From positions 37,319 to 101,318 of the forward strand of contig JAUNDT010000003.1 of the NCBI GenBank assembly GCA_030525945.1: DNA of 64,000 nucleotides. The letters run 5' to 3'. Source of the stretch: Coriobacteriaceae bacterium (lineage in GTDB: Bacteria; Actinomycetota; Coriobacteriia; Coriobacteriales; Coriobacteriaceae). This document shows positions 1 to 64,000 of the stretch, piece by piece (position 1 is the first letter of the stretch; the number at the start of each line of letters is the position of its first letter). Position numbers and translations under genes: made by a program. The notes beneath the pieces were generated by a model, which made no database searches, was not told the DNA's origin, and was given only the letters and a program-made list of their open reading frames with translations.

Positions 1-1
1 C

Positions 2-931
2 GCCTACAACGTGCTCGTCCAGGCTTCCGATGCCGAGGCCGACGCCGTTGAGGGCATCAAGGCGTTCTACGAGAAGGACCCGCGCGGCGACGAGTTCGTC
101 GACCCGTTCGTCTGCCACAACGAGGGCATTCACGCCGGCGACGCCGTCATCTTCTTCAACTTCCGCCCGGACCGCGCCCGTCAGATGACCCGCGCGTTCA
201 CCGATGCCGCCTTCGACGGTTTCGAGCGCGAGAAGATCGAGCTGTCCCACTTCGTGACCATGACCGAGTACGACCCCACGTTCGACGTTGAGGTCGCCTT
301 CCCCAAGACGTTCCCGGAGAATGTCCTGGCCGACGTCATCGCCGCGAATGGCTTGAAGCAGCTGCATACCGCCGAGACTGAGAAGTACGCTCATGTCACG
401 TTCTTCATGAACGGCGGCGTTGAGGAGCCCAAGGAGGGCGAGGAGCGCGTGCTCGTGGCCTCTCCAAAGGTCGCAACGTACGACCTCAAGCCCGAGATGA
501 GCGCCCCTGAGGTCACCGAGAAGCTCGTCGAGGCCATCAACGAGGATCGCGCGGACTTCTACATCGTGAACTTCGCCAACTGCGACATGGTTGGCCACAC
601 CGGTGTGTTCGACGCCGCCGTTAAGGCCGTCGAGGCTGTCGATGAGGCGCTCTCCAAGGTCATCCCCGCCATTCAGGCCAAGGGCGGCTTTGCACTCATC
701 ACCGCCGACCACGGCAACGCCGATCACATGTTTGACGAGGTTGAGGGTGAGAAGAAGCCCTTCACCGCGCACACCACCAACCGTGTGCCGTTCATCATCG
801 TGAGCGACTCCGCTAAGCTCGCCGGCATCGAGGACGGCCGTCTGTCCGACATCGCCCCCACGATGCTCACCATGGCCGGTCTCGAGCCCTCCGCCGAGAT
901 GACCGGTCGCGTTCTCGCCACCGAGGAGTAG
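2..931 (+). CDS. gpmI: 2,3-bisphosphoglycerate-independent phosphoglycerate mutase, C-terminal part (runs off the window's 5' edge)
   Basis: Motifs FFNFRPDRARQ, AETEKYAHVTFF, NFANCDMVGHTG, TADHGNAD and HTTNRVP. Confidence 0.96.
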   Translation, partial: AYNVLVQASDAEADAVEGIKAFYEKDPRGDEFVDPFVCHNEGIHAGDAVIFFNFRPDRARQMTRAFTDAAFDGFEREKIELSHFVTMTEYDPTFDVEVAFPKTFPENVLADVIAANGLKQLHTAETEKYAHVTFFMNGGVEEPKEGEERVLVASPKVATYDLKPEMSAPEVTEKLVEAINEDRADFYIVNFANCDMVGHTGVFDAAVKAVEAVDEALSKVIPAIQAKGGFALITADHGNADHMFDEVEGEKKPFTAHTTNRVPFIIVSDSAKLAGIEDGRLSDIAPTMLTMAGLEPSAEMTGRVLATEE

Positions 932-965
932 CGCTTTTAGGGTTCTCCCAGGTAAGGCGCACTTT

Positions 966-1000
966 GGCACCCGTCGGCAACCATGCCGGCGGGTGTTTTT
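966..1000 (+). terminator. Intrinsic terminator after gpmI
   Basis: ggcacccgtcggc-aaccat-gccggcgggtg stem followed by a T run. Confidence 0.75.
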
Positions 1001-1075
1001 CTTGCTTACGCAGTCGGACGTCCCTTCGCGTCAATGTTGGGGACCGACAGTGGTGCAGGGCCGGGCGGCCAATTT

Positions 1076-1131
1076 GGTTCACAAGCGAACAAAACTTGCG
1101 AGATTCGAAAAGTTTTGTTCGTTCGTGAACC
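1076..1131. repeat. Imperfect palindrome, copy 1 (22-bp arms)
   Basis: ggttcacaagcgaacaaaactt...aagttttgttcgttcgtgaacc; a related copy lies at 2606-2661. Confidence 0.85.
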
Positions 1132-1406
1132 GTTTTGAGTGGAGTGAGGTGTCAGCTCGCAGGAGCCCCTTGCGCCAGAGGAGCCTCGTCCGCAGAAGTT
1201 TTGTGCCAACGTCTATCCGCGCGCGGGGGTTTTCTTCGGACTCGAGTCGCCCTTCTTATCGTTGAGACGTCAACCAACGCGCAGCCTGTACTTCATCCCT
1301 TCGGGCTTGAACCGTCCTTCTTGACGTTGGGGCCTCACGAGTCTGAAGCGCCCTTCTCACCGTTGGAACCTTGCGAGCTCGAGGCACCCTTCAGGTTGTT
1401 GAAGTT

Positions 1407-2402
1407 TCACTCGCTCCCGTTGGCGCGTTTCCACTCGCGAATAAAATGCAATCTCAATTTGTTTTGGGCGTCCTGAAAGGCGGCGCTCGAATCAACAGGG
1501 ATATTAAGATCGAGCGCCACGGCGTTGAGCGCACGGTGGAGGGCGAGCTGCTCGGAGAATTGAACTCGTGTGATGACGTGCGTTCGAATCCCGAGTGCGG
1601 CAAGCACGGTGTGGCGTTCCGCATCGCGGGCGCGTTGCTGGGCGGGTGCGTGAACCTCGCCGTCATATTCGATCCCGATGTGCTTTTGAGCTGCGTAGAT
1701 GTCGACCTCAAGATGGTTCGAGGTCGTAATCGTTCGAAGGTGCTCAGGGATCTCTATGCGCACATTCATGTCGATTCCGCGATATCCAAGGCCGCCAAGG
1801 CGACGAGGCAGGCAAATCATCATGGCAAGCGCCGTTTCCATGGGGGAGCGCGAGTGGTCTCTCACGCGCGCGAGTGCCTTGCGTGCTTTTTTGACGCCTT
1901 TGAATCCGGCGTGCTGCTCAAGATAGAGCTGAATACTCGAGCGTGACGTGAGGGGAGGCCGCGAGGTAAAGCCTAAGCTTCCGTCATGCGATAGAGAGGT
2001 CTCGTACATTCCGCAGAGCTTGTAGCCAAGCTCGCTAAGTCGAAGCGCATCAAGGCTGCTGGCTGCCTGTAAAAAGCACAGTTCCTCGCATACAACGCAA
2101 AGGCCTGGCACGAGTTCATGAACGTCGCGCTCGGTTAGAAGCGACCCGAAAGAGTGTGGACAGAAAACACTTGAGTCTATCCGCATGAAATCCATCGCAA
2201 CGATGACGTCGATTTCGGAGAGATGCTCGTTGGGGATGCCGCAATCGGCAAGAAACCGCTGGATGCGAGAGGCGACTTCGCGCGAGGAGATGCCAAGTTC
2301 CGAGATGCCGTAATCGCGATTGCTCGAAAGGACGCTATGTCGAAGCGGCGCATGGTAGAACAATCGAGCCGTGCGATGTGAGAGGACGACCGGCCTATCC
2401 AT
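1407..2402 (-). CDS. Hypothetical protein with a C-terminal DUF559/Vsr-like endonuclease domain (multicopy family in Coriobacteriia)
   Basis: 331 aa; SRSPMETALAMMICLPRRLGGLG followed by EVDIY...IEYDGEVH...RDAERHTVLAALG. Confidence 0.7.
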   Translation of the reverse strand: MDRPVVLSHRTARLFYHAPLRHSVLSSNRDYGISELGISSREVASRIQRFLADCGIPNEHLSEIDVIVAMDFMRIDSSVFCPHSFGSLLTERDVHELVPGLCVVCEELCFLQAASSLDALRLSELGYKLCGMYETSLSHDGSLGFTSRPPLTSRSSIQLYLEQHAGFKGVKKARKALARVRDHSRSPMETALAMMICLPRRLGGLGYRGIDMNVRIEIPEHLRTITTSNHLEVDIYAAQKHIGIEYDGEVHAPAQQRARDAERHTVLAALGIRTHVITRVQFSEQLALHRALNAVALDLNIPVDSSAAFQDAQNKLRLHFIREWKRANGSE

Positions 2403-2605
2403 GTGCCCCCTTTCGTTGGATGGTGCCTGAAGGTATTCCCGTTGATCGTCGGGTTTAGTCGGTTGCAGGCATGCTTATTTCGAAAGGGGGCCTTCGTTGG
2501 ACGTGAGGTTTTAGGGAGATTGACCGCGCGCCTGGGTCGGCAAAGGGCGGTTTTTGCTGCAACGGGCGATATGGCCCGTTTCGGCAGGTATCATTCATCT
2601 AAAGT

Positions 2606-2661
2606 GGTTCACAACCGAACAAAACTTTTCGATTTCAGAAAGTTTCGTTCGGTTGTGAACC
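2606..2661. repeat. Imperfect palindrome, copy 2
   Basis: ggttcacaaccgaacaaaacttt...aaagtttcgttcggttgtgaacc; direct repeat of 1076-1131. Confidence 0.85.
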
Positions 2662-2890
2662 GGTTTGGGGATGGGGCGGAAGCAGATGCCCTGGAAGCGG
2701 AGGCTTGCATGCAGTAAGGGAAGGCCGATTTCCCGCGAGCGGAAGCGAACGTCCCAAAAAGTGGCGGTTGAAGCACCGAAGAGACGTCCATGCGCGTGTG
2801 CAAATCCTCTTCTTTGAAGTTTCGAAGCAGCGTGAGGGGAGTGTGGTACTATTACTCGCTGTACGTGAATTCAGCTCAAAGGAGTTCCCT

Positions 2891-3145
2891 GTGGGTCCGT
2901 TGCAGATTGTTCTCTTTGTTGTGTGGGCGCTGTCCACGCTCGCTCTTATCGCCCTCGTGCTTATGCACTCCGGCAAGGGCACCGGCGTTTCCGATATGAT
3001 CGCCAGCTCCCTGTATAACGCCAGCACCGCCACGGGCGTTATGGAGAAGAACCTCGACAAGCTCACCGTTATCGTCGCGTGCGTGTTTGCCGCTTGCATC
3101 GTGCTTGCCATGTTCTTCTTCCCGCAGGGTATCGTGGGTCTGTAA
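2891..3145 (+). CDS. secG: Preprotein translocase subunit SecG
   Basis: GTG start after the aaaggag RBS; two TM segments; VLMHSGKGTGVS...EKNLDKLT. The ORF-track start at 2705 is probably too far upstream. Confidence 0.88.
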   Translation: MGPLQIVLFVVWALSTLALIALVLMHSGKGTGVSDMIASSLYNASTATGVMEKNLDKLTVIVACVFAACIVLAMFFFPQGIVGL

Positions 3146-3168
3146 GAAACCGCGCAGAGCGTTGCCTG

Positions 3169-3200
3169 AGCCCGTCCGGTGAAAGCCGGGCGGGCTTTTT
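3169..3200 (+). terminator. Intrinsic terminator after secG
   Basis: agcccgtccgg-tgaaag-ccgggcgggct followed by a T run. Confidence 0.85.
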
Positions 3201-3613
3201 CGTGCTGAACGCGATTGGCGAGGAATGACGAAGGCGGCGATGTTTGCGCATGCGCGAACCGTGGGTGGGGAGAACCTGGGCAATGCGGGCGCCAGCAGCC
3301 CCATCGCGTTACATATTGGAAACAAATCGGACACATTTGCGGGCGGCTCAGAGTTCTTTTATGCACTAAAGCGCAGTTTATCGAGGGAATACTGTAACAG
3401 GCTAAAGAAAAAGTCGCTCAAATCGAGGAAAACTCGCACTCCAGTATGCAAAAGTGCGCTATGGTATTGACCACATCGAGCGTGGCCCGAACAGCCTTGG
3501 GGCCAAGCCGATGAACGGAAGCGCGGCACGCGTGTTTGCACCTTCCGGTCGCACCAAGAGGGTGCGCAACCGGCGTCGCGTTTTTGTGTAAGCTGCATTT
3601 CAAGGAGGATGAC

Positions 3614-5296
3614 ATGGCTGACACCAAGTTTACCCAGCCCGTTATGGGACGTCGCACCTTCATCGGCGGTACGCTCGCCGCTGGCGCAGTTGCCGCTTTG
3701 GCCGGCTGCGGCGGCGAGAGCAAGGACGGCGGCAAGCCCGCTTCCGGCGACAAGGTCATGAACTTCTACCTGTCCGAGCCTGCCTTCATCGATCCTTACA
3801 ACGCTCAGGAGAACCAGGGCACCGCTGTTGTCTTCGCGACCTTCGACGGCCTGATGGAGTGGGACTGGGATACCGCTTCCCCGGTTCCCGCCTGCGCCGC
3901 TGAGGCCCCGACCGTTTCCGAGGACGGTCGCGTGTACACCTTCAAGCTCCGTGAGGGTATGAAGTTCCACAACGGCGACCCCGTTGACGCCGAGTCCTTC
4001 ATCCGCGGCTGGAAGCGCGTTGCTTCCCCCAAGATGGAAGCTCCTTCCGACATCTGCTACCACCTCGCTCCCGTTGCCGGCTACAAGGAGTTCAACGCCG
4101 GCGACACCGAGGAGTTCGCCGGCCTTAAGGCCGTTGACGAGCTGACCCTCGAGGTCACCCTCACCGATCCCATGGCCGACTTCCCGGCCGTGTGCTGCCA
4201 CCCCGGCCTCGCTCCCGTGCCCCAGTGCGCCTTGGACGACCCCAAGGCCTTCCTCGAGCGGCCCATCGGCAACGGCCCGTTCATGCTGACTGAGCCCTGG
4301 AAGCACAACCAGTACATCAACCTCGCCAAGTTCGAGGACTACTACGGCGACGCCCCCAAGCTCGACGGCGTGTACATGTCCATCCAGAAGGACCCGGACA
4401 CCGCCTTCAACGAGTTCGAGGCCGGTTCCATGGACTTCGCCGCCATCCCCACGGGCAAGATCAAGAAGACCGTCGAGAAGTACGGCAAGTCCGAGGACGG
4501 CTTCACCTCCACCCCGGGCAAGCAGGTCATGCTCGGCACTGAGCTCTCCACCTACTTCCTGATCCCCAGCCCGACCGATCCTTACCTGGGCAAGGATAAC
4601 CCCAAGGCCTCCATGGTCCGTCGCGCCCTGTCCTTGGCTATCGACCGCCAGAACATCGTCGACACCCTGTTCGAGGGCTCCCGCATGCCGGCTACCTCCA
4701 TCATGCCCACCTCCATCGACGATTCCCCCGAGAACGTCTGGGAGGACTGCAAGTACGATCCCGAGGCCGCTGCCAAGCTCCTCGACGAGGCCGGCTACCC
4801 CGCCAACGGCGACGGCAAGCGCGACATCCAGATCACGCTGAACTACAACGGCGACGGCGATCACGGCGACCTCATGTCCGCCGTCCAGCTGAACCTCGAG
4901 AAGGTCGGCATCACCGTTGAGCAGTCCACGGTCGAGTGGGCTACCTACCTCACCCAGCTCTCCGAGAAGAACTTCTGCCTCGGCCGCCTCGGCTGGACCG
5001 CCGACTACCCGACCATGGACAACTTCCTCTACCCCAACTTCTACACGGGCGCTGACAACAACTACGAGGAGTACAGCAACCCCGAGGCCGACAAGCTCAT
5101 GCTCGAGGCCCGTCAGATCAAGGACGAGGAGCAGCGCAAGGCCGCTTGCCGTAAGATCTGCAACCTCATCGGTAAGGACATGCCGGTTATCCCGATCATG
5201 TTCTACGCTCACAACTACGTTGGCTCCGAGCGCATGAAGTCCTTCAAGTACGACGCTCAGGCCAAGCCGCACTTCCAGACCGCCGAGCTTGCGTAA
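3614..5296 (+). CDS. oppA: Peptide ABC transporter substrate-binding lipoprotein (family 5), Tat-type signal
   Basis: ATG after the aaggagg RBS; GRRTFIGG twin-arginine motif and LAGC lipobox; YTFKLREGMKFHNGDPVDAE family-5 signature; first gene of the BCDF operon. Confidence 0.9.
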   Translation: MADTKFTQPVMGRRTFIGGTLAAGAVAALAGCGGESKDGGKPASGDKVMNFYLSEPAFIDPYNAQENQGTAVVFATFDGLMEWDWDTASPVPACAAEAPTVSEDGRVYTFKLREGMKFHNGDPVDAESFIRGWKRVASPKMEAPSDICYHLAPVAGYKEFNAGDTEEFAGLKAVDELTLEVTLTDPMADFPAVCCHPGLAPVPQCALDDPKAFLERPIGNGPFMLTEPWKHNQYINLAKFEDYYGDAPKLDGVYMSIQKDPDTAFNEFEAGSMDFAAIPTGKIKKTVEKYGKSEDGFTSTPGKQVMLGTELSTYFLIPSPTDPYLGKDNPKASMVRRALSLAIDRQNIVDTLFEGSRMPATSIMPTSIDDSPENVWEDCKYDPEAAAKLLDEAGYPANGDGKRDIQITLNYNGDGDHGDLMSAVQLNLEKVGITVEQSTVEWATYLTQLSEKNFCLGRLGWTADYPTMDNFLYPNFYTGADNNYEEYSNPEADKLMLEARQIKDEEQRKAACRKICNLIGKDMPVIPIMFYAHNYVGSERMKSFKYDAQAKPHFQTAELA

Positions 5297-5333
5297 GCAT
5301 GCGACGCATCGGCTAAATCGATAGCGCATTTGC

Positions 5334-5367
5334 AGCAGGGCATCGCGCGAGCGATGTCCTGCTCTTT
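5334..5367 (+). terminator. Hairpin or probable terminator between the binding-protein gene and the permease
   Basis: agcagggcatcgc-gcga-gcgatgtcctgct followed by cttt. Confidence 0.55.
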
Positions 5368-5524
5368 GTATTGAGAGGCGCAAGTGGGGGAGTACGAGCG
5401 CTTCAGTGCTGTATATCTACGCATAATCCCCGCAGTATTTCCTAACAGGTGACGTATAATTTCGTTTTATGCTGCTTTCACTGCAGCGACGTGTAGTGTC
5501 CACGAGACTAGGGAGGGTATCGCT

Positions 5525-6559
5525 GTGCTCAGGTACATCCTCAAGCGAATCCTGCAGTTCATCCCGGTCTTCCTCGGCGTCACGCTTATTCTGTTCATCA
5601 TGCAGAATGTCGTGCCCGGCGACCCGATCAAGCTGATCGCCGGCGAGAAGAAGATGGATCCCCAAACGGAGATGAACATCCGCGCGGCTCACGGCTTGAT
5701 CGTGACCGACGAGAACGGCAACATCGTCTTTGACGAGAATGGTGACACCATCGAGACTCCGCTGGTGAGCCGTTACTTCAACTATCTGGGCAACCTGCTC
5801 CAGGGTGACCTCGGCACTTCCTACCAGAAGGGCCGCGACGTCAGGGACATGATCTTCGAGGCGTATCCCTACACGGTGCAAATCGCCCTCGTAGCTATTG
5901 TCCTCGAGGCGATCGTCGGCGTGGGCGCGGGTATTATCTCCGCCATTAAGCGCTACTCCTTCTGGGACATCCTCGTGACGCTCACCACGTCGATGCTCGT
6001 TGCAATGCCGGCGTTCTGGCTCGGCTTGCTGCTCCAGCTGTTCTTCGGCATCTGGCTCAAGGACGCCACGGGCGGCGCCTTCGCCCTCCCGGTTTCCGGC
6101 GTGCCCGGCCCGCACCCGCAGTTCCCCGGCTGGATGTACTACATCCTTCCCGCCATCACGCTTGCGGCCGTGTCCACCGCCTATACCGCGCGCATCATGC
6201 GCTCGCAGCTGGTCGAGGTCATGAACCAGGACTACATCCGCACCGCCAAGGCCAAGGGCCTCTCCAAGCGCTCGATCATCTTCCATCACGCGCTCAAGAA
6301 CGCCCTCATCCCGGTTGTCACCTATATTGGTATGGACTTCGGCGCGATGCTCGCCGGCGCGATCCTTACCGAGACGGTCTTCAACTGGCCGGGCATTGGC
6401 CAGCAGACCTACGTTGCCATTACGCAGCGTGACTGGCCGATCGTTATGGGCTCCATCACGGTCATCGTTGTTGTGGTTATGATCATCAACCTCATTGTCG
6501 ACGTGAGCTACGCGTTCCTCGATCCGCGTATCCGCCTTGGCAACAAGAGCGAGAAGTAG
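5525..6559 (+). CDS. oppB: Peptide ABC transporter permease (OppB/DppB)
   Basis: MLRYILKRILQ, PGDP, GDLGTSY and the EAA loop DYIRTAKAKGL. Confidence 0.92.
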   Translation: MLRYILKRILQFIPVFLGVTLILFIMQNVVPGDPIKLIAGEKKMDPQTEMNIRAAHGLIVTDENGNIVFDENGDTIETPLVSRYFNYLGNLLQGDLGTSYQKGRDVRDMIFEAYPYTVQIALVAIVLEAIVGVGAGIISAIKRYSFWDILVTLTTSMLVAMPAFWLGLLLQLFFGIWLKDATGGAFALPVSGVPGPHPQFPGWMYYILPAITLAAVSTAYTARIMRSQLVEVMNQDYIRTAKAKGLSKRSIIFHHALKNALIPVVTYIGMDFGAMLAGAILTETVFNWPGIGQQTYVAITQRDWPIVMGSITVIVVVVMIINLIVDVSYAFLDPRIRLGNKSEK

Positions 6560-6571
6560 GAGGGGAGAGGA

Positions 6572-7519
6572 ATGCAGTACCCGAATCTCGACTCGGTTAA
6601 CGTCGAAGGCGCTCCGGCTCAGGCTGTGAAGCGCGACGGCCAGGCCGGTAAGTCCCGCACCCTGTGGGGCGACGCCCTCAAGCGCCTGAAGAAGAACAAG
6701 CTCGCAATGTTCGCCATTGTGTGGATCTTGCTCATCGTCGTGATCGCTGTCACCGCCGACCTCTGGGTCCCCCAGACGCTCGGCGACCCCACGGCCTCCG
6801 ACACCGCCACCATGGCATCCAGCTCCCGACTTGCCCCGTCGCTTGAGCACCCCTTCGGCACCGACACGCTCGGCCGTGACGTTTTGTCCCGCGTTATCTA
6901 CGGCGCGCGCATCTCGCTGACCGTCGGTATCGTCGCCACCGGCATCTCCACGGCCATCGGCCTGGTCATGGGCGCCCTCGCCGCGTACTACGGCGGCATT
7001 TGGGACGCGATCATCATGCGCTTGGCCGATACGTTCCTGGCGTTCCCCTACACGCTGTTCGTCATCGCGATGATCGCGGTTATGGGCGACGGTATCCAGA
7101 ACGTCTTTATCGCCATCGGTATTTTGGGCTGGCCCTCGATTGCCCGCGTGTTCAGAAGCGCCATCCTCTCCGTTAAGGAGAGCGACTACATCGATGCCGC
7201 TCGCTCGATGGGTGCTTCCGACATTCGCATCATCGCTCGTCACATTTTCCCGAACTCCGTTGCGTCGATCGTTGTGTACGCCACGATGAACATCGGCGGC
7301 GCCATCCTTACCGAGGCCGCCCTTTCGTTTCTGGGTCTGGGCGTCATCCCGCCGGATCCGTCTTGGGGCACCCTGATTCAGGAGGGCCAGAAGTTCCTGC
7401 AGACCGAGCCCTGGCTCATGATCCTGCCCGGCCTCGCCATCCTGACCACCGTTCTTGCGTTCACCCTGCTCGGCGACGGCCTGCGTGACGCTCTCGACGT
7501 GAAGATGAAGGACGCGTAA
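6572..7519 (+). CDS. oppC: Peptide ABC transporter permease (OppC/DppC)
   Basis: HPFGTDTLGRDVLSRVIYGARISL, YIDAARSMGAS and TEAALSFLGLG. Confidence 0.92.
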   Translation: MQYPNLDSVNVEGAPAQAVKRDGQAGKSRTLWGDALKRLKKNKLAMFAIVWILLIVVIAVTADLWVPQTLGDPTASDTATMASSSRLAPSLEHPFGTDTLGRDVLSRVIYGARISLTVGIVATGISTAIGLVMGALAAYYGGIWDAIIMRLADTFLAFPYTLFVIAMIAVMGDGIQNVFIAIGILGWPSIARVFRSAILSVKESDYIDAARSMGASDIRIIARHIFPNSVASIVVYATMNIGGAILTEAALSFLGLGVIPPDPSWGTLIQEGQKFLQTEPWLMILPGLAILTTVLAFTLLGDGLRDALDVKMKDA

Positions 7520-7522
7520 ACC

Positions 7523-8641
7523 ATGGCTAAGAAGAACGAGAACTACAAGGACCTCAAGGAGCAGCCGATTCCTGAGGGCCAGCACCTGCTCGAGGTCGAC
7601 GACCTCAAGATGTACTTCCACACCGAGGACGGCGTGGTGCACGCGGTCGACGGCGTCTCCTACACGCTCGATCGCGGCGAGACCCTGGGCGTCGTCGGCG
7701 AGTCCGGCTCCGGTAAGTCCGTGACTGCCATGACCATCATGGGCCTTATCAACATGCCTCCCGGAAAGATCGAGGGCGGCTCGGTCACTTATCGCGGTCG
7801 CGACCTGCTCGCCATGTCCGAAGAGGAGATGCAGCACGTCCGCGGTAACGACATCGCTATGATCTTCCAGGACCCCATGACCTCCCTGAACCCGGTCTAC
7901 AAGATCGGCCGTCAGGTGGGCGAGGGCCTGCGCCTGCATCGCGGTTACTCCAAGCAGGAGGCGCTCAAGCGCGCCACTGAGCTTCTCGACCTCGTGGGCA
8001 TCCCCGAGCCCGAGAAGCGCGTGAATCAGTACCCGCACCAGTTCTCCGGTGGTATGCGCCAGCGCGTCATGATCGCCATGGCGCTCGCCTGCGACCCCGA
8101 CATCCTGATCGCCGACGAGCCCACCACGGCGCTCGACGTGACCATCCAGGCGCAGATCATTGAGCTCATGCAGGAGATGCAGGAGAAGAACGGCAACGCC
8201 ATCATCATGATCACGCACGACCTCGGCGTCGTTGCCGATATGGCCGATAAGATCATGGTCATGTACGCCGGTCACCCGGTTGAGTTCGGCACCGCCGACG
8301 AGATCTTCTACGAGAGCCGTCATCCCTACACTTGGGGTCTCATCCGCTCGATCCCCGAGCAGGCGACCGACGAGAAGAAGCCGCTCACGCCGATCCACGG
8401 CAACCCGCCTTCGCTCGTCAACCTCCCCAAGGGCTGCGCGTTCGCGCCCCGTTGCCCCTACGCGACGGACCTGTGCCGCGAGAAGCGTCCTGAGAAGTAC
8501 GTGATGCCGAACGGCCACTACTCCGAGTGCCACTACGCCGACGACGACGCGTTCGTGAAGAAGTTCGCGCCCGACACCTCTCGTTCGCGCGAGACCATCC
8601 CGACCGCCGTGCCTGCTGACAAGAAGGGGAGTGAGGCGTAA
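7523..8641 (+). CDS. oppD: Peptide ABC transporter ATPase (OppD/DppD)
   Basis: Walker [27 protein letters not shown] and a C-terminal Cys-rich oligopeptide ABC domain. Confidence 0.93.
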
Positions 8642-9664
8642 ATGGCCGAGAACAACATGCCTCTGCTCAAGGTTGAGCACCTGACGAAAGAGTTCCCCAC
8701 CGGCTCCGGCTTCATGGGTGGCAAGTTCTCCAAGAAGGTCGTCTCCGCCGTCAACGACGTCTCGTTTGAGATTCACGCCGGCGAGACCTTCGGTCTGGTT
8801 GGCGAGTCCGGCTGCGGTAAGTCCACCACCGGTCGCGCCATCATGCACCTCGATCCTCCCACTTCGGGCAAGGTGTACTTCGAGGGCAAAGACATCTCCA
8901 AGATGAACAAGCACCAGCTCAAGGATCTCCGTCGTGAGATGCAGTTCATCTTCCAGGACCCTTACGCTTCGCTGAACCCGCGTATGACCATCGGCGAGAT
9001 CATCTCCGAGCCTATGGTCATCCACGGCATCGGCACGCCCGAGGAGCGCATCGAGCGCGTCCGCGAGCTGCTGGACGTTGTTGGTCTGAACCCCGAGCAC
9101 ATCAACCGCTACCCACACGAGTTCTCTGGCGGTCAGCGCCAGCGCGTGGGTATCGCCCGCTCGTTCATCCTGCGCCCCAAGCTCATCATCTGCGATGAGC
9201 CGGTCTCCGCTCTCGACGTGTCCATCCAGGCTCAGGTCCTGAACCTGCTCAAGGATCTGCAGAAGCAGTACGGCACCGCCTATCTGTTCATCGCGCATGA
9301 CCTGTCCGTGGTTCAGCACATCTCCGACCGCGTGGCCGTCATGTACCTCGGTAAGATGGTCGAGCTCTCCGACTGGAAGCGCCTCTACGCCGAGCCGCAT
9401 CATCCGTACACGCAGTCCCTGCTGTCCGCCGTGCCGATTCCGGATCCGGACGTCCAGAAGAACCGCAAGCGCATTATTCTGGCCGGCGACCCGCCGTCGC
9501 CGATCGACCCGCCGACCGGCTGCCGTTTCCACACGCGCTGCCCGATCGCGCAGGCAAAGTGCTCCGAGGCCGCGCCTGAGTTCCGCGAGGTCAAGGACGG
9601 CCACTTCTGCGCCTGCCACTTCGCCCAGCCGTTCCCCATTAAGGAATCGCATATCGACCTTTAG
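8642..9664 (+). CDS. oppF: Peptide ABC transporter ATPase (OppF/DppF)
   Basis: [26 protein letters not shown] and GCRFHTRCP. Confidence 0.93.
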
Positions 9665-9674
9665 TGGTGATGCG

Positions 9675-9706
9675 CCCCGCTTGGTATATTCCAAGCGGGG
9701 TTTTTT
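9675..9706 (+). terminator. Intrinsic terminator after oppF
   Basis: ccccgcttgg-tatatt-ccaagcgggg followed by tttttt. Confidence 0.85.
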
Positions 9707-9735
9707 GTTCGAAAAAGGTATGCAGAGGTATTCAT

Positions 9736-11430
9736 ATGCTTGATAGGCGAGTGTTTGTCGGTAGTGTTGCAGGATTCGGCGCCGCGTCCCTTGCGGGGCT
9801 TCTCGCTGGGTGCGACGACCGTCGTGCGGCGCAGAGCTCAGCTGAGCGCGCGCATTCTTCTAAATGGGTGTCCTGCCGAATCCCGGAGCCGGCGAGCATC
9901 GACCCGCTGTACGCTTCGTGCGCGGCCGACCTCGAGATCTGCTCGCTGCTCTTCGACCCGCTTACCCGCATCAACGTCGAAACAGGCGCCGTCGAGCCGC
10001 TCGCGTGCACGTCTTTTTCCCTGGCCGATGATGCTCGGTCGATCACGTTCCGTCTGCCACAGGGAGCTGTTTTCCATAATGGCGATCCGGTAGATGCGGC
10101 CTCGTTCAAGCGGGCATGGGAGCGTATTGCCGCTCGGCACGTTATGTCGGCGCTGCAGGACGATGACGATCCTCGGCAGGCGGGCGGGACGTATATCTAC
10201 GAAAGCCCTTTTGCCTCTCTGCTTAAGGATATCGAGGGCTATGACGAGTCCCGATCCTCTGACGTAGGCGGCATGGCGGGTATTCGCTGCCTCGATGACA
10301 GCACGCTCGAGATTCGCTTCTCACGCCCGTGCGCAAACTTCGCCGCGATCGCCTCGCATCCCGTGCTTGGTCCTGTCCCTGCATACGACGACGGTGCGCA
10401 ATCCGTCATGATGGCCGCACCTGTTGGAAATGGCCCGTTTGCCTGCCAGACTGAGTGGAATCCTGATGATGGCAAGAAGCCGCGTCATATCGAGCTGACC
10501 GCGCATAAGAACTACTCAGCTGCGCCCATCCAGATTGAGGGGGCGACGCTCGTGGTGCAAGGCGACACGCATGCGGCGTACAAATCATTCCAGACGGGCG
10601 ATGTGGACGTGTGCGACGTGCCCGTGGAGCAATACCGCGAGGCGGAGAAGGCATACGGGCTCTCGGAGGAGAGCCATGCCGTCTTAGCGGGCCGGCGTCT
10701 CGCTCGCGCCGCAGCTCCGGGCCTTGTGTACCTCGAATACGTATCGGGCGCCAAGCCGTTCACGGAGCACGATGCGCGCCGAGCTGTGAGTCTTGCCATC
10801 GACCGCGAGACGCTCTGCGAAAAGCAGCTGCGTTCCAGCTATGAGCAGGCGACAGCTCCGAAAGCATGGCCCACGGCTGAGCTGACGGTGTGGGAGGCAT
10901 GCGTCTTCGACCCCGAGCTTGCGGCCGAGCTGCTCGAAAAGGAGTATCCGGCGGATAAGGACGGGGCTCGCGACTGCTCCGTGACGCTTCTGCATCGCGC
11001 GGGCGGTGTGCTCGGGCGTATCGCGAGCACAATAGCCGAAGATCTGAAAGCCGTGGGAGTACAGGTCAAGATCGTCGCTGCTGAGGCGGATGAATTCGAC
11101 GAGCGTCTTGCCGATGATGACGTCTCGCTCGTACTGCGCAATTGGGAGCCTGCGATCCCCGACGCCGCTTCAGCCACGCTTGAGTTCGCAAGGGCGGGTG
11201 TCGTGCACCTAAGCGGGGATGCTCAGGAGCTCGTGGATGAGATCCGGGCGGAGCGAGACGAGGCAAAGCGCTCTTCAAAAGTTTCCGCCTTTTGGGATCT
11301 TTTGGGCCGCGATCTGCCCATCGCGCCCGTGGTGCGTCCCCTGTGGTGCAAGGTCGTTTCTGACCGCGTGGCCGGGGAGCGCTTTGACATCGCCGGCCGT
11401 CCGCGGCTCGAGGCTCTGCAACTTGTCTAA
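9736..11430 (+). CDS. Second, divergent family-5 substrate-binding lipoprotein with a Tat-type signal
   Basis: MLDRRVFVG...LLAGC; ITFRLPQGAVFHNGDPVDAASF; the domain order parallels oppA. Confidence 0.85.
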   Translation: MLDRRVFVGSVAGFGAASLAGLLAGCDDRRAAQSSAERAHSSKWVSCRIPEPASIDPLYASCAADLEICSLLFDPLTRINVETGAVEPLACTSFSLADDARSITFRLPQGAVFHNGDPVDAASFKRAWERIAARHVMSALQDDDDPRQAGGTYIYESPFASLLKDIEGYDESRSSDVGGMAGIRCLDDSTLEIRFSRPCANFAAIASHPVLGPVPAYDDGAQSVMMAAPVGNGPFACQTEWNPDDGKKPRHIELTAHKNYSAAPIQIEGATLVVQGDTHAAYKSFQTGDVDVCDVPVEQYREAEKAYGLSEESHAVLAGRRLARAAAPGLVYLEYVSGAKPFTEHDARRAVSLAIDRETLCEKQLRSSYEQATAPKAWPTAELTVWEACVFDPELAAELLEKEYPADKDGARDCSVTLLHRAGGVLGRIASTIAEDLKAVGVQVKIVAAEADEFDERLADDDVSLVLRNWEPAIPDAASATLEFARAGVVHLSGDAQELVDEIRAERDEAKRSSKVSAFWDLLGRDLPIAPVVRPLWCKVVSDRVAGERFDIAGRPRLEALQLV

Positions 11431-11585
11431 CCTCTTGATTGGGCGATGCTGGTTTGGCGCCGCCCAATTCTTGTGTAGAGGAGCTGCGTGCGTACCGCAT
11501 TGGGATCAAAATTGAGATTCTCACGTGCCCTGACCTGCGCGAATAATCAGAAACATCATCCAGGCAAAAATTTTTAAAAAAGTAC

Positions 11586-11615
11586 TTGCGCATCTGGCTG
11601 GTTGCAGGTTATTAT
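11586..11615 (+). promoter_or_regulatory. Sigma70-type promoter of tRNA-Leu
   Basis: TTGCGC-N18-TATTAT with an upstream A/T tract. Confidence 0.6.
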
Positions 11616-11654
11616 CTTCCTTGTTGCGAGCGCCACTGAGGCGCAAAGCAAAAC

Positions 11655-11744
11655 GTCGGAGTGGCGGAATTGGCAGACGCGCTAGCTTGAGGTGCTAGTG
11701 ACCGCTTTTTGGTCATGCGGGTTCAAGTCCCGCCTCCGACACCA
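11655..11744 (+). tRNA. tRNA-Leu(GAG)
   Basis: Cloverleaf; anticodon stem ctagc-ttGAGgt-gctag; long variable arm; GTTCAAGTCC T-loop; encoded CCA. Confidence 0.96.
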
Positions 11745-11752
11745 CGTATTTT

Positions 11753-11782
11753 AAACCCAAACCTTTCCGGTTTGGGTTTTTT
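11753..11782 (+). terminator. Terminator after tRNA-Leu
   Basis: aaacccaaacc-tttcc-ggtttgggttt followed by T residues. Confidence 0.8.
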
Positions 11783-11849
11783 ACTATCTATCGCACGCGG
11801 TCGTGCGATTGCGCGCCCGAAAACGCGATGTCATACGCGGAGGTGGCGC

Positions 11850-14192
11850 ATGGAGCATGTGCACAATGATGAGCTGAGCGACGTTGCCCGACTGGTCGAG
11901 GTGACGAGCGATGCCGTTGCGATCTGCGATGAGGACGGCACCGTTCGCCATGTCAATCGGCAGCTGCTCACCTTGGGTCGCATGCGCCGCTCCTTCGTGG
12001 TGGGCGCCGACATCAAAGACATTCTCTACAGCGCGGATTTCGAGCGCTCGGGCCACCATGCCATGCCTTTCACCGCGGACGGCGCGGATAACACCCTGAT
12101 GCTCAAGCTGTCCGACGGCTCGTTCATCCCGGTTCGCGTACGCGCCATTGAGTTGGAGAGCTCCACGAGCGCGCACGATGACGCCGCGCGCCATAGATAT
12201 GTGGTCGCCATTCGCAGCCTCGAGGAGCGCTATGCCCAGGACCGCAAGACGCAGCGGCTGCTCTCGGAGCTTCAGGCGGCCAACAAGCGCCTTTCGGGCA
12301 CCCTGTCGGTCATCATGTCCACCGTGGGCTCAAAAGACATGACTACGCTTCTGGACACGGTGCTCAACCGCATGACGGAGACGCTCGATGCCACTGGTGC
12401 GACGATGTATTTCGCCGAGTCGGGCGGCTTCAAGTTGCGCGGTGCGAGCTGCGGGCTGTCCGAGAGCTACATTCCTGATTTCATGCCCTACGGCGCGGGT
12501 GTTCCCACCTACGTACTGCGCGAGCAGCGCGCGTGTCGCCTGTCGCTCATGCCCGGTGCGCCCGGCGATCCCACGGCACTGGGAGCGTTCTACGACCTCG
12601 ACGCACGCGTGCGTCACAACCTGCGCATACAGGACATGCCGCCCTTTAAGACGCTCATTGCGGTTCCCGTATACTTCGGCACACAGGTGCTGGGCATCGT
12701 TGAGCTCGGGTGGGCCCGCCCCTGCAGCCCGCGCGTGTACGATGTCCGCGTCCTGGAGGTCATCTGCGACTATCTCTCCATTGAGTTGATGGGCGTGGTG
12801 AGCAGCGTGCGATCGGCTCGTACGGCGGGGCTCGCGCGGTCGCTCAGCCGCGTGCGCGACATCCTGCTCACATACGGCGACGACCGGATGGGCGCGTGGG
12901 CCGCGATGATGGATGAGGTGCGCGAGCAGCTCTCCTGCCGGTTGCTGCCCGTGTTGTACGACCTGGAGCGCAAGACCTATCTGATCGATTTCGACGGCGG
13001 CAGCCAAATCGACTTGCCGGCGGATGTTGAGGAGACGTTTTTCTCGGTGACGGCGCCCGCCGCGCGCGTGGGCGCTGCCGCGAGCGGTTTCGCCCGCAAT
13101 GGCGACGGGCCGCTCGCCGTTACGGATGAGCCCAAGCTCGCCCGCCTGGCGCGCGTGGACCGCACCACCTGGATGGGGGAGTGGCTCGAGCGCCACGGGC
13201 TGCCCTGCCAGGGCGTGTTCGTCGACATGGGATTCGATCCGGAGGAGGGCATTTTCGTCGAGGATGCCGGTCCCTTTGCGCGCGTGCTGCCCTCACGCCG
13301 CTTCCTGCTGTTGCGTGACGGGTCACAGGAGCCGGTGGACGACATGGAGTTCGACTATCTCACCCACCTGGCGCGCGATTTCGAACTCGTTATGGAGGGC
13401 GCACGCCAACAGGAAAGCGAGCGGAGGATCGCCCAAACACTTCAGGCGGGCATGCGCAACAGCCTGGGCTCCGTGCCGGGCATCACAACGGACGCGCTGT
13501 ATTCGTCGGCAACGCAGCAGGCGCTGGTGGGCGGGGACTTCTACACGCTCATTCGCCTGCCCGACGATCGCGCGGTGATGATTCTGGGCGATGTGTCGGG
13601 TAAGGGTGTGGAGGCCGCGTCGATGTCGTCTTTGGTGAAGACGGCGCTCACCGCCTACGCCTGGGAGGGCGCGAGCCCCGCCCGCATGGCGCGCTCGCTC
13701 AACCGAATGCTGATGAGCTTCTCGCGCGTCGAGACCTTCGTCACGGTGTTCATCGCCAAGCTCGACTTGCGCCATGGCCGCGCGACGTACTGCTCGGCGG
13801 GGCATCCCCCGACCATGCTGCTGCATGTGAGCGACTCGGGCGAGGTTGAGGCGGAGCAGCTGAGCGTGCAGTCCGGCGTGGTGGGCGCATTCGAGTCCAT
13901 GGTCTACGAGAACGGCGCGTTCTCGTTCACTCCGGGCGACATGCTGTTCATGTATACCGACGGGGCGATTGAGGCGCGCCGTGAGGATGGCGAGTTCTTT
14001 GGCGAGGTCCGTTTGCGCGAGGTGCTCCTGCGCGCCGCGGCGGGCGGTATGGAAGGGCTGTGCTCGCAGGTTCTCGGCGAGCTCGACCAGTTCACCGGCT
14101 CGGCGCTTGACGACGACATCGCGCTCGTGGCCCTTCGCTTCGATGAACGCTCGCATACGAGGGTTTCTGAGGGCGATTTGGCCCGCGAATAG
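11850..14192 (+). CDS. PAS-GAF-PP2C (SpoIIE/RsbU-like) serine phosphatase
   Basis: ATG after the ggaggtg RBS; N-terminal PAS-like and GAF-like segments; PP2C motifs VGGDFY, LGDVSGKG, SAGHPP, YTDGAIE and DDDIA. Confidence 0.88.
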   Translation: MEHVHNDELSDVARLVEVTSDAVAICDEDGTVRHVNRQLLTLGRMRRSFVVGADIKDILYSADFERSGHHAMPFTADGADNTLMLKLSDGSFIPVRVRAIELESSTSAHDDAARHRYVVAIRSLEERYAQDRKTQRLLSELQAANKRLSGTLSVIMSTVGSKDMTTLLDTVLNRMTETLDATGATMYFAESGGFKLRGASCGLSESYIPDFMPYGAGVPTYVLREQRACRLSLMPGAPGDPTALGAFYDLDARVRHNLRIQDMPPFKTLIAVPVYFGTQVLGIVELGWARPCSPRVYDVRVLEVICDYLSIELMGVVSSVRSARTAGLARSLSRVRDILLTYGDDRMGAWAAMMDEVREQLSCRLLPVLYDLERKTYLIDFDGGSQIDLPADVEETFFSVTAPAARVGAAASGFARNGDGPLAVTDEPKLARLARVDRTTWMGEWLERHGLPCQGVFVDMGFDPEEGIFVEDAGPFARVLPSRRFLLLRDGSQEPVDDMEFDYLTHLARDFELVMEGARQQESERRIAQTLQAGMRNSLGSVPGITTDALYSSATQQALVGGDFYTLIRLPDDRAVMILGDVSGKGVEAASMSSLVKTALTAYAWEGASPARMARSLNRMLMSFSRVETFVTVFIAKLDLRHGRATYCSAGHPPTMLLHVSDSGEVEAEQLSVQSGVVGAFESMVYENGAFSFTPGDMLFMYTDGAIEARREDGEFFGEVRLREVLLRAAAGGMEGLCSQVLGELDQFTGSALDDDIALVALRFDERSHTRVSEGDLARE

Positions 14193-14218
14193 GCCCTCGA
14201 GCGTTTGAGGTCGCGCGC

Positions 14219-14965
14219 ATGGGGAACCATAACGGTATGAGTGAATGGAACGACATAGCGGTTATCGCCCCGACGGGAGACATCGACCTGGCGTCTGTGC
14301 CCGCCTTGCGCGAGCAAGTTGACGGCCTCATGGCGACGGGCGTCCGCCGCATTCTCATCAACTGCCAAAACGTCGGGTTCATCGATTCGACGGGCCTCGC
14401 CTTCCTGCTTACCCGGGCCCGCTCGCTCCTGGCGCGCGACGGGCTGCTCTCACTCGTGGGCGCCTCGCCGCAGATCATGCGGTTCTTGCAGATCGCCCGC
14501 CTGCTCGACATTCTCCATGTGACGAGCTCGGAAAAGCCCGAGCTCCCCGTGTTGGCTCCCGGCGCGCCGCCTAAGTGGAGCAAGAGCTTTGCCGTTCGAC
14601 CGGGGGTTGAGCACCTGGGTGCCTACCGCAGGCGCGTGTCCGATCTGCTCGAGGGGCTTTCCCTTTCGCGTGATGACCGCTTTGACGTTGCGCTGGCGGT
14701 GGGGGAGGCGCTTTCGAACGCCTATGACCATGCGTGCGGTGCGCGTGGGTGCACGGTGACGGTTCAGGCGTATGCTGACCGTGTTGTGATTGAGGTGCGC
14801 GACTGCGGCTGCGGGTATGAGATTTCCGCCGATGAGGAGCCTCCCGAGAGCCGGGAGCGCGGTCGCGGCATTCGCCTGATGCGCATGCTGGTGGATAGCG
14901 TTGAGGTGTGTCGCCGAGTTGATGCGCCGGGCACGCAGGTACGCCTGATCAAGCTGCTGAAATAA
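14219..14965 (+). CDS. Fusion of a STAS anti-anti-sigma domain and an RsbW-like HATPase anti-sigma kinase
   Basis: N-terminal half: GDIDLAS and FIDSTGL. C-terminal half: GEALSNAYDHA, DCGCG and RGRGIRLM. Confidence 0.85.
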   Translation: MGNHNGMSEWNDIAVIAPTGDIDLASVPALREQVDGLMATGVRRILINCQNVGFIDSTGLAFLLTRARSLLARDGLLSLVGASPQIMRFLQIARLLDILHVTSSEKPELPVLAPGAPPKWSKSFAVRPGVEHLGAYRRRVSDLLEGLSLSRDDRFDVALAVGEALSNAYDHACGARGCTVTVQAYADRVVIEVRDCGCGYEISADEEPPESRERGRGIRLMRMLVDSVEVCRRVDAPGTQVRLIKLLK

Positions 14966-15033
14966 GCGGGTGAGTTCCTGCGATGGGCCGGGGCGGTTGA
15001 GAGCCGCGGCTCGTGCTGGGCGGTCCGATCGCC

Positions 15034-15065
15034 AAAAGAAAAACGGACGCCCGAAGACGTCCGTT
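15034..15065 (-). terminator. Terminator of the Gly-Cys tRNA operon
   Basis: On the minus strand, aacggacg-tcttcggg-cgtccgtt followed by tttctttt. Confidence 0.75.
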
Positions 15066-15074
15066 GCAATTCGA

Positions 15075-15148
15075 TGGAGGCGGCTCCCGGATTCGAACCG
15101 GGGGTAAAGGCTTTGCAGGCCTCTGCCTTACCACTTGGCCAAGCCGCC
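15075..15148 (-). tRNA. tRNA-Cys(GCA)
   Basis: Reverse complement ggcggcttggccaagtggtaaggcagaggcctGCAaagcc...gttcgaatccgggagccgcctcca. Confidence 0.96.
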
Positions 15149-15187
15149 GATGAAAAAGGCCGATGAGAACCGGCCTCTTACAAGCAA

Positions 15188-15263
15188 TGGAGCGGACAAC
15201 GGGGCTCGAACCCGCGACCCCAACCTTGGCAAGGTTGTGCTCTACCAACTGAGCCATGTCCGC
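15188..15263 (-). tRNA. tRNA-Gly(GCC)
   Basis: Reverse complement gcggacatggctcagttggtagagcacaaccttGCCaaggttgggg...ccgctcca. Confidence 0.97.
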
Positions 15264-15275
15264 TTGCGGATAACT

Positions 15276-15304
15276 ACTATACGTAAAATAGGGAGGCGTG
15301 GCAA
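15276..15304 (-). promoter_or_regulatory. Promoter of the Gly-Cys tRNA operon
   Basis: TTGCCA-N17-TATAGT on the minus strand. Confidence 0.7.
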
Positions 15305-15643
15305 GGCCCTTTTTCATTTTTATCGAGAAAATGATTCGCGGCCGCCTAGGTCCGGGTTTGAGACGGCTGCGGGCGGATCATAAGCTGGTTCTGGCTGCTT
15401 CGGTCTCATCTGAGGATGGGCCGGTCTGCTGGGATACGTTCGACAGTGTTCGATATCGACTTCAGGTTGATTCTGAGAACGAGGATGATTCGGATTGAGT
15501 TTTTCACCCAAGCCCTCGGTCTTTTTGGACTCAATTCGGATCGATAAAAGAAAGGCCGACAAGAAATTATTCTCATTATCAGTTCATCTACCTGCGGGAA
15601 TAGAAATAATCTCGCAATTCGAAAACTTTTTTCAAAAAAGTTG

Positions 15644-15673
15644 TTGACCTATTGGCTCGCTCTGGGCTATATT
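15644..15673 (+). promoter_or_regulatory. Promoter of the Val-Gly tRNA operon
   Basis: TTGACC-N18-TATATT with an upstream A/T tract. Confidence 0.7.
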
Positions 15674-15703
15674 AATCCCCGCGCTGAGAGGCGCACCTGA
15701 GTT

Positions 15704-15778
15704 GGGCGATTAGCTCAGGGGGAGAGCACTTCCCTGACACGGAAGGGGTCACAAGTTCAAATCTTGTATCGCCCACCA
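15704..15778 (+). tRNA. tRNA-Val(GAC)
   Basis: Anticodon stem cttcc-ctGACac-ggaag; encoded CCA. Confidence 0.96.
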
Positions 15779-15783
15779 CATAT

Positions 15784-15859
15784 GCGGACATGGCTCAGTT
15801 GGTAGAGCACAACCTTGCCAAGGTTGGGGTCGCGGGTTCGAGCCCCGTTGTCCGCTCCA
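15784..15859 (+). tRNA. tRNA-Gly(GCC), second identical copy
   Basis: Reverse complement of 15188-15263. Confidence 0.97.
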
Positions 15860-15866
15860 TGATTTT

Positions 15867-15895
15867 AAAAGACCGGTCGTAAGATCGGTCTTTTT
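15867..15895 (+). terminator. Terminator after the Val-Gly tRNAs
   Basis: aaaagaccggt-cgtaag-atcggtctttt. Confidence 0.8.
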
Positions 15896-16168
15896 GCATG
15901 GCGGTTCTTGTCGCTACAATTGGCGACACCTGCCGCCGCGTCTCGTCTTGCGGCAAATCACAACATCTAGGCGCGTCGCGTTTTCGCAGGAAGCGATTGG
16001 CCCCGTATCGAACGGGTGGGGGAGACTTTGTGAAGCGAAATCCCCCTTGCATTCGTCGCTTCGATATGGATGTGCAGGTGGGAGCGTTGGGCGACATCCC
16101 GCAGAGGAGTCTCGAAAGCGCGCTTCTAATGAACACTAAAATAAGCACATTTGCATTGACCTGCTAAA

Positions 16169-16215
16169 ACACAATATATAGTGTTGGTCTATAAAACTAA
16201 TACCAGATATAGCGC
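16169..16215 (+). promoter_or_regulatory. Tandem NrdR boxes overlapping the nrdD promoter
   Basis: acacaatatatagtgt (16169) and ataccagatatagcgc (16200), 31 bp apart, matching acaCwAtATaTwGtg; TTGACC -35 at 16156. Confidence 0.85.
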
Positions 16216-16351
16216 GCGAAATGCCGTATCATATGGCCATAGGCATTGACTGGCCTCGACCGCGCTTCCCCTTCCAGGGCGCGCGGCCGGGGCTTTCGTT
16301 TCCAGATAGGCGCTCGTTCTCGACGTTCGGGCATTCTGCGGGAGGGACACC

Positions 16352-18574
16352 ATGAAGATCATCAAGCGCAGCGGCTCTGAGGTCACCTTCGACCTTCAGA
16401 AGATCATCGCGGCTATCAACGGCGCCAACTCCGAGGTCGCCGATTCCGAGCGTCTCTCCGAGCGCCAGGTTCGCTACGCCGCGGAGAACGTCGCCGAGCG
16501 CTGCGAGAACGCCGGCCACACCGTCTCCGTGGAGGAGATCCAGGACATGGTCGAGGATGAGCTCATGGCGCTCGATCGCTATGAGGTCGCCCGCCACTAC
16601 ATCATCTACCGCTACGTGCAGGGCCTCAAGCGCCAGAAGAACACCACCGACGACAAGATCCTCTCGCTCATCGAGTGCAACAACGAGGAAGTCAAGCAGG
16701 AGAACTCCAACAAGAACCCCACGGTAAACTCCGTGCAGCGCGACTACATGGCCGGCGAGGTCTCCAAGGACCTCACTCAGCGCGTGCTGCTGCCCGCCGA
16801 GGTGGTAGAGGCCCACAACGAGGGCATCATCCACTTCCACGACTCTGATTACTTCGCCCAGCACATGCACAACTGCGATTTGGTGAACCTCGAGGACATG
16901 CTGCAGAACGGTACGGTCATCTCGGGCACGCTTATCGAGCGCCCGCACAGCTTTTCCACCGCCTGCAACATCGCCACGCAGATCATCGCCCAGGTTGCCA
17001 GTTGCCAGTACGGCGGCCAGTCCATCTCGCTGACGCATCTCGCCCCGTTCGTCGAGGTCAGCCGCCAAAAGATCCGCCGTCAGGTGGAGGCTGAGCTTGC
17101 CGAGCTGGGTGTTGAGGCGCCTGAGGACAAGGTCGCCGAGGTCGTGGAGAACCGCCTGCGCGACGAGATCCGTCGCGGCGTCCAGACCATCCAGTACCAG
17201 GTCGTGACCCTCATGACCACCAACGGCCAGGCTCCGTTCGTCACGGTGTTCATGTATCTCAACGAGGCGCGCAGCGAGTCCGAGAAGCGCGATCTGGCCA
17301 TGATCATCGAGGAGACCCTGCGCCAGCGCTACGAGGGCGTCAAGAACGAGGCCGGCGTGTGGATTACCCCTGCCTTCCCCAAGCTCATCTACGTGCTTGA
17401 GGAGGACAACGTCACCGAGGGCTCCCCGTACTTCTACCTCACGGAGCTCGCCGCCAAGTGCACGGCCAAGCGCCTGGTGCCCGACTACATCTCCGAGAAG
17501 AAGATGCGCGAGTTCAAGCTCTCCAAGGGCGAGACCGAGGGAAACGGCGATTGCTACACCTGCATGGGCTGCCGCAGCTTCCTTACGCCCGACCGCTCCG
17601 GCAACGGCTACGACAACGTGGCGCGCGCCAAGAACTACGAGCCGAACAAGCCCAAGTACTACGGCCGCTTTAACCAGGGTGTCGTGACCATCAACCTGCC
17701 GGACGTCGCGCTGTCCTCCCAGCAGGACATGGACAAGTTCTGGGAGATCTTCGACGAGCGCCTGGAGCTGTGCCATCGCGCGCTGCGCTGCCGCCACGAG
17801 CGCCTGCTGGGAACCCTGTCGGATGCCGCCCCGATTCTGTGGCAGTACGGCGCCCTTGCTCGCCTCGACAAGGGTGAGAAGATCGACAAGCTGCTCTACG
17901 GCGGCTACTCCACGATATCGCTGGGCTACGCGGGCCTGTACGAGTGCGTCAAGTACATGACCGGCTACAGCCATACCGACGAGCACGGCACGCCGTTCGC
18001 CATGGCCGTCATGCAGCGCATGAACGACAAGTGCGCCGAGTGGAAGGCCGCCGAGGACATCGACTACTCCATCTACGGCACGCCGCTCGAGTCCACCACC
18101 TACAAGTTCTCCAAGTGCCTGCAGCGCCGCTTTGGCATCATCCCGGGCGTGACCGATAAGGGCTACATCACCAACAGCTACCACGTGCACGTGGCCGAGG
18201 AGATCGACGCCTTCGACAAGCTCAAGTTCGAGAGCCAGTTCCAGCGCCTGTCCCCGGGCGGCGCCATCTCCTACATCGAGGTTCCGAACATGCAGGACAA
18301 CCTCAAGGCCGTCGTGAGCGTGATGCAGTACATCTACGAGAACATCATGTACGCCGAGCTCAACACCAAGAGCGATTACTGCCAGGTGTGCGGCTACGAC
18401 GGCGAGATCAAGATCGTGGAGGACGACGGCAAGCTCGTGTGGGAGTGCCCGCATTGCGGCAACCGCGACCAGGAGACGCTCAACGTCGCGCGTCGTACGT
18501 GCGGCTACATTGGCACGCAGTTCTGGAACCAGGGCCGCACCGAGGAGATCCGCGACCGCGTGCTGCACCTGTAG
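16352..18574 (+). CDS. nrdD: Anaerobic (class III) ribonucleoside-triphosphate reductase with an ATP cone
   Basis: ATP cone MKIIKRSG...FDLQKI; MGCRSFL, GRFNQGVVTINL, YCQVCG and the glycyl-radical motif RRTCGYIG. Confidence 0.97.
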   Translation: MKIIKRSGSEVTFDLQKIIAAINGANSEVADSERLSERQVRYAAENVAERCENAGHTVSVEEIQDMVEDELMALDRYEVARHYIIYRYVQGLKRQKNTTDDKILSLIECNNEEVKQENSNKNPTVNSVQRDYMAGEVSKDLTQRVLLPAEVVEAHNEGIIHFHDSDYFAQHMHNCDLVNLEDMLQNGTVISGTLIERPHSFSTACNIATQIIAQVASCQYGGQSISLTHLAPFVEVSRQKIRRQVEAELAELGVEAPEDKVAEVVENRLRDEIRRGVQTIQYQVVTLMTTNGQAPFVTVFMYLNEARSESEKRDLAMIIEETLRQRYEGVKNEAGVWITPAFPKLIYVLEEDNVTEGSPYFYLTELAAKCTAKRLVPDYISEKKMREFKLSKGETEGNGDCYTCMGCRSFLTPDRSGNGYDNVARAKNYEPNKPKYYGRFNQGVVTINLPDVALSSQQDMDKFWEIFDERLELCHRALRCRHERLLGTLSDAAPILWQYGALARLDKGEKIDKLLYGGYSTISLGYAGLYECVKYMTGYSHTDEHGTPFAMAVMQRMNDKCAEWKAAEDIDYSIYGTPLESTTYKFSKCLQRRFGIIPGVTDKGYITNSYHVHVAEEIDAFDKLKFESQFQRLSPGGAISYIEVPNMQDNLKAVVSVMQYIYENIMYAELNTKSDYCQVCGYDGEIKIVEDDGKLVWECPHCGNRDQETLNVARRTCGYIGTQFWNQGRTEEIRDRVLHL

Positions 18575-18602
18575 GGCTTCATCCCGTCTAGCGAGCCCGT
18601 CC

Positions 18603-18753
18603 GGGCCGGGGCCGGGCGTATACCGTCCGTCGCGAGTTCCGCACGAACAGAAGGCCCCTGCGGGGCCTTCGTCGTGAGCAGGACTGTCCGAGCAGCGGAT
18701 GGTATACGCCCGGCCCCGGCCCAGACAGGCTCGCCCTTACTCGTACTTTGCAG
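18603..18753 (+). repeat. Structured interspersed repeat, copy A
   Basis: 27-bp outer stem (18603-18629 / 18696-18722) enclosing a conserved core and an inner hairpin; related copies at 19355, 54962 and 59071. Confidence 0.9.
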
Positions 18754-18805
18754 TGCTATAGTTGGTATCAGATATGGTACGCAATAAGGTATGGAGTTGG
18801 GTGCT

Positions 18806-19093
18806 ATGACCGCTATTTACTCGTCTGCCGCGCTAAAGACCAAGCAACGCGAGGTCAAGGATGTTGCGCGCAAGGATGTCGTGCATATAACGGAGAACGG
18901 CAACGCCGCCTTTGTGCTTTTGAGTGAGGAGCTCTATGAGCGCAATCTGCGGGACGCGGCCGAGCGCGCGGCGTATGAGGAACGCGTGCGCGCGTGTATC
19001 CGCAATGGCCGGTCGGATATAGCCGAAGGCCGGGTAGTCGAGGGCATGATGGCGCTTGACGCCGCCTTGGAGGCGCGTCACCATCATGGCTAA
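18806..19093 (+). CDS. Phd/YefM-family antitoxin
   Basis: 95 aa; VVHITENGNAAFVLLSEELYE resembles the Phd fold; overlaps the toxin start by 8 nt. Confidence 0.75.
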   Translation: MTAIYSSAALKTKQREVKDVARKDVVHITENGNAAFVLLSEELYERNLRDAAERAAYEERVRACIRNGRSDIAEGRVVEGMMALDAALEARHHHG

Positions 19094-19355
19094 AATGGTG
19101 TTCACCGAGCAGTTTATCGATGACCTCGATACGATTTGGTCATCGCGCGTGTATGCCCGTGTGCGGCGTGTGCTCGCAATGATTGAGCAGTTTCCAGAAT
19201 GTGGATCTCGTTCGTTGCCGTCGTCTATCGAGCGCGAGTTTGGCAACACGGTTCGAAAATGCGCGGTCGGGCCATTTGACGTGCTGTACGACTATGACGC
19301 CAGCGAAGATGTCGCCTACGTGCTCGGCCTGGTTTCCCAACGGAGCGCCGAGTAG
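19086..19355 (+). CDS. RelE/ParE-family toxin
   Basis: 89 aa; MVFTEQFIDDL...FPECG...VGPFDVLYDY...VYVLG-type pattern; lies downstream of the antitoxin. Confidence 0.72.
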   Translation: MAKMVFTEQFIDDLDTIWSSRVYARVRRVLAMIEQFPECGSRSLPSSIEREFGNTVRKCAVGPFDVLYDYDASEDVAYVLGLVSQRSAE

Positions 19356-19507
19356 GGCCGGGGCCGGGCATATACCGTCCGTCGCGAGCTTCGCACGAGC
19401 CGAAGGCCCCAGTGGGGCCTTCGTCGTGAGCAGGACTGTCTGAGCAGCGGATGGCATACGCCAGCCCCCGCCCCGGCCCAGACAGGCCCCGTGCTCGTAC
19501 TTTGCAG
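19355..19507 (+). repeat. Structured interspersed repeat, copy B (direct repeat of A)
   Basis: Near-identical to 18603-18753, including the tail ...tcgtactttgcag. Confidence 0.9.
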
Positions 19508-19535
19508 ATGCCCATCACTGCTCTGAGGAGATGAC

Positions 19536-20123
19536 GTGCGTATGAATTACGCGGAGATCAAGCACTTCGATATCGCCAACGGCGAGGGCGTGCGCACCAC
19601 GCTGTTCGTCTCGGGGTGCCGTCGCGGGTGCATGAACTGCTTCAACGAGGTCGCATGGAACTTTGCGGCTGGCAAGCCCTTCACGCGCGAGGTTGAAGAC
19701 GAGATTATCGAGAGCCTGCGCCCCAGCTACGTGGCGGGCCTCACGTTGTTGGGCGGCGAGCCCATGGAGCCCGAGAACCAGGAGGGCCTCGTGGACTTTC
19801 TCGAGCGTGTGCGCGAGGAGTTTCCCCGCGACTCGGGCAAGACCATCTGGTGCTTCACGGGCGACACGTGGGACCGCGAGCTCGTTGCGGGAGGGCGGCA
19901 CCACACCGCGTTCACCGAGCGACTGCTCGCGTGCGTGGACGTGCTCGTGGACGGGCCGTTCGTGCAGGACCTGTACGATATCCGCCTGCGCTTCCGCGGT
20001 TCCTCAAACCAGCGCATCATCGACATGCCGGCCACGCGCGCCGCGCTTGCTGCGGGCGAAGCCCCGGCGGACGCCGTGCGCCCGTGGCAGGACAAGGCGG
20101 TCTACGCCGATCACGCAATGTAG
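19536..20123 (+). CDS. nrdG: Anaerobic ribonucleotide reductase activating enzyme
   Basis: [26 protein letters not shown] and [11 protein letters not shown]. Confidence 0.95.
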
Positions 20124-20185
20124 CGGGGCTGCGGCCCCGCCGTGGTACCATGGACCAAACTGAGGTGCTTGGAAAGCGGGCAGAG

Positions 20186-20743
20186 ATGGTTGATCAGCAA
20201 AAAGTGCGCGAGGCGGTTCGTCTTTTGCTTGAGGGCATAGGCGAGGATCCCACACGTGAGGGGCTGCTTGAGACCCCCGACCGCGTGGCTCGCATGTATA
20301 CCGAGCTCTGCGGCGGCATGGACCACGATGCCTCCGAGCATTTGGCAAAGACGTTCTCCGTGTCCGACGATGGGCTCGTTATCGAGCGCGACATCACGTT
20401 CTACTCCCTGTGTGAGCATCATATGCTGCCGTTTTACGGCAAGGTCGCCATTGGCTACCTGCCGAACGGGCGCGTTGCGGGCCTTTCAAAGCTCGCGCGC
20501 ACGGTCGAGGTGTACGCGCGCCGGCTGCAGCTGCAAGAGCAGCTCACCGCCCAGATCGCCGATGCCCTCATGGAGGAGCTCGGATGCCGCGGCGCCATCG
20601 TGTTTATTGAGGCTGAGCACATGTGCATGACCATGCGCGGCGTGCAAAAGCCCGGCACCAAGACGGCCACCCTGGCTCGTCGCGGCGCCTTTGCGGAAGA
20701 CCCGGAGCTCGAGGCCCGTTTCTTCCGCATGCTCGGGCGCTGA
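20186..20743 (+). CDS. folE: GTP cyclohydrolase I
   Basis: [30 protein letters not shown] and HMCMTMRGV. An alternative start lies at 20150. Confidence 0.95.
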
Positions 20744-20840
20744 TTGCCCGTTCGCCGAATTCGCGACGGCGCGCATGAAGGGGTCCTGGTCTAAGCGGCT
20801 CCTTGCGTGTGCGCCGCTTTGATGTGTAGGGGTATGGACC

Positions 20841-21743
20841 ATGACTGAGCGATCTGCTCATACGCTGCCGCCCATCGAGGTTGTCGATGAGGTCGGGTCG
20901 ACAAATGCCGAAATGAAGACGCGTGCCCGTGCGGGAGCGGTCCATGGCTCGGCGCTGCAGGCGCTCGCCCAAACATCCGGCCGCGGCCAGCGAGCCCATA
21001 CCTGGACATCCCCCAAAGGCGGGCTGTACCTGTCGATCCTCATTCGCCCCGAGGTGCCAAAGGAGGCGCTTCCCGCCCTGCCCGTCGCGTGCGCGCTGGG
21101 CGCGTTGGGCGCGCTGCGCGAGGTCGGCTGCGTGCGGGCGAGCCTTAAGTGGCCGAACGACATCGTGGTGGGTGATCGCAAGGTTGCCGGCATCCTCACG
21201 GAGCTCGTGTCGTCGCCTGCTGGCGTGTTCGCCGTATGCGGTATCGGCGTCAACATGATGACGCCCGCCGTTATGGCAGACGAGCGCAACTGCGCGGCGC
21301 TGCATCCCACGGGGCTCATCGACGAGCTTGCTCCCAGTGCGCAGGCACCGTCGTTGCCCAAGCTGGCGGAGGTCGTTCGCGCGGGCGTTTTGGATGCCGT
21401 GCAAGGTTGGACGGACGCCTACGGGCAGGGCGGGGTGTATGTGGAGACGGGCCGCCCCGGCTCGCGTGTTCCCGGTGCGGACCCGCAGCGTTGGATCTTC
21501 GACCCCGTTCGCGCTGGCGCCGAAGGGCCTCTGGCACCGCTTCTCACGCCGTACAACGCGTGTCTGGCGTTCGTAGGCGCCCGTGTGCGCGTTATCGCCA
21601 TTGACGGCGCGGAAAAGGCCCGAGGAACGTTTTTGGGCGTTGACGGCTACGGCCATGCGCTCGTTGCCCTGGACAACGGCTCGGTGGGAACCTACGAGGC
21701 CGCCGATGCGTCCATTCGGCCCGTCGCGCAGCTCGCCCGATAG
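20841..21743 (+). CDS. birA: Biotin-protein ligase (no N-terminal HTH)
   Basis: STNAEM, QTSGRGQR..WTSPKGGLYLS, LKWPNDI, KVAGIL and GIGVN. Confidence 0.9.
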   Translation: MTERSAHTLPPIEVVDEVGSTNAEMKTRARAGAVHGSALQALAQTSGRGQRAHTWTSPKGGLYLSILIRPEVPKEALPALPVACALGALGALREVGCVRASLKWPNDIVVGDRKVAGILTELVSSPAGVFAVCGIGVNMMTPAVMADERNCAALHPTGLIDELAPSAQAPSLPKLAEVVRAGVLDAVQGWTDAYGQGGVYVETGRPGSRVPGADPQRWIFDPVRAGAEGPLAPLLTPYNACLAFVGARVRVIAIDGAEKARGTFLGVDGYGHALVALDNGSVGTYEAADASIRPVAQLAR

Positions 21744-21965
21744 CGAGTCGCACGGGGTCGATTGCAGGCAAGCCGGTTGACGGGGTCGGTTTGTCCCGTG
21801 ACCCGTTGCAATACCAGATATGTTGAAGAGCGGTGGGGCTCGCGTTGCACCAGCTTCGCGAGCCCCACTCATAGTGAATGCCGTATGCGGTTTTGCGACC
21901 CGCACGGCACGCAGCTTGCAGCTGGCAGCCGGCAGCTTTCAGCCCGCGCGGGTCGCCACGTAGCC

Positions 21966-23360
21966 TTATGCTACGTCCACGCTCACCGTGACCTCCTGTA
22001 GCGGCACGTCGTAGAACGGGTCCTCGCGGCGGCCGAGGAAGTCGCGCGCCTGCTCGGGGAACAGCGCGTAGGACAGCACGTCCTCCTCGGAGCGGGCGTA
22101 CTGGGCGATCTCCTCGCGCAAACGGGGCATCGCGGGCTCCAGCAGATCGGCGGGACGGCAGGTGATGACCTCGTCGTCGCCGATGATCGTGCGGCGGATC
22201 TTCTCCGAGATCGTCACCGGCGGACGTCCGTACTGGCCGCGGACGTAATCCTTGATCTCGGCGGGCACGACCTTGTAGCGCTCGCCTGAGATGACATTCA
22301 TGAGCGCCTGGGAGCCCACCATCTGCGACAGCGGCGTCACGAGCGGCGGGTAGCCCAGGTCGGCGCGCACACGGGGCACCTCGGTGAGGACCTCGGCGTA
22401 CTTGTCCTCCATGTGCAGGTCCTTGAGGTTCGCCAGCAGGTTGGAGAGCATGCCGCCCGGCACCTTATACAGCAGCGCCTTGGGCTCCACGCCCATGACC
22501 TTGGGATTGAGGCCGCCCTCGGCGAGGAAGCGGTTGCGGATGGGCAGGAAGTGCGCGGCGGCCGCCTCGAGCTTCTCGATATCCAGCCTGGTCTTGTACC
22601 CGAGCGCCTCCAGGGCGATGGCCATGGACTCGGTGGCGGGCTGGCTCGTGCCTTCGGCGAAGGGGGATGAGCAGGTGTCGATGATGTCGGCGCCCGCCTC
22701 GACGGCCTTGAGCAGGGTCATCTGGGCGATGCCCGCGGTGCCGTGGGTATGCAGCTGCAGGGGCAGGTCGCAGGAGGACTTGATCTCGCTCACCAGCTCA
22801 AAAGCCACGTCGGGGGTGAGCACGCCCGCCATATCCTTGATGCAGATGGAGTCGGCGCCGGCGCGCGCCATCTCGTTGGCGAGGCTCACGAAGTAACGCA
22901 CGGTGTGCACGTCGCTCGTGGTGTAGGAAATTGCTGCTTGGACCTCGCCGCCCGCCTCCTTGGCGGCGCGGATGGAGGTGGTGAGGTTGCGGGTGTCGTT
23001 CAGCGCGTCAAAGATGCGCACGACGTCGATGCCGTTCTCAACGGACTTCTTGACGAGCGCCTCGACCACGTCGTCGGGGTAATTGCGGTAGCCGAGCAGG
23101 TTCTGACCGCGCAGCAGCATCTGCAGCTTGGTGTTCTTCACATGCGCGCGAATGGTGCGCAGGCGCTCCCACGGGTCCTCGTTGAGGTAGCGCAGGCAGC
23201 TGTCGAACGTGGCGCCGCCCCAGACCTCGAGCGACTCGAAGCCGGCGGCGTCGAGCGTTTCGAGAATCGGGAGCATGTCCTCGATGGGCATGCGGGTGGC
23301 GATTTGGCTTTGCTGGCCGTCACGCAGGACGGTCTCCATAAAGCGAACGGTGCGGGTCAT
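21966..23360 (-). CDS. oadA: Oxaloacetate decarboxylase alpha subunit (carboxyltransferase, no biotin domain)
   Basis: LRDGQQS, WGGATFD, QMLLRGQN, IKDMAG, LHTHGT, VPGGMLSN and LVTPLSQ. Confidence 0.9.
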   Translation of the reverse strand: MTRTVRFMETVLRDGQQSQIATRMPIEDMLPILETLDAAGFESLEVWGGATFDSCLRYLNEDPWERLRTIRAHVKNTKLQMLLRGQNLLGYRNYPDDVVEALVKKSVENGIDVVRIFDALNDTRNLTTSIRAAKEAGGEVQAAISYTTSDVHTVRYFVSLANEMARAGADSICIKDMAGVLTPDVAFELVSEIKSSCDLPLQLHTHGTAGIAQMTLLKAVEAGADIIDTCSSPFAEGTSQPATESMAIALEALGYKTRLDIEKLEAAAAHFLPIRNRFLAEGGLNPKVMGVEPKALLYKVPGGMLSNLLANLKDLHMEDKYAEVLTEVPRVRADLGYPPLVTPLSQMVGSQALMNVISGERYKVVPAEIKDYVRGQYGRPPVTISEKIRRTIIGDDEVITCRPADLLEPAMPRLREEIAQYARSEEDVLSYALFPEQARDFLGRREDPFYDVPLQEVTVSVDVA

Positions 23361-23363
23361 GTC

Positions 23364-23516
23364 TTACGCCTCCTTCGACGGCGGGAAGAGTCGGGCAAGA
23401 GCGAGTGAGATCAGGTAGATGACGAGCATGACGACGAAGATGCCGCCCCATCCGGTTACAAGGATCTGCAGGGCCATGTCCATGCCCTCGGGCAGTGTGG
23501 CGAGCAGCTGTTCCAT
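23364..23516 (-). CDS. Small OadG-like membrane subunit (50 aa; below the ORF-track cutoff)
   Basis: RBS gggagg; MEQLLATLPEGMDMALQILVTGWGGIFVVMLVIYLISLALARLFPPSKEA; one TM helix; sits between oadB and oadA. Confidence 0.8.
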   Translation of the reverse strand: MEQLLATLPEGMDMALQILVTGWGGIFVVMLVIYLISLALARLFPPSKEA

Positions 23517-23531
23517 GATGATCCTCCCTTC

Positions 23532-24647
23532 CTAGAGCAACAGGCCGAGCACGAGTCCGCCGGCGACGACCGATGCGATCTGACCGGCGACGTTGGCGCC
23601 TGCGGCCTGCATGAGTATGAAGTTCTGCGGGTCGGCTTCGGTGGCCATCTTCTGGACCACGCGCGAGCTCATGGGGAACGCGGAGATGCCCGCCGCGCCT
23701 ACCATGGGGTTGATCTTTTCCTTGCGGAAGAGGTTGAGCAGCTTGACGAACATCACGCCGCCCACGGAGTCCATGATGAAGCCCACGAGGCCCAGGCCCA
23801 TGACGAGCAGGGTGTCGAACTGCAGGAAGTCGTGGTACTCCATCTTGACCGAGACGCACAGGCCCAAAAGGATGGACACGAGGTTCACGAGCTCGTTTTG
23901 AGCCGACACGGACAGGCGGTCGAGCACGCCGCACTCACGCAGCAGGTTGCCGAACATGAGGAAGCCCACGAGCGGGAGCGACACGGGTGCGATCAGGCCC
24001 GCCACGATGCAGATGATGACGGGGAACAGGATCTTCGCGGTTTTGGAGACCTCGCCGGGGCGGTAGTTCATGCGGATCTGGCGCTCTTTTTTGGTGGTGC
24101 AGGCCTTGATGGCGATGGGCTGGATGATGGGCACGAGCGCCATGTAGGAGTACGCGGCGACCATGATGGCGCCCATGTATTTGGAGCCCAGGGCATTGGC
24201 GACGAAGATCGACGTGGGTCCGTCAGCCGCGGCGATGATGCCGATCGAGGCGCTGTCGGCGATGTCGAAGCCCAGCAGTGTGGCAACGATAATGACGAAG
24301 AAGATGCCGAACTGCGCCGCGGCGCCAAAGAGCAACAAAAACGGATTGGCGAGCAGCGGGCCGAAGTCGATCATGGCGCCGATGCCGATGAACAGCAAAA
24401 GAGGGAACAGCTCGGTTTCGATGCCGGCGTCGAACAGGATTTGGAACGGGCCCGCCGCGTCGCCGGTCATGAGCACGCCCGACATGGGGATGTTCACCAG
24501 GATGGTGCCCAAACCCATGGGCACGAGCAGCGTGGGCTCGTATTCCTTCTTAATGCCCAGGTACATGAGAACGCAGCCGATGAGGATCATCGCGATGCGT
24601 CCCGGCTCGGCGATGAGCGCCTGCACGCCGTCGAGTAGGATTTCCAT
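23532..24647 (-). CDS. oadB: Na+-translocating decarboxylase beta subunit
   Basis: EYEPTLLVPMG, FIGIGAMIDFGPL, IGIIAAADGPTSI, AYSYMALVP and GANVAGQI. Confidence 0.94.
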   Translation of the reverse strand: MEILLDGVQALIAEPGRIAMILIGCVLMYLGIKKEYEPTLLVPMGLGTILVNIPMSGVLMTGDAAGPFQILFDAGIETELFPLLLFIGIGAMIDFGPLLANPFLLLFGAAAQFGIFFVIIVATLLGFDIADSASIGIIAAADGPTSIFVANALGSKYMGAIMVAAYSYMALVPIIQPIAIKACTTKKERQIRMNYRPGEVSKTAKILFPVIICIVAGLIAPVSLPLVGFLMFGNLLRECGVLDRLSVSAQNELVNLVSILLGLCVSVKMEYHDFLQFDTLLVMGLGLVGFIMDSVGGVMFVKLLNLFRKEKINPMVGAAGISAFPMSSRVVQKMATEADPQNFILMQAAGANVAGQIASVVAGGLVLGLLL

Positions 24648-24665
24648 AGTGCCTCGATTCTGGAT

Positions 24666-24692
24666 AAAAACGCCGCCTTTGCCAGGCGGCGT
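24666..24692 (-). terminator. Intra-operon terminator-like hairpin between the biotin carrier gene and oadB
   Basis: On the minus strand, acgccgcct-ggcaa-aggcggcgt followed by tttt. Confidence 0.55.
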
Positions 24693-24704
24693 GAAAACGC
24701 GGGG

Positions 24705-25112
24705 TTAGGAGATGGAGAAAAGCGTGTCGCCCGGGTTCACCATGGCGCCCTTCGCCACGTCGATGGAGGCGATGACGCCGCCCTTGTCCGCAACGACCTC
24801 GTTCTCCATCTTCATTGCCTCGAGCACCATGATGGGCTGGTTGGCGGTAACCGTGTCGCCGACTTTCACGTGGATGTCGAGGATGGTGCCGGGCATCGGC
24901 GCCGTTTGCACGTGCGCGCCTGCGGGGGCTGCGGTGGGAGCAGGGGCTGCAGGCGCGGCGGGAGCCGGGGCAGGTGCGGGTGCGGGAGCCGGAGCGGGAG
25001 CCGCCACGGGCGCGGGCGCGGCGTCGGCAGGCGTCGGCTGCGGGGCGCCGACCTCCTCCATCTCTACCAAATACTGAGTCCCGTCGATCGAGATCTTGAA
25101 TTTACGCAGCAT
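24705..25112 (-). CDS. Biotin carboxyl carrier subunit of the decarboxylase (OadD-like)
   Basis: Ala/Pro linker, APMPGTI and the EAMKM biotinyl lysine motif. Confidence 0.93.
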   Translation of the reverse strand: MLRKFKISIDGTQYLVEMEEVGAPQPTPADAAPAPVAAPAPAPAPAPAPAPAAPAAPAPTAAPAGAHVQTAPMPGTILDIHVKVGDTVTANQPIMVLEAMKMENEVVADKGGVIASIDVAKGAMVNPGDTLFSIS

Positions 25113-25491
25113 GGCTGCCCTCCTCTTTCATCTTGTAGATGTTCTTGACCGTAAAAGAGCTCTTTTCGAGCGCGCCAGCGGCGAGCGCCGTGGCGATAAC
25201 CGAGACCAGGCGGTGCTCGGGATTGGCAATGAGCACGCGCTTAACGCGGAGCTCGCTTGTTGGGTGGTCGCCCGCGGCGATGGCCGAGGCGATGACGCAG
25301 GCATGCGTATGCTCATGCGGGTCGACCGGCACGTACGCGGGCACGGGCTCCCAAACGGAGCTGTCGGGCGCGGCCGGCTGGGTGCTCGGCGCGGGAGCCG
25401 CCTGGGGCTGCGCGCTTTCTCGGTGCGGCTCGGATACCTTGCGAACGCGCGCCGATGCTGCGCGGTTTTTAATCCAAGTTCGAAGTCCCAT
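25102..25491 (-). CDS. OadH-like soluble accessory subunit
   Basis: Duplicated VIASAIAAG / VIATALAAG motif with NPE; first gene of the operon. The resemblance to Enterococcus OadH is from memory. Confidence 0.55.
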   Translation of the reverse strand: MGLRTWIKNRAASARVRKVSEPHRESAQPQAAPAPSTQPAAPDSSVWEPVPAYVPVDPHEHTHACVIASAIAAGDHPTSELRVKRVLIANPEHRLVSVIATALAAGALEKSSFTVKNIYKMKEEGSHAA

Positions 25492-25682
25492 ATCGTTCCT
25501 TCCTGCGGAGCGGCTGGACACGGGCGTTAAGGCGCCGCGCATATGCCCCGCAGCTCCCTATCGTAGCGAGATTTGTAGGAATTGTGGCGAGCGCAAGGGG
25601 TAACTTCGGCGAGCGGCATTGATATGTCGAGGGGTGGTATTTCGTTTTACTCCTCGGCGTTCTTGTGCCCGAGTGATCGGGC

Positions 25683-26378
25683 ATGGTGCGCCGCGGGTAC
25701 AACAAGCCAAAGACTCGCAAGAAGGGGGATGCGTTGAGGCGCGTGCAAGCGATATGGGAAAGCCCGCGATTCCAGGTGGCGCTCGAGGGCATCGAGCGTG
25801 CGGAGCGCGACCGCGTGTATTGCCGGCATGGTTTTGGGCACCTGCTCGATGTGGCGCGCATCGCCTGGATTTTGAATCTCGAACGCGGCTGTGCGTTCGA
25901 GCGCGAGCTGGTGTATGCGGCGGCGCTACTGCACGATATCGGGCGTGGTGCGCAGTATGCCACGGGCGAGCCTCATGACGAGGCGGGCTCGCGCGTGGCG
26001 GCGGCCATTCTGGACGAGCTGCCGGCTGAGTCGCGTTTTCCCGAACGTGAGCGTGAGGCGATTCTCGCCGCCGTGCGCGGCCATCGCGGCGCCGCGTGTG
26101 GCGGCAGTGGCGATGCGCGCGGCGCTGGCGGCGACACGTGTGGCAATGACGGCGATGCACGCGGCGCTGGCGGCGACACGTGTGGCAATGACGGCTTTGC
26201 GTATGGCGGTGCTGGAGATGTGCGCGGCTGTCGGGTGAGCGAGCCAGAAGTGCCGCTTGAGCAGCTGGCGCAGCTAATTAGCGAGGCCGACGGCCTCTCA
26301 CGCCCCTGCTACGCCTGCCCGGCGCGCGAGGGGTGTTACTGGACCGATGAGCGCAAGAACCTCAAGCTCGATATATAG
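25683..26378 (+). CDS. HD-domain metal-dependent phosphohydrolase
   Basis: CRHGFGHLLDVAR, AALLHDIGR, HR and EADGLSR; C-terminal CxxCxxxxxC. The true start may be TTG at 25734. Confidence 0.82.
   Translation: MVRRGYNKPKTRKKGDALRRVQAIWESPRFQVALEGIERAERDRVYCRHGFGHLLDVARIAWILNLERGCAFERELVYAAALLHDIGRGAQYATGEPHDEAGSRVAAAILDELPAESRFPEREREAILAAVRGHRGAACGGSGDARGAGGDTCGNDGDARGAGGDTCGNDGFAYGGAGDVRGCRVSEPEVPLEQLAQLISEADGLSRPCYACPAREGCYWTDERKNLKLDI
26109..26192 (+). repeat. In-frame 42-bp tandem duplication (GDARGAGGDTCGND x2)
   Basis: Directly visible; one mismatch between the units. Confidence 0.9.
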
Positions 26379-26410
26379 ATGAGCCGTCGCTTTCGTGGAA
26401 AGGACCTGCC

Positions 26411-26893
26411 ATGGATATGAAGCATCTGCCCGAGAACATCGCCGACGACCGCGGGGCGCTCGCGCGCCGCGATGCGCAGACGCCGGCTCTGAGGACGCAG
26501 CTCGCGCGCGTGCCCGCCGATCAGCTGCGCCTGCTCGACAAGATCAATATCGACAAGCTCGAGGTGTTCGCCAACCACGGTGTCTTCCCCGAGGAAAATG
26601 CCCTCGGGCAAAAGTTCGTTGTGAGCGTGACGTTCTACACCGATACGCGCCGGGCGGGGGAGACCGACGACCTTTCGGCCTCCATTCACTACGGCGAGGC
26701 CGCGCACGCCATCGACGAGTTCATGCGCGCGCATACGTTCAAGCTCATCGAGGCGGCTGCGGAAGGCGTTGCCTCCATGCTGCTCGAGCGCTATCCGAGC
26801 GCCTACGGCGTGCGCGTCAAGCTCGAGAAGCCCTGGGCGCCCGTGGGGCTGCCCCTGCAGTCGGTGTCCGTTGAGATCGAGCGCACCCGTTAA
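26411..26893 (+). CDS. folB: Dihydroneopterin aldolase with an N-terminal extension
   Basis: HGVFPEENALGQKF, SIHYGE, KLIEAAAE and VKLEKPWAP. Confidence 0.9.
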   Translation: MDMKHLPENIADDRGALARRDAQTPALRTQLARVPADQLRLLDKINIDKLEVFANHGVFPEENALGQKFVVSVTFYTDTRRAGETDDLSASIHYGEAAHAIDEFMRAHTFKLIEAAAEGVASMLLERYPSAYGVRVKLEKPWAPVGLPLQSVSVEIERTR

Positions 26894-27094
26894 GCGCGTT
26901 GCCTGCGGGGCTTGCCCAGCGGTTTGGTTGCCGGGTTCATACACGGCGGCGACTCATGTGCAGCGGCGCCCTGAGATTTGCGGCTCAGCCCCGGCGATTG
27001 CGGCGCCGCGGCTCATAGCCTGGCACCCGCCGCTCCTTTGAGGCTCTATGGTCCATAGCCCGGCACCTGCCGTTCCTTTGAAGAAGGGTTAACG

Positions 27095-28159
27095 ATGATT
27101 GACGAGACGAGAAACGCCTCCCCTGTCCCGCCTGCGGGATGCCCGAATGAGGACGGTGCGGAGGACCATACGTTCTTGGACGGGCTTGAATCGCAAGGGC
27201 CGGTCGGGTTGGGTCATAAGGTCAAGTGGATCGCCGCGATGGCGGGCGTCTTTTTGCTGTTCATAGTGGTGCAGGTAGCGGCTCTGCCGACGCTTCGGGG
27301 CCTTTCGGCGGGGTTCCATGCAATTCGAGAGGCGGAGACCTACGCGCTCGAAACAGGAGAGGCTCCTTCAGAGGCGGAGATCGCGCGGCTGCAGGAAGAA
27401 GGCCTGCAGTCCTCGCTTGATTCCTCCTCGGTTGAGGGACAGATGGTTGAGGCGTCCGCGCAGCTCGTGGTGCTCGGCGTGATGTATCTGATGTGGCATC
27501 GGGTGCGCAAACGCGGATTCGTGCCGCCGCGGGCCCCGGGGTTTTCCAAGCGTACGGTGTACAGGATCTTTGCGGGTCTTGCGATTGCGGGCATGGGTTT
27601 TCAATTTACTTGCTCGACGTTGCTCACCTTGATTGTACCGTTTTTTGAAGGGGCGTTTGCGGAGTACGATGCGCTTATGCAGCCTGCCGTTGGCGATGCG
27701 GCTTACGTCGAGTTCATATCGATTGTGATCCTCGCTCCGGTCCTTGAGGAGATGTGCTGCCGCGGCGTTATGCTCGAGTTCGGCTTGCGCGCTTTGCGCC
27801 CATGGAGCAGCAGGACGGGCGCTTGCGGCGTCGATGTCCCGTCTAAGGCCTTTTGGCTCGCCAACTTTTTGCAGGCGTCTGCTTTTGCAGTGCTGCATCT
27901 CAATGTGATACAGGGGTCCTATGCGCTGGTTTTGGGTATGGTGTTCGGTTATGTGTACTGGCGTACGGGCAAGTTGCGGTACCCGATAGCCCTGCATGCC
28001 GCGGTTAATGCAAGCTCGTATCTTATAAACGTGCCGGCAAGTATGTTGCCGCCGCGTCTTTCTATTCTTGCCATCGGCGTTCTCGGGATTGCACTTCTGG
28101 CGCTTGCGTGGCGCTTGCTTAAGTCCATATTGGCAACGCAGCCCAGCCGCGGCGTGTAA
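27095..28159 (+). CDS. CPBP/Abi-family intramembrane glutamic endopeptidase
   Basis: APVLEEMCCRG, FAVLH and IALHAAVN; multiple TM segments. Confidence 0.85.
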   Translation: MIDETRNASPVPPAGCPNEDGAEDHTFLDGLESQGPVGLGHKVKWIAAMAGVFLLFIVVQVAALPTLRGLSAGFHAIREAETYALETGEAPSEAEIARLQEEGLQSSLDSSSVEGQMVEASAQLVVLGVMYLMWHRVRKRGFVPPRAPGFSKRTVYRIFAGLAIAGMGFQFTCSTLLTLIVPFFEGAFAEYDALMQPAVGDAAYVEFISIVILAPVLEEMCCRGVMLEFGLRALRPWSSRTGACGVDVPSKAFWLANFLQASAFAVLHLNVIQGSYALVLGMVFGYVYWRTGKLRYPIALHAAVNASSYLINVPASMLPPRLSILAIGVLGIALLALAWRLLKSILATQPSRGV

Positions 28160-28189
28160 TTCGACTTCGCGCGCCGCACCGATACGCTT

Positions 28190-28293
28190 GCATATGCGTG
28201 GCATTGCAGGCTCGGGCATATGCGCGGCGCTGCAGGCCCGGACAGATGCGTTGCGCTGCAGGTCCGGGCATATGCCCGGTTCTGCAGGCTCGG
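28190..28293 (+). repeat. Four tandem 26-bp degenerate repeats
   Basis: Units such as gcatatgcgcggcgctgcaggcccgg start at 28190, 28216, 28242 and 28268. Confidence 0.85.
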
Positions 28294-28410
28294 TTTCATT
28301 CTGCGGTCCCCGCATACTGGATTACAACGGCTCTCGCGCGCCAGATTATGGGGTGCTCTGCATCGAATCCAAGTGTTGTACTGTGCCGGGCCCAAAGGCT
28401 GCTTGCGTAA

Positions 28411-28693
28411 TTTGGCCATTTGGGCACACCCTTCGTCCTGAAAAGCGAACCACCCCCGCATTGGGGCTGGTTCGGGGCCTCGTAGAAAAAACCTCCCCTA
28501 TATTGGGGGTGGTTTCGGGGCCTTAAAGCGCGAAGACGCCTGTTGGCAAAAGCGCCGACAGGCGTTTTAACGGCGGCGGTCGGGAGTGAGCGCTCCATAT
28601 AAGGCAAAACCTCCCCCAATATAGGGCAGGTTTCTTTTCGGACCCCGAAAACCTCCCCCAATGAAGGGGTAGTTTTCGCTATCGGGAATCCGG
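28411..28693 (+). repeat. 283-bp mosaic palindromic repeat (BIME-like), left copy
   Basis: Four aaaacctcccc...ggggtggttt-type hairpins around a central acgcctgttggc...gccgacaggcgt hairpin; direct copy at 35298. Confidence 0.92.
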
Positions 28694-28778
28694 GAAGACC
28701 GCTCGCCGAAGAATTCTTGCATACATAACATAGCGTTCTATATTTAGTACGAAGTATTCAATGGCATGGATGGTGACA

Positions 28779-30026
28779 ATGCGGCTCGCCTCTCACATCG
28801 TGCGATTCAGCTTGCGGGGGATCCCCGTGGTCGGCAACACGGCTTCGGGCGCCCTGGTGGGCCTTACGCCGGAAGGCGCCGCGCTGTGCGACGCCATGAT
28901 GGAGCGTGAGGTCACTCAAAACGAGGTCCCCGCACGCTGCGAGGAGCTCGTGGCGTATCTTGCAGACCATGGGTTCACGGACGAACTCGAGCCGGATGCG
29001 CGCGTTCGCCTTGCGTCCGCATATCTGCATGTGACGAACGCCTGCAACCTCTCGTGCGTTGGGTGCTACTCTGCAGACTGCAACCGCAATCGAGCTGGCG
29101 ATCCATCGTTTGGTCAGCTTTCCCGCGCCATTGACGTGCTTGCCGAACTTGGCGTGAGCAAGTTGGTTATATCTGGCGGAGAGCCCTTTCTTCGCTCGGA
29201 TCTGCCCGATATCGCGTGCCATGCGCGTGCTGCGGGCATGAACTGCGTGACTATTCTCACGAACGGCACGCGATGCGATGACGGCGTCCTTTCGCGCCTG
29301 CAGGGCAATGTAGACGTCATCTCGGTCTCTTTTGACGGGGTGTCCCGGCAAAGTCCCGCCCACGTTCGTTCCGAGCAGCTGTTCGATGTGCTCGTCGACA
29401 CGGTCGGGCGCATTCAGGCAGCTGACATCCATGCCCATATTCTGCCCACGCTGCACGCTCGGAATATCGATGACGTCCCCGCCTATCTCGATCTTGCGGA
29501 CGCGTTGGGCTGCACTGTTGGGTTCAGTCTGCTGAGCGGGTCGAGCACCGACCTCGGTGATTTGATGCCGAGGGAGGCGTGCTTGGCGGAACTTGCGAGC
29601 ATCATGTTCAAGGCAGCATCGGAGGGCGGGTCGGCGAGTTTGAACGATGCCTTTAATCCCGCGGGCGCGCTGAGCGTTTGCGCCGTTTGCGGAGCCGCCC
29701 GTTCCTCGGTGAGTGTGGCCTCGGATGGTGTTGTGTATCCCTGCCACATGCTTCATAAGCCGGAGCTCGCGTTGGGCAATGCGTTCGAGGACGATGCATC
29801 TGCCATTGCTGAGCGCATCTCCCTGTGCGAGCTGCCGCTGGTCGATGAGATCAAGGGCTGCTCGCAATGCGAAAACCGATATCTATGCGGAGGAGGTTGC
29901 AGGGCTCGAGCGCTCGACGAGTGCGGCAGCATGGCTGAACGCGACCCATATTGCACGTACTACCGTCATGCGATCGACCGCACTGTTGAGGCGTTTATAA
30001 GGGGAGGCCAGAGAGGGGAGGGGTAA
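28779..30026 (+). CDS. Radical SAM/SPASM protein with an N-terminal RRE/PqqD-like segment (putative peptide maturase)
   Basis: CNLSCVGC, SGGEPF, CAVCGA...DGVVYPC and CSQCENRYLCGGGC...DPYC. An alternative start lies at 28761. Confidence 0.85.
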   Translation: MRLASHIVRFSLRGIPVVGNTASGALVGLTPEGAALCDAMMEREVTQNEVPARCEELVAYLADHGFTDELEPDARVRLASAYLHVTNACNLSCVGCYSADCNRNRAGDPSFGQLSRAIDVLAELGVSKLVISGGEPFLRSDLPDIACHARAAGMNCVTILTNGTRCDDGVLSRLQGNVDVISVSFDGVSRQSPAHVRSEQLFDVLVDTVGRIQAADIHAHILPTLHARNIDDVPAYLDLADALGCTVGFSLLSGSSTDLGDLMPREACLAELASIMFKAASEGGSASLNDAFNPAGALSVCAVCGAARSSVSVASDGVVYPCHMLHKPELALGNAFEDDASAIAERISLCELPLVDEIKGCSQCENRYLCGGGCRARALDECGSMAERDPYCTYYRHAIDRTVEAFIRGGQRGEG

Positions 30027-30122
30027 GATGTTGTTCGTTGTTGAGATTAAGGCTGACAGCTTATCGGGCTGCTTGGATATTCTTGGTGTCCGAATTGGAG
30101 CATAAGAGTGACGGGGGGTCAC

Positions 30123-30608
30123 ATGGACCGATTATCTGAGAAAAGAATGGTGGCTTTGCTTAGGCTGCTCAATCTGGTTTTCGTGGCAGTTGTTTGCTTT
30201 TTGATATTTGAATTGACCTCTGGGGTTATTGCCCTTTTGGGAGTCGGGGCCAACAGCGACATGGCGCCCTTTGTGGCCAATAAGATTGTGGATGGGGCGC
30301 TTGCCGCAATTCCGCTCTTGGTTTTTGCTCGGTTTGTTCGTTCCGTGACTCGTCGCAAGGAGTTTTTCTCTCGGGTTCAGAGCAGGCGAGTGCTGACAAT
30401 CGCTATCTGCCTTGGCGCGCGCGTCGCTCTTGGCCTGTTCACCCCGTCAATCGAGGTCCCGGCCCTGCTCGAGGGGGCGATCGGCGCTGAGTCGCTCGGG
30501 CCGTCGTTAAACCTCACGTCGCTCGCAATCGCGCTCATGTTCTTTGCGCTAGCTGGTGTTTTTGAGTACGGTAGGAAACTGCAGGAAGATTCCGATAACA
30601 TCCTGTGA
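30123..30608 (+). CDS. DUF2975-like membrane protein
   Basis: Four hydrophobic segments ending in GVFEYGRKLQEDSDNIL, directly upstream of a small XRE gene (the typical pairing). Confidence 0.7.
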   Translation: MDRLSEKRMVALLRLLNLVFVAVVCFLIFELTSGVIALLGVGANSDMAPFVANKIVDGALAAIPLLVFARFVRSVTRRKEFFSRVQSRRVLTIAICLGARVALGLFTPSIEVPALLEGAIGAESLGPSLNLTSLAIALMFFALAGVFEYGRKLQEDSDNIL

Positions 30609-30643
30609 CATCCATGTAAAACGTTTAGAGGGAGGACAGCCGA

Positions 30644-30889
30644 ATGCCCATTGTCATGCGACTCGACCGCGTTATGGCAGATCGGAAGATGTCCTCCCTC
30701 GAACTTGCCGAGAAGGTCGGCATCTCGCCCGTCAACATCTCCCGCATCAAGACCGGCCGCCTCAAGGGCATCCGCTTCTCCACGCTCGAGGCGATGTGCG
30801 AGGCGCTCCACTGCAAGCCCGGCGACATTATCGACTGGATGGACGACGAGGAGTACATCGAGGCGTTCGGGTCGCTGCCTGAGGCGTAG
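30644..30889 (+). CDS. XRE/Cro-family HTH regulator
   Basis: MPIVMRLDRVMADRKMSSLELAEKVGIS..NISRIKTG...IRFSTLEAMCEAL.CKPGDI. Confidence 0.88.
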   Translation: MPIVMRLDRVMADRKMSSLELAEKVGISPVNISRIKTGRLKGIRFSTLEAMCEALHCKPGDIIDWMDDEEYIEAFGSLPEA

Positions 30890-31014
30890 CGAGGCTGCGA
30901 ACCCGCAGTAATCCGCCTGTCGCTTGAAACATACCGCTCATGGAAAATTAAATATACAATATAAAATATTATTTAAAATACGAATAAAGCAGGGAAGGGA
31001 TTAAGGAGGTTCCC

Positions 31015-31407
31015 TTGAAAGTGTTTAAGACTTTCAAGGCCAAGGCTGTTTTGCTTAGCCTGCTTGTCGTCATGGCATGCGGGTTCAGCGGGGCGGCTTA
31101 CGCGACTTCTCATAGCTTCGGCTATACGCTTCCTGGTTTCCAGGAGAACGTTACGGTTCAGGCCGGATCTCGTGCGAGCGGTTCTCCCTCTGCTGGCGTA
31201 TCCGTTAGCAGCGGCGGACCTCGTAAGCTCTGGCTCTGGTGCGATGCACCCAGCATCGGGACGCGTCTCACCAACTCTGTTCTGGTCACGAGCAACAGCT
31301 ACTACACCCTGTCGTACTATAACCGCAACGCCGGCAGTGTATACCTGCGCGGTTGTACGGATGGTTGGCAGGAGCCCAATTACATCAGCGGGCGTGTGAC
31401 CTTCTAG
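31015..31407 (+). CDS. Small secreted protein (Sec signal; bacteriocin-like cassette gene)
   Basis: TTG start after aaggaggt and an AT-rich promoter region; signal peptide ending AYA; ~100-aa mature part rich in S/G/Y with 2 Cys. Confidence 0.65.
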   Translation: MKVFKTFKAKAVLLSLLVVMACGFSGAAYATSHSFGYTLPGFQENVTVQAGSRASGSPSAGVSVSSGGPRKLWLWCDAPSIGTRLTNSVLVTSNSYYTLSYYNRNAGSVYLRGCTDGWQEPNYISGRVTF

Positions 31408-31514
31408 GTTTCTCACTCGCTGGTCTAGCGAGCCAATCTCTTCCCTGCTCCAATCGTTTACTTCGTTTATCTGATAATGGAACTCCCAAATTATGAATGC
31501 GCGGGAGGTGCAGA

Positions 31515-32360
31515 ATGTCCACGGTGGCCCTTATCCGAGTGTTTTTTATCCGCGCGTTCAGAAGAACGGAATGCAAGATCGCCATTACGGCAACCGCGCT
31601 GTGCTGCCTTATTGCTTTTACGGAGACGTGCCTAAGGTTTTACGGCGCTGATGTGGGCGAGCTTCCATCGGCGGCATACGCTTGGGCATGGAATATGGAT
31701 GCCATGCAGGTGAATGCCTCTCGTGTGTATCTGTTCTTTGTCATGCCGGTTGCAGGCGCAATGGTTTTTTCAGATACCGCACGCTGTGATTTGAAGTCCG
31801 GGTGCACGTGCCTGCTTGCATCTCGAACTTCAATCGCACGTTGTATCTGCGCTTACGGTTTCATGAGTTTTGCCGGGGCGTTTTTGTTGACGCTTGTCGC
31901 CTTGGCGCTCCTGCAGCTTCTCGCTTTCGTTGCGTTTCCCCTCAGTGGTACATTCGAAGGTTATCTGGGCATGCCCATGTATTTGGACCTGCGTACGACG
32001 GGTGGCTTGCTTGTTGGACTGTGGGAGAGTCAGCCTTACATTTACAATTTGGTCTTTGCGTTTGCGGCGGCGACATGGGCGGGAGGTTCGGCTCTCTTGT
32101 CATTCGCTTTGGGTTTGTTCATGAGGCGCAACAAGGCTGCCCTGGTGCTTCCCGCCGCAATATCGCTTGCTGCATTTGTTATACTCCCGCTCATCGCCCC
32201 TGGTTCAGTTGAATATCTTCACTTTGCCGCGGTCTATCCTGAGGTGAACGATCAAGCATTGAGTTTGGCTCGTTTTGTGCTGACCCCCTGCGTCTGCTTG
32301 ATTCCAGCGCTTTGCCTAATGTGTTTGGCATGCGCGCGCGGGAGGGATTTGCTGTTATGA
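31515..32360 (+). CDS. ABC-2-type permease-like membrane protein
   Basis: About six TM segments; ggaggt RBS; translationally coupled to the next gene. Confidence 0.65.
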   Translation: MSTVALIRVFFIRAFRRTECKIAITATALCCLIAFTETCLRFYGADVGELPSAAYAWAWNMDAMQVNASRVYLFFVMPVAGAMVFSDTARCDLKSGCTCLLASRTSIARCICAYGFMSFAGAFLLTLVALALLQLLAFVAFPLSGTFEGYLGMPMYLDLRTTGGLLVGLWESQPYIYNLVFAFAAATWAGGSALLSFALGLFMRRNKAALVLPAAISLAAFVILPLIAPGSVEYLHFAAVYPEVNDQALSLARFVLTPCVCLIPALCLMCLACARGRDLLL

Positions 32361-33079
32361 CATCGTGGCTGTACATTCATCTTAAGCGCAACAAGCAGCT
32401 GTGGTTGGCTATTGCCGTGCTTTTGGGGTGTCGTGTGTTGCAGGCCATCGCACTGGGGAGGTCCCGCGTTGGCCCCGACGCGCTTTTTGCCTCATACGTT
32501 TCCATCAATGCTGTGGATTTCGCAGCGTTCCTGTTCATCCCTTTGTTTTGTATGGGTCAGATGAGGGGGCTGCGGCTGTACGCCTCACCGCAGGGCGCCC
32601 TCTTTTTGGGTAGCCGCAATCGGGTGACACTCCGCGTGGTAGCAGACTGTCTGTCCAGTGGATTGCTTGCGGCGCTGCTATTGCAAATATCTTCCTTTTG
32701 CGTGCTGGCGAGCCATTTTGGGGTGAGTGCCTCATGGGGCTTGATTCGCCCGCTTGACACTATTCTGCAGGGCATTGTTTTGGGAAATGCTGGACTCGTG
32801 AGCTTCGCTGCCATGATCGTATTTCATTCGTCGGCATTTTCCTGCTTGTTGGGCATTCTGTATGGAATGTGGGATTTCATGGCGATGAACATTGTAGGCG
32901 GGGGTGTGCCTTCAATCGGATGGAGCTTGGCAATTGCTCCGATTGATGCCGATTTTGGTTTTCTCTTCCTAAGGGCGGCGACTTTAGTGTCCGTTGCACT
33001 TGTATTAGGCGTCGCATCATGGCTTGCGATCGATAGGGCCGATTATCTTGATTTTGATAAAGGATCAAGCAAAGTTTAA
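32357..33079 (+). CDS. Second ABC-2-type permease-like membrane protein
   Basis: Hydrophobic; ATGA overlap with the previous gene; precedes an ABC ATPase. Confidence 0.62.
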   Translation: MTSWLYIHLKRNKQLWLAIAVLLGCRVLQAIALGRSRVGPDALFASYVSINAVDFAAFLFIPLFCMGQMRGLRLYASPQGALFLGSRNRVTLRVVADCLSSGLLAALLLQISSFCVLASHFGVSASWGLIRPLDTILQGIVLGNAGLVSFAAMIVFHSSAFSCLLGILYGMWDFMAMNIVGGGVPSIGWSLAIAPIDADFGFLFLRAATLVSVALVLGVASWLAIDRADYLDFDKGSSKV

Positions 33080-33089
33080 CGGTTTATGA

Positions 33090-33773
33090 GTGAAAGAGAC
33101 CGTGATGAATGAGCATAAAGACGGAACCGTATCGCGCGTCCCCGGCGTCATCGTTTCCGGTGTGTCAAAAACCATCAAGGGCAACCGTGTTCTGGATGGC
33201 ATCAATGCCGTGTTTCCTGCAGCTCGCATCAGCGGGATACGAGGGCATAACGGATCGGGAAAAACGATGCTTTTGCGAGCGATCGCCGGTCTAATCTCTG
33301 TGGATGAGGGATCGATTGAGGTGTTCGGACAAACGCTTGGCCGAGGCGGCTTTCCAAAGGGTCTTGGATATATGATCGAGCCGCTTGAACTCTGGGAAGA
33401 GTTCACAGGGTCCGAGATGCTGCTGATGCTTTCATCATTGCGGGAAAAGCCCGATCGGCATCGAGTCGACGATGTGCTCGTTCGAGTGGGGCTGAATCCA
33501 GATGATGTCCGCAGGATTAAAAGTTACAGCCTCGGCATGAGGCGGCGCTTGAATCTTGCTCAGGCGCTGATGGGCAACCCTTGCTTGCTTCTGCTCGATG
33601 AGCCCACCAACGCGCTGGATGAAAATGGCCAGGAGGCAATGAGCCGAGTGCTTATCGATGAGCGCAATCGCGGAACCACGATCATCGTGGTGTCTCACGA
33701 TCGAGAGGAGCTCGACAGGATTGCCGATATCCAGTTCATCATGAGCGAGGGCAGGCTGCGGGAGGTGCGGTGA
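33090..33773 (+). CDS. ABC transporter ATP-binding protein
   Basis: GHNGSGKT, YSLGMRRRL and LLLDEPTNALD. Confidence 0.92.
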   Translation: MKETVMNEHKDGTVSRVPGVIVSGVSKTIKGNRVLDGINAVFPAARISGIRGHNGSGKTMLLRAIAGLISVDEGSIEVFGQTLGRGGFPKGLGYMIEPLELWEEFTGSEMLLMLSSLREKPDRHRVDDVLVRVGLNPDDVRRIKSYSLGMRRRLNLAQALMGNPCLLLLDEPTNALDENGQEAMSRVLIDERNRGTTIIVVSHDREELDRIADIQFIMSEGRLREVR

Positions 33774-33774
33774 G

Positions 33775-34479
33775 ATGAAAGCAAGAATCCGTTTCCCGTG
33801 GTACTTGACCTGGGGCTTGATGCTCGTCGCCGCGCTCGGCGTGGGTCTCGTCACTCGTTTGAGCTACGCGGATGTTTCTGCTCATCCCGAGGAGCTTTAT
33901 GGCATGACGTATCAAGTGGCCCCTTTCTCAACGGAAGAATTTAATAGATACGCGGAGGGTGTGGGGGACCCCGGTACGAAGCGGGCCCTGATGGATGCAG
34001 AGGCTGTTGTGCGGGTGCGCAGAAAAGGACTGCCCGTGTATCGCTATAAGGCTTTTACGACAAATGTGCATATCGATGAAGTGCTGCGTGGTGACGAAGC
34101 GCTTGCGGGAACATCCATCAATGTGTATGAACCCGTTTCTATGAATAAGCGCGGGAGCGAAAAAGTCCTGACGGCAGCGGACGCGTACCAGTTTGGATCT
34201 GTTCCCATGCGAGATGATGACGAGTACATTTTGTTCCTCAATTCAGCCCCGAAAAACCGTGTGGTCGGCGATGCGTGGACGCTTGCGGTGTCTCCGTTTT
34301 CAAAACTCGTTGTGAACGGGAGCCCTAGATGTGTTGTTCATTCAGGTTTGGACGGAGGTCTGCGCAGGGCGGATTTGCTGGATGCGGACATGGTTGCTGA
34401 GAGCCGGGAAGACAGGGATGCGTATCTCAGGGAGTGCGCCGACGTTGTAAGGGGGCTTGGTATGAACGATGAGAATTGA
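33775..34479 (+). CDS. Membrane-anchored hypothetical protein
   Basis: One N-terminal TM helix; coupled to the ATPase gene. Confidence 0.6.
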   Translation: MKARIRFPWYLTWGLMLVAALGVGLVTRLSYADVSAHPEELYGMTYQVAPFSTEEFNRYAEGVGDPGTKRALMDAEAVVRVRRKGLPVYRYKAFTTNVHIDEVLRGDEALAGTSINVYEPVSMNKRGSEKVLTAADAYQFGSVPMRDDDEYILFLNSAPKNRVVGDAWTLAVSPFSKLVVNGSPRCVVHSGLDGGLRRADLLDADMVAESREDRDAYLRECADVVRGLGMNDEN

Positions 34480-34539
34480 CATCGGGAATGTGCGTTGCTT
34501 TGTTGAGATTGGTGACGATTGTCAGGTTGGGAGGATGCG

Positions 34540-35043
34540 ATGTCAGCACAGTACTGTCTGACGTATTCTCAGGATGAGCTGAGCATCCAAGATGAGAATC
34601 TTGGTCTGGCTTTGCGGGTCGAGAAGCGTGGCGCTTCCAAGGCTTTGGGCCAGTTGTTCACGCGTCGCTTTGTGGTGTTCGGCGTGGATGGCGAGCGCTT
34701 GTTTCAGGTAATCGATGGCAATTCCGGAACGCTTCCGCGTGCGTCATTGAAGTTTGACAAGTGCGAGGTGCTTGTTCTTACTGCCGGCGGTGGCCACTTT
34801 GCTGTGAACTGCCTGGTGAATGACAGCGACTACACATTCTCGGGCGATCCGTTTTCGGCGGAGTTCTCCGTTGTTATCGATGGGGAGGCGCTCTCGGACG
34901 TTTCTGTCAAGCGAGGCGGTGGTAAGGCGGAGTATCGGTTCGCGGTTTCCGATGACACCAAGGCGGTCCAGGTGCTCGCGGTTGTTTCGACGCTCGCCGT
35001 GTTCAGGGGCAGGATCATACCCTGCATTGAATCGGACGAGTAA
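34540..35043 (+). CDS. Hypothetical protein (beta-rich, possibly LURP-one/tubby-C-like)
   Basis: ggagg RBS; alternating beta-strand pattern; hydrophobic C-terminal helix AVQVLAVVSTL. Confidence 0.5.
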   Translation: MSAQYCLTYSQDELSIQDENLGLALRVEKRGASKALGQLFTRRFVVFGVDGERLFQVIDGNSGTLPRASLKFDKCEVLVLTAGGGHFAVNCLVNDSDYTFSGDPFSAEFSVVIDGEALSDVSVKRGGGKAEYRFAVSDDTKAVQVLAVVSTLAVFRGRIIPCIESDE

Positions 35044-35297
35044 GGGCAGGCGGCTTTTGCCGGAGTGATGACGAAGACGCTGCCGTAAAGGTCGGGCTCC
35101 TCGCGTTTGCGGGGAGCCCGACTGCGTTTACCGGGTCCCGCCGCGGGGCAAGTCAACCGCGTCCTCGAGCGGATCATTGCGCTCGCCGAGCTTGACTGGA
35201 TGGGGGAGGCCGCGTAAGTTCGACTTGAGGGCGATTCTAGGCCGAGGGACCTACACCACTTTCCGCGACGCTACCGTCCAAAAGAACGCTCGCTCAG

Positions 35298-35580
35298 TTT
35301 GGCCATTTGGGCGCGCTTCTCTCCCCAAAAAGCAAATCACCCCCGCATTGGGGCTGGTTCGGGGCCTCTGAGAAAAAACCTCCCCTATATTGGGGGTGGT
35401 TTCGGGTCCTTAAAGCGCGAAGACGCCTGTTGGCAAAAGCGCCGACAGGCGTTTTAATGGCGGCGGTCGGGAGTGAGCGCTCCATATAAGGCAAAACCTC
35501 CCCCAATATAGGGCAGGTTTCTTTTCGGACCCCGAAAACCTCCCCCAATGAAGGGGTGGTTTCCGCTACCGGGGATCCGG
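35298..35580 (+). repeat. 283-bp mosaic palindromic repeat (BIME-like), right copy
   Basis: Direct repeat of 28411-28693. Confidence 0.92.
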
Positions 35581-35764
35581 TCCTACTCGTCCGCCTCGTA
35601 GAGCAGCTCGTGCCCGTCATTAACGGCTGGCTGCTATGGAGGGCTTCGCGGCGCCTAACGTGCGCCTAGCGTGCATTCATGCAGAATGTACGCTCCCTTG
35701 CGATTTAAGACGGGCCCACTGGGTTGCTCCAGCGGGCCCTTTGCATGCGCAGGTTGCCAGTTTG

Positions 35765-38203
35765 TTAGTGCCGGTTCGCTCCCTGCCGGCCTTGGGCGGC
35801 GCGGTTGCGCGCGTGCGGGTTCGTGCCTGCGGCGCTCTTGCCGGTGGCGCGTCCGCCGGGTTTGCCGGGGTTGGGGCGCCCGTTCTGTTTGGCTCCCACC
35901 CGTCCGCTTGACGTGGATGCGCCCTTCTTTCCGGAGCGTGCCTCAGCGCGGCGCTCGGCGCGATTTTGGGGCTGCGATGCAGCGGTGTCTTCATGCCCGT
36001 GCCCGCCTCGGCTCGTCTTCGGCTCCGGCCGCTGTGCGCGCCCATTGCTGCGCTTGCCTGTCATACTCGTGCCGTTAAGCTTGCCGCCGCCTGCGCCCGG
36101 CTTGGGCGGCACCGGCTTGATCAGGCACTTCGCCCCGTAGCCGATCAGGTCCTCGCGCCCGGCCTTCCTCAGCGCCTCCTTCACCAGCTTGTAGTTCTCC
36201 GGTTTGCGGTATTGGATCAACGCGCGCTGCATGGCCTTCTCGTGCGGGTCGCGCGGGATGTAGACGGGCTGCATGGTGCGCGGGTCCACGCCGGTGTAGA
36301 ACATGCAGGTGCTCATAGTCGACGGCGTGGGGTAGAAGTCCTGCACCTGCTCGGGCATGTAGCCCATGTCGCGCACGGCCTCGGCCAGCTCCACGGCCTC
36401 CTTCATGGTGGAGCCCGGGTGGCTCGAGATGAGATAGGGAACCACGTACTGTTTGAGGCCGTATTCCGCCGAGAGCCGCTCGAAGCGTTCGACGAACGCG
36501 TCGTAGACCTCGCGGCGCGGTTTGCCCATCACCGAGAGCACCGCGTCGCTCACGTGCTCGGGCGCCAGGCGCAGCTGGCCGCTCACGTGGTGCTGCAGCA
36601 GCTCCACCAAAAACTTGTCGGAGGCGTCGGCCATGGTGTAGTCAAAGCGAATGCCGCTGCGCACGAAAACCTTCTTCACGCCGGGAAGCTGCCGTAGGTC
36701 GCGCAGCAGTTCGGCATAGGCGTCCTCGTTCGTGTCCATGTTGCGGCACACACTCGGCCACAGGCACCTGCGGTTCTTGCAGACGCCGTGCGTGAGCTGC
36801 TTTTTGCACGCGGGTTTGAAGAAGTTCGCCGTGGGGCCGCCCACGTCGTTGATATAGCCCTTGAACTCTGGGTCTTGCGTGAGGGTCTTTGCCTCGCGGA
36901 TGATGCTCTCGCGGCTGCGGACCTGCACCATGCGGCCCTGATGGAACGCCAGCGCGCAAAACGAGCACTCGCCAAAGCACCCGCGGTTGCTCGAGATGGA
37001 AAAGCGGATCTCGTCAAAGGCGGGGATGCCGCCCGCCGCGTCGTAATCAGGGTGCCAGTGGCGCGCGTAGGGAAGCTCCGCCACCTCGTCCATCTCGGCT
37101 TGCGTGAGGGGTGCCGCAGGCGGGTTTTGCACCACGTAGACGCCGTTCGGATAGGGCTCCACCAGGCGCCTGCCCGTGATGGGGTCCATGTTCTGCTGCT
37201 GCGTGTTGAATGACCGCGCGTAGTTGAGGCGGTCCTCCTCGAGCTCGTCCCAGCTGGGGAGCATGTCGTAATCGTACACGTTCGCCAGCGCGTCCGCCCC
37301 GCTCGTGCGGTACACCGACCCATTCACAAAGGTGATTTGGTCGACGGGCAGCCCGCCTGCCAGCGCGTCGGCGACCTCCACGATGGAGTGCTCGCCCATG
37401 CCGTAGAGCAGGATGTCGGCGCCGGAGTCGAGCAAAACCGAGCGCTTGAGCTTGTCTTGCCAGTAGTCGTAGTGGGCGAGGCGGCGCAGGCTCGCCTCGA
37501 TGCCGCCGATGATGATAGGCTTGTGCTTGTACACGCTGCGGATGAGGTTGCCGTACACGGTGACGGCGCGGTTGGGGCGCGCGCCCGCGCGGCCGCCGGG
37601 GGTGTAGGCGTCCTCGTGGCGCGGCTTTTTGTTCACGGTGTAGTGGTTCACCATGGAGTCCATGTTGCCGGCCGAGACGAGAAAGCCCAGGCGCGGCTCG
37701 CCCAGCGCCTGGATGCTCTTGGGGTCGCGCCAGTCAGGCTGGCAGATGATGCCCACACGGTAGCCGTGCGCCTCGAGCACGCGGGAGATGATGGCCATGC
37801 CAAAGCTGTGGTGGTCCACATAGGCGTCACCGCAGATGTAGACGAAGTCACAGGCGTCCCAGCCGCGCGCATCCATGTCCGCGCGGGAGACGGGCAGAAA
37901 CGCCTCGCGTCCCGGGCGCCCTTTGGTGCCGGGGCAACGCGCGGGGACGGATGCGATGGCGCGCCTGGAGGTGGGAGCGGCGTTTTTGGGCGTGGTGGCC
38001 GATGCACGCTTGGGGGCGGCGTGTCCAGATGCGGTCGAGGTTCCGTGCTTTTGGGCGGTCGTTTCCGCCTTCTTGGATGTGTTGGCGCCGGCGCGTGCGG
38101 ATGCGGGTTTTCGCGTGCGATCGCCGGGGTTGGTGCCGCCGGGTTGCGTTGCCGGCGCCTGGCGTGCTGTTGAGGGCTGCTTTTTTGCGGGGTGCTTCGA
38201 CAT
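35765..38203 (-). CDS. YgiQ/UPF0313-family radical SAM protein with low-complexity basic tails
   Basis: GDAYVDH, GNMDSMVNHY, GGIEASLRR, RGCFGECSFC, APEH and QVQDFYPTP. The start is uncertain (ORF track gives 38326). Confidence 0.9.
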   Translation of the reverse strand: MSKHPAKKQPSTARQAPATQPGGTNPGDRTRKPASARAGANTSKKAETTAQKHGTSTASGHAAPKRASATTPKNAAPTSRRAIASVPARCPGTKGRPGREAFLPVSRADMDARGWDACDFVYICGDAYVDHHSFGMAIISRVLEAHGYRVGIICQPDWRDPKSIQALGEPRLGFLVSAGNMDSMVNHYTVNKKPRHEDAYTPGGRAGARPNRAVTVYGNLIRSVYKHKPIIIGGIEASLRRLAHYDYWQDKLKRSVLLDSGADILLYGMGEHSIVEVADALAGGLPVDQITFVNGSVYRTSGADALANVYDYDMLPSWDELEEDRLNYARSFNTQQQNMDPITGRRLVEPYPNGVYVVQNPPAAPLTQAEMDEVAELPYARHWHPDYDAAGGIPAFDEIRFSISSNRGCFGECSFCALAFHQGRMVQVRSRESIIREAKTLTQDPEFKGYINDVGGPTANFFKPACKKQLTHGVCKNRRCLWPSVCRNMDTNEDAYAELLRDLRQLPGVKKVFVRSGIRFDYTMADASDKFLVELLQHHVSGQLRLAPEHVSDAVLSVMGKPRREVYDAFVERFERLSAEYGLKQYVVPYLISSHPGSTMKEAVELAEAVRDMGYMPEQVQDFYPTPSTMSTCMFYTGVDPRTMQPVYIPRDPHEKAMQRALIQYRKPENYKLVKEALRKAGREDLIGYGAKCLIKPVPPKPGAGGGKLNGTSMTGKRSNGRAQRPEPKTSRGGHGHEDTAASQPQNRAERRAEARSGKKGASTSSGRVGAKQNGRPNPGKPGGRATGKSAAGTNPHARNRAAQGRQGANRH

Positions 38204-38319
38204 GGCTGAGGTCTTTCTGGTCTGATAGGCCGTTTCGCACTTTGAAGGCATTTTACATCGACACAAGGTGCGGCTCGCGCACCGGGCGGTGGGGGCGCCA
38301 CTTCCCGCCGGTGAAGCTT

Positions 38320-38448
38320 GGTGCACTTTCAGAAAACTCGGAGCACTTTCAAAAACTTAGTGCGCTTTTCGACCATTATTCGCTTTCAGAATGGTTAAAA
38401 AGTGCACCGACTTTTGGAAAGGTGCTCCGAGTTTGGGAGAGGCGCACC
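38320..38448. repeat. ~130-bp AT-rich imperfect inverted repeat
   Basis: ~58-bp arms ggtgcactttcagaaaactcggagcac...gaccatt / aatggt...gtgctccgagtttgggagaggcgcacc around a 12-nt loop. Confidence 0.8.
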
Positions 38449-38500
38449 GAGTTCGGGGGAGCGCGCTTCGGGCCCGATGATAACCCCGGCCTGCTCGCCC

Positions 38501-41302
38501 TCATAGCAGGTCGCCGTGGGAGCTCACGTAGCGCTTCTTCACCATGCTGGTAAGCAGCAGGTAGCCCGCCATCGTAGCGGCGAGCGCCCCAAAGAAAACC
38601 CCAGGTAGCGGAACGAGGCCCAGCGCGTCGCTCGCACCCGGCACACAAGGCGCGAGCGTAACGAGCGCCACGCCGAGCGCCGTGAGGACGGTCAGCAGCA
38701 TCGCGGGGCGGGCGCCGGGCGCAAACGGCAGATGCACGGAGCGCAGCAGGTGAATGACGAGCGTCTGCGTCCACATGGACTCGACGAACCAGCCCGTCTG
38801 GAACGCCAAGATGAACAGCGCCTGCCGTTCCGGACTGGCGAGCGTACCCCAAGCACCTCCGGCAACGAGAGGACACACGACCCAGAACATGACGGCAAAC
38901 GTCGCAATATCAAAAACCGAGCTTACGGGGCCGAATTTGAGCATGAACTCGACGATGCCACGGGCGTCCCAGGTGCGCGGCCGCGCGAGGAACGACTCGT
39001 CCACGCGATCCCACGGCAGCGCGATGCAGCTCACCGTGTACGCCATGCCGAGCATGAGCAGCTGCAGTGACGACATGGGCAAAAACGGCAGGAACAGGGC
39101 GGCGGCGAGCACGGAGAGCACGTTGCCGAAGTTGGAGCTCGCGGTGATCTTGATGTATTTGATGGTGTTCCCGTACGTGCGACGCCCCTCCACAATGCCG
39201 CGTGCGAGCACCGTCAGGTCCTTCTTGAGCAGGATGATGTCGGCGGACTCCTTGGCAACGTCCACGGCGGTGTCGACCGAGATCCCGCAATCGCTCGCGC
39301 GCATAGCGGCGGCGTCGTTGATGCCGTCGCCCATGAACCCCACCGTGTGTCCACCCTGCTCGCGCAGAACCCGCACGATGCGCGCCTTCTGCAGGGGCGT
39401 CAGTTTGGCGAACAGGCTCGTGCGGTCGGCGCGCGCCGCAAGCTCGCTATCCGTGAGCGCGTCGATATCGCCGCCGGTGAGAGCGCCTTGGGCGTCGATA
39501 CCCACGAGCTCGCACACGGTTGCGGCAACGGCCGCGTTGTCGCCCGTGAGCACCTTCACACCGACGCCGAGGCCCGTCAGCTCGCTTACCGCCGCGCGGG
39601 CGCTCTTTTTGGGCGGGTCGAGGAAGGCGAGGTAGCCCATGAGCGTCATGTCGCGCTCGTCTGGCGCATCGAGGTCGCGTGCGGGCACGTTGTTCAGCTG
39701 CGCCACGCCCACCACGCGCATGCCGCGCTCGTTGAGGCCCGCCACGCGCTCAAGGATTTCGCGGCGCAGCTCGTCGGTGAGCGGCAGGACCTCGCTGCCC
39801 ACCTCGACTGCGCTGCACGCGTCGAGCATCTCCTCAACGGCGCCCTTGGTGATGAGCTGGCGCTTGCCAAAGGCGTCCTCGACCACCACGCTCATGCGGC
39901 GCCGCTCAAAGTCGAAGGGGATCTCGTCGACCAAGTGCCACTGGCTGCGCGCGTCCGAGATTGCTCCGGCCTCGGGCGACGTGCGCCCGCCCGCGCGCTG
40001 CGCCTTTGCGTCCATGCTGCGCCCGCCCGCTGCGAGCTTTTCCGCACGCTCGATAATCGCCTCGTCCATAAGGTTGCGCAGCCCCGTCTGGAACAGGCTG
40101 TTGAGATAGGCGTGGCGCAATACGCGGTCGCTGGGGTTGCCCAAAACATCGAGGTATCGCGCCAAAACGATCTTGTCGCGCGTGAGCGTGCCGGTTTTGT
40201 CGCAGCACAGGACATCCATCGCGCCGAGGTTCTGAATCGCCGAGATCTCCTTGACCACCACGCTCTCCGCGCGCATGGCCTCGGCTCCGCGGGTGAGGCA
40301 CGTGGTCACAATCACGGGCAGCATCTGCGGGGTGACGCCCACGGCGACGGAGACCGAGAAGAGCAGCGCATCGAGCCAGTTGCCCCGGCTGATGCCGCTG
40401 AGCACGAACACGACAGGGCACATGACGAGCATGAATCCCATGAGCACCCGCGAGACCGACGCCACGCCCGCGTCGAAGCTCGTGGTGGCGGGCCGCTTGT
40501 CGATCTCGTGCGCGATTCCACCCAGGTACGTGCGCGTTCCGGTGGTCACGACCACGCCCGCGCCCGAGCCGCTCTGCACGGTGGTGCCGGCAAACGCGAT
40601 GTTGGCGCACGCATCGATCGAGAGGGTTTGCTCGCCGGTCCCGCTTGCTTCGGCGTCGAGCGCGCGGGCCGTCTTTTCCACGGGGTCCGACTCGCCGGTG
40701 AGCGCGGATTGGGTGATGAAGAGGTTGGATGCCCGCACGATGCGCAGGTCGGCGGGCACGATGTCGCCCGTGGCGAGCTCGATCAGGTCCCCGGGGACCA
40801 CGGCGGAAAGGGGCAGCCGGACCACGCCCACGCCCTCGCGCGCGCAGTGGCAGGTGGTGGAGACGAGGCTCTTGAGCGCGTCGGCCGCGGCGGTCCCGCG
40901 TGCATCTTGCCAGTACGAAATGGCGCCGGAGATCAGAACCATGATGCCGATGATGACGGCGGTCGACGGGTCTTCGCTGCCGGGCGCGGCCATATACACG
41001 TTGGTGTAGAGCGAAATCGCGGCGAGGGCGATAAGAATGAGCGTGAAGGGCGTGAAAAATGCGCGCCCCAGGCGGGAAAGCGGCGTCTCTCGTGTTTCGG
41101 GCGCGATGACATTTGCACCGTGAACGGCGCGAATGCGAGCGGCCTGCTGCTCGGTGAGGCCGTGCTCGCCCGTCCCGAGCAGGCTCGGGACGTCGCGTGC
41201 GCTCCGTGCGCTCATGCGGGCGATCTCGGGGTCGAGTCCGGCGCCGTGCGTTTGGGCGGCGCGCGGCGTCTCGTGGTGGTTGGTGTGCTTCATCCAGGTC
41301 AT
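38501..41302 (-). CDS. mgtA: Mg2+-importing P-type ATPase
   Basis: LTGES, PQMLP, CDKTGTLT, FDFERRRMSV, MGDGINDA and TASSNFGNVLS. Confidence 0.94.
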   Translation of the reverse strand: MTWMKHTNHHETPRAAQTHGAGLDPEIARMSARSARDVPSLLGTGEHGLTEQQAARIRAVHGANVIAPETRETPLSRLGRAFFTPFTLILIALAAISLYTNVYMAAPGSEDPSTAVIIGIMVLISGAISYWQDARGTAAADALKSLVSTTCHCAREGVGVVRLPLSAVVPGDLIELATGDIVPADLRIVRASNLFITQSALTGESDPVEKTARALDAEASGTGEQTLSIDACANIAFAGTTVQSGSGAGVVVTTGTRTYLGGIAHEIDKRPATTSFDAGVASVSRVLMGFMLVMCPVVFVLSGISRGNWLDALLFSVSVAVGVTPQMLPVIVTTCLTRGAEAMRAESVVVKEISAIQNLGAMDVLCCDKTGTLTRDKIVLARYLDVLGNPSDRVLRHAYLNSLFQTGLRNLMDEAIIERAEKLAAGGRSMDAKAQRAGGRTSPEAGAISDARSQWHLVDEIPFDFERRRMSVVVEDAFGKRQLITKGAVEEMLDACSAVEVGSEVLPLTDELRREILERVAGLNERGMRVVGVAQLNNVPARDLDAPDERDMTLMGYLAFLDPPKKSARAAVSELTGLGVGVKVLTGDNAAVAATVCELVGIDAQGALTGGDIDALTDSELAARADRTSLFAKLTPLQKARIVRVLREQGGHTVGFMGDGINDAAAMRASDCGISVDTAVDVAKESADIILLKKDLTVLARGIVEGRRTYGNTIKYIKITASSNFGNVLSVLAAALFLPFLPMSSLQLLMLGMAYTVSCIALPWDRVDESFLARPRTWDARGIVEFMLKFGPVSSVFDIATFAVMFWVVCPLVAGGAWGTLASPERQALFILAFQTGWFVESMWTQTLVIHLLRSVHLPFAPGARPAMLLTVLTALGVALVTLAPCVPGASDALGLVPLPGVFFGALAATMAGYLLLTSMVKKRYVSSHGDLL

Positions 41303-41577
41303 GATGCATCTCCTATACGGTCGGTGCCGGCGCGCGCCGGCGTGTATGCGTAGAGGGAAATGCGCCCCTGGGGCATCTCAAGTGCGTGATGAGGTTGTGG
41401 GGTGCTCGGGCGTTGCCGCCGGTGCTAGCGGGCGTTGTTGCTGGCTGTGCCGGCGGCAGGCAAGGCGGCCGTTAGGTGCTGGGGCCGCCGGCAGGCGTTG
41501 TCGCTCATGCTGGCAAGCCCTGCCTCATCGGGCCACGTGCCGCAGCGCCATCGCTGGCATGTGGCCCGCGCGTGCTG

Positions 41578-41676
41578 CTACGCCGTAGCGCTCATCTGCC
41601 CGGACCGCTGGGTGCGGCCACAGGACAATCGAGGGTGAGGTGCCTTACGGGCGCTGCTACGTTCCGCGTATTCCAT
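41578..41676 (-). CDS. Candidate 32-aa leader peptide upstream of mgtA
   Basis: Perfect aaggaggt RBS 5 nt before ATG; MEYAERSSARKAPHPRLSCGRTQRSGQMSATA; followed by a strong hairpin at 41529-41568. Confidence 0.4.
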   Translation of the reverse strand: MEYAERSSARKAPHPRLSCGRTQRSGQMSATA

Positions 41677-41884
41677 GGCGCACCTCCTTATGCTTGCGGC
41701 CGGAGCCTGGTTGAATTGCGTGCCAGTATAGGACTGCGCCTGCGGAAGGGCACGGCGTGCGCAATATCCTCACAAATAAGCTAGGTTAATGCTCTGCGAC
41801 ACGCGCGCTGCGCGAGGGCCGCCGCTGCCGGCTCGTTGTATGATGGTGCCCGCATATGTTAGCCGCGTTGGGGGTGAGGTGCTG

Positions 41885-42550
41885 GTGGAGCGCGCCAAGC
41901 AGGTATCTGAGTCCATTGAGCTCGGCGTTATTTTGGCGCTTGTGGGCGGTTTTATGGACGTGTACTCCTACATGGGACGCGGCGGCGTGTTCGCCAACGC
42001 GCAGACGGGCAACATCCTGCTCACGGGCGTCCATATCTCCGAGGGTAACTTCGCCCTGGCGGCGACCTTCTTCTTCCCGGTGTTGTGCTTTGCGCTCGGC
42101 ATTATGGCCAGCGACCTGGTGCATGAGCGATTCGGCAACCGCATTCACTGGCGTCAGGCCACGGTCGCAGTGGAGGCGCTCATCCTGCTCGGCGTGGGCT
42201 TTATCGACGCCGGTCACAATCTCGAGGCGAACTGCCTCACCTCGCTCGCCTGCGGTATGCAGGTGGAGAGCTTCCGCAAGATTCACGGCCGCGGCATTGC
42301 CACCACTATGTGCATCGGCAACCTGCGAAGCGCCCTGCAAAACGTCGACGACTACATGATCACGCACAAACGCGGCTTTTTGGTGAACGGCATGCTGTAC
42401 TTCGGCGTGATCGCGTGCTTTGTGGCGGGCGCCGTGTTGGGCAACTGGTGCCTCGATCGGTTCGGCTTGAGCTCCATCGCGCTGTGCTCGCTGCTGCTGT
42501 TCGTGGCGTTTTGCCTCATGTTCTCCGACCGCGAGGCGAGCAACGACTAG
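41885..42550 (+). CDS. YoaK/DUF1275-family membrane protein
   Basis: GGFMDVYSY..RGGVFANAQTGN and ATTMCIGNLRS. Confidence 0.85.
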   Translation: MERAKQVSESIELGVILALVGGFMDVYSYMGRGGVFANAQTGNILLTGVHISEGNFALAATFFFPVLCFALGIMASDLVHERFGNRIHWRQATVAVEALILLGVGFIDAGHNLEANCLTSLACGMQVESFRKIHGRGIATTMCIGNLRSALQNVDDYMITHKRGFLVNGMLYFGVIACFVAGAVLGNWCLDRFGLSSIALCSLLLFVAFCLMFSDREASND

Positions 42551-42729
42551 CTTCGCCGGCACGGGGAGGCTTTCGTTCCGCGCGCGGGACGGCCCTTGCC
42601 AAGTGCGGGCGATTGCGCCTGCTCGGCCGTCGCTTTACTGCCCTGCGGCGATCGCGGGCGATTACGCCGGCTCGTCTCCGTCGCTCCGCGGCCCTCTCCG
42701 GGCGCGCGCCGGAACTGGCGCGGCGCTCG

Positions 42730-43983
42730 CTATCGAATCGCCGCGCGCACCGTGCCGCCGCCGAGCACCACGTTTCCCGCGTAGACCACAACCGCCTGCC
42801 CCGGCGCGATGCCGCGTTCCGCCTCGCAAAAGTCGAGGCGGATGCAGCGCCCGCCCGCCGTGCAGCTCTCACTGCTGCCTTCCGCGGCACCGCCCTTGGC
42901 GCCGCCCGCCGCGTCGCCCGTCGCCCGCCGCATGCGGCACGCGCGGGTGGGGTGGTGGTAGCGGATCTTCGCGCCCACCTCGAGCCCCGCATCCCCGGCT
43001 TCGTCCAGAAGCTCGTCCATAATGTGCGCCGGCATGCTCCAAATCCAGTCGTCGGCAACAAGCCCGCGCGCCATGAGGTCGTCCGCCTCGCCGAGCGTGA
43101 CGGTGTTCGCTTGCGCGTCGATGCCCGTCACGTACACGGGGTGCGCGCACGCCACGCCCAGGCCCTTGCGCTGCCCGATGGTGTAGCGGATGGCGCCCTG
43201 ATGGCGTCCGAGGACCGTGCCCTCGGCGTTGACGATGTCCCCGGCGGGCAAAGGCGCGCCCCGGCGCTGCTCGATGAAGGCGGCGAAGTCGTTGTTCGGC
43301 ACAAAGCAAATGCCCTGGCTGTCGCGCTTGGCGGCGTTCTCAAAGCCCTGCTCGCGGGCGATGCGTCGCACGTCGCGCTCCTTGACGAGCCCGCCTAGGG
43401 GCAGCAGCGTATGGGCGAGGCGCTCCTGGGTGAGCGAGTACAGCACGTAGCTCTGGTCTTTGCCGGCATCCACGCCGCAGCGCAGGGAAAAGACCGCGCC
43501 CACCCCGCCCGCGCGCCGCGCAATCGCGTCCAGCAGCTCCTGCGCGCCTGTGCAATCGGGCGCGGGGACATCCCGGAGCGCGGCCACCTGCCCGTAGTGC
43601 CCCGTGGCAACGTAGTCGCAGCCCAGCTCCCGGGCGATGTCGAGCAAGGCTCCGAACTTGAGATAGCGGTTGCAGTCGATGCAGGGGTTGGGCGTGCGCC
43701 CGGCCTCGTAGGTTGTTACGAACTTGTCGACCACGTCGCGGGCGAACTGCTCGCGAAGGTCAATCGCCTGCCAGGGGATGCCCAACTTGTGGCAGACCGC
43801 CTCGGCATCTTCGAGGTCGGACAAAGAGCAACACGACCCCGCCCCCTCATCGCCGAGGGTCCGGTTGCAGGTCAGGCGCATGGTGGCGCCCAGGCAGTCG
43901 TAGCCCTGGGTTTTGAGGAGATGCGCGGTGACGCTTGAGTCGACGCCGCCGCTCATGGCAACGAGTACGCGAGGTCGGGACAT
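42730..43983 (-). CDS. mnmA: tRNA 2-thiouridylase
   Basis: AMSGGVDSSV, TPNPCIDCN, ATGHY, KDQSY, DSQGICF, TIGQRKGLG and APGQAVV. Confidence 0.95.
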   Translation of the reverse strand: MSRPRVLVAMSGGVDSSVTAHLLKTQGYDCLGATMRLTCNRTLGDEGAGSCCSLSDLEDAEAVCHKLGIPWQAIDLREQFARDVVDKFVTTYEAGRTPNPCIDCNRYLKFGALLDIARELGCDYVATGHYGQVAALRDVPAPDCTGAQELLDAIARRAGGVGAVFSLRCGVDAGKDQSYVLYSLTQERLAHTLLPLGGLVKERDVRRIAREQGFENAAKRDSQGICFVPNNDFAAFIEQRRGAPLPAGDIVNAEGTVLGRHQGAIRYTIGQRKGLGVACAHPVYVTGIDAQANTVTLGEADDLMARGLVADDWIWSMPAHIMDELLDEAGDAGLEVGAKIRYHHPTRACRMRRATGDAAGGAKGGAAEGSSESCTAGGRCIRLDFCEAERGIAPGQAVVVYAGNVVLGGGTVRAAIR

Positions 43984-44007
43984 GGGTGCTCCTTTGGGCG
44001 AACGGGA

Positions 44008-44943
44008 TTAGGCGAACAGGGGAGTCGACAGGTAGCGCTCGCCGGTGTCGGGCAGCAGGGCGACGATGGTCTTGCCAGCGTTCTCGGGCATCGCGGCGAG
44101 CTCAAGCGCCGCCCATACGGCCGCGCCGGAGGAGATGCCGGCGAGCACGCCCGCCTTCTGGGCGAGTTTGCGCCCGCCCGCGTAGGCGTCCTCCTCGCTC
44201 ACCCGCACGACGCGGTCGATAACCGCGCGGTCCAGCACCTCGGGAATAAAGCCCGCGCCGATGCCCTGAATGCCGTGAGGGCCGGCCTGCCCGCCCGAGA
44301 GCACGGGCGACCCAGCGGGCTCCACGCCCACGACCTGCATGGAGGGGTTTTGCTCCTTGAGGTAGGACCCTGCGCCGGTAATCGTTCCGCCCGTGCCCAC
44401 GCCCGCGACGAAGATGTCCACGCAGCCCTCTGTGTCGGCCCAGATCTCGGGGCCCGTGGTCGCCCGGTGCGCGGTGGGGTTCGCGGGGTTGACGAACTGG
44501 CCGGCGATCCAGCTCTTGGGCGTGCGCTCCGCCAGCTCCTCGGCGCGCGCGATGGTGCCCTTCATGCCCTGCGCGCCGGGCGTGAGCACGAGCTCGGCAC
44601 CGTAGGCGGAAAGCAGGGCGCGGCGCTCCACGCTCATGGTCTCGGGCATGGTGGTGACGAGCCGGTATCCGCGCGCCGCGGCGAGCGCTGCCAGGCCGAC
44701 GCCCGTGTTGCCGCTCGTGGGCTCGATGATGGTGTAGCCGGCGTTCGGCGCGATGAGGCCCGCGGCCTCCGCCTCGTTCAGCATGTTGAGCGCCACGCGG
44801 TCCTTGACGGAGCCCGCGGGGTTCTGACGCTCGAGCTTGACCAGGACGCGCGCGCCCAGGGACTCCTCGCGCTCGATGCGCGTGAGCTCCAGCAGGGGCG
44901 TGCGGCCGATGAGCTGGTCTATGGAAGTTGCGATGGCGCTCAT
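44008..44943 (-). CDS. cysK: Cysteine synthase A
   Basis: [33 protein letters not shown] and GISSGA. Confidence 0.96.
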
Positions 44944-45138
44944 GGGCGCTCCTTACGAATCGGACGGGCGTTTTTGCCCGCGTATGGTTCTCTTGCCCGC
45001 AGATGGTCGCAGAAAACGGGCCATGCGGGGCCAGCGCGGCAACAATTACATACTTGTTTCAAGGGTAAATGCCGCTCGGCGATAGGGGGTTATCTGCTAT
45101 TCTGCAACCAAAGTAGCGTAAAAGGGGGAACGAACGAC

Positions 45139-45588
45139 ATGTTGGTCTCCACAAAGGGTCGGTATGCTCTGCGCGTGATGGTTGATTTGGCCGAGCACGC
45201 GGAGGATGGCCGCATTCCACTTAAGCAGATCGCGACCCGCCAGGGTATATCCGAGAAGTACCTCGAGAATATCCTCTCCTCGCTGGTGCGCGTGGACCTG
45301 CTGTCGGGCCTGCGCGGCAAGGGCGGCGGTTACCAGCTCACCCGCGATGCGGGCGACATCACGATTGGGGAGGTCCTGCGTATCACGGAAGGGTCGCTGG
45401 CGCCCGTGGCGTGTCTCGAGTCCGAGCACAGGGGCTGCGAGCACGCGGCGACGTGCCGCACGGTGCATGTGTGGCGTGAGCTCGACGATCTGATCACGGG
45501 GTATCTGGACGGCGTCACGATTGCCGATCTGGTGCCGAGCGGCGTGGACGCGGACGCGGCTGCGGAGTCGCCGGCGTGTCCTAAGTAG
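45139..45588 (+). CDS. Rrf2-family regulator (CymR/IscR-like, retains 3 Cys), divergent from cysK
   Basis: MLVSTKGRYAL, ISEKYLENIL, GKGGGY and C..C..C in the C-terminal part. Confidence 0.9.
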   Translation: MLVSTKGRYALRVMVDLAEHAEDGRIPLKQIATRQGISEKYLENILSSLVRVDLLSGLRGKGGGYQLTRDAGDITIGEVLRITEGSLAPVACLESEHRGCEHAATCRTVHVWRELDDLITGYLDGVTIADLVPSGVDADAAAESPACPK

Positions 45589-45603
45589 GCGCCTCGCGCA
45601 AGG

Positions 45604-45969
45604 CTAGTCGCTCGTGGCGACGCCCAGGATGGTGCACAGGATGCTCACGATGATGCTGCCCATCAGCGCCGAGCCAAAGCCCGCAATCGAGATGCCGCTG
45701 CCGAGCAGGTTGACCGACAGCCAACTGGCGAGTTCGAGCATGAAGCTGTTGACCACCAGTTGGAAGATGCCGAGCGTCAGGCACGTGAGCGGCAGCGAGA
45801 TGAACGTGATGAGCGGCTTGACGAGCGAGTTCACCAGGCCCAGGAACAGCCCCACGAAGGCGAAGCTGAGCCACGGGTCCGCCGCGCCGAAAGGCGCGAT
45901 GCCGGGGACGAAAAACGTCGCAACGGAGATGGCGATCGAGGTCAAAATCCAATTGAGGAAAAAGCGCAT
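45604..45969 (-). CDS. Phage-holin-family (YvlD-like) four-TM membrane protein
   Basis: LGLVNSLVKPL...SLPLTCLTLGIFQLVVN. Confidence 0.8.
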   Translation of the reverse strand: MRFFLNWILTSIAISVATFFVPGIAPFGAADPWLSFAFVGLFLGLVNSLVKPLITFISLPLTCLTLGIFQLVVNSFMLELASWLSVNLLGSGISIAGFGSALMGSIIVSILCTILGVATSD

Positions 45970-46086
45970 GAAGCGTGCCTTTCGGTCGGGCGCGTGTGGG
46001 GTGCCGGCGCACGGGCGTGCGAGGGCCTCGCGCGCGTTTGCGCTATTCTACCCAAAGCGCGCGTGAGTCTGACGAGATGAGGGTGT

Positions 46087-47139
46087 ATGCAGCGTTACGT
46101 GTACGGCGATATCGAGGCGGCCGAGCCCTATGAGGGGGAAGACGGATCGCGCGTCATCTCCTTCTTCATCTTCAATACCGAGGTTCACCTGCACGCGTAT
46201 CCTGGGGACGGCGCTACTGCGGACGAGTTTTCGCAGCTGGACGAGGCCCTCAAGGCGTGCCGCGACAGATGCCAGTTTTTCGAGGAGCGCCTCTCTCGTA
46301 TGAGGGAGACGTCGGATATCGCGCGAGCGCACGCGGCGTCTCCGCGCCCGGTGCGCGTCGCGCCCGAAACGGCGGAGCTCATCTGCGCATCGATTGGATA
46401 CTGCGAGCGAAGCCGCGGGTGCTTCGACATCACGATGGGCACCGTCACGAGGCTTTGGGACTTCCACGCCGGCGTGGTGCCGAGCAAGCTCGCGCTCTTT
46501 CGCGCGCTGCCGCACGTGGGGTACGAGAAGATCCACGTCGACGCGGGCGGGCCTGCGCCGCAGCTTTCCATCGACGACGCCGAAACGGTGCTCGACGTTG
46601 GGGGCATCGCCAAGGGCTACATTGCCGATGATTTGGCCGGGCTGCTCGAGCGTGCGGGCGTCGTGCGCTTTGCGATCAACCTGGGCGGCAACGTGCTCGT
46701 ACGCGGAGGGCGCCCTGGGGACGCGGGCGCGAGCCCTGCCGTGCGGGCGGGTGACGCGTGGAGTGTGGGGATCGTCAACCCGCGCGATCCGGCACACATG
46801 CGCGCTATCGTGCGCATCGCGGACGGATCGGTGGTCACGAGCGGTCTGCACGAGCGCCGGTTCACCAAAGGCGGCGTGACGTACCACCATATCTTGAGTC
46901 CCGCCGACGGCATGCCCGCCCGCACCGACGTCGCCAGCGCGACCATCATCGCTCCGCGCTCCATCGACTGCGACGGCTACTCCACGACGGTCCTCATGCT
47001 GGGAATGGAGGAGGGCCTCGCCTTCGCCGAGGGCATCGACGGCATCGAGGCGGTGCTCATCAGCAGCTCGGATGAGGTGCGCTGGACCGAAGGGATTGGC
47101 GAGCGGCTGTCGCTCGTTCCAACGCTGCCGCGGTGGTAG
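46087..47139 (+). CDS. apbE: FAD:protein FMN transferase (ApbE family)
   Basis: FDITMG, LDVGGIAKGYIAD, VTSG..ER, YHHILSP and DGYST. Confidence 0.9.
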   Translation: MQRYVYGDIEAAEPYEGEDGSRVISFFIFNTEVHLHAYPGDGATADEFSQLDEALKACRDRCQFFEERLSRMRETSDIARAHAASPRPVRVAPETAELICASIGYCERSRGCFDITMGTVTRLWDFHAGVVPSKLALFRALPHVGYEKIHVDAGGPAPQLSIDDAETVLDVGGIAKGYIADDLAGLLERAGVVRFAINLGGNVLVRGGRPGDAGASPAVRAGDAWSVGIVNPRDPAHMRAIVRIADGSVVTSGLHERRFTKGGVTYHHILSPADGMPARTDVASATIIAPRSIDCDGYSTTVLMLGMEEGLAFAEGIDGIEAVLISSSDEVRWTEGIGERLSLVPTLPRW

Positions 47140-47363
47140 CGTGCCGCTGTGCGGGCGGCACTGCAAAGAGGACCAGGCTGTTCGCGGGCGCGCCGGGGCG
47201 CGCGGGGTTGTTTGTGGCCCGTGTGCGATGCTCTGCTTTAGCGCAGTAGTGTGCTACACTCCTCTACGGTGGTGTATGTGCTGCCGTTTTATAGACACAA
47301 TGCGTGCGCGCATGCGCTGGTGCGGCGCATGCGCGCATATAGTGCAGCGGGTTGGGTGATGGC

Positions 47364-47663
47364 ATGAATATCGAGAAGATGTTTGAGCGTACGGACGTTG
47401 AGCAGTTGGTCGAGGCGTTCGAGGCGGTTGAGGGCGCAGACGAGATCCGCGCGTTCCTCACCGACCTGTGCACCCCGCGCGAGATCTGCGACTTTGCCCA
47501 GCGCCTGCAGGTTGCCCGTTATCTGGATGAGGGCGAGCCCTACGTTGAGGTGCAGGCCCGTACGGGCGCCTCATCGACGACGGTGAGTCGCGTGTCCAAG
47601 GCCCTGAACGGCGAGTACGGCGGCTATCGCAGCATCCTCGTGAAGCTCGGCGGGTCCGAGTAG
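47364..47663 (+). CDS. YerC/YecD-family TrpR-related protein
   Basis: DLCTPREI...QRLQVA...TGASSTTVSRV..ALN..YGGY. Confidence 0.88.
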   Translation: MNIEKMFERTDVEQLVEAFEAVEGADEIRAFLTDLCTPREICDFAQRLQVARYLDEGEPYVEVQARTGASSTTVSRVSKALNGEYGGYRSILVKLGGSE

Positions 47664-47700
47664 GGGATTGCGCGGAAGCGTGCGGAGCGAGCGCGAATTG

Positions 47701-47732
47701 AAGCGGCCGGTTGCCATGCCGGTCGCTTTTTT
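47701..47732 (+). terminator. Terminator after the YerC-like gene
   Basis: aagcggccgg-ttgccatg-ccggtcgctt followed by tttt. Confidence 0.75.
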
Positions 47733-47819
47733 GTTGGCGCGCGCGGGCGCGTTCGCCGGCTGTGTCCGGGCGGGCGTGTAGGATAGTTCATACGAAGCAA
47801 TCGGAAGAGGCGAGGTGTC

Positions 47820-50800
47820 ATGGGTGGCTCTGCGTATATCACCAGCGCGGGATCGGAGCTTTTGCAGTCTGAGGTGCAAGTTGTTCGGTCGTTCATTCAA
47901 AAGCACGGGCGCGTAGCGGTCCTCGTGCCGAGCTACGCCGAGGGCGAGCTGTGCCGTCGCGGCTTGGCGGACGCCGGCGTGGGCATGTTCGCCGACGTGC
48001 TGACCCCTGCGGCGTGGATCGAGGGGCTGTGGCGGCTGCTGGGCGACGGCACGCGCCTGGTGAGCTCGGTCGACCGTTTGCTGCTGTGCTCGCGGGCGCT
48101 TGATGTCGAGCACGACGGGGCTGATTCTGAGGGTGCCGCGCTGGCGGACAATCCGGGCACGGTGCGCATGCTTGCCAACGCGGCGCGCACGTTCATGCCC
48201 GCAGCACTTCGCACGGGCGCGGCAGATGGCGAGGACATTTCGGCGTCCGAGCGTTGCGTGCTCGAGGCTCTGGCACGCTACGGGAGCCTTCTTGGCGCCC
48301 AGGGGCTCTGCGAGCCGTCCGCGGCGGCGGATGCGCTGGCGGACCGTCTTGCCGAGGCGGCGCCGCCGTGCGCGAACGGGGTTGTGCTGCGGGGCGTGTC
48401 CGATTTTCCCGAGTATCTCGTGCGCCTGCTTGAGGCCATTGCCGAGCGCGGGGACGTCGCGGTGCTTTTGAACGAGCGTCAGGCCCTGCTGCTAGATGAT
48501 CTAACCGCGCGCTTGGGGTGGCCGTGCGTCGATATGAAGGGCGAGGGCCCCGCCGTTCCCGCACTTTCGTTCGGCGAGGTGTGCGGTCCCTCCGCGCGCG
48601 CCGCTTCGTATACGAAGATCGCGCTTGATTTGCTGGATAATTCGCCTTCCCGTGAGGGCGCCGACGAGGCCAAGCTCGCCGGCGAAGCCGCGCGGGATGC
48701 CGAGGGCGGTTGCGTTGAGAAATCCTATGCACTCGCCATCGGCGCGCCCGAGCCGTTCGATGTGTTCGCCGCCGTGGCGCCGCGCTTGGCCGGGCGGGGC
48801 GTCTTCGCCCGCGCGGAGGGCTTCGTCGCGTTCGAGCGCACGCGTGCGGGCGAGGAGTTCTTCACGCTCATCGACTTCCTCAACCGGCTCAATACGCAGG
48901 AGACGAGCGCCTGGTGGCCGGCGCCCGAAGTGGCGGATTGGCTGCGTTCCCCCTTTTCCGGCGCAGGCGCGAGCCCACATGTTGCGCTGTCCCTCGACAC
49001 GTACATGCGCAAGACGCGCGCGATGGACAAGGAGCGCCTGTTCGCGGAGCTAGACAGCAGGCAGAGCCGCGAGATGAACCGCGAGCGCGATGCGGCGCTG
49101 CAGCAGGAGCGCGAGCATCGCCCCGTGGTGTTCAAGTCGGTGATCGACGCCCTCGATGCCAAAGCATACGCTCGGGCGCTCACGCTCATGCTCGAGGCTG
49201 GCAGCGCCGGTGCGTCGGCTCTCTTTGGGGCGGGTGGCCTGGCCGTCCAGCAGGTTGAGCTCGCGGCCTTGCAGCGCGCTGTTGAGCTGCTTGAACGTGC
49301 GGGTGAGCTGGGCGTGTCCCCCGAGCGCGCACTCGTTGCGCTGCGCGCGCTGAAGGTACGCGCGTCGGTTGCGTCGTGCGCGGGGAGGGCGGCGCCCACG
49401 GTGCTCATAACGGGTGTCGATGCGCTGTCCGCCGCCGCGGCGGGCACGTACGCGTCGGTTCTTCTGGTGGACGCGAGCGCTAATGCGTATCCGCTTGCCG
49501 AGCGCGAGACGCCCGAGTCCGTTTTGGCGGCCAAGCTGGGGTATGCGGGCATTCGCCTGGCTCCGGCGGCTCGTCAGCGCGACCAGTTCGACCGCGCGCT
49601 TCAGGCGGCGGGGCGCTCCGCGGCGCTTGCGTACGTGACGCACGACAACGGGTCCGAGGAGCTGTATCCGGCGCTGGCGTATGCCGAGCTTCGCGAGGCC
49701 GCGTGCGCCGATGACGCAGGCGCGCTGCTCGAGGGGCTGCCGGGCGAGGGCGAGTTGTTCTCCAATCTCGACCCCGCACTCGGCGCCGGCGCCGAGCTCG
49801 ACGATGCCCCGCGCCGCTCCGAGCATGTTTTGCCCGAGGAACTGCGGGGGTACGTGCTGCTGCCCAAGCGCTGCATCAACGGCCGCCCGGTCACGCGCTC
49901 GCTTTCCGCCTCGCAGATCGAGAATTACCTGGCGTGCCCGTACCGCTGGTTCGTGAACAGCCGCGTCGTCACCCGTCGTTTGGATGTGGAGTTCGGCCCC
50001 ATTGAGCGCGGTAACTTCGCCCACGACGTTATGCAGCGTTTTTACGAGCGCCTGGCGGAGTGCGGCTTGGTGCGCGTGCGCCCTCAAACGATCGACGCGT
50101 GCATGGAGCAGATGGATATCGCCTTCGACGAGGTGCGCCAGGACCACCTTCGCGGCAAGTACACGCACGGCAAATACGCCACGCAGGAGCGCCCGCGCCC
50201 CATTCGCGGGGCCTTGGTTCCCCTCGACGAGCTGGAGCGCAAGCGCATGGACGCCATGCGCGAGCAGTTCCATGAGGTCGTGCGCCATGAGGCGGATCTG
50301 CTGCCCATCTACGAGCCCGCTCGATTCGAGTACTCCTTCGACAAGCAGGGGGTGCGCTACGCCGGCCGGCCGCTGGGCGGGCGCATCGACCGCATCGACG
50401 TCGCCCCGGACGCGGGGAGCGGCGAGCGCTTCGTGGTGATCGATTACAAGACCGGCGCGAATGTGGACGCCATGGCGTGCCCCGATCCGACTATGGGGTT
50501 TGAGCTAGGTGAGGAGCTCTCGCCCGATTGGCTGCCGGGCCGTGATAAAGACAAGGCGCCCAAGGTCCAGACGCTCATGTACGCAACGGCGCTCGAGCGC
50601 GCGACGGGCGGCTCGGCGCAGGGAGCGGTGTACTACGGCCTGCGCGGGCCCAGCATCGCGGGCGCGGTGTCGAGCGCGCTGACCGAGTGCGAGCCCTCGG
50701 CGTTTCCCGCCGATAAAAAGGCGTACCCCTATCCTGGGGTCAAGGGTCGCCTGCGGGTCAAACGGGACGGCGAGATGGAGTTTTCCGAGCTTCTGGACCG

Positions 50801-50918
50801 TGTGGAGCAAGGCGTTGCTCGCGAGCTCGACGCGCTTGAGGCGGGCGCGATCGCCCCGTGCCCCGCGTCCGATTCCTGTGCGTACTGTCCGCTCACCATG
50901 TGCGAAATGAGGCGTTAA
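47820..50918 (+). CDS. addB: AddB-like PD-(D/E)XK nuclease with an Fe-S staple
   Basis: LSASQIENYLACPY, GRIDRID...VIDYKTG and C-terminal CAYCPLTMC; coupled to a UvrD-like helicase gene. Confidence 0.75.
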   Translation: MGGSAYITSAGSELLQSEVQVVRSFIQKHGRVAVLVPSYAEGELCRRGLADAGVGMFADVLTPAAWIEGLWRLLGDGTRLVSSVDRLLLCSRALDVEHDGADSEGAALADNPGTVRMLANAARTFMPAALRTGAADGEDISASERCVLEALARYGSLLGAQGLCEPSAAADALADRLAEAAPPCANGVVLRGVSDFPEYLVRLLEAIAERGDVAVLLNERQALLLDDLTARLGWPCVDMKGEGPAVPALSFGEVCGPSARAASYTKIALDLLDNSPSREGADEAKLAGEAARDAEGGCVEKSYALAIGAPEPFDVFAAVAPRLAGRGVFARAEGFVAFERTRAGEEFFTLIDFLNRLNTQETSAWWPAPEVADWLRSPFSGAGASPHVALSLDTYMRKTRAMDKERLFAELDSRQSREMNRERDAALQQEREHRPVVFKSVIDALDAKAYARALTLMLEAGSAGASALFGAGGLAVQQVELAALQRAVELLERAGELGVSPERALVALRALKVRASVASCAGRAAPTVLITGVDALSAAAAGTYASVLLVDASANAYPLAERETPESVLAAKLGYAGIRLAPAARQRDQFDRALQAAGRSAALAYVTHDNGSEELYPALAYAELREAACADDAGALLEGLPGEGELFSNLDPALGAGAELDDAPRRSEHVLPEELRGYVLLPKRCINGRPVTRSLSASQIENYLACPYRWFVNSRVVTRRLDVEFGPIERGNFAHDVMQRFYERLAECGLVRVRPQTIDACMEQMDIAFDEVRQDHLRGKYTHGKYATQERPRPIRGALVPLDELERKRMDAMREQFHEVVRHEADLLPIYEPARFEYSFDKQGVRYAGRPLGGRIDRIDVAPDAGSGERFVVIDYKTGANVDAMACPDPTMGFELGEELSPDWLPGRDKDKAPKVQTLMYATALERATGGSAQGAVYYGLRGPSIAGAVSSALTECEPSAFPADKKAYPYPGVKGRLRVKRDGEMEFSELLDRVEQGVARELDALEAGAIAPCPASDSCAYCPLTMCEMRR

Positions 50919-53900
50919 ATGGCTGCTATCAAACTGGATGCCAAACAGGAGCGAATCGTCAAGACGCTCGAAGGGCCGCTGTTCGTTTCCGCCGGCGCGG
51001 GCTCGGGAAAAACGTTCACCCTCACGCAGCGCATCATGTACGCCCTGCGCCCCGGCTCCAAGCCCCGCGAGCAATGGGCCGACCCGAACGTCCCCGAGGC
51101 GTTTTTGGACAGCATCGACCAGGTGCTGGCCATCACCTTCACGCAAAAGGCCGCCGAGGAACTTAAAGAGCGCATTCGCTCCGCGCTGGTCGCCGAGGGC
51201 ATGGATGCGCAGGCCGCCAAGGTGGACAACGCGTGGATCTCGACCATCCACGGCATGTGCTCGCGCATTATCCGGGCGCATGCACTTGATTTGGGGGTCG
51301 ACCCGGCGTTCGGCGTGGCCGATTACGCCGACGATCTCAAGCGGGCGGCTGTGGAGCACGTGCTCGGCCGCGCCGTTGAGCAGGACGCGACGGGCGGCGG
51401 CGCTTACGACGAGCTGCTCCGTGCCTTCACGCTTGAGAGCGAGGGCGGCGCGGGCAGCGGGTCGAGCCTGATGTCGATCTTGTTCAAGGTGCTCTCCGCC
51501 GCTTCCGCCCAGGTGGGGGGATTGAGCGCCTTTGCGCAGGTCAAGCCCGTCCCTTCCCACGTTGCCGTTATGGAGGCGTATCGCGAGATCGCCCTTGCGC
51601 CCAGCTACGCCAATGCCGAGGCGGCGCAGGTCGCCCTCGATGCCCTCGATTCATATGTGATGTCCGGCCGTGATATGGACGCTCTGCGCGCGTGCTTTGC
51701 CTCGTGCGGCGAGCTCTCCCTGCGCGGCCGTGGCATGGGCAAGGACGAGAAGACCGCCGTCGCCGAGGTGCGCCGCGAGCGGACGCTGTTCTTCGCCGAG
51801 GCGTTCCTGGCCCAGAAGGGCGCCGCGCTCGAGCAGCTCATGGCGCTCGCCGCCGAGGTCCAGGCGGAGTACGAGGCGCTCAAGGCCGAGAAGTCCCTGC
51901 TCGACAACGATGACCTGCTCACGCGCGCCTACGATGCCCTCAAGAACAACCCGCTCGTGCGCGCCGAGTTCGCCAGCAAGTTCAAGATGGTCATGGTGGA
52001 CGAGTTCCAAGACACCGCCCAGCAGCAGGTGGAGCTCGTGCATCTGCTGTGCAGCCCAGACGGTCGCGAGCTGTGCACCGTGGGTGACGCCCAGCAGTCC
52101 ATCTATCGCTTCCGCGGGGCGGACGTCTCGGTGTTTCGCCGCAAAAAGAAGCAGGTTGAGCAGGCTGAACAGGGTGTGAGCTGCAGTCTCGACGTGAACT
52201 TCCGCAGTCATGCCGACATCCTCGCCTATGCCGACAAGATCTTCGAGGGTGGCGAGGGTAACCCGCTCGGCCGCGACTTTTTGCATCTCGATTCGTGCGG
52301 CGAGCAAACGCGCAAGGGCGCACGCGCGCTCGTGGACCCGGCGAGCGCGCGTCGCCAGGCGGTGCTGGTTGCGGGCGGAAAGACGGACGCGCGCGCCGAA
52401 CAGAAGGCCAGGGCCATTGCCGAGCGCTTCGCCGACCTGCGTGAGCGCGAGGGGTTCGAGCCCCGCGACATGGTCATCCTCATGAGGGGCTTAACGCACG
52501 CCGACGTGTACGCTCGCGCGATTCGCGCGGCCGGCATGCCGTGCGTGGTTTCCGGCGGCACCTCGGTGTTTCGTCAGGCGCCCGAGGTGGGCGCCATCGC
52601 GAGTCTCCTGGCGTTCTTGGCGAACCCCGACGATGGGCAAAAGGGCCTGATGCCGCTGCTCACCTCGCCTATGTTCGGCTTGGGAGCTACCGAGCTCTTG
52701 GCGCTTTCCACGCATATCGATCCACAGGCGGGCATCGTCGATTCGCGCACGCTCACCGGGCAGGTGTTTTTGTCCGGCGAGCTCATGGAGGAGTTCGGGC
52801 ACCTGCCGCTTTTGGAGCGCGCGCGTGAGGTGCTCGCGCGCGCGGTGGGCCGTGTGGGGCGCGACCGCGTGGCGGATATCGCGCGCGACGCGGTGCATGA
52901 GTCGGGGTGGCTGCTTCGCCTGGAGCGCAGCGGCGAGGCCCAAGATCGCGCCGTCGCCGCGAACGTGCTCAAGGCGCTCGATATTGTTGAACGTGAAAGC
53001 GCAGGTAGAGCGTACGCGCCCCGCCTTGTGGCGCGGGCGTACGAGAGCCATGTCGCCCACATCAAGGAGTCGCCCGCGGTTCTGAACGGAGCCGATGGCA
53101 ACGCCGTGCGGATCATGACGGTCCATGCGTCCAAGGGTCTGGAGTTTCCGGTGGTTGCCGTGGCGGAGTGCGACGGCATTTCGACCGACAAAGACGCGTT
53201 CCAGTCGGTCGAGCGCGGCGGGCGCGCGTTTTGGATGGCTCGCCCCAATCGCTTTGACGTTGCGGACGACGCGAAGATGCTCGGCAAAGTCGAGCTGGAC
53301 GAGGATGAGATCACGCACGAGATCCCGGATGAGGCCGCCGAGGCGTTCGCGTATATGAAACGCGAGAATCGCCTGCTCGATTACGAGGAGGCGGCGCGCC
53401 TGCTGTACGTGGCGATCACGCGTGCCCGCGAGGTCGCGATCCTGACCTTTGGCGTGAAGTATGCAACGGAGCTCGTCCCGGGGCATGGTACGTCGCTGGT
53501 GGGCGAGGTGCTGAGCCGCATCCTGCCGGTCGACGAGGGCAACGACGGCCTGCCGGATTTGGGTGCGGGCCGCCTGGCATTTGACGATTCGAAGGAGGGT
53601 GACTTCCAGCTTATCGCGCTCGACGAGCTCAACTACCCCGGCAAAAAGGGCGTGCACCGCACGTATGCGGCGGTCGATTACGCCCCGATTGAAGCATGGG
53701 GAAGCCAGGGCACGTCCGGGCTTTGTGACGCTCGGGGCGAGGGCTCGGATGGCGGCGCTGCCTTGTGCGGCGGCGTTGTTGGCGCCGGGGCTGCTGCCGG
53801 CTTCGATGCGGCTGCGGCCCTGAGCTGCGGTGCCGGCGGTGCTGATGCGGCCGCCCGCGATGAGGCGGCTGGCGGGTTTGGCTCCTCTTCGCGCGCCGCG

Positions 53901-54884
53901 GGCGGTGCCGGCGGTGCTGATGCGGCCGCCCGCGATGAGGCGGCTGGCGGGTTTGGCTCCTCTTCGCGCGCCGCGGGCGGTGCCGATGCGGCTGCCTGCG
54001 ATGGGGCCACCGACGGCTTTTGTTCCGCTGCGTGCGCCGCGGGTGTTGGGTCGGATGGCGTTCGTTCCTTCGCCCTCGTGACGCCCGCCGCCGTTGATGT
54101 CGATATTGTTCCGGGCATCCGCTCGCCTCGTGCGTCGTATAGCTACTCCTCCGTTTCCCGCGAGCTTCATGCCGAGGCGGAGGACCGTGCGGTCAATGCG
54201 GGCCCTGCGGACGGAACTGACCTTGAAGGTGCGGATGCCGTCCTGACCGACATGCCTGCCGCTTCCGTTGACGCGGCCCGTGAGGCCACCGAGGTCGACG
54301 GTGCCGAGCAAACGGGCGGGGATTCCGCAATGCAGGCGGCGGCTCCTGCGGGCGCCGCGACGGACGCCACGAATCTGGGATCGGTGGTGCATGACGCCTG
54401 CCAGTGGATGATCGAGTCGGGTATGGATGAGGTTCCCGCTGAGCGCGTCGACGCGCTGTGCCGCTATTGGGGCTGTACGCCCGAGCAACGCGTGCGCATC
54501 GATGCCGCGCTGGAGCGCTGGCGCGGCTCCGAGGTGCGTGCGGAGGCTTTGAGGTGGCCATGCGTGCAGGCGGAGGTGCCGTTCTTCAGCCAAGGGATGG
54601 ACGAGCTCGCCGAGCGCTTCGCCCCGTATGCCGAGGGCGCCATCGACCTGCTCTGCACCGACCCCGCCGACCCAACGCGTGCGCTGGTGATCGACTACAA
54701 GACCGGCGGCCATGCATCCGAGACGCCCGAGCGCCTGCAGGAAAAGCACGCCCTGCAGGCCCGCGTATACGCCGACGTCCTGCATAAGCAGGGCTACACC
54801 CGCGTGACCCTCAAGTTCGTCCGCGTCGAGCAGCCCGACGCAGACGACCCCACCCAGCCCCAAGTCGTAACCTACGAGCTCTAA
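50919..54884 (+). CDS. addA: AddA-like UvrD helicase with a C-terminal nuclease
   Basis: AGAGSGKT, STIHG, VDEFQDT, GDAQQSIYRFRGA, MTVHASKGLEF, LYVAITRA and GAIDLL...IDYKTG. Confidence 0.85.
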   Translation: MAAIKLDAKQERIVKTLEGPLFVSAGAGSGKTFTLTQRIMYALRPGSKPREQWADPNVPEAFLDSIDQVLAITFTQKAAEELKERIRSALVAEGMDAQAAKVDNAWISTIHGMCSRIIRAHALDLGVDPAFGVADYADDLKRAAVEHVLGRAVEQDATGGGAYDELLRAFTLESEGGAGSGSSLMSILFKVLSAASAQVGGLSAFAQVKPVPSHVAVMEAYREIALAPSYANAEAAQVALDALDSYVMSGRDMDALRACFASCGELSLRGRGMGKDEKTAVAEVRRERTLFFAEAFLAQKGAALEQLMALAAEVQAEYEALKAEKSLLDNDDLLTRAYDALKNNPLVRAEFASKFKMVMVDEFQDTAQQQVELVHLLCSPDGRELCTVGDAQQSIYRFRGADVSVFRRKKKQVEQAEQGVSCSLDVNFRSHADILAYADKIFEGGEGNPLGRDFLHLDSCGEQTRKGARALVDPASARRQAVLVAGGKTDARAEQKARAIAERFADLREREGFEPRDMVILMRGLTHADVYARAIRAAGMPCVVSGGTSVFRQAPEVGAIASLLAFLANPDDGQKGLMPLLTSPMFGLGATELLALSTHIDPQAGIVDSRTLTGQVFLSGELMEEFGHLPLLERAREVLARAVGRVGRDRVADIARDAVHESGWLLRLERSGEAQDRAVAANVLKALDIVERESAGRAYAPRLVARAYESHVAHIKESPAVLNGADGNAVRIMTVHASKGLEFPVVAVAECDGISTDKDAFQSVERGGRAFWMARPNRFDVADDAKMLGKVELDEDEITHEIPDEAAEAFAYMKRENRLLDYEEAARLLYVAITRAREVAILTFGVKYATELVPGHGTSLVGEVLSRILPVDEGNDGLPDLGAGRLAFDDSKEGDFQLIALDELNYPGKKGVHRTYAAVDYAPIEAWGSQGTSGLCDARGEGSDGGAALCGGVVGAGAAAGFDAAAALSCGAGGADAAARDEAAGGFGSSSRAAGGAGGADAAARDEAAGGFGSSSRAAGGADAAACDGATDGFCSAACAAGVGSDGVRSFALVTPAAVDVDIVPGIRSPRASYSYSSVSRELHAEAEDRAVNAGPADGTDLEGADAVLTDMPAASVDAAREATEVDGAEQTGGDSAMQAAAPAGAATDATNLGSVVHDACQWMIESGMDEVPAERVDALCRYWGCTPEQRVRIDAALERWRGSEVRAEALRWPCVQAEVPFFSQGMDELAERFAPYAEGAIDLLCTDPADPTRALVIDYKTGGHASETPERLQEKHALQARVYADVLHKQGYTRVTLKFVRVEQPDADDPTQPQVVTYEL
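53827..53985 (+). repeat. In-frame 75-bp tandem repeat (2 units plus a partial) in the addA linker
   Basis: GAGGADAAARDEAAGGFGSSSRAAG repeated exactly. Confidence 0.9.
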
Positions 54885-54890
54885 TCCCAA

Positions 54891-54927
54891 AATGCGTCAT
54901 TTAGGGTCAGACCCTAAATGACGCATT
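54891..54927. repeat. Perfect 18-bp-arm palindrome
   Basis: aatgcgtcatttagggtc-a-gaccctaaatgacgcatt. Confidence 0.9.
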
Positions 54928-54961
54928 ACGTTGCAGAGCGCGAATCAACATAGTCGACATA

Positions 54962-55084
54962 GCCCCGGGGGCCGGAGCGCATCGTCCCGCGCGCAGTTCC
55001 GCACGAGCCGAAAGGCACTTAATGTGCCTTTCGTGCGAGCCAGGACTGTCCGAGCACGGGATGATGCGTGCAGGCCCCCGGGGC
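54962..55084 (+). repeat. Structured interspersed repeat, copy D (divergent)
   Basis: Same core as A/B with different, still complementary stems. Confidence 0.85.
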
Positions 55085-55252
55085 GGTCAGGCCCGTGAGA
55101 CGAGCGTGAGGCCGAACACGGTGTGGACCTTCGGCGGGCAACGCGTGTTCGCCTGTTGTGTCCGGTCGGTCGGGTAGAATCGAATGCATTCAAACATGGG
55201 GCCTTACGCGCCCTTACGGAGATTCTCAGCACATCACATTGGAGACGAGCAC

Positions 55253-58200
55253 ATGGCCTTCGTTCACCTGCACAACCACACCGTCTACTCCATGTTGGAC
55301 GGCGCCACACGCATCAAGGATATGGTCAAGCGCGCCGTTGACCTGGGCATGCCCGCCGTGGCCATCACCGACCACGGTTACATGTACGGCGTTCCCGAGC
55401 TCGGCCTCGCCTGCGATGCCGTGAACCACGGCACGCCCGAGTACAAGGTCTGGAGCCACGACAAGTCCTTCCTGGAAAAGGGCCGCCGCGACGAGCTCGA
55501 GGCGCCCGATCCCGACAAAGACCCGCGCGGCTACGAGCAGCACATGAAGGACCTGGCGATGTGGGACGAGGCGGGCAACATCGACGCCCTCAAGCCGCCC
55601 CTGGTTATTAAGCCCATCTTCGGCTGCGAGGTCTACTTCACCCCCGACGACACCCTGGCGCGCGACCGCAAGCCCGAGCTCTACCACATGGTGCTCTTCG
55701 CCCAAAACGAAGAGGGCTACGTCAATCTCATGCAGACGGTCTCCGAGGCCGCCGTGCAGGGCTTTTACTACAAGCCCCGCGTGACGCTGGACAACCTGCG
55801 CCGTCATGCCAAGGGCCTCATCGCCAGCTCGGCGTGCATCGCCGGCATCATCCCCAAGTGCATCGACCGCGGCGAGATGGACAAGGCGCTCGAGTGGGCG
55901 GAGATCTTCCGCGACACGTTCGAGCCCGGCAACTTCTACATCGAGATCCAGGAGCACGGCATCACCACCGATTCCGGCATCACCGACGAGGAGCTCTCCA
56001 AGACGCTCATCGAGATCGCTGCCCAGGTGGGCGTGAAGGTCATCGCCACCAACGACTTCCACTACCTCACGCGCGAGGACGCCCCGGTTCAGGACGTGGT
56101 TATGTGCATCGGCACGGGCTCCAAGATCGACGATCCCAACCGCATCCGCATGGAGGGCTCGGAGTTCTACATGAAGACCGAGGAGGAGATGCGCGCGTTG
56201 TTCCCGTATTGCCCCGAGGCCTGCGACAACACGCTCGAGATCGCCGAGAAATGCAACGTCGAGCTCGATTGGGACAGCATCATCCTGCCGAATTACCCGC
56301 TGCTCGACCCTGGCGAGACGCATGAGAGCCAGTTCCGCCGCGAGTGCGAGGAGGGCCTGGCCAAGCGCTACGGACCGGATTGGGACGGCAAGGAGATCGG
56401 CGGCGTCGACATCCGCGAGCGCTTCGAATTCGAGTACAAGGTCATCTGCGACAAGGGCTTTGCCGCGTACTTCCTCATCGTTGCCGAGTACGTGCGCTGG
56501 GCCAAGCAAAACGGCATCGGCGTCGGCCCGGGGCGTGGCTCGGCGGCGGGCGCTCTCGTTGCGTACGCCATGGACATCACCACCTTCGACCCGCTGTCGA
56601 ACGGCCTCATGTTCGAGAGGTTCCTCTCTCCCGAACGTACCGAGATGCCCGATATCGATATGGACTTCGACGATGAGCGAAGGCTCGAGGTAATCGAGCA
56701 CGTTCGCCAGCTTTACGGTCCCGAAAAGGTCACGCACGTCATCACTTATTCCACCATTAAGGCCAAGCAGGCCATCAACGACGCCGCCCGCGTGCTCGAC
56801 TACCCCGTCTACATGGGCCAGCGCCTGTCCAAGATGGTGCCGGGCGACCCCGGCGTCAAGCTCAACCAGGTGCTCGAGAAGATCCCCGGCAAGGAGGACA
56901 TGTTCAACCCCGACCTGGTCGAGGCCTATCAAAAGGACGAGGACGCCCGCCGCATCATCGACACGGCGCTCTCCATCGAGGGCCTCACCCGCGGCGAGGG
57001 CGTGCACGCGTGCGCGGTCCTCATCTGCCGCGACGCGGTGAACGAGCACGTCCCCACCAAGCTCGACACCAAGGGCGGCGTGGAGATCACCCAGTACGAA
57101 GGCCATACCGTGGCGGACATGGGCCTGCTCAAGATGGACTTCCTGGGCCTGCGCACGCTCACGGTCATCTCCAAGGCCAAGGCCAACATCAAGAAGAACC
57201 ACGGCATCGATATCGACGTGGACGCGATTCCCTTTGATGACCCCAAGATCTTCGAGCTCATGAGTTCGGGCCGCACCGCCGGCGTGTTCCAGGTCGAGTC
57301 CGCGGGCATGACGGCTACCATCAAGAACATGAAGCCCACCGAGTACAAGCACGTGGTCGCTCTGATCGCCCTGTACCGCCCGGGCCCGCTGGGCGCCGGC
57401 ATGGTCGCGAGCTATATCAACCGCATGAACGGCAAGGAGCCGGCGGTCTCCTATGACCCGCGCCTCGACGGCATCCTGGGCGAAACCTACGGCACCATGG
57501 TCTACCAGGAGCAGGTTATGCTCATCTCAGTCGAGATGTGCGGCTTCTCCAAGGGTGAGTCGGACTCCCGTATCCGCAAGCCGGTGGCAAAGAAGAAGAT
57601 CAAGATGCTGACCGACCAGGTTTTCAAATGGTCGGACGGCGAGGACGAGACCATCTACGACCACTGGATGAACGGCGCGGAGAAGAACGGCTACAAGCGC
57701 GAGGTCGCGCAGAAGATCTGGGACGACGTTCTCGAGTTCGCGTCCTACGCGTTCAACAAGTCGCACTCCGCCGGCTACGCCATCCTGGTTATGCAGACCG
57801 CCTGGCTGAAGGCCCATTACCCCAACGAGTACATGGCGGCCGTGCTCACCTCCTACACGGGCAAGACCGACAAGATCGTGCACTACGTCTCGGCGTGCCG
57901 CCATGACGGCATCGCCGTGCTGCCGCCCGACATCAACGAGTCCGGCACCGAGTTCACGGCGACCGCCGAGGGCGTGCGCTTTGGCCTGGCGGGCATTCGC
58001 GGCGTGGGCGAGGGCGTGACCGAGGCCATCATCGCCGAGCGCGAGAAGGGCGGGCCCTTCAAGAACCTGCACGATTTCGTCGAGCGCGTGGATTCCAGCC
58101 AGGCGAACCGTCGCGTGATCGAGGCCCTCATCAAGGGCGGCGCCTTCGACTCGACTGGCTACCCGCGCCGTCAGCTCATGCACTTTGTGGACCGCGACAA

Positions 58201-59056
58201 CCCCGAGAACATCATCGATGCCGCCGCCAAGCGCCAAAAGGACCGCGCGGCCGGGCAGACCTCGCTGTTCGACGTGTTCGGCGACGTGGAGGGCTCGGGC
58301 TTTGAGGTCACCGTGCCCGAGCCGGACGGCCAGGAGTGGGACCGCCATATGAAGCTCACCTTCGAGAAGGAGGTGCTGGGCATCTACGTCTCCGACCACC
58401 CGCTGCGACCGTACGAGTACGCGCTGGCGAAGGCACGTGAGTTCACCTTGTCGCAGATCGATACCGGCTTTGAAACCATGGGACCCACCGGCAACGCCGT
58501 GAGCCAGGAGATTCCCGAAGGCAAGCCGTATTGGTGGGCCGGCATGGTCTCGAGCGTGAGCAAGCGCGTGACCAAGAACGGCGACCCCATGGGCATCGTG
58601 ACGCTGGAGGACATGGAAGGCGAGGCCACGGTCGTCATCTTCCCCAAGGCATACAAGCAGTGCGAGAGCTATCTCTACGGCGAGGTCGACCCCGAGACCG
58701 GCGCGCAGCTCTCCGACGCGTTCATTCGCGTGAAGGGCAAGCTCGAGCGTTCCGACCGAGGCGACCAGATTATCGCGCAGGAAATCGAGCCGCTCGTGCT
58801 GAACGAGGAGAGCAACCGCCCCAAGGTGTTCGAGGTCATGGTGCCGAGTTCGCGGTTCTCGCAGTCGAATATGGCGCGCCTCGCCACGGTGCTGGCCACG
58901 AATCCGGGCGGCGACCGCGTCGAGCTCTTCGTTGAGCAAGGTGACGGCCAGACCATGCGCGCCGAGATCCCCGTGCGCGTGAATGTCCGCTCGATTGCGC
59001 TGATCGCCGAGGTCAAGGGCATCGTGGGCAACAAGGGCCGAGTGACGGTGATCTAG
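55253..59056 (+). CDS. dnaE: DNA polymerase III alpha subunit
   Basis: HLHNHTVYS, TDHG, GRGSAAG, PDIDMDF, KMDFLGL and YAFNKSHS. Confidence 0.97.
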   Translation: MAFVHLHNHTVYSMLDGATRIKDMVKRAVDLGMPAVAITDHGYMYGVPELGLACDAVNHGTPEYKVWSHDKSFLEKGRRDELEAPDPDKDPRGYEQHMKDLAMWDEAGNIDALKPPLVIKPIFGCEVYFTPDDTLARDRKPELYHMVLFAQNEEGYVNLMQTVSEAAVQGFYYKPRVTLDNLRRHAKGLIASSACIAGIIPKCIDRGEMDKALEWAEIFRDTFEPGNFYIEIQEHGITTDSGITDEELSKTLIEIAAQVGVKVIATNDFHYLTREDAPVQDVVMCIGTGSKIDDPNRIRMEGSEFYMKTEEEMRALFPYCPEACDNTLEIAEKCNVELDWDSIILPNYPLLDPGETHESQFRRECEEGLAKRYGPDWDGKEIGGVDIRERFEFEYKVICDKGFAAYFLIVAEYVRWAKQNGIGVGPGRGSAAGALVAYAMDITTFDPLSNGLMFERFLSPERTEMPDIDMDFDDERRLEVIEHVRQLYGPEKVTHVITYSTIKAKQAINDAARVLDYPVYMGQRLSKMVPGDPGVKLNQVLEKIPGKEDMFNPDLVEAYQKDEDARRIIDTALSIEGLTRGEGVHACAVLICRDAVNEHVPTKLDTKGGVEITQYEGHTVADMGLLKMDFLGLRTLTVISKAKANIKKNHGIDIDVDAIPFDDPKIFELMSSGRTAGVFQVESAGMTATIKNMKPTEYKHVVALIALYRPGPLGAGMVASYINRMNGKEPAVSYDPRLDGILGETYGTMVYQEQVMLISVEMCGFSKGESDSRIRKPVAKKKIKMLTDQVFKWSDGEDETIYDHWMNGAEKNGYKREVAQKIWDDVLEFASYAFNKSHSAGYAILVMQTAWLKAHYPNEYMAAVLTSYTGKTDKIVHYVSACRHDGIAVLPPDINESGTEFTATAEGVRFGLAGIRGVGEGVTEAIIAEREKGGPFKNLHDFVERVDSSQANRRVIEALIKGGAFDSTGYPRRQLMHFVDRDNPENIIDAAAKRQKDRAAGQTSLFDVFGDVEGSGFEVTVPEPDGQEWDRHMKLTFEKEVLGIYVSDHPLRPYEYALAKAREFTLSQIDTGFETMGPTGNAVSQEIPEGKPYWWAGMVSSVSKRVTKNGDPMGIVTLEDMEGEATVVIFPKAYKQCESYLYGEVDPETGAQLSDAFIRVKGKLERSDRGDQIIAQEIEPLVLNEESNRPKVFEVMVPSSRFSQSNMARLATVLATNPGGDRVELFVEQGDGQTMRAEIPVRVNVRSIALIAEVKGIVGNKGRVTVI

Positions 59057-59070
59057 GTCGTCCGTGCGGA

Positions 59071-59173
59071 CGGCGGCATATATCATCCGCTGCTCGGACA
59101 GTCCTGCTCGCACGAAGGCCCCACTGGGGCCTTCGGCTCGTGCGGAACTCGCGACGGACGATATATGCCGCCG
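59071..59173 (-). repeat. Structured interspersed repeat, copy C (inverted relative to A/B/D)
   Basis: The reverse complement matches the core cgcgagttccgcacgagccgaaggccccagtggggccttcgtgcgagcaggactgtccgagcag. Confidence 0.9.
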
Positions 59174-59324
59174 CCCGCCCTGCCCTCACTTCGTCGTTTT
59201 ACGCGCCCCGACGGTGGTTGGTGGCTTATGGGTGAGGTTGCATGTCTTTCGTTTATGCTGCGGTTGCTTTGGGCATACTAGTTCTTAGTTGTATATACAG
59301 CGAAGCCTGAAAGGATTGATTCGT

Positions 59325-59690
59325 ATGGCTACGTTTTTCAAGAATGATGAGACGGGTAAGTTCCTCGCGGCGGTCGACGCCGACATGGTGGCTCCCGCCG
59401 ACTACACCGAGGTCGTTGCCAACTCCGTGGACGCTGCTGTTGAGAAGCACGTTCCCGTGGTGGACGTTCAGCGCGACGGCCACGTGCTCAATGTGACCGT
59501 GGGCGAGGTCGACCACCCCATGGAGCCGGAGCACTACATCGAGTGGATTGCGCTCGAGGCCGCCGGTCGCCTGGAGTTCCACTACCTCAAGCCGGGCCAG
59601 ACCCCGACCACGTTCTTCGCGGGCGGCGCCAAGACCGGTATCGTGTACGCCTACTGCAACCTGCATGGTCTGTGGAAGGCCGAGTTCTAA
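59325..59690 (+). CDS. Superoxide reductase (desulfoferrodoxin family; N-terminal domain lacks Cys)
   Basis: EKHVP, HPMEPEHYIEWI and YCNLHGLW. Confidence 0.92.
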   Translation: MATFFKNDETGKFLAAVDADMVAPADYTEVVANSVDAAVEKHVPVVDVQRDGHVLNVTVGEVDHPMEPEHYIEWIALEAAGRLEFHYLKPGQTPTTFFAGGAKTGIVYAYCNLHGLWKAEF

Positions 59691-59693
59691 TTT

Positions 59694-61673
59694 ATGAAAC
59701 TTGCACTCGCGCAGATCAACGAACGACTCGGTGATTTCGACGGCATCTGCTCTCGTATCGAGAAGCAGGCGCTTTTGGCGCACGAGGCCGGCGCGGACTT
59801 GCTTTGCATGCCCGCGCCGCTCTTTTGCGGCGTAACGCCCGCTTCCTTTGCGGAGTATCCGAACTACGAGCATGACCTGCTGCGCCATCTGCGCCAGGTC
59901 GCGCTCGCGGTTGAGCCGCTGGGAATCGCATGCTTGGTCCCCGCCGTTTTGGCGCTCGAAGCGGGCCAGCTCTTCGAGGTGTTCCTGCTGCGCGAGGGCC
60001 GTGTTGTGCCCCTGCGGCTCACGATGATCCGCCATCACGACGAACTCCCCGTATCGCCGTGGTCTCCGCCGATTTTCGAGGTGGCGGGCACGCGCGTCGC
60101 CGCGACGTTCGATGTCATGCGCGATATCGATTCGATTCCCGGCGGATGCGACCTCGTGGTGTATTTTTGCGTCAACGGATTCGACGCATCCGACGAAACA
60201 ACCGCTGCCGTAGCGGCGGTTTCGGACGGGGCGTTTTCTGCCCAGGTCGAGCGCGCGGGCGTTTGGATGGCGTGCATGTCCGCTGTTGGAGGCTACGACG
60301 CTTCGGTGTATACGGGCGGCTCGTTTGTGATGGACGACGCCGGCCGCGTGGTTTCTCAAGCCCCCTGCTTTGAGGAGGCGCTGCTCATCCAAGATGTCCA
60401 GCGCGGTATGATGACCGATGTCCTGCCGAGCCGCGAGCTGCCGGTGTATTCAAAGGAGCTGTGGCTGTGGGAGGCCCTGCGCCTGTACGTGCGCGATGCG
60501 GTTGCTGCTCAGGGGAGCGCACGCGTTGTGGTTCCCATGACGGGCGATACGGCGAGCAGCCTGCTCGCCTCGCTTGCGGTTGATGCCCTGGGGTCTCGAA
60601 ACGTGCTCGGCCTTTTGGTGTCGCATGAGGACGCGTGCACGTCCGCCGCGCAGCGAGCGGAGGATCGCAATGCCGATGTGGCGCGCGAGCTCGCGTCGAG
60701 TCTTCGCATTCGCCTTGTTGAGCGCGTTGCTCCGAGTGAGGCGCTGGTGTTCGACCGCGATGCGGTCTCGCGCGCTGAGAGCGAGCTTGCTCGTGCGATC
60801 GATGCGCTTTTGCTGGCAGATACCGCGCGCGTGCAAAGCGCCGTGCCCCTGAGCGCCTTTACCAAGACGGATGCCGCGCTTCGGGCGAACGCGCTCTCCG
60901 CAATTGACACGGGCGTCATCGCGCCGTTTGCCGACGTGTTCCTCTCAACGCTTACCTGTCTTGCCCGTTGCCGTATGGGCGCTGCCGCAGCGCTTCCGGG
61001 CGCCGTGCTGGATGCCACGGCCCAGCACGAGGAGTACCGGGCGGTCGTCCGCGATGCAGTGGCACTGCTGCATCTTAACAATGCGGACATGGAGGAGCGG
61101 TGCTGCCGCTTGCTTGCCCAGTTTGATGCGGCACAGGTCGATCAGGCACTGGCTGCGCACGTCGAGCGCAATGTGACCCTCGAGGATCTCCCGTTGTTTG
61201 ATAAGAGTCCCGAGATGAGCGCCGTACTCATGCTGTTGGTGCGCCGCAACGAGGCGGGACGTCGCCGTTTGCCCATGTACCCCATCGTATCCGGGCGTTC
61301 GTTCGCTGAGCGGCTGTGGCCCGAGCAGCTGGCGTGGTCCGATTTCGGCTTGCGCTCGGAGGAGCGCCTGACTGCCGCGGATTTTGCCGAGCAGGAGTAC
61401 CAGCGGCTTGAACAGCGCGGGGACGAGCGTGGTGCTCAGGCGCGCGGCGAGGTCATGGGTATGCTCGGAGCGCTGCTGGGCCTTACACCCGAGCAGCAGC
61501 AAGAGCTCATGAGCGAAGAGGGTCAGCAGCGCATGCGCGCGGAGCTCCACGAGCTTGAGGGCAATATGCGCGATATGCTCCGCAAGATGGCCGCGTCCCA
61601 GGCGTCGCACTCCCAGGAGGGCGAAGGCGGCCCCGGACTCAAGCAGCCGTTTTCCTTCTTCTCGTTGAACTAA
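59694..61673 (+). CDS. Degenerate glutamine-dependent NAD synthetase-like protein (nitrilase + NAD synthase architecture)
   Basis: MKLALAQIN..LGDFDG, VGGYDASVYTGGS and LRLYVRD; canonical catalytic motifs are altered. Confidence 0.65.
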   Translation: MKLALAQINERLGDFDGICSRIEKQALLAHEAGADLLCMPAPLFCGVTPASFAEYPNYEHDLLRHLRQVALAVEPLGIACLVPAVLALEAGQLFEVFLLREGRVVPLRLTMIRHHDELPVSPWSPPIFEVAGTRVAATFDVMRDIDSIPGGCDLVVYFCVNGFDASDETTAAVAAVSDGAFSAQVERAGVWMACMSAVGGYDASVYTGGSFVMDDAGRVVSQAPCFEEALLIQDVQRGMMTDVLPSRELPVYSKELWLWEALRLYVRDAVAAQGSARVVVPMTGDTASSLLASLAVDALGSRNVLGLLVSHEDACTSAAQRAEDRNADVARELASSLRIRLVERVAPSEALVFDRDAVSRAESELARAIDALLLADTARVQSAVPLSAFTKTDAALRANALSAIDTGVIAPFADVFLSTLTCLARCRMGAAAALPGAVLDATAQHEEYRAVVRDAVALLHLNNADMEERCCRLLAQFDAAQVDQALAAHVERNVTLEDLPLFDKSPEMSAVLMLLVRRNEAGRRRLPMYPIVSGRSFAERLWPEQLAWSDFGLRSEERLTAADFAEQEYQRLEQRGDERGAQARGEVMGMLGALLGLTPEQQQELMSEEGQQRMRAELHELEGNMRDMLRKMAASQASHSQEGEGGPGLKQPFSFFSLN

Positions 61674-61705
61674 AGTCGCAAGCGTCTCCGTTTCGTGCTA
61701 TATTA

Positions 61706-61717
61706 GAACAGACGTTC
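61706..61717. promoter_or_regulatory. LexA (SOS) box upstream of ruvCAB
   Basis: GAAC-AGAC-GTTC, the Gram-positive consensus, between TATATT and TATAGT -10-like hexamers. Confidence 0.75.
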
Positions 61718-61742
61718 GTATAGTGCGGGGGGAGGTGCATCC

Positions 61743-62267
61743 ATGGTCATCTTAGGAATAGACCCGGGTCTGGCAAATACCGGCTGGGGCATTGTGGAAG
61801 AGCGAACCGGAGAGGTTCGCTGCCGTGCCTATGGGTGCATAGAGACCTCGGCGGGCTCAGATCTTGCGGCCCGGCTGCGGCGTATTGCCGATGAGCTACG
61901 GCACGTGGTCGAGCGCTACCATCCGCAGGAAGCGGCTGTCGAGGGCATTTACTTCGGGGCCAACGTCCGGTCCGCGATCCCAACGGCCCATGCGCGAGGG
62001 GCCGCCCTCGTATCGTGCTCGCTATGCGGCGTCGAGGTCGGCGAGTACACCCCTATGCAGATCAAGCAGGCGGTCGTGGGCACCGGTTCCGCAGATAAAG
62101 CCCAAGTAACCTATATGGTGCGAACGCTTTTGCATCTCGATCACGACCCCAAGCCCGACCACGCGGCAGACGCGCTCGCTTGCGCGGTATGCCATGCGCA
62201 CTTGCGCAGGACGCACGCGCTCACCGATGGCGCGTTCACTCAACAGAAGGGAAACCCGTACGCATGA
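61743..62267 (+). CDS. ruvC: Holliday junction resolvase
   Basis: ILGIDPGL, EAAVE, EYTPMQIKQAVVGTG.ADK.QV and DHAADALA. Confidence 0.96.
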   Translation: MVILGIDPGLANTGWGIVEERTGEVRCRAYGCIETSAGSDLAARLRRIADELRHVVERYHPQEAAVEGIYFGANVRSAIPTAHARGAALVSCSLCGVEVGEYTPMQIKQAVVGTGSADKAQVTYMVRTLLHLDHDPKPDHAADALACAVCHAHLRRTHALTDGAFTQQKGNPYA

Positions 62268-62893
62268 TCTCGCAGGTATATGGATCGGTGCTCGAGGCTT
62301 TTCCGACCTCGGTGGTTATCGATGTCAACGGCATAGGTTTTGAGCTGGGCATATCGGCGAGCACCGCAGCGGCGCTTCCGCCGGTGGGGGAGAGTGCGCG
62401 CCTCTATACGAGGATGGTGGTCCGCGAGGATTCCTGCACGCTGTTCGGTTTTGCAACGCGGGACGAGCGGACGATGTTCGACCGCCTGGTCGCGGTGAGC
62501 GGTGTGGGCGCAAAGCTCGCGCTCGCCGTGCTGTCGACGTACAGCGCTCAGCAGCTGTACGCCGTGGTGATGGCGCAGGATGACAAGGCGATGTCCAAGG
62601 TTTCCGGCGTAGGCAAAAAGACGGCTCAGCGACTTATCCTTGAGCTTAAAAGCGTATTCGAGAAAGACCGCAGCCTTGCCGGTGCGAGCGTTTCGTTTGC
62701 CGAGGCGCCGCTGCCATTGGCTGTGGGCGCAGCGCAGGCATCCACGGCTTTAGACGATGCCATGGAGGCGCTGCTGTCCATGGGGTTCACCTCGCAGGAG
62801 GCGTCGCTTGCGCTCGATGGTTTTGACGGTTCCAATATGCGGGTCGAAGAGCTGCTTGGCGCGGCGCTGAAGCGCTTGGGGATGGATGCGTAA
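62264..62893 (+). CDS. ruvA: Holliday junction DNA-binding subunit
   Basis: [27 protein letters not shown] and [15 protein letters not shown]. Confidence 0.95.
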
Positions 62894-63966
62894 TGTGGGA
62901 AGCAGATGATTCGGTTGACCTGTGGGCGGATGTTCCCGCACGTGGCGGCGCTCGCGGCAATAGCGAGACCGAGCGCTTCGTTACCGGGGAGCTCACGTCC
63001 GATGACCTGGATGTCGAGCGCAATTTAAGGCCCCAGCGTCTCGACGACTACTGCGGTCAGAGCCATATCAAGCAGAGTCTGAAGATTTTGATCGAGGCTG
63101 CGCAGAGCCGTGGCGAGTGCCTGGACCATGTGATCTTCTCCGGGCCTCCTGGCCTGGGTAAGACCACGCTGGCCGCCGTTGTCGCCAATGAGATGGGGGC
63201 GCAGATCAAGACGACGTCGGGTCCCGCCATCGCGCGCACGGGAGACCTCGCGGCGATTCTGACGAACCTGCAGCCGGGTGACGTGCTGTTCATCGACGAG
63301 ATTCACCGTCTCAACCGTCAGGTCGAGGAGATTTTGTATCCCGCGATGGAGGACTTCTCGCTCGACATCGTCATTGGCAAGGGCCCTGCCGCCCGTTCGA
63401 TCCGCCTGGATATCCCGCACTTCACCCTTGTGGGAGCCACCACGCGCTCGGGCATGCTCACCGGGCCCTTGCGCGATCGCTTTGGCATTTCCTTCCGTCT
63501 GGATTATTACGGTATTGAGGACTTGGCCGACATCGTGTGCCGATCGGCTGCCATTTTGGGCGTGGATATCGACCGGGCCTCGGCGATCGAGGTGGCCTCG
63601 CGCTCGCGCGGCACGCCACGTCTGGCGAATCGCCTGCTCAAGCGCGTACGCGATTACGCGCAGGTGCGTGGCGGGGGAGCCATCGACTTGGCGATCGCGC
63701 GGGAGGCCATGGCGTTTTTCGAGATTGACGAGTTGGGCCTGGATTGGATGGATATCCGCATCCTGGAGACGCTGTGCAAGACGTTCCGCGGTCGCGCCGT
63801 GGGCCTGTCGACGCTTGCGAGCGCCACGGGCGAGGACGCCAACACGCTCGAGGACGTCTACGAGCCGTATCTGCTGCAGTGCGGTCTTATCGTGCGCACG
63901 CCGCAGGGCCGCATGGCAACTCCGGCGGCCTTTGAGCACTTGGGGCTTGAGCAGCCAAACTGTTAG
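62893..63966 (+). CDS. ruvB: Holliday junction branch-migration ATPase
   Basis: [28 protein letters not shown] and [11 protein letters not shown]. Confidence 0.97.
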
Positions 63967-64000
63967 CGCTTTGCGTCATCCGAGTGCATGGCGAATACGT

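Follow-up and report, generated by a model that had tools for sequence, protein, structure and literature searches.

Four copies of a strongly folded element lie between the genes of a Collinsella genome, with nearly the same internal letters in each copy and with stems that differ from copy to copy. The question raised by this locus is what is being kept in such an element: an RNA structure, a folded site in single-stranded DNA or the DNA palindrome itself. In the window, by which we mean the whole stretch of 64,000 nucleotides that was analysed, the first-pass annotation placed the copies, here denoted A to D, at about 18603, 19355, 54962 and 59071, and all four are present there.

Copies in the window and anatomy of the element

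The covariance-model matches in the window are located at 18613-18712 (+), 19365-19464 (+), 54972-55074 (+) and 59073-59171 (-), with scores of 93-111 bits, as opposed to 24-35 bits for the opposite strand. The 16-mer CAGGACTGTCCGAGCA, with at most two mismatches allowed, occurs 4 times against an expectation of 0.04, and none of 100 shuffles reaches 4 occurrences. Each copy is a near-perfect hairpin of 110-130 nt, and the minimum free energies of the corresponding RNAs range from -76 to -101 kcal/mol (z from -5.4 to -11.5). The copies and the features next to them are as follows.

18599..18726, + strand: copy A, full hairpin (conserved core and inner stem at 18613-18712)
18791-19093, + strand: ORF for a Phd-like antitoxin (Pfam PF02604)
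19086-19355, + strand: ORF for a ParE-family toxin (Pfam PF05016)
19355..19479, + strand: copy B, full hairpin, starting on the toxin stop codon
54889..54927, no strand assigned: REP2 palindrome AAAATGCGTCATTTAGGGTC / AGACCCTAAATGACGCATT, of a second repeat family, located 5' of copy C
54962..55084, + strand: copy C, full hairpin with a TTAAT apical loop, member of the 'GGAGCGCATCG' subfamily
59066..59178, - strand: copy D, full hairpin, with the best covariance score in the genome

Copy A (-101.2 kcal/mol, z -11.5; 103.6 bits) starts about 25 nt past the stop codon of nrdD (18572-18574). Copy B (-75.7 kcal/mol, z -5.4; 96.7 bits), with a 5-nt insertion and mismatches in the right arm, is followed by nrdG, which starts at 19536 or 19542. 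Copy C (-93.7 kcal/mol, z -10.3; 93 bits) is located between an addA-like gene (stop at 54884) and dnaE (start at 55184), and copy D (-82.5 kcal/mol, z -8.5; 111.1 bits) about 10 nt beyond the dnaE stop codon (59054-59056). The identities proposed earlier for the neighbouring genes agree with Pfam, which recovers NrdD, the ParE toxin with its Phd-like antitoxin, an AddA-like helicase-nuclease and DnaE, and, as had also been observed, a T-tract is absent after all four copies. The apical (inner) hairpins had been quoted correctly, and so had the sequences of the outer stems, except that the labels of copies C and D were interchanged (atatatcgtccg is the stem of the copy at 59071 and gcatcgtcccg that of the copy at 54962); the 10-12 bp given as the stems are, however, only the inner part of stems of 25-40 bp.

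Throughout the family, the unit of 110-150 bp consists of three nested layers, namely an outer stem, an asymmetric core and an apical hairpin at the tip. The outer layer is a near-perfect stem of 25-40 bp (median ungapped length, 32 bp) that is different at every locus; the stem positions comprise 4590 Watson-Crick, 87 G.T, 53 A.C and 191 other combinations (about 93-95% Watson-Crick), and the two strands fold with energies that are not different (p = 0.12). The conserved core, 5'-(C)GCGAG TTCCGCACG ... CAGGACTG YYYGAGC-3', is lopsided and about 70 bases long; within it are a short helix that does not vary, bulged bases and an internal loop that is likewise lopsided. The small apical hairpin is drawn from a limited set of variants (25 in 75 copies), and these cassettes are common to different loci, whereas the stems are never common to two loci; in most copies of this genome, the TTAAT apical loop is replaced by CAGTGG. 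Copies become gradually less alike with distance from the core, identity reaching the background at 35-45 nt. The earlier description of a conserved fold with conserved unpaired core letters, and of variable stems that keep their pairing, is thus upheld. Two other interpretations of these parts were discarded: the stems do not appear to be guide- or spacer-like sequences, having no second match in their own genome and no match among 50,697 phage records, and a K-turn-like internal loop (tandem G.A in CGCGAG/YGAGCG) was dropped because these letters are not kept in copies of the C. aerofaciens type.

The toxin-antitoxin cassette (18791..19355, +) is flanked by copies A and B in direct orientation, and the two copies have a common right-hand tail (...CCCAGACAGGC..CTCGTACTTTGCAG in their alignment). 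The toxin was not found in 120 other Collinsella species, being unique among 121 genomes, and the cassette could not be traced to any other locus. A cassette bounded by direct, tail-sharing copies, one of which begins on a stop codon, is compatible with a folded single-strand recombination or transposition site, either attC-like or IS200/IS605/RAYT-like, that would be mobilised, or would capture cassettes, via an HUH or tyrosine enzyme. The combination of conserved structure, free stem sequence and conserved unpaired bases, which resembles attC, points in the same direction; against it, the conserved part of the element is at the tip of the hairpin rather than at the base.

Distribution, orientation and stability of the loci

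The four copies are members of a larger family of intergenic palindromes, with about 25-35 per Collinsella genome and about 33-37 loci in this genome of 1.88 Mb. The element is present in 130 of 131 Collinsella species (genome completeness of at least 95%), the copy number across the genus ranging from 0 to more than 30, and diverged homologues with the same frame and other apical hairpins are found in four other Coriobacteriales genera. The suggestion of a dispersed, REP-like hairpin family made from the window holds at this scale.

All copies are intergenic and many start 10-50 nt past a stop codon; some directly follow canonical T-tract terminators or are located in promoter regions. Among the copies between co-directional genes, 14 are in the sense and 13 in the antisense orientation. 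The hairpins of REP, ERIC and Correia elements in other bacteria are cis-acting RNA stems, and the intergenic placement past stop codons, the extreme RNA folds (z down to -11.5) and the conservation of loci across species are consistent with a similar role here, whereby the hairpin would block 3'-to-5' exonucleases, offer an RNase III site or act as a U-tract-free terminator at gene ends. Since both orientations fold equally, a pure stable-stem role would survive inversion. Such a role, however, leaves the order-wide conservation of an asymmetric core unexplained, and it is also at odds with the scarcity of G.U pairs in the stems, with the absence of an orientation preference and with the copies in promoter regions or right after T-tract terminators, next to which termination does not require the element. 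On balance, we regard a cis-acting RNA hairpin as unlikely.

The positions of the copies are stable: in the C. aerofaciens group, all 23 of 23 loci are common to three species, which fits a stable, possibly useful feature as well as selfish DNA. No clean pair of empty and filled sites was found in close relatives; in this search, the best relatives of NrdG were at most 90% identical and carried other inserts at the site, and two metagenome scans for conspecific empty sites found nothing. In the spacer between nrdD and nrdG, the small modules vary from lineage to lineage. Differences in size between orthologous loci, considered as candidate gains of the element, are due to other repeats, and two copies found in tandem in an Eggerthellaceae MAG do not amount to an array. 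An origin from viruses or plasmids was set aside, with only 4 pattern matches among the 2.9 million viral contigs of IMG/VR and a single match in PLSDB, to a 900-kb Collinsella replicon. A replichore bias of orientation was likewise rejected, given that the strand counts in three near-complete chromosomes (13:13, 14:14 and 15:13) are even and the two orientations are interspersed.

The first-pass annotation proposed to look for a co-occurring HUH/Y1 transposase, and a RAYT-like (Y1 HUH) gene is indeed present, as a single copy (C2:99269-100015), but it is flanked on both sides by a different palindrome, REP2. The latter has about 41 copies genome-wide and is found 5' of the members of the copy C subfamily in 7 of 7 cases. 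The element was not detected within 1.5 kb of RAYT at any of 10 RAYT loci in 9 genomes. The only Collinsella genome that lacks the element (G015) lacks a RAYT homologue as well, and in two genera homologues of the element are present and a RAYT match is absent. The position of REP2 next to the copy C subfamily, the RAYT-like gene and the joint absence in G015 give the element REP-like company, which speaks for the REP/BIME-like explanation favoured below; the 0 of 10 RAYT loci and the genera with the element but no RAYT match count against it. For the single-strand recombination or transposition site, the Y1 gene in the genome and the lineage-specific modules in the nrdD-nrdG spacer add to the attC-like features and the toxin-antitoxin cassette; the other side includes the association of RAYT with REP2 instead of the element, the failure to find arrays, the lack of the replichore bias expected from insertion into the lagging-strand template, the stability of loci across species and the near-absence from viral contigs. 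Taken together, these observations make such a site very unlikely.

Concerted change of the arms and in-place inversion of the core

The compensatory stem changes reported in the first-pass annotation are real. Double changes occur at 19 of 31 pairs in 30 copies from this genome; in 70 copies from many genomes, 96.4% of the cells are paired compared to 72.8% after shuffling, and 483 cells are double-changed, a number that none of 500 shuffles reaches (148 after shuffling). Most of this signal is nevertheless not stepwise covariation of the RNA type, with arms that change in blocks: in 44 orthologous pairs, both arms changed and remained paired at 177 stem positions and one arm changed at 53, whereas about 11 compensated changes would be expected if the arms changed independently. 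The near-absence of G.T pairs, together with the change of both arms in blocks, suggests DNA palindromes rather than RNA-type covariation. At 6 or more orthologous loci, the hairpins differ despite flanks that are 91-100% identical. Hybrid copies with non-complementary arms also occur (L018, L053 and L081), and 3 such hybrids are present among the 75 copies of three genomes.

The core can be found inverted in place. At one locus, the flanks and 38-bp arms of genome G009 match those of genomes G010 and G003 at 98-100% identity, and its 70-bp core is the exact reverse complement of theirs; a second in-place inversion of the core distinguishes G021 from G093. Among three species, the orientation differs at about 1 of 21 orthologous loci. 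Where two copies form a close inverted pair, they are always head-to-head. These exact inversions between near-identical arms and flanks, the head-to-head pairs and the strong asymmetry of the core in the covariance-model scores could indicate that the copies are small invertible switches, in which the core is a direction-dependent signal (a one-way terminator, a protein-binding RNA motif or a weak promoter) and a flip alters the expression of the neighbour. However, flips are rare, and rapid phase variation would randomise the orientations; because the arms are different at every locus, a site-specific invertase would have no common site outside the core; and most copies of this genome carry CAGTGG in place of the TTAAT loop, the possible -10 box. 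Switches of this kind are therefore distinctly unlikely.

The combination of random orientation and core flipping also argues against an mRNA signal or a catalytic RNA that depends on one strand, and the original proposal of an mRNA-processing signal or catalytic RNA accordingly finds no support. Functional RNAs are nevertheless classically recognised by conserved loop letters combined with variable helices, which counts against the DNA reading, and random orientation relative to the neighbours is normal for stand-alone RNA genes. The element could in principle be an independently transcribed structured non-coding RNA or a self-cleaving ribozyme with co-varying helices. Yet no match to a ribozyme or any other RNA family was obtained: in the search of the window against Rfam 15, only tRNAs pass the gathering threshold, and with E values up to 10 only generic long-hairpin miRNA models appear, far below the threshold. 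Furthermore, the flanks are locus-specific, so that a conserved promoter is absent, and stems of 30-40 bp made entirely of Watson-Crick pairs without G.U, inversion in place and the persistence of hybrids with unpaired arms are difficult to reconcile with an RNA gene of this kind, which we consider extremely improbable. As a whole, the sequence evidence points to DNA over RNA as the functional form of the element.

Relation to known repeats and a candidate explanation

The first-pass annotation did not recognise the element as a known family, which agrees with the Rfam results, and no description of it was found in the literature on REPs, MITEs and invertons of Collinsella and Coriobacteriia. 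The Collinsella-1 RNA motif (RF01700), the only structured motif described earlier that is named for the genus, has six known members and no match in the window; its published alignment is unrelated to the element in sequence and structure, and this identification was rejected. The closest resemblance in distribution is to REP/BIME and REPIN-RAYT repeats of Escherichia coli and Pseudomonas, which likewise are multi-copy intergenic palindromes in both orientations, often past stop codons, that form mosaics with a second repeat (REP2 here) in genomes with a RAYT-like Y1 gene. REPs, however, are 20-40 nt long, have a conserved stem and a 5' tetranucleotide (GTAG or CGTC) and flank their own RAYT gene, whereas the element is 110-150 bp long, with a conserved tip and a locus-unique stem, and flanks RAYT at none of 10 loci; it thus has the high copy number, intergenic location and dual orientation of REPs but neither the short conserved stem nor the RAYT association. 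The ERIC/IRU and Correia (CREE/NEMIS) repeats are also imperfect intergenic palindromes of about 100-150 bp that occur in both orientations and are co-transcribed as long hairpins, but have terminal inverted repeats conserved throughout the family. The ends of the element differ at every locus, which separates it from MITEs in general, and unlike Correia elements, with their TA target duplication and MITE behaviour, it shows no target duplication or direct repeats at the boundaries of alleles with 99-100% identical flanks.

The remaining candidates share fewer features with the element. PATEs, derived from IS200/IS605, have a replication orientation bias, as opposed to the 50:50 strand distribution on three chromosomes, and intrinsic terminators are not matched by copies that lack a T-tract, are oriented 14:13 and have separate terminators beside some of them. 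Integron attC sites resemble the element in their conserved structure, free stem sequence, conserved unpaired bases and location at the 3' ends of ORFs, and in the one toxin-antitoxin cassette between two direct copies, but they have R and L boxes at the base of the stem, a variable tip and one-directional arrays next to intI; the element consists of dispersed singletons in both orientations, with the conserved part at the tip and no conservation at the stem base. Invertons, the invertible promoters of gut bacteria, are short segments between inverted repeats that occur in both orientations at the same locus, as the element does between species at two loci; their repeats, however, are short sites for a recombinase that the members of a regulon have in common, and flipping is rapid, in contrast to the locus-specific arms of 25-40 bp and the rare flips seen here.

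Given the observed anatomy and distribution, with arms that change in concert, cores inverted in place, hybrid copies and stable positions, the explanation that we favour, with about even confidence, is that the element represents a new variant of extragenic palindromic (REP/BIME-like) repeat DNA, the conserved core of which would be recognised by a candidate protein. The palindrome would act as DNA, through extrusion of a hairpin or cruciform or through folding in single-stranded DNA, and a trans-acting protein would read the unpaired letters of the core. As inverted repeats, the arms could template or convert each other, which would preserve complementarity through drift or block replacement of the sequence. 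A recombination event between the two arms might occasionally invert the core in place, and recombination via the conserved core, between alleles or between copies, would shuffle the modules. When co-transcribed, a copy in either orientation would form a very stable RNA hairpin just past the stop codon. The protein partner, the source of new copies and any benefit to the host enter this scheme as proposals; in particular, the DNA-palindrome model leaves unspecified the selection that must keep the core conserved across an order. A more elaborate version, which we put forward tentatively and consider unlikely, is that some 25-35 fixed 'sockets', each a locus-specific perfect palindrome, hold an exchangeable and invertible 70-bp core cassette. 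A putative dedicated protein would recognise the extruded core and drive exchange, inversion and arm templating, and the neighbouring gene would be affected in a direction-dependent way, according to the orientation of the core or to the apical cassette present.

Bacteria of the genus Collinsella are common in the human gut, and the element, which is not named in annotation or RNA databases, occupies 25-35 intergenic sites in almost every species. Its layout, with a conserved, lopsided tip and free but perfectly paired stems, is the opposite of that of classical REP elements and MITEs. For the study of repeat families, it carries the warning that strong 'covariation' may stem from the mechanics of DNA palindromes and does not imply a functional RNA. 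The element offers a natural example of three behaviours of DNA palindromes that are usually inferred indirectly, namely arms that change in concert, a centre inverted in place and recombinants with mismatched arms. Should the element have a protein partner, or act on neighbouring genes in a direction-dependent manner, the family would open a new way into the study of gene regulation or genome stability in Coriobacteriia.

Structure and distribution of the repeat family

All four copies of the structured element proposed in the first-pass annotation are present in the window and can be aligned over about 140 nt:

18599-18726, +, copy A
19355-19479, +, copy B
54962-55084, +, copy C
59066-59178, -, copy D

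Folded individually, each copy gives a single long hairpin, 110-130 nt in length, whose minimum free energy lies between -76 and -101 kcal/mol and whose z-score, relative to dinucleotide-shuffled sequences, lies between -5.4 and -11.5; a 16-mer from the 3' core occurs 4 times in the window compared with 0.04 occurrences expected. A covariance model scores the copies at 93-111 bits on the annotated strands and at 24-35 bits on the opposite strand, so the center of the element, unlike the palindromic unit as a whole, is strongly asymmetric. The stem sequences quoted previously are correct, but the labels of C and D were swapped and only the inner portion of stems of 25-40 bp had been recognized; the adjoining genes encode NrdD, a Phd/ParE toxin-antitoxin pair, an AddA-like helicase-nuclease and DnaE.

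Iterated nhmmer searches of the whole assembly (1.88 Mb, 23 contigs, with the window at C23:37319-101318) detected 37 loci, about 30 of them full length. The outer stem (median ungapped length 32-34 bp, 93-95% Watson-Crick) is followed inward by a lopsided internal loop (5' RAG versus 3' (C)UGUYYGAR), an adjoining invariant short helix with bulged bases (TCCGCACG versus CG.G.C.GGA) and, at the tip, a small apical hairpin with the loop CAGTGG or CTTAATG. The apical junction comes in three discrete versions, AGCC/GTGCGAG, CAAA/GTCTTGCG and AACA/GTCGTGAG. Within a genome, identity among copies peaks in the core and declines gradually to the background 35-45 nt outward. There is also a short class that lacks the inner stem (TAGATTCCGCACG...CAGGACCTGACCGAGC), as well as deletion derivatives:

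C20:152220-152255, arms and inner stem kept, apical part of the core gone
C20:189673-189709, arms and inner stem kept, apical part of the core gone

Searches of other genomes with a model of 99 positions and 31 pairs (R1) yielded matches in 23 of the 24 Collinsella species sampled; among species at no less than 95% completeness, the element is present in 130 of 131, the sole exception being G015. Copy number across the genus ranges from 0 in G015 and about 4 in G014 up to at least 30. Diverged homologues in four other genera of the order Coriobacteriales share the frame CGCGAGTTCCGCAG-(other apical hairpin)-CGAGGACTGTCYGAGC, flanked by complementary arms. The element is matched in two Eggerthellaceae MAGs; at locus L096 (7261-7522) of an Eggerthellaceae MAG, a related element forms two tandem copies with a 124-nt period. 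Typical Collinsella copies also occur on contigs binned as Methanobrevibacter smithii (L048, L129), probably through contamination with Collinsella, and single matches in Amycolatopsis and Labilithrix are probably due to chance.

The view that this is not a known family is upheld: Rfam 15 identified only tRNAs in the window and, at E-values up to 10, nothing but generic long-hairpin miRNA models, all far below threshold, and text searches of the literature found no description of the element. The published alignment of Collinsella-1 (RF01700) is unrelated to it.

Joint change of the arms and replacement of hairpin interiors

The compensatory stem changes noted previously are real. Across 70 copies from many genomes, 96.4% of the cells are paired (72.8% after shuffling) and 483 are double-changed (148 after shuffling), a value reached by none of 500 shuffles. 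Double changes occur in all 15 outer-stem pairs and in 5 of the 7 apical pairs; the core helix shows no variation, so covariation neither supports nor contradicts pairing there. These changes had been taken as a sign of selection on the fold, but they are not of the kind seen in RNA. G.T is rare (87 G.T and 53 A.C among 4,921 stem positions), both strands fold equally well, and each stem sequence is unique, with no second match to the outer stems in the same genome and no sharing among non-orthologous loci in three genomes. Comparison of orthologous copies from three species revealed 177 stem positions that changed on both arms and are still paired, versus 53 with a one-sided change and 15 at which both arms changed but do not pair; independent change of the two arms would predict about 11 compensated positions. 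Thus, the two arms change jointly, often in blocks; in one orthologous pair, 20 of 38 bp differ, with only one single-arm change. These observations argue against selection on an RNA.

Whole interiors are replaced as well. The hairpin interior differs at six or more orthologous loci whose flanks are 91-100% identical; among these are the loci that follow nrdD, precede a tRNA and lie in front of a ribosome-binding site. In about 30% of the orthologous pairs, replacement affects both arms together with the apex; frequently, the outermost and innermost stem segments are retained and the middle block differs on both arms. Recombinants with unpaired arms from different alleles are seen at L018, L053 and L081, the junction in L018 lying inside the apical loop, and in 3 of 75 copies in three genomes; at L005, in one genome, a remnant of the right arm of another allele adjoins the present hairpin. 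Apical cassettes are common to different loci (25 variants in 75 copies), indicating either that copies exchange them or that only a limited set is permitted. In relatives, the addA-dnaE spacer (L136, L137, L142, L145, L147) contains another long hairpin, whose outer stem is conserved (TTGCGGTGGAATA...TATTCCACCGCAA) and whose interior varies by species; hence, interior swapping within a kept stem is not confined to the element.

Orientation, gain and loss, and neighboring repeats

Every copy is intergenic; of those lying between co-directional genes, 14 are in the sense and 13 in the antisense orientation. The strand split along three near-complete chromosomes with 26-28 copies each is 13:13, 14:14 and 15:13, with the orientations interspersed and no two-domain pattern. 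G009, G010 and G003 are 98-100% identical in the flanks and 38-bp arms of one locus, and yet the 70-bp core there is exactly reverse-complemented in G009 relative to the other two. At a second locus, G021 and G093 have flanks and arms in common with the core in opposite orientations, and G148 carries the G021 core within other arms. Orientation differs at about 1 of 21 shared loci in three species, indicating that core flips are rare and do not represent fast phase variation; given enough time, such flips would produce the 50:50 orientation. A ribozyme or an RNA signal requiring one orientation, both of which the first-pass annotation had considered, is unlikely.

Wherever two inverted copies lie closer than 300 bp to each other, they are arranged head-to-head, with their 5' sides toward the spacer; such pairs occur at five independent places in the genome analyzed here:

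C2:3942/4137, head-to-head pair
C3:8092/8307, head-to-head pair
C8:2293/2667, head-to-head pair
C8:87219/87351, head-to-head pair
C12:13143/13300, head-to-head pair

Three or four such pairs per genome are found in G148, G021 and G093 (Collinsella aerofaciens group), and the spacers inside the pairs are mutually unrelated AT-rich intergenic DNA. The regions C3:~5300-10500 and C12:~10400-15500 are paralogous, with equal gene order and an equal head-to-head pair, and are a segmental duplication or an assembly split.

All 23 loci of G148 are occupied at the orthologous place in G021 and G093, and the loci of the window copies lack the element in the nearest relatives available for comparison. Shared loci, the range of copy numbers and the vacant window loci together indicate that copies are gained and lost over long times; comparison with the nearest available relatives established neither defined ends nor a target duplication. 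Across Collinsella, the nrdD-nrdG spacer (window 18575-19535; L182-L210, L227 and L231) is a hot spot of small insertions: it is empty in G306 and G144, and holds another palindrome family (CGGCGGGAAAATGGGGACAGTCCCTATTTTCCCGCC) in some lineages, an Abi_2-like gene in some, a module of about 750 nt beside a minus-oriented copy of the element in some, and the Phd/ParE cassette in the present genome. This cassette lies between copies A and B, direct duplicates with the hairpin and right-hand tail in common, B beginning on the toxin stop codon, a pattern that would be expected if a circular or donor segment with one copy had recombined with a resident copy. Among 121 genomes, the toxin occurs in this one alone. 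In some species of the C. aerofaciens group, the spacer downstream of dnaE is occupied by other palindromic inserts that resemble MITEs (AAATGATTTTTCTGGGACGGGGATT... and GCTAATTTGGGACGGGGCTATTTTAGC...; L162, L168, L173-L175).

A HUH/Y1 transposase gene, proposed as a possible companion, is indeed present in the genome, but it is flanked by a different palindromic repeat, REP2, rather than by the element:

C2:99269-100015, Y1/RAYT-like gene, HUH motif HVHLIL, PF01797, one in the genome
C2:99226-99266, REP2, AAAATGCGTCATTTAGGGTC/AGACCCTAAATGACGCATTTT, 39-bp palindrome, about 41 copies
C2:100077-100117, REP2
window 54889-54927, REP2

With REP2 on both sides of the only RAYT-like gene, this is the classic REP-RAYT arrangement. 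REP2 also lies on the 5' side of one element subfamily in 7 of 7 cases, including copy C, in a BIME-like mosaic. RAYT homologues were found in every Collinsella genome sampled except G015, the same genome that alone lacks the element. However, the element occurs in two other genera that gave no RAYT match, and none of the 10 RAYT loci examined carries the element, so the link between the two is circumstantial.

Nature of the element

On these observations, the best-supported reading is a previously undescribed variant of extragenic palindromic repeat DNA. DNA palindromes are known to undergo both arm-to-arm templating (as when template switching corrects quasi-palindromes) and inverted-repeat recombination, and these two mechanisms account for the compensatory pattern as well as for the flips, the hybrids and the perfect Watson-Crick stems. 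A stable RNA hairpin might additionally play a role at gene ends, as a by-product or an added function. For the conservation of the core across the order, the most economical inference is a putative protein that would read the extruded core.

What the first reader, a model, noticed from the sequence alone, without database searches (positions are those of the whole stretch)
28411..35580. 6.6-kb cargo island bounded by 283-bp BIME-like direct repeats, with no recombinase
Seen: the two copies are the same length and differ at only about 8 positions over their last ~240 bp (manual count), diverging more in the first ~40 bp. Each is a mosaic of four related hairpins (two in each orientation) around a central GC-rich hairpin. 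The enclosed genes look A/T-richer than neighbouring housekeeping genes. Established: REP/BIME mosaics are mobilised by RAYT HUH transposases and promote amplification or deletion. Inference: a composite element formed by two non-autonomous repeats, able to excise, amplify or swap cargo.
Basis: partly seen in the sequence, partly recalled or inferred. Interest (0 to 1): 0.65.

Follow-up and report, generated by a model that had tools for sequence, protein, structure and literature searches.

The report
Twin hairpin repeats flanking a gene cluster
Two near-identical copies of a species-specific palindromic repeat do flank a 6.6-kb gene cluster in this Collinsella genome, but the closest relatives carry the same cluster in the same place without the repeats, so the repeats arrived later and did not bring the genes in.

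Summary
Two gap-free 283-bp direct repeats (28411-28693 and 35298-35580) differ at 19 positions, 8 of them in the last 240 bp. Each is two hairpins, a 92-nt centre and the two hairpins inverted. They enclose 6,604 bp of low-GC genes.

The repeat belongs to a family with 17 loci in this 1.88-Mb genome. I found it in no other genome, metagenome, plasmid or phage collection. It is REPIN/BIME-like, but the only RAYT-like gene here is flanked by a different 41-nt palindrome family.

Eight contigs from the sister clade (YgiQ core about 93% identical; 100/100 support) carry the same cluster in the same FolB-CPBP...ygiQ slot. The cluster is radical-SAM/SPASM, DUF2975, HTH, a secreted protein and an ABC transporter. 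It has the same low GC there and no flanking repeats. Homology to these relatives starts 6 nt after the left repeat. A remnant of a cluster-associated gene lies outside the right repeat.

The repeats are therefore late colonists of the two borders.

The parts
27095..28159 (+). CPBP (Rce1-like) intramembrane protease gene on the left side of the slot. It is fast-evolving and co-varies with the cluster.
   Evidence: PF02517, E = 3.6e-17. Amino-acid identity is 53% to cluster-bearing L124 and 37-40% to L121/L127, but only 30-35% to cluster-less congeners. GC3 is 0.69.
28191..28293 (.). 26-nt tandem repeat, about 4 copies, just downstream of CPBP.
   Evidence: families D2/D3. Relative L127 has a 20-nt tandem repeat in the equivalent place.
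28411..28693 (.). Left copy of the 283-bp hairpin-mosaic repeat. Sub-parts: outer degenerate hairpin remnant 28411-28425; hairpins 28448-28472 and 28490-28514; centre 28515-28605 with GC hairpin 28533-28568 followed by TTTT; inverted hairpins 28606-28633 and 28648-28676; tail 28677-28693.
28699..28757 (+). Conserved promoter region of the radical-SAM gene (TTGCAT 28717-28722, 16 nt, TATATT 28739-28744). Nucleotide homology to sister-clade relatives begins here, 6 nt after the left repeat ends.
   Evidence: blastn to L121-L128 at 75-83% identity. Relatives' sequences are printed. The hexamers were read and are not tool-called (the scan found no consensus promoter).
28761..30026 (+). Radical SAM/SPASM peptide-maturase-like gene (database product is 415 aa, starting at 28779).
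   Evidence: PF04055, PF13186 and PF13353. Best NCBIfam hits are all below their cut-offs. About 70% identical homologues sit in the same slot in relatives.
30108..30608 (+). DUF2975 membrane protein gene.
   Evidence: PF11188. 55-59% identical in relatives.
30644..30889 (+). 81-aa XRE-type HTH regulator gene.
   Evidence: HTH_3/HTH_26 on the relatives' orthologues. 93-99% identical to relatives.
31015..31407 (+). 130-aa gene for a protein with a hydrophobic, signal-peptide-like N-terminus (predicted secreted).
   Evidence: ORF. 78% identical in L121/L127. No family hit.
31497..33079 (+). Two membrane (permease-like) genes, 31497-32360 and 32312-33079.
   Evidence: ORFs. No Pfam hit. Orthologues in relatives.
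33090..33773 (+). ABC transporter ATPase gene.
   Evidence: PF00005, E = 2.2e-25. Nearest NCBIfam is the lantibiotic-protection ABC, below cut-off.
33775..35043 (+). Two accessory genes of unknown function: 33775-34479 (234 aa) and 34519-35043 (174 aa).
   Evidence: Orthologues: p231/p232 in L121/L127 (55-57%) and p167 in L124 (79%).
35298..35580 (.). Right copy of the 283-bp repeat, with the same sub-parts at +6887.
35607..35654 (+). Remnant (last 16 codons) of a small membrane-protein gene (p90). It is intact next to the cluster in relatives and lies outside the repeat-bounded interval here.
   Evidence: tblastn LVPVINGWLLWRASRR against LVLAINAWLLWRAFRK, E = 9e-4. blastn to L124/L125 gives 84% over 37 nt. 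Absent from the cluster-less congener loci.
35765..38326 (-). ygiQ-family radical SAM gene on the right side of the slot (core gene).
   Evidence: TIGR03904, 842 bits. Used for the tree.

Best explanation
The 6.6-kb segment is an old, low-GC accessory gene cluster. It contains a radical-SAM/SPASM maturase-like gene, DUF2975, an HTH regulator, a secreted protein, a two-permease ABC transporter and two unknown genes. The Collinsella stercoris-like clade, to which this genome belongs, carries it in a genus-wide variable slot between FolB-CPBP and ygiQ.

The two 283-bp repeats did not bring the cluster in. They are the youngest pair of a species-restricted, REPIN/BIME-like hairpin-mosaic family (17 loci). 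They came to occupy the two intergenic borders after the cluster was already in place.

The pair is near-identical because one border copy was recently templated from the other, 6.9 kb away. I think this was most likely non-reciprocal homologous copying (gene conversion or template switching between family members) and not a transposase-driven insertion. This step is inferred.

Today the pair gives 283 bp of direct homology, with a longest perfect block of 99 nt. RecA could use it to delete the cluster, leaving one hybrid repeat, or to amplify it. Each copy also places a strong terminator-like hairpin on the coding strand at a cluster border. Both consequences are inferred and not shown.
For: The cluster pre-dates the repeats:
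1. The same cluster, in the same order, lies between FolB-CPBP and ygiQ in 8 contigs recovered through three protein clusters. L124/L125 carry a partial version.
2. Flanking core genes are 84-99% identical (OadA, OadB, FolB). Cluster genes are 54-79% identical and the HTH 93-99%.
3. In a YgiQ-core maximum-likelihood tree, this genome and all cluster-bearing loci form a clade with 100/100 support. Identity is 92.7-93.8% within the clade, against 76.5-83.5% for 20 cluster-less congeners.
4. The cluster has low GC3 (0.56-0.69) against flanks of 0.85-0.95 in the relatives too. Low GC therefore does not indicate recent arrival here.

The repeats are private to this genome:
5. The relatives have no hairpin-family sequence and no flanking direct repeats.
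6. The family is absent from 60 relatives, from about 185,000 species genomes, from JGI metagenomes, and from viral contigs, plasmids and phages.

The repeats lie inside the ancestral accessory region:
7. Homology to relatives starts at 28699, 6 nt after the left repeat.
8. A p90 remnant lies right of the right repeat.

The pair is the youngest in the family:
9. Centre identity is 0.98 for the pair. The next-best pair is 0.71, the family mean is 0.41 and shuffled centres give 0.32.
10. The other 15 copies are old, and none belongs to the left/right subfamily.

No transposase is at hand:
11. There is one Y1/RAYT-like gene, and it is flanked by another palindrome family.

The history is mosaic or conversion-like:
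12. Fifteen of the 19 mismatches lie in the outer 63 nt (binomial P = 2.5e-7).
Against: 1. No conspecific genome or read-level data could be examined. The order of events rests on between-species comparison only.
2. The left and right copies share a 15-nt outer block and a 17-nt tail that lie outside the family consensus. This is easier to explain by duplication of a whole 283-nt unit than by conversion between two independent old insertions.
3. The cluster-bearing relatives are metagenome contigs. Their whole genomes could not be searched for the repeat family.
4. Cluster genes are more diverged than the flanks (54-79% against 84-99%). Replacement of the cluster by horizontal transfer within the clade is therefore not excluded.
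Confidence: 0.7

Rival explanations
1. Composite mobile element. Two non-autonomous REP/BIME-type repeats, mobilised in trans by a RAYT/HUH transposase, move the enclosed 6.6 kb as cargo and inserted it between CPBP and ygiQ.
For: Direct near-identical repeats bound a low-GC gene set. The family is dispersed in the genome. Congeners have empty sites and other cargo in the slot. A RAYT-like gene exists in the genome.
Against: Sister-clade relatives have the same cluster in the same slot without the repeats. Empty sites carry no repeat copy. Ancestral accessory DNA continues outside both repeats. The RAYT-like gene is flanked by a different 41-nt palindrome with about 42 copies. There is no second copy of the cluster or of the left/right subfamily. 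No target-site duplication was seen.
Confidence: 0.04
2. Campbell-type integration. A circular DNA carrying the cluster plus one repeat copy recombined with a resident repeat copy in the CPBP-ygiQ spacer, leaving one hybrid copy at each end.
For: This mechanism yields direct repeats flanking the insert without any recombinase gene inside. The mosaic mismatch pattern could reflect hybrid copies. In relatives the small gene p90 lies upstream of the cluster in L124 but downstream in L121, a circular permutation that hints at circle or duplication intermediates in the clade's history.
Against: The donor would need the repeat family, which is found in no other genome. The cluster already sits in this slot throughout the sister clade without repeats. 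Conserved promoter homology begins immediately after the left repeat, and a p90 remnant follows the right repeat. Both fit in-situ ancestry.
Confidence: 0.06
3. The cluster is ancestral, as in the best explanation, but the two copies are fresh duplicative insertions (a local hop) of a still-active element, driven by a trans-acting HUH/RAYT-like enzyme and not by gene conversion.
For: The whole 283-nt unit is shared, including an outer block and a tail outside the family consensus. Both copies are in the same orientation, as expected for single-strand transposition on one replichore. The unit folds into a long single-stranded DNA hairpin like a REPIN. Congeners carry 2-4 RAYT-like paralogues and this genome has one. 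A homologue in G040 is flanked by palindromes sharing the ATTGGGG/CCCCAAT core.
Against: No cognate enzyme gene is flanked by these hairpins. No other young copy exists among the 17 loci. Mismatches are strongly clustered, including a fully replaced 15-nt spacer. The right copy is associated with loss of most of p90, not with a clean insertion.
Confidence: 0.2
4. Host-selected border elements. The copies are kept because they act as terminators or insulators that isolate the cluster's transcription from CPBP and from convergent ygiQ. This is compatible with any origin.
For: The centre hairpin (15 bp, -27 kcal/mol) with a T-run lies on the coding strand downstream of CPBP and downstream of the last cluster gene. 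All 17 family loci are intergenic, six of them between convergent genes. Geometry is rigid at 27-15-27-92-27-15-27 nt, and a 14-nt motif sits at a fixed place despite near-saturated centres. This argues for some constraint.
Against: The simple terminator scan did not call the centre hairpin, because it has only 4 T. Other family members lack this centre hairpin. There are no expression data.
Confidence: 0.15

Closest known systems
REPINs (REP doublets forming hairpins) dispersed by RAYT transposases (Bertels & Rainey 2011, PMC3116915; PMC3337134; PMC5581495)
   Same: Extragenic location. Two inverted arms made of palindromes. The spacer is less conserved than the arms but constant in length. 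The whole unit is predicted to form one long hairpin in single-stranded DNA. The family is private to one lineage.
   Different: Each arm holds two (sometimes three or four) 27-nt hairpins, not one REP. The spacer is 92 nt and has a conserved internal 14-nt motif. There are only 17 loci, at 77-84% arm identity, with no master sequence. No RAYT gene is flanked by these hairpins. The single RAYT-like gene in this genome serves a different 41-nt palindrome family.
BIMEs of enterobacteria (mosaics of alternating REPs with linker motifs)
   Same: A mosaic of palindromic units in alternating orientation with fixed-length linkers. Located in intergenic 3' regions.
   Different: Unrelated sequence. 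No GTAG-type conserved tetranucleotide was identified. Copy number is far lower. The host is an actinobacterium (Coriobacteriia).
Composite transposons and MITE-bounded translocatable units
   Same: Two copies of a short repeat in direct orientation bracket several kilobases of accessory genes.
   Different: No transposase and no target-site duplication. The bracketed genes are syntenic with relatives that lack the repeats. There is no evidence that the unit ever moved.
Accessory-gene hot spots (variable slots between conserved core genes)
   Same: The CPBP-ygiQ interval is empty in 17 of 20 congeners examined and holds a beta-glucoside PTS/GH1/AraC cassette in three. In the C. stercoris-like clade it holds the radical-SAM/ABC cluster plus variable toxin-antitoxin genes (HipBA, Fic).
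   Different: Hot spots need no flanking repeats. Here the repeats are an added, genome-specific feature.

Membership tests
REPIN / RAYT system | Two inverted REP-containing arms separated by a spacer, predicted to form a hairpin in single-stranded DNA | tested here: met
   Arms 28448-28515 and 28607-28674 are 76% complementary with 91 nt between them. The single-stranded DNA fold is one long hairpin, z = -8.1.
REPIN / RAYT system | Spacer less conserved than the arms, with its length conserved | tested here: met
   Arm hairpins have 77-84% mean pairwise identity. Centres have 41% (shuffled 32%). Centre length is 92-93 nt in 15 of the 16 loci parsed correctly; one is 102 nt and one locus was mis-parsed.
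REPIN / RAYT system | A single-copy RAYT gene flanked by the same REP sequences | tested here: not met
   The only PF01797 hit is at C2:99269-100015 (35 bits; NF047646 scores 56 bits, below its cut-off of 80). It is flanked by a different 41-nt palindrome. No family hairpin lies within 60 kb of it.
REPIN / RAYT system | A population of many near-identical copies around a master sequence | tested here: not met
   17 loci. Only the left/right pair is near-identical. The other copies are at most 74% alike over the whole unit.
BIME (REP mosaic) | Extragenic palindromic units in alternating orientation with fixed linkers | tested here: met
   All 17 loci are intergenic. The layout is 27-15-27-92-27-15-27 nt.
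BIME (REP mosaic) | High copy number (hundreds) and sequence relationship to enterobacterial REP (GTAG motif) | tested here: not met
   About 74 hairpins in 17 loci. There is no Rfam match. The hairpin sequence AAACCTCCCC-TATATTG-GGGGAGGTTT bears no visible resemblance to enterobacterial REP as I recall it (from memory, no REP sequence was compared).
Composite transposon / mobile cargo island | Transposase or recombinase acting on the flanking repeats | tested here: not met
   No such domain was found in the enclosed or adjacent genes.
Composite transposon / mobile cargo island | The cargo is absent from the orthologous site of close relatives, or present elsewhere together with the repeats | tested here: not met
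   Sister-clade loci have the cargo at the same site without repeats. There is only one copy of the cluster in the genome.
Composite transposon / mobile cargo island | Circular or excised forms, and empty sites within the species | not testable with these tools
No conspecific sequences are in the protein collection.
MITE | Terminal inverted repeats plus a target-site duplication and a parent IS with the same ends | tested here: inconclusive
   The 68-nt inverted arms are present. No conserved flanking duplication is visible in the 17-copy alignment. No long ORF is bounded by the hairpins. A full IS survey was not done.
Integrative island (attL/attR) | Integrase gene and short att core duplicated at both ends, often in a tRNA gene | tested here: not met
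   No integrase was found. The repeat is a 283-nt member of a dispersed family, not a unique att core.

The most novel reading that the evidence does not exclude
The hairpin-mosaic family may be a previously undescribed kind of structured intergenic element in Coriobacteriia. It would be an orphan, REPIN-like unit with rigid geometry (27-15-27-92-27-15-27 nt) and a fixed central motif (ACAAAACCGCAGGA). It would be maintained by selection and still be copied without a cognate transposase. The left/right pair would then be a recent copying event that has made a whole peptide-modification and transport cluster conditionally deletable or amplifiable.
Probability: 0.15. Interest if true: 0.55.

Novelty: new member of a known kind. 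Interest (0 to 1): 0.3.

Why it matters
A pair of repeats around low-GC genes looks like a mobile island. Here, comparison with the sister clade shows the genes were there first and the repeats came later. This is a useful caution for repeat-bounded 'islands' in general.

Two points remain of modest interest. First, this small Collinsella genome holds at least two unrelated palindromic repeat families: a RAYT-associated one with about 42 near-identical copies, and an older one with no such gene. This phylum is not among the groups covered by the REPIN papers I consulted (Pseudomonas, Escherichia, Haemophilus). Second, the cluster is now bracketed by 283 bp of direct homology, so it could be lost or amplified at appreciable frequency. 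That could be tested in culture or in deep sequencing data.

Tried and rejected
1. Rfam scan of 27000-37000 at E <= 1: no match.
2. Exact-pattern scans for the hairpins in about 185,000 species genomes (two patterns), JGI metagenomes and viral contigs, plus blastn against plasmids and phages: nothing.
3. Search for conspecific contigs. Exact look-ups of five window proteins found single-member clusters, apart from Logan contigs of one run that are 100% identical to the window. No strain-level empty site could be tested.
Junction reads, circles and depth could not be examined.
5. Whole-record search of the sister-clade contigs for the repeat: the records are not held.
6. Idea that repeat pairs generally bracket cassettes. 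Three pairs lie within 10 kb of each other among the 17 loci (C23, C22, C15), against about 1.4 expected by chance (my estimate). The C22 and C15 pairs are not similar in their centres, and the C15 pair encloses genes with core-like GC3. Rejected.
7. Idea that hairpin arms insert around pre-existing host DNA. At the orthologous RlmKL-Kup spacer of a C. stercoris-like relative, the conserved Kup leader aligns, but nothing matches the element's centre. A different palindrome pair sits there. Not supported, though the distal spacer is unalignable in any case.
8. Stem covariation. The hairpins mostly keep a conserved T.T mismatch in mid-stem and show few compensatory changes. This did not help decide between mechanisms.
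9. Homologous radical-SAM modules in G014 and G040 (48-55% identity) lie elsewhere in those genomes, with native GC and no flanking repeats.

Full report
OBSERVATION

The window holds two direct repeats, at 28411-28693 and 35298-35580.
- An ungapped comparison gives 283 nt, no indel and 19 mismatches.
Eleven lie in 28426-28450, where one whole 15-nt inter-hairpin spacer differs.
- Similarity ends abruptly after 28693. The longest perfect block is 99 nt.
- Each copy has this layout: an outer degenerate hairpin remnant; two 25-27-nt hairpins (loops GCATTG and TATATTG); a 92-nt centre holding a 15-bp GC-rich hairpin followed by TTTT (-27.7 kcal/mol as RNA); and the two hairpins again in inverted order.
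- As single-stranded DNA the unit folds into one long hairpin (-73 kcal/mol, z = -8.1).
- The 6,604 bp between the copies is 52-57% GC, against 63-68% outside. GC3 is 0.58-0.70 against about 0.85.
- Independent Logan contigs of one run are 100% identical to the window and break inside the repeat core. This fits a true duplication.

WHAT THE REPEAT IS

The window lies on contig C23 of a 1.88-Mb, 23-contig genome. The best named match of a neighbouring core protein (Kup, 93%) is Collinsella stercoris.

The repeat belongs to a family with 17 loci in this genome.
- Oriented by a central motif, all copies share a rigid plan: hairpin (27 nt), 15-nt spacer, hairpin (27 nt), 92-93-nt centre with ACAAAACCGCAGGA at a fixed position, hairpin, 15-nt spacer, hairpin. 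Some copies have a third or fourth outer hairpin.
- Hairpins average 77-84% pairwise identity. Centres average 41% (shuffled 32%).
- The left/right pair is the exception, with a centre identity of 0.98. The next-closest pair has 0.71.
- All loci are intergenic.
- The family has no Rfam match. It was found in none of 60 relatives, including 36 congeners. It was also absent from about 185,000 species genomes, JGI metagenomes, viral contigs, plasmids and phages.
- At one orthologous spacer (RlmKL-Kup) a C. stercoris-like relative has a different palindrome pair instead.

In architecture this is a REPIN/BIME-like element: inverted palindrome-bearing arms, a spacer constant in length but variable in sequence, and a single-stranded DNA hairpin (PMC3116915).

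It fails the defining association with a RAYT gene.
- The only Y1/RAYT-like gene in the genome (C2:99269-100015; PF01797 35 bits; NF047646 56 bits, below its cut-off) is flanked by a different, perfect 41-nt palindrome. That palindrome has about 42 copies at 92-100% identity.
- Congeners carry 2-4 RAYT-like paralogues and this genome has one. A lost cognate enzyme is therefore conceivable, but this is inference only.

WHAT THE ENCLOSED GENES ARE

In order, the genes are:
- a radical SAM/SPASM enzyme, whose best family models are peptide maturases, all below cut-off;
- a DUF2975 membrane protein;
- an 81-aa XRE-type HTH regulator;
- a 130-aa protein with a signal-peptide-like N-terminus;
- two membrane proteins;
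- an ABC ATPase, nearest to lantibiotic-protection transporters;
- two proteins of unknown function.

No recombinase or transposase domain is present.

THE DECISIVE COMPARISON

Homologues of the radical-SAM protein at 67-71% identity are common in metagenome assemblies. I fetched eight contigs through three of these proteins.
- All eight place the radical-SAM-DUF2975-HTH module between FolB-CPBP and ygiQ. Six carry the full cluster; L124 and L125 carry a partial version.
- Flanking core genes are 84-99% identical to this genome. Cluster genes are 54-79% identical and the HTH 93-99%.
- Over the YgiQ core these relatives are 92.7-93.8% identical to this genome, while 20 cluster-less congeners are 76.5-83.5%. 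In a maximum-likelihood tree this genome and the cluster-bearing loci form one clade with 100/100 support.
- The cluster has the same low GC3 in the relatives (0.56-0.69 against 0.85-0.95).
- None of these loci holds the hairpin family or any flanking direct repeat.
- Nucleotide homology to the relatives starts at 28699, 6 nt after the left repeat, in the conserved promoter region of the radical-SAM gene.
- To the right of the right repeat, 35607-35654 is the remnant of the last 16 codons of a small membrane gene (p90). That gene is intact beside the cluster in the relatives and absent from cluster-less loci.
- CPBP, left of the left repeat, is 53% identical to a cluster-bearing relative but only 30-35% to cluster-less congeners.

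The accessory region inherited by this clade is therefore larger than the repeat-bounded interval. The repeats sit inside it, at positions where relatives hold other variable genes such as HipBA and Fic.

THE SLOT IN THE REST OF THE GENUS

- In 17 of 20 congeners examined, CPBP and ygiQ are adjacent and convergent, with no hairpin.
- Three congeners hold a 4.2-kb low-GC cassette there, with an AraC-like regulator, a GH1 phospho-beta-glucosidase and a PTS EIIBC. These names come from my reading of the translated sequences.
- None of 400 sampled species of the genus has a homologue above 55% identity.

The slot is a hot spot.

INTERPRETATION

The composite-element model is rejected (about 0.04).

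The best-supported account (about 0.7) is as follows.
- The cluster is ancestral to the C. stercoris-like clade at this slot.
- A species-restricted hairpin family later came to occupy both borders.
- The two border copies are near-identical because one was recently copied from the other.

How the copying happened is unresolved.
- For homologous, non-reciprocal copying: no other young copy exists, no cognate enzyme is present, the copies are close together, and 15 of the 19 mismatches cluster in the outer 63 nt (P = 2.5e-7).
- For duplication of a whole unit: a 15-nt outer block and a 17-nt tail are shared only by the left and right copies and lie outside the family consensus.
- The tail resembles the native sequence upstream of the radical-SAM promoter in relatives. 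This could mean the right copy was copied from the left together with a few flanking bases. The match is too short to rely on.

What the pair does now is inference.
- Its 283 bp of direct homology is ample for RecA-dependent deletion or tandem amplification of the cluster.
- Each copy puts a strong hairpin plus T-run on the coding strand at a cluster border.

LIMITS

- No conspecific genomes are available.
- The sister-clade records could not be searched in full.

VERDICT

The feature is real and accurately described. It is a new member of the REP/BIME/REPIN kind of repeat, without a RAYT partner, sitting at the borders of an older accessory cluster. It is not a mobile cargo island. Interest is modest.

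Noticed in passing
Own genome C2:99211-100115; one copy in the window at about 54886-54927: A second, unrelated REP family. It is a perfect 41-nt palindrome, AAAATGCGTCATTTAGGGTC-A-GACCCTAAATGACGCATTTT, with about 42 loci at 92-100% identity. Two copies flank the genome's only RAYT-like gene. This looks like a live REP-RAYT system in a Collinsella.
   Followed up: partly
window 1076-1131 and 2606-2661: A third palindrome family (GGTTCACAAGCGAACAAAACTT...AAGTTTTGTTCG..GTGAACC), in direct orientation around a single gene.
   Followed up: no
window 28191-28293; L127:8226-8300: A 26-nt tandem repeat (about 4 copies) lies directly after the CPBP stop codon. A sister-clade relative has a 20-nt tandem repeat in the same position after its own CPBP.
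   Followed up: no
window 30644-30889: The 81-aa HTH regulator is 93-99% identical to relatives, while the genes on either side are 54-79%. It also has GC3 of 0.89 in an otherwise low-GC3 cluster.
   Followed up: no
L124:9530-9826 compared with L121:16151-16423: The small membrane gene p90/p98 lies upstream of the radical-SAM gene in some relatives and downstream of the cluster in others. This is a circular permutation and suggests past duplication or circle intermediates at this slot.
   Followed up: partly
L091, L096, L099 (congeners G013, G018, G024), between CPBP and ygiQ: An alternative 4.2-kb low-GC3 cassette occupies the same slot. It holds an AraC-like regulator, a GH1 phospho-beta-glucosidase and a PTS EIIBC, and has no flanking repeats.
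   Followed up: partly
L136:5685-6000 (C. stercoris-like RlmKL-Kup spacer): The sister lineage has its own pair of palindromes (…CCCCGAGAGTTAACTCTCGGGG… and …CCCGCGAGAGTTAACTTTCGCGGG…) at the site where this genome has a hairpin-mosaic copy. The Kup leader downstream is conserved at roughly 80-90% (my estimate from the printed alignment).
   Followed up: no
L131 (G040:C49, flanks of a RAYT-like gene): A RAYT-like homologue (44% identical) in another family of the order is flanked by the palindromes TCTGTTAATTGGGGAC/GTCCCCAATTAACAGA. These share the ATTGGGG/CCCCAAT core with the hairpins of the family studied here.
   Followed up: no
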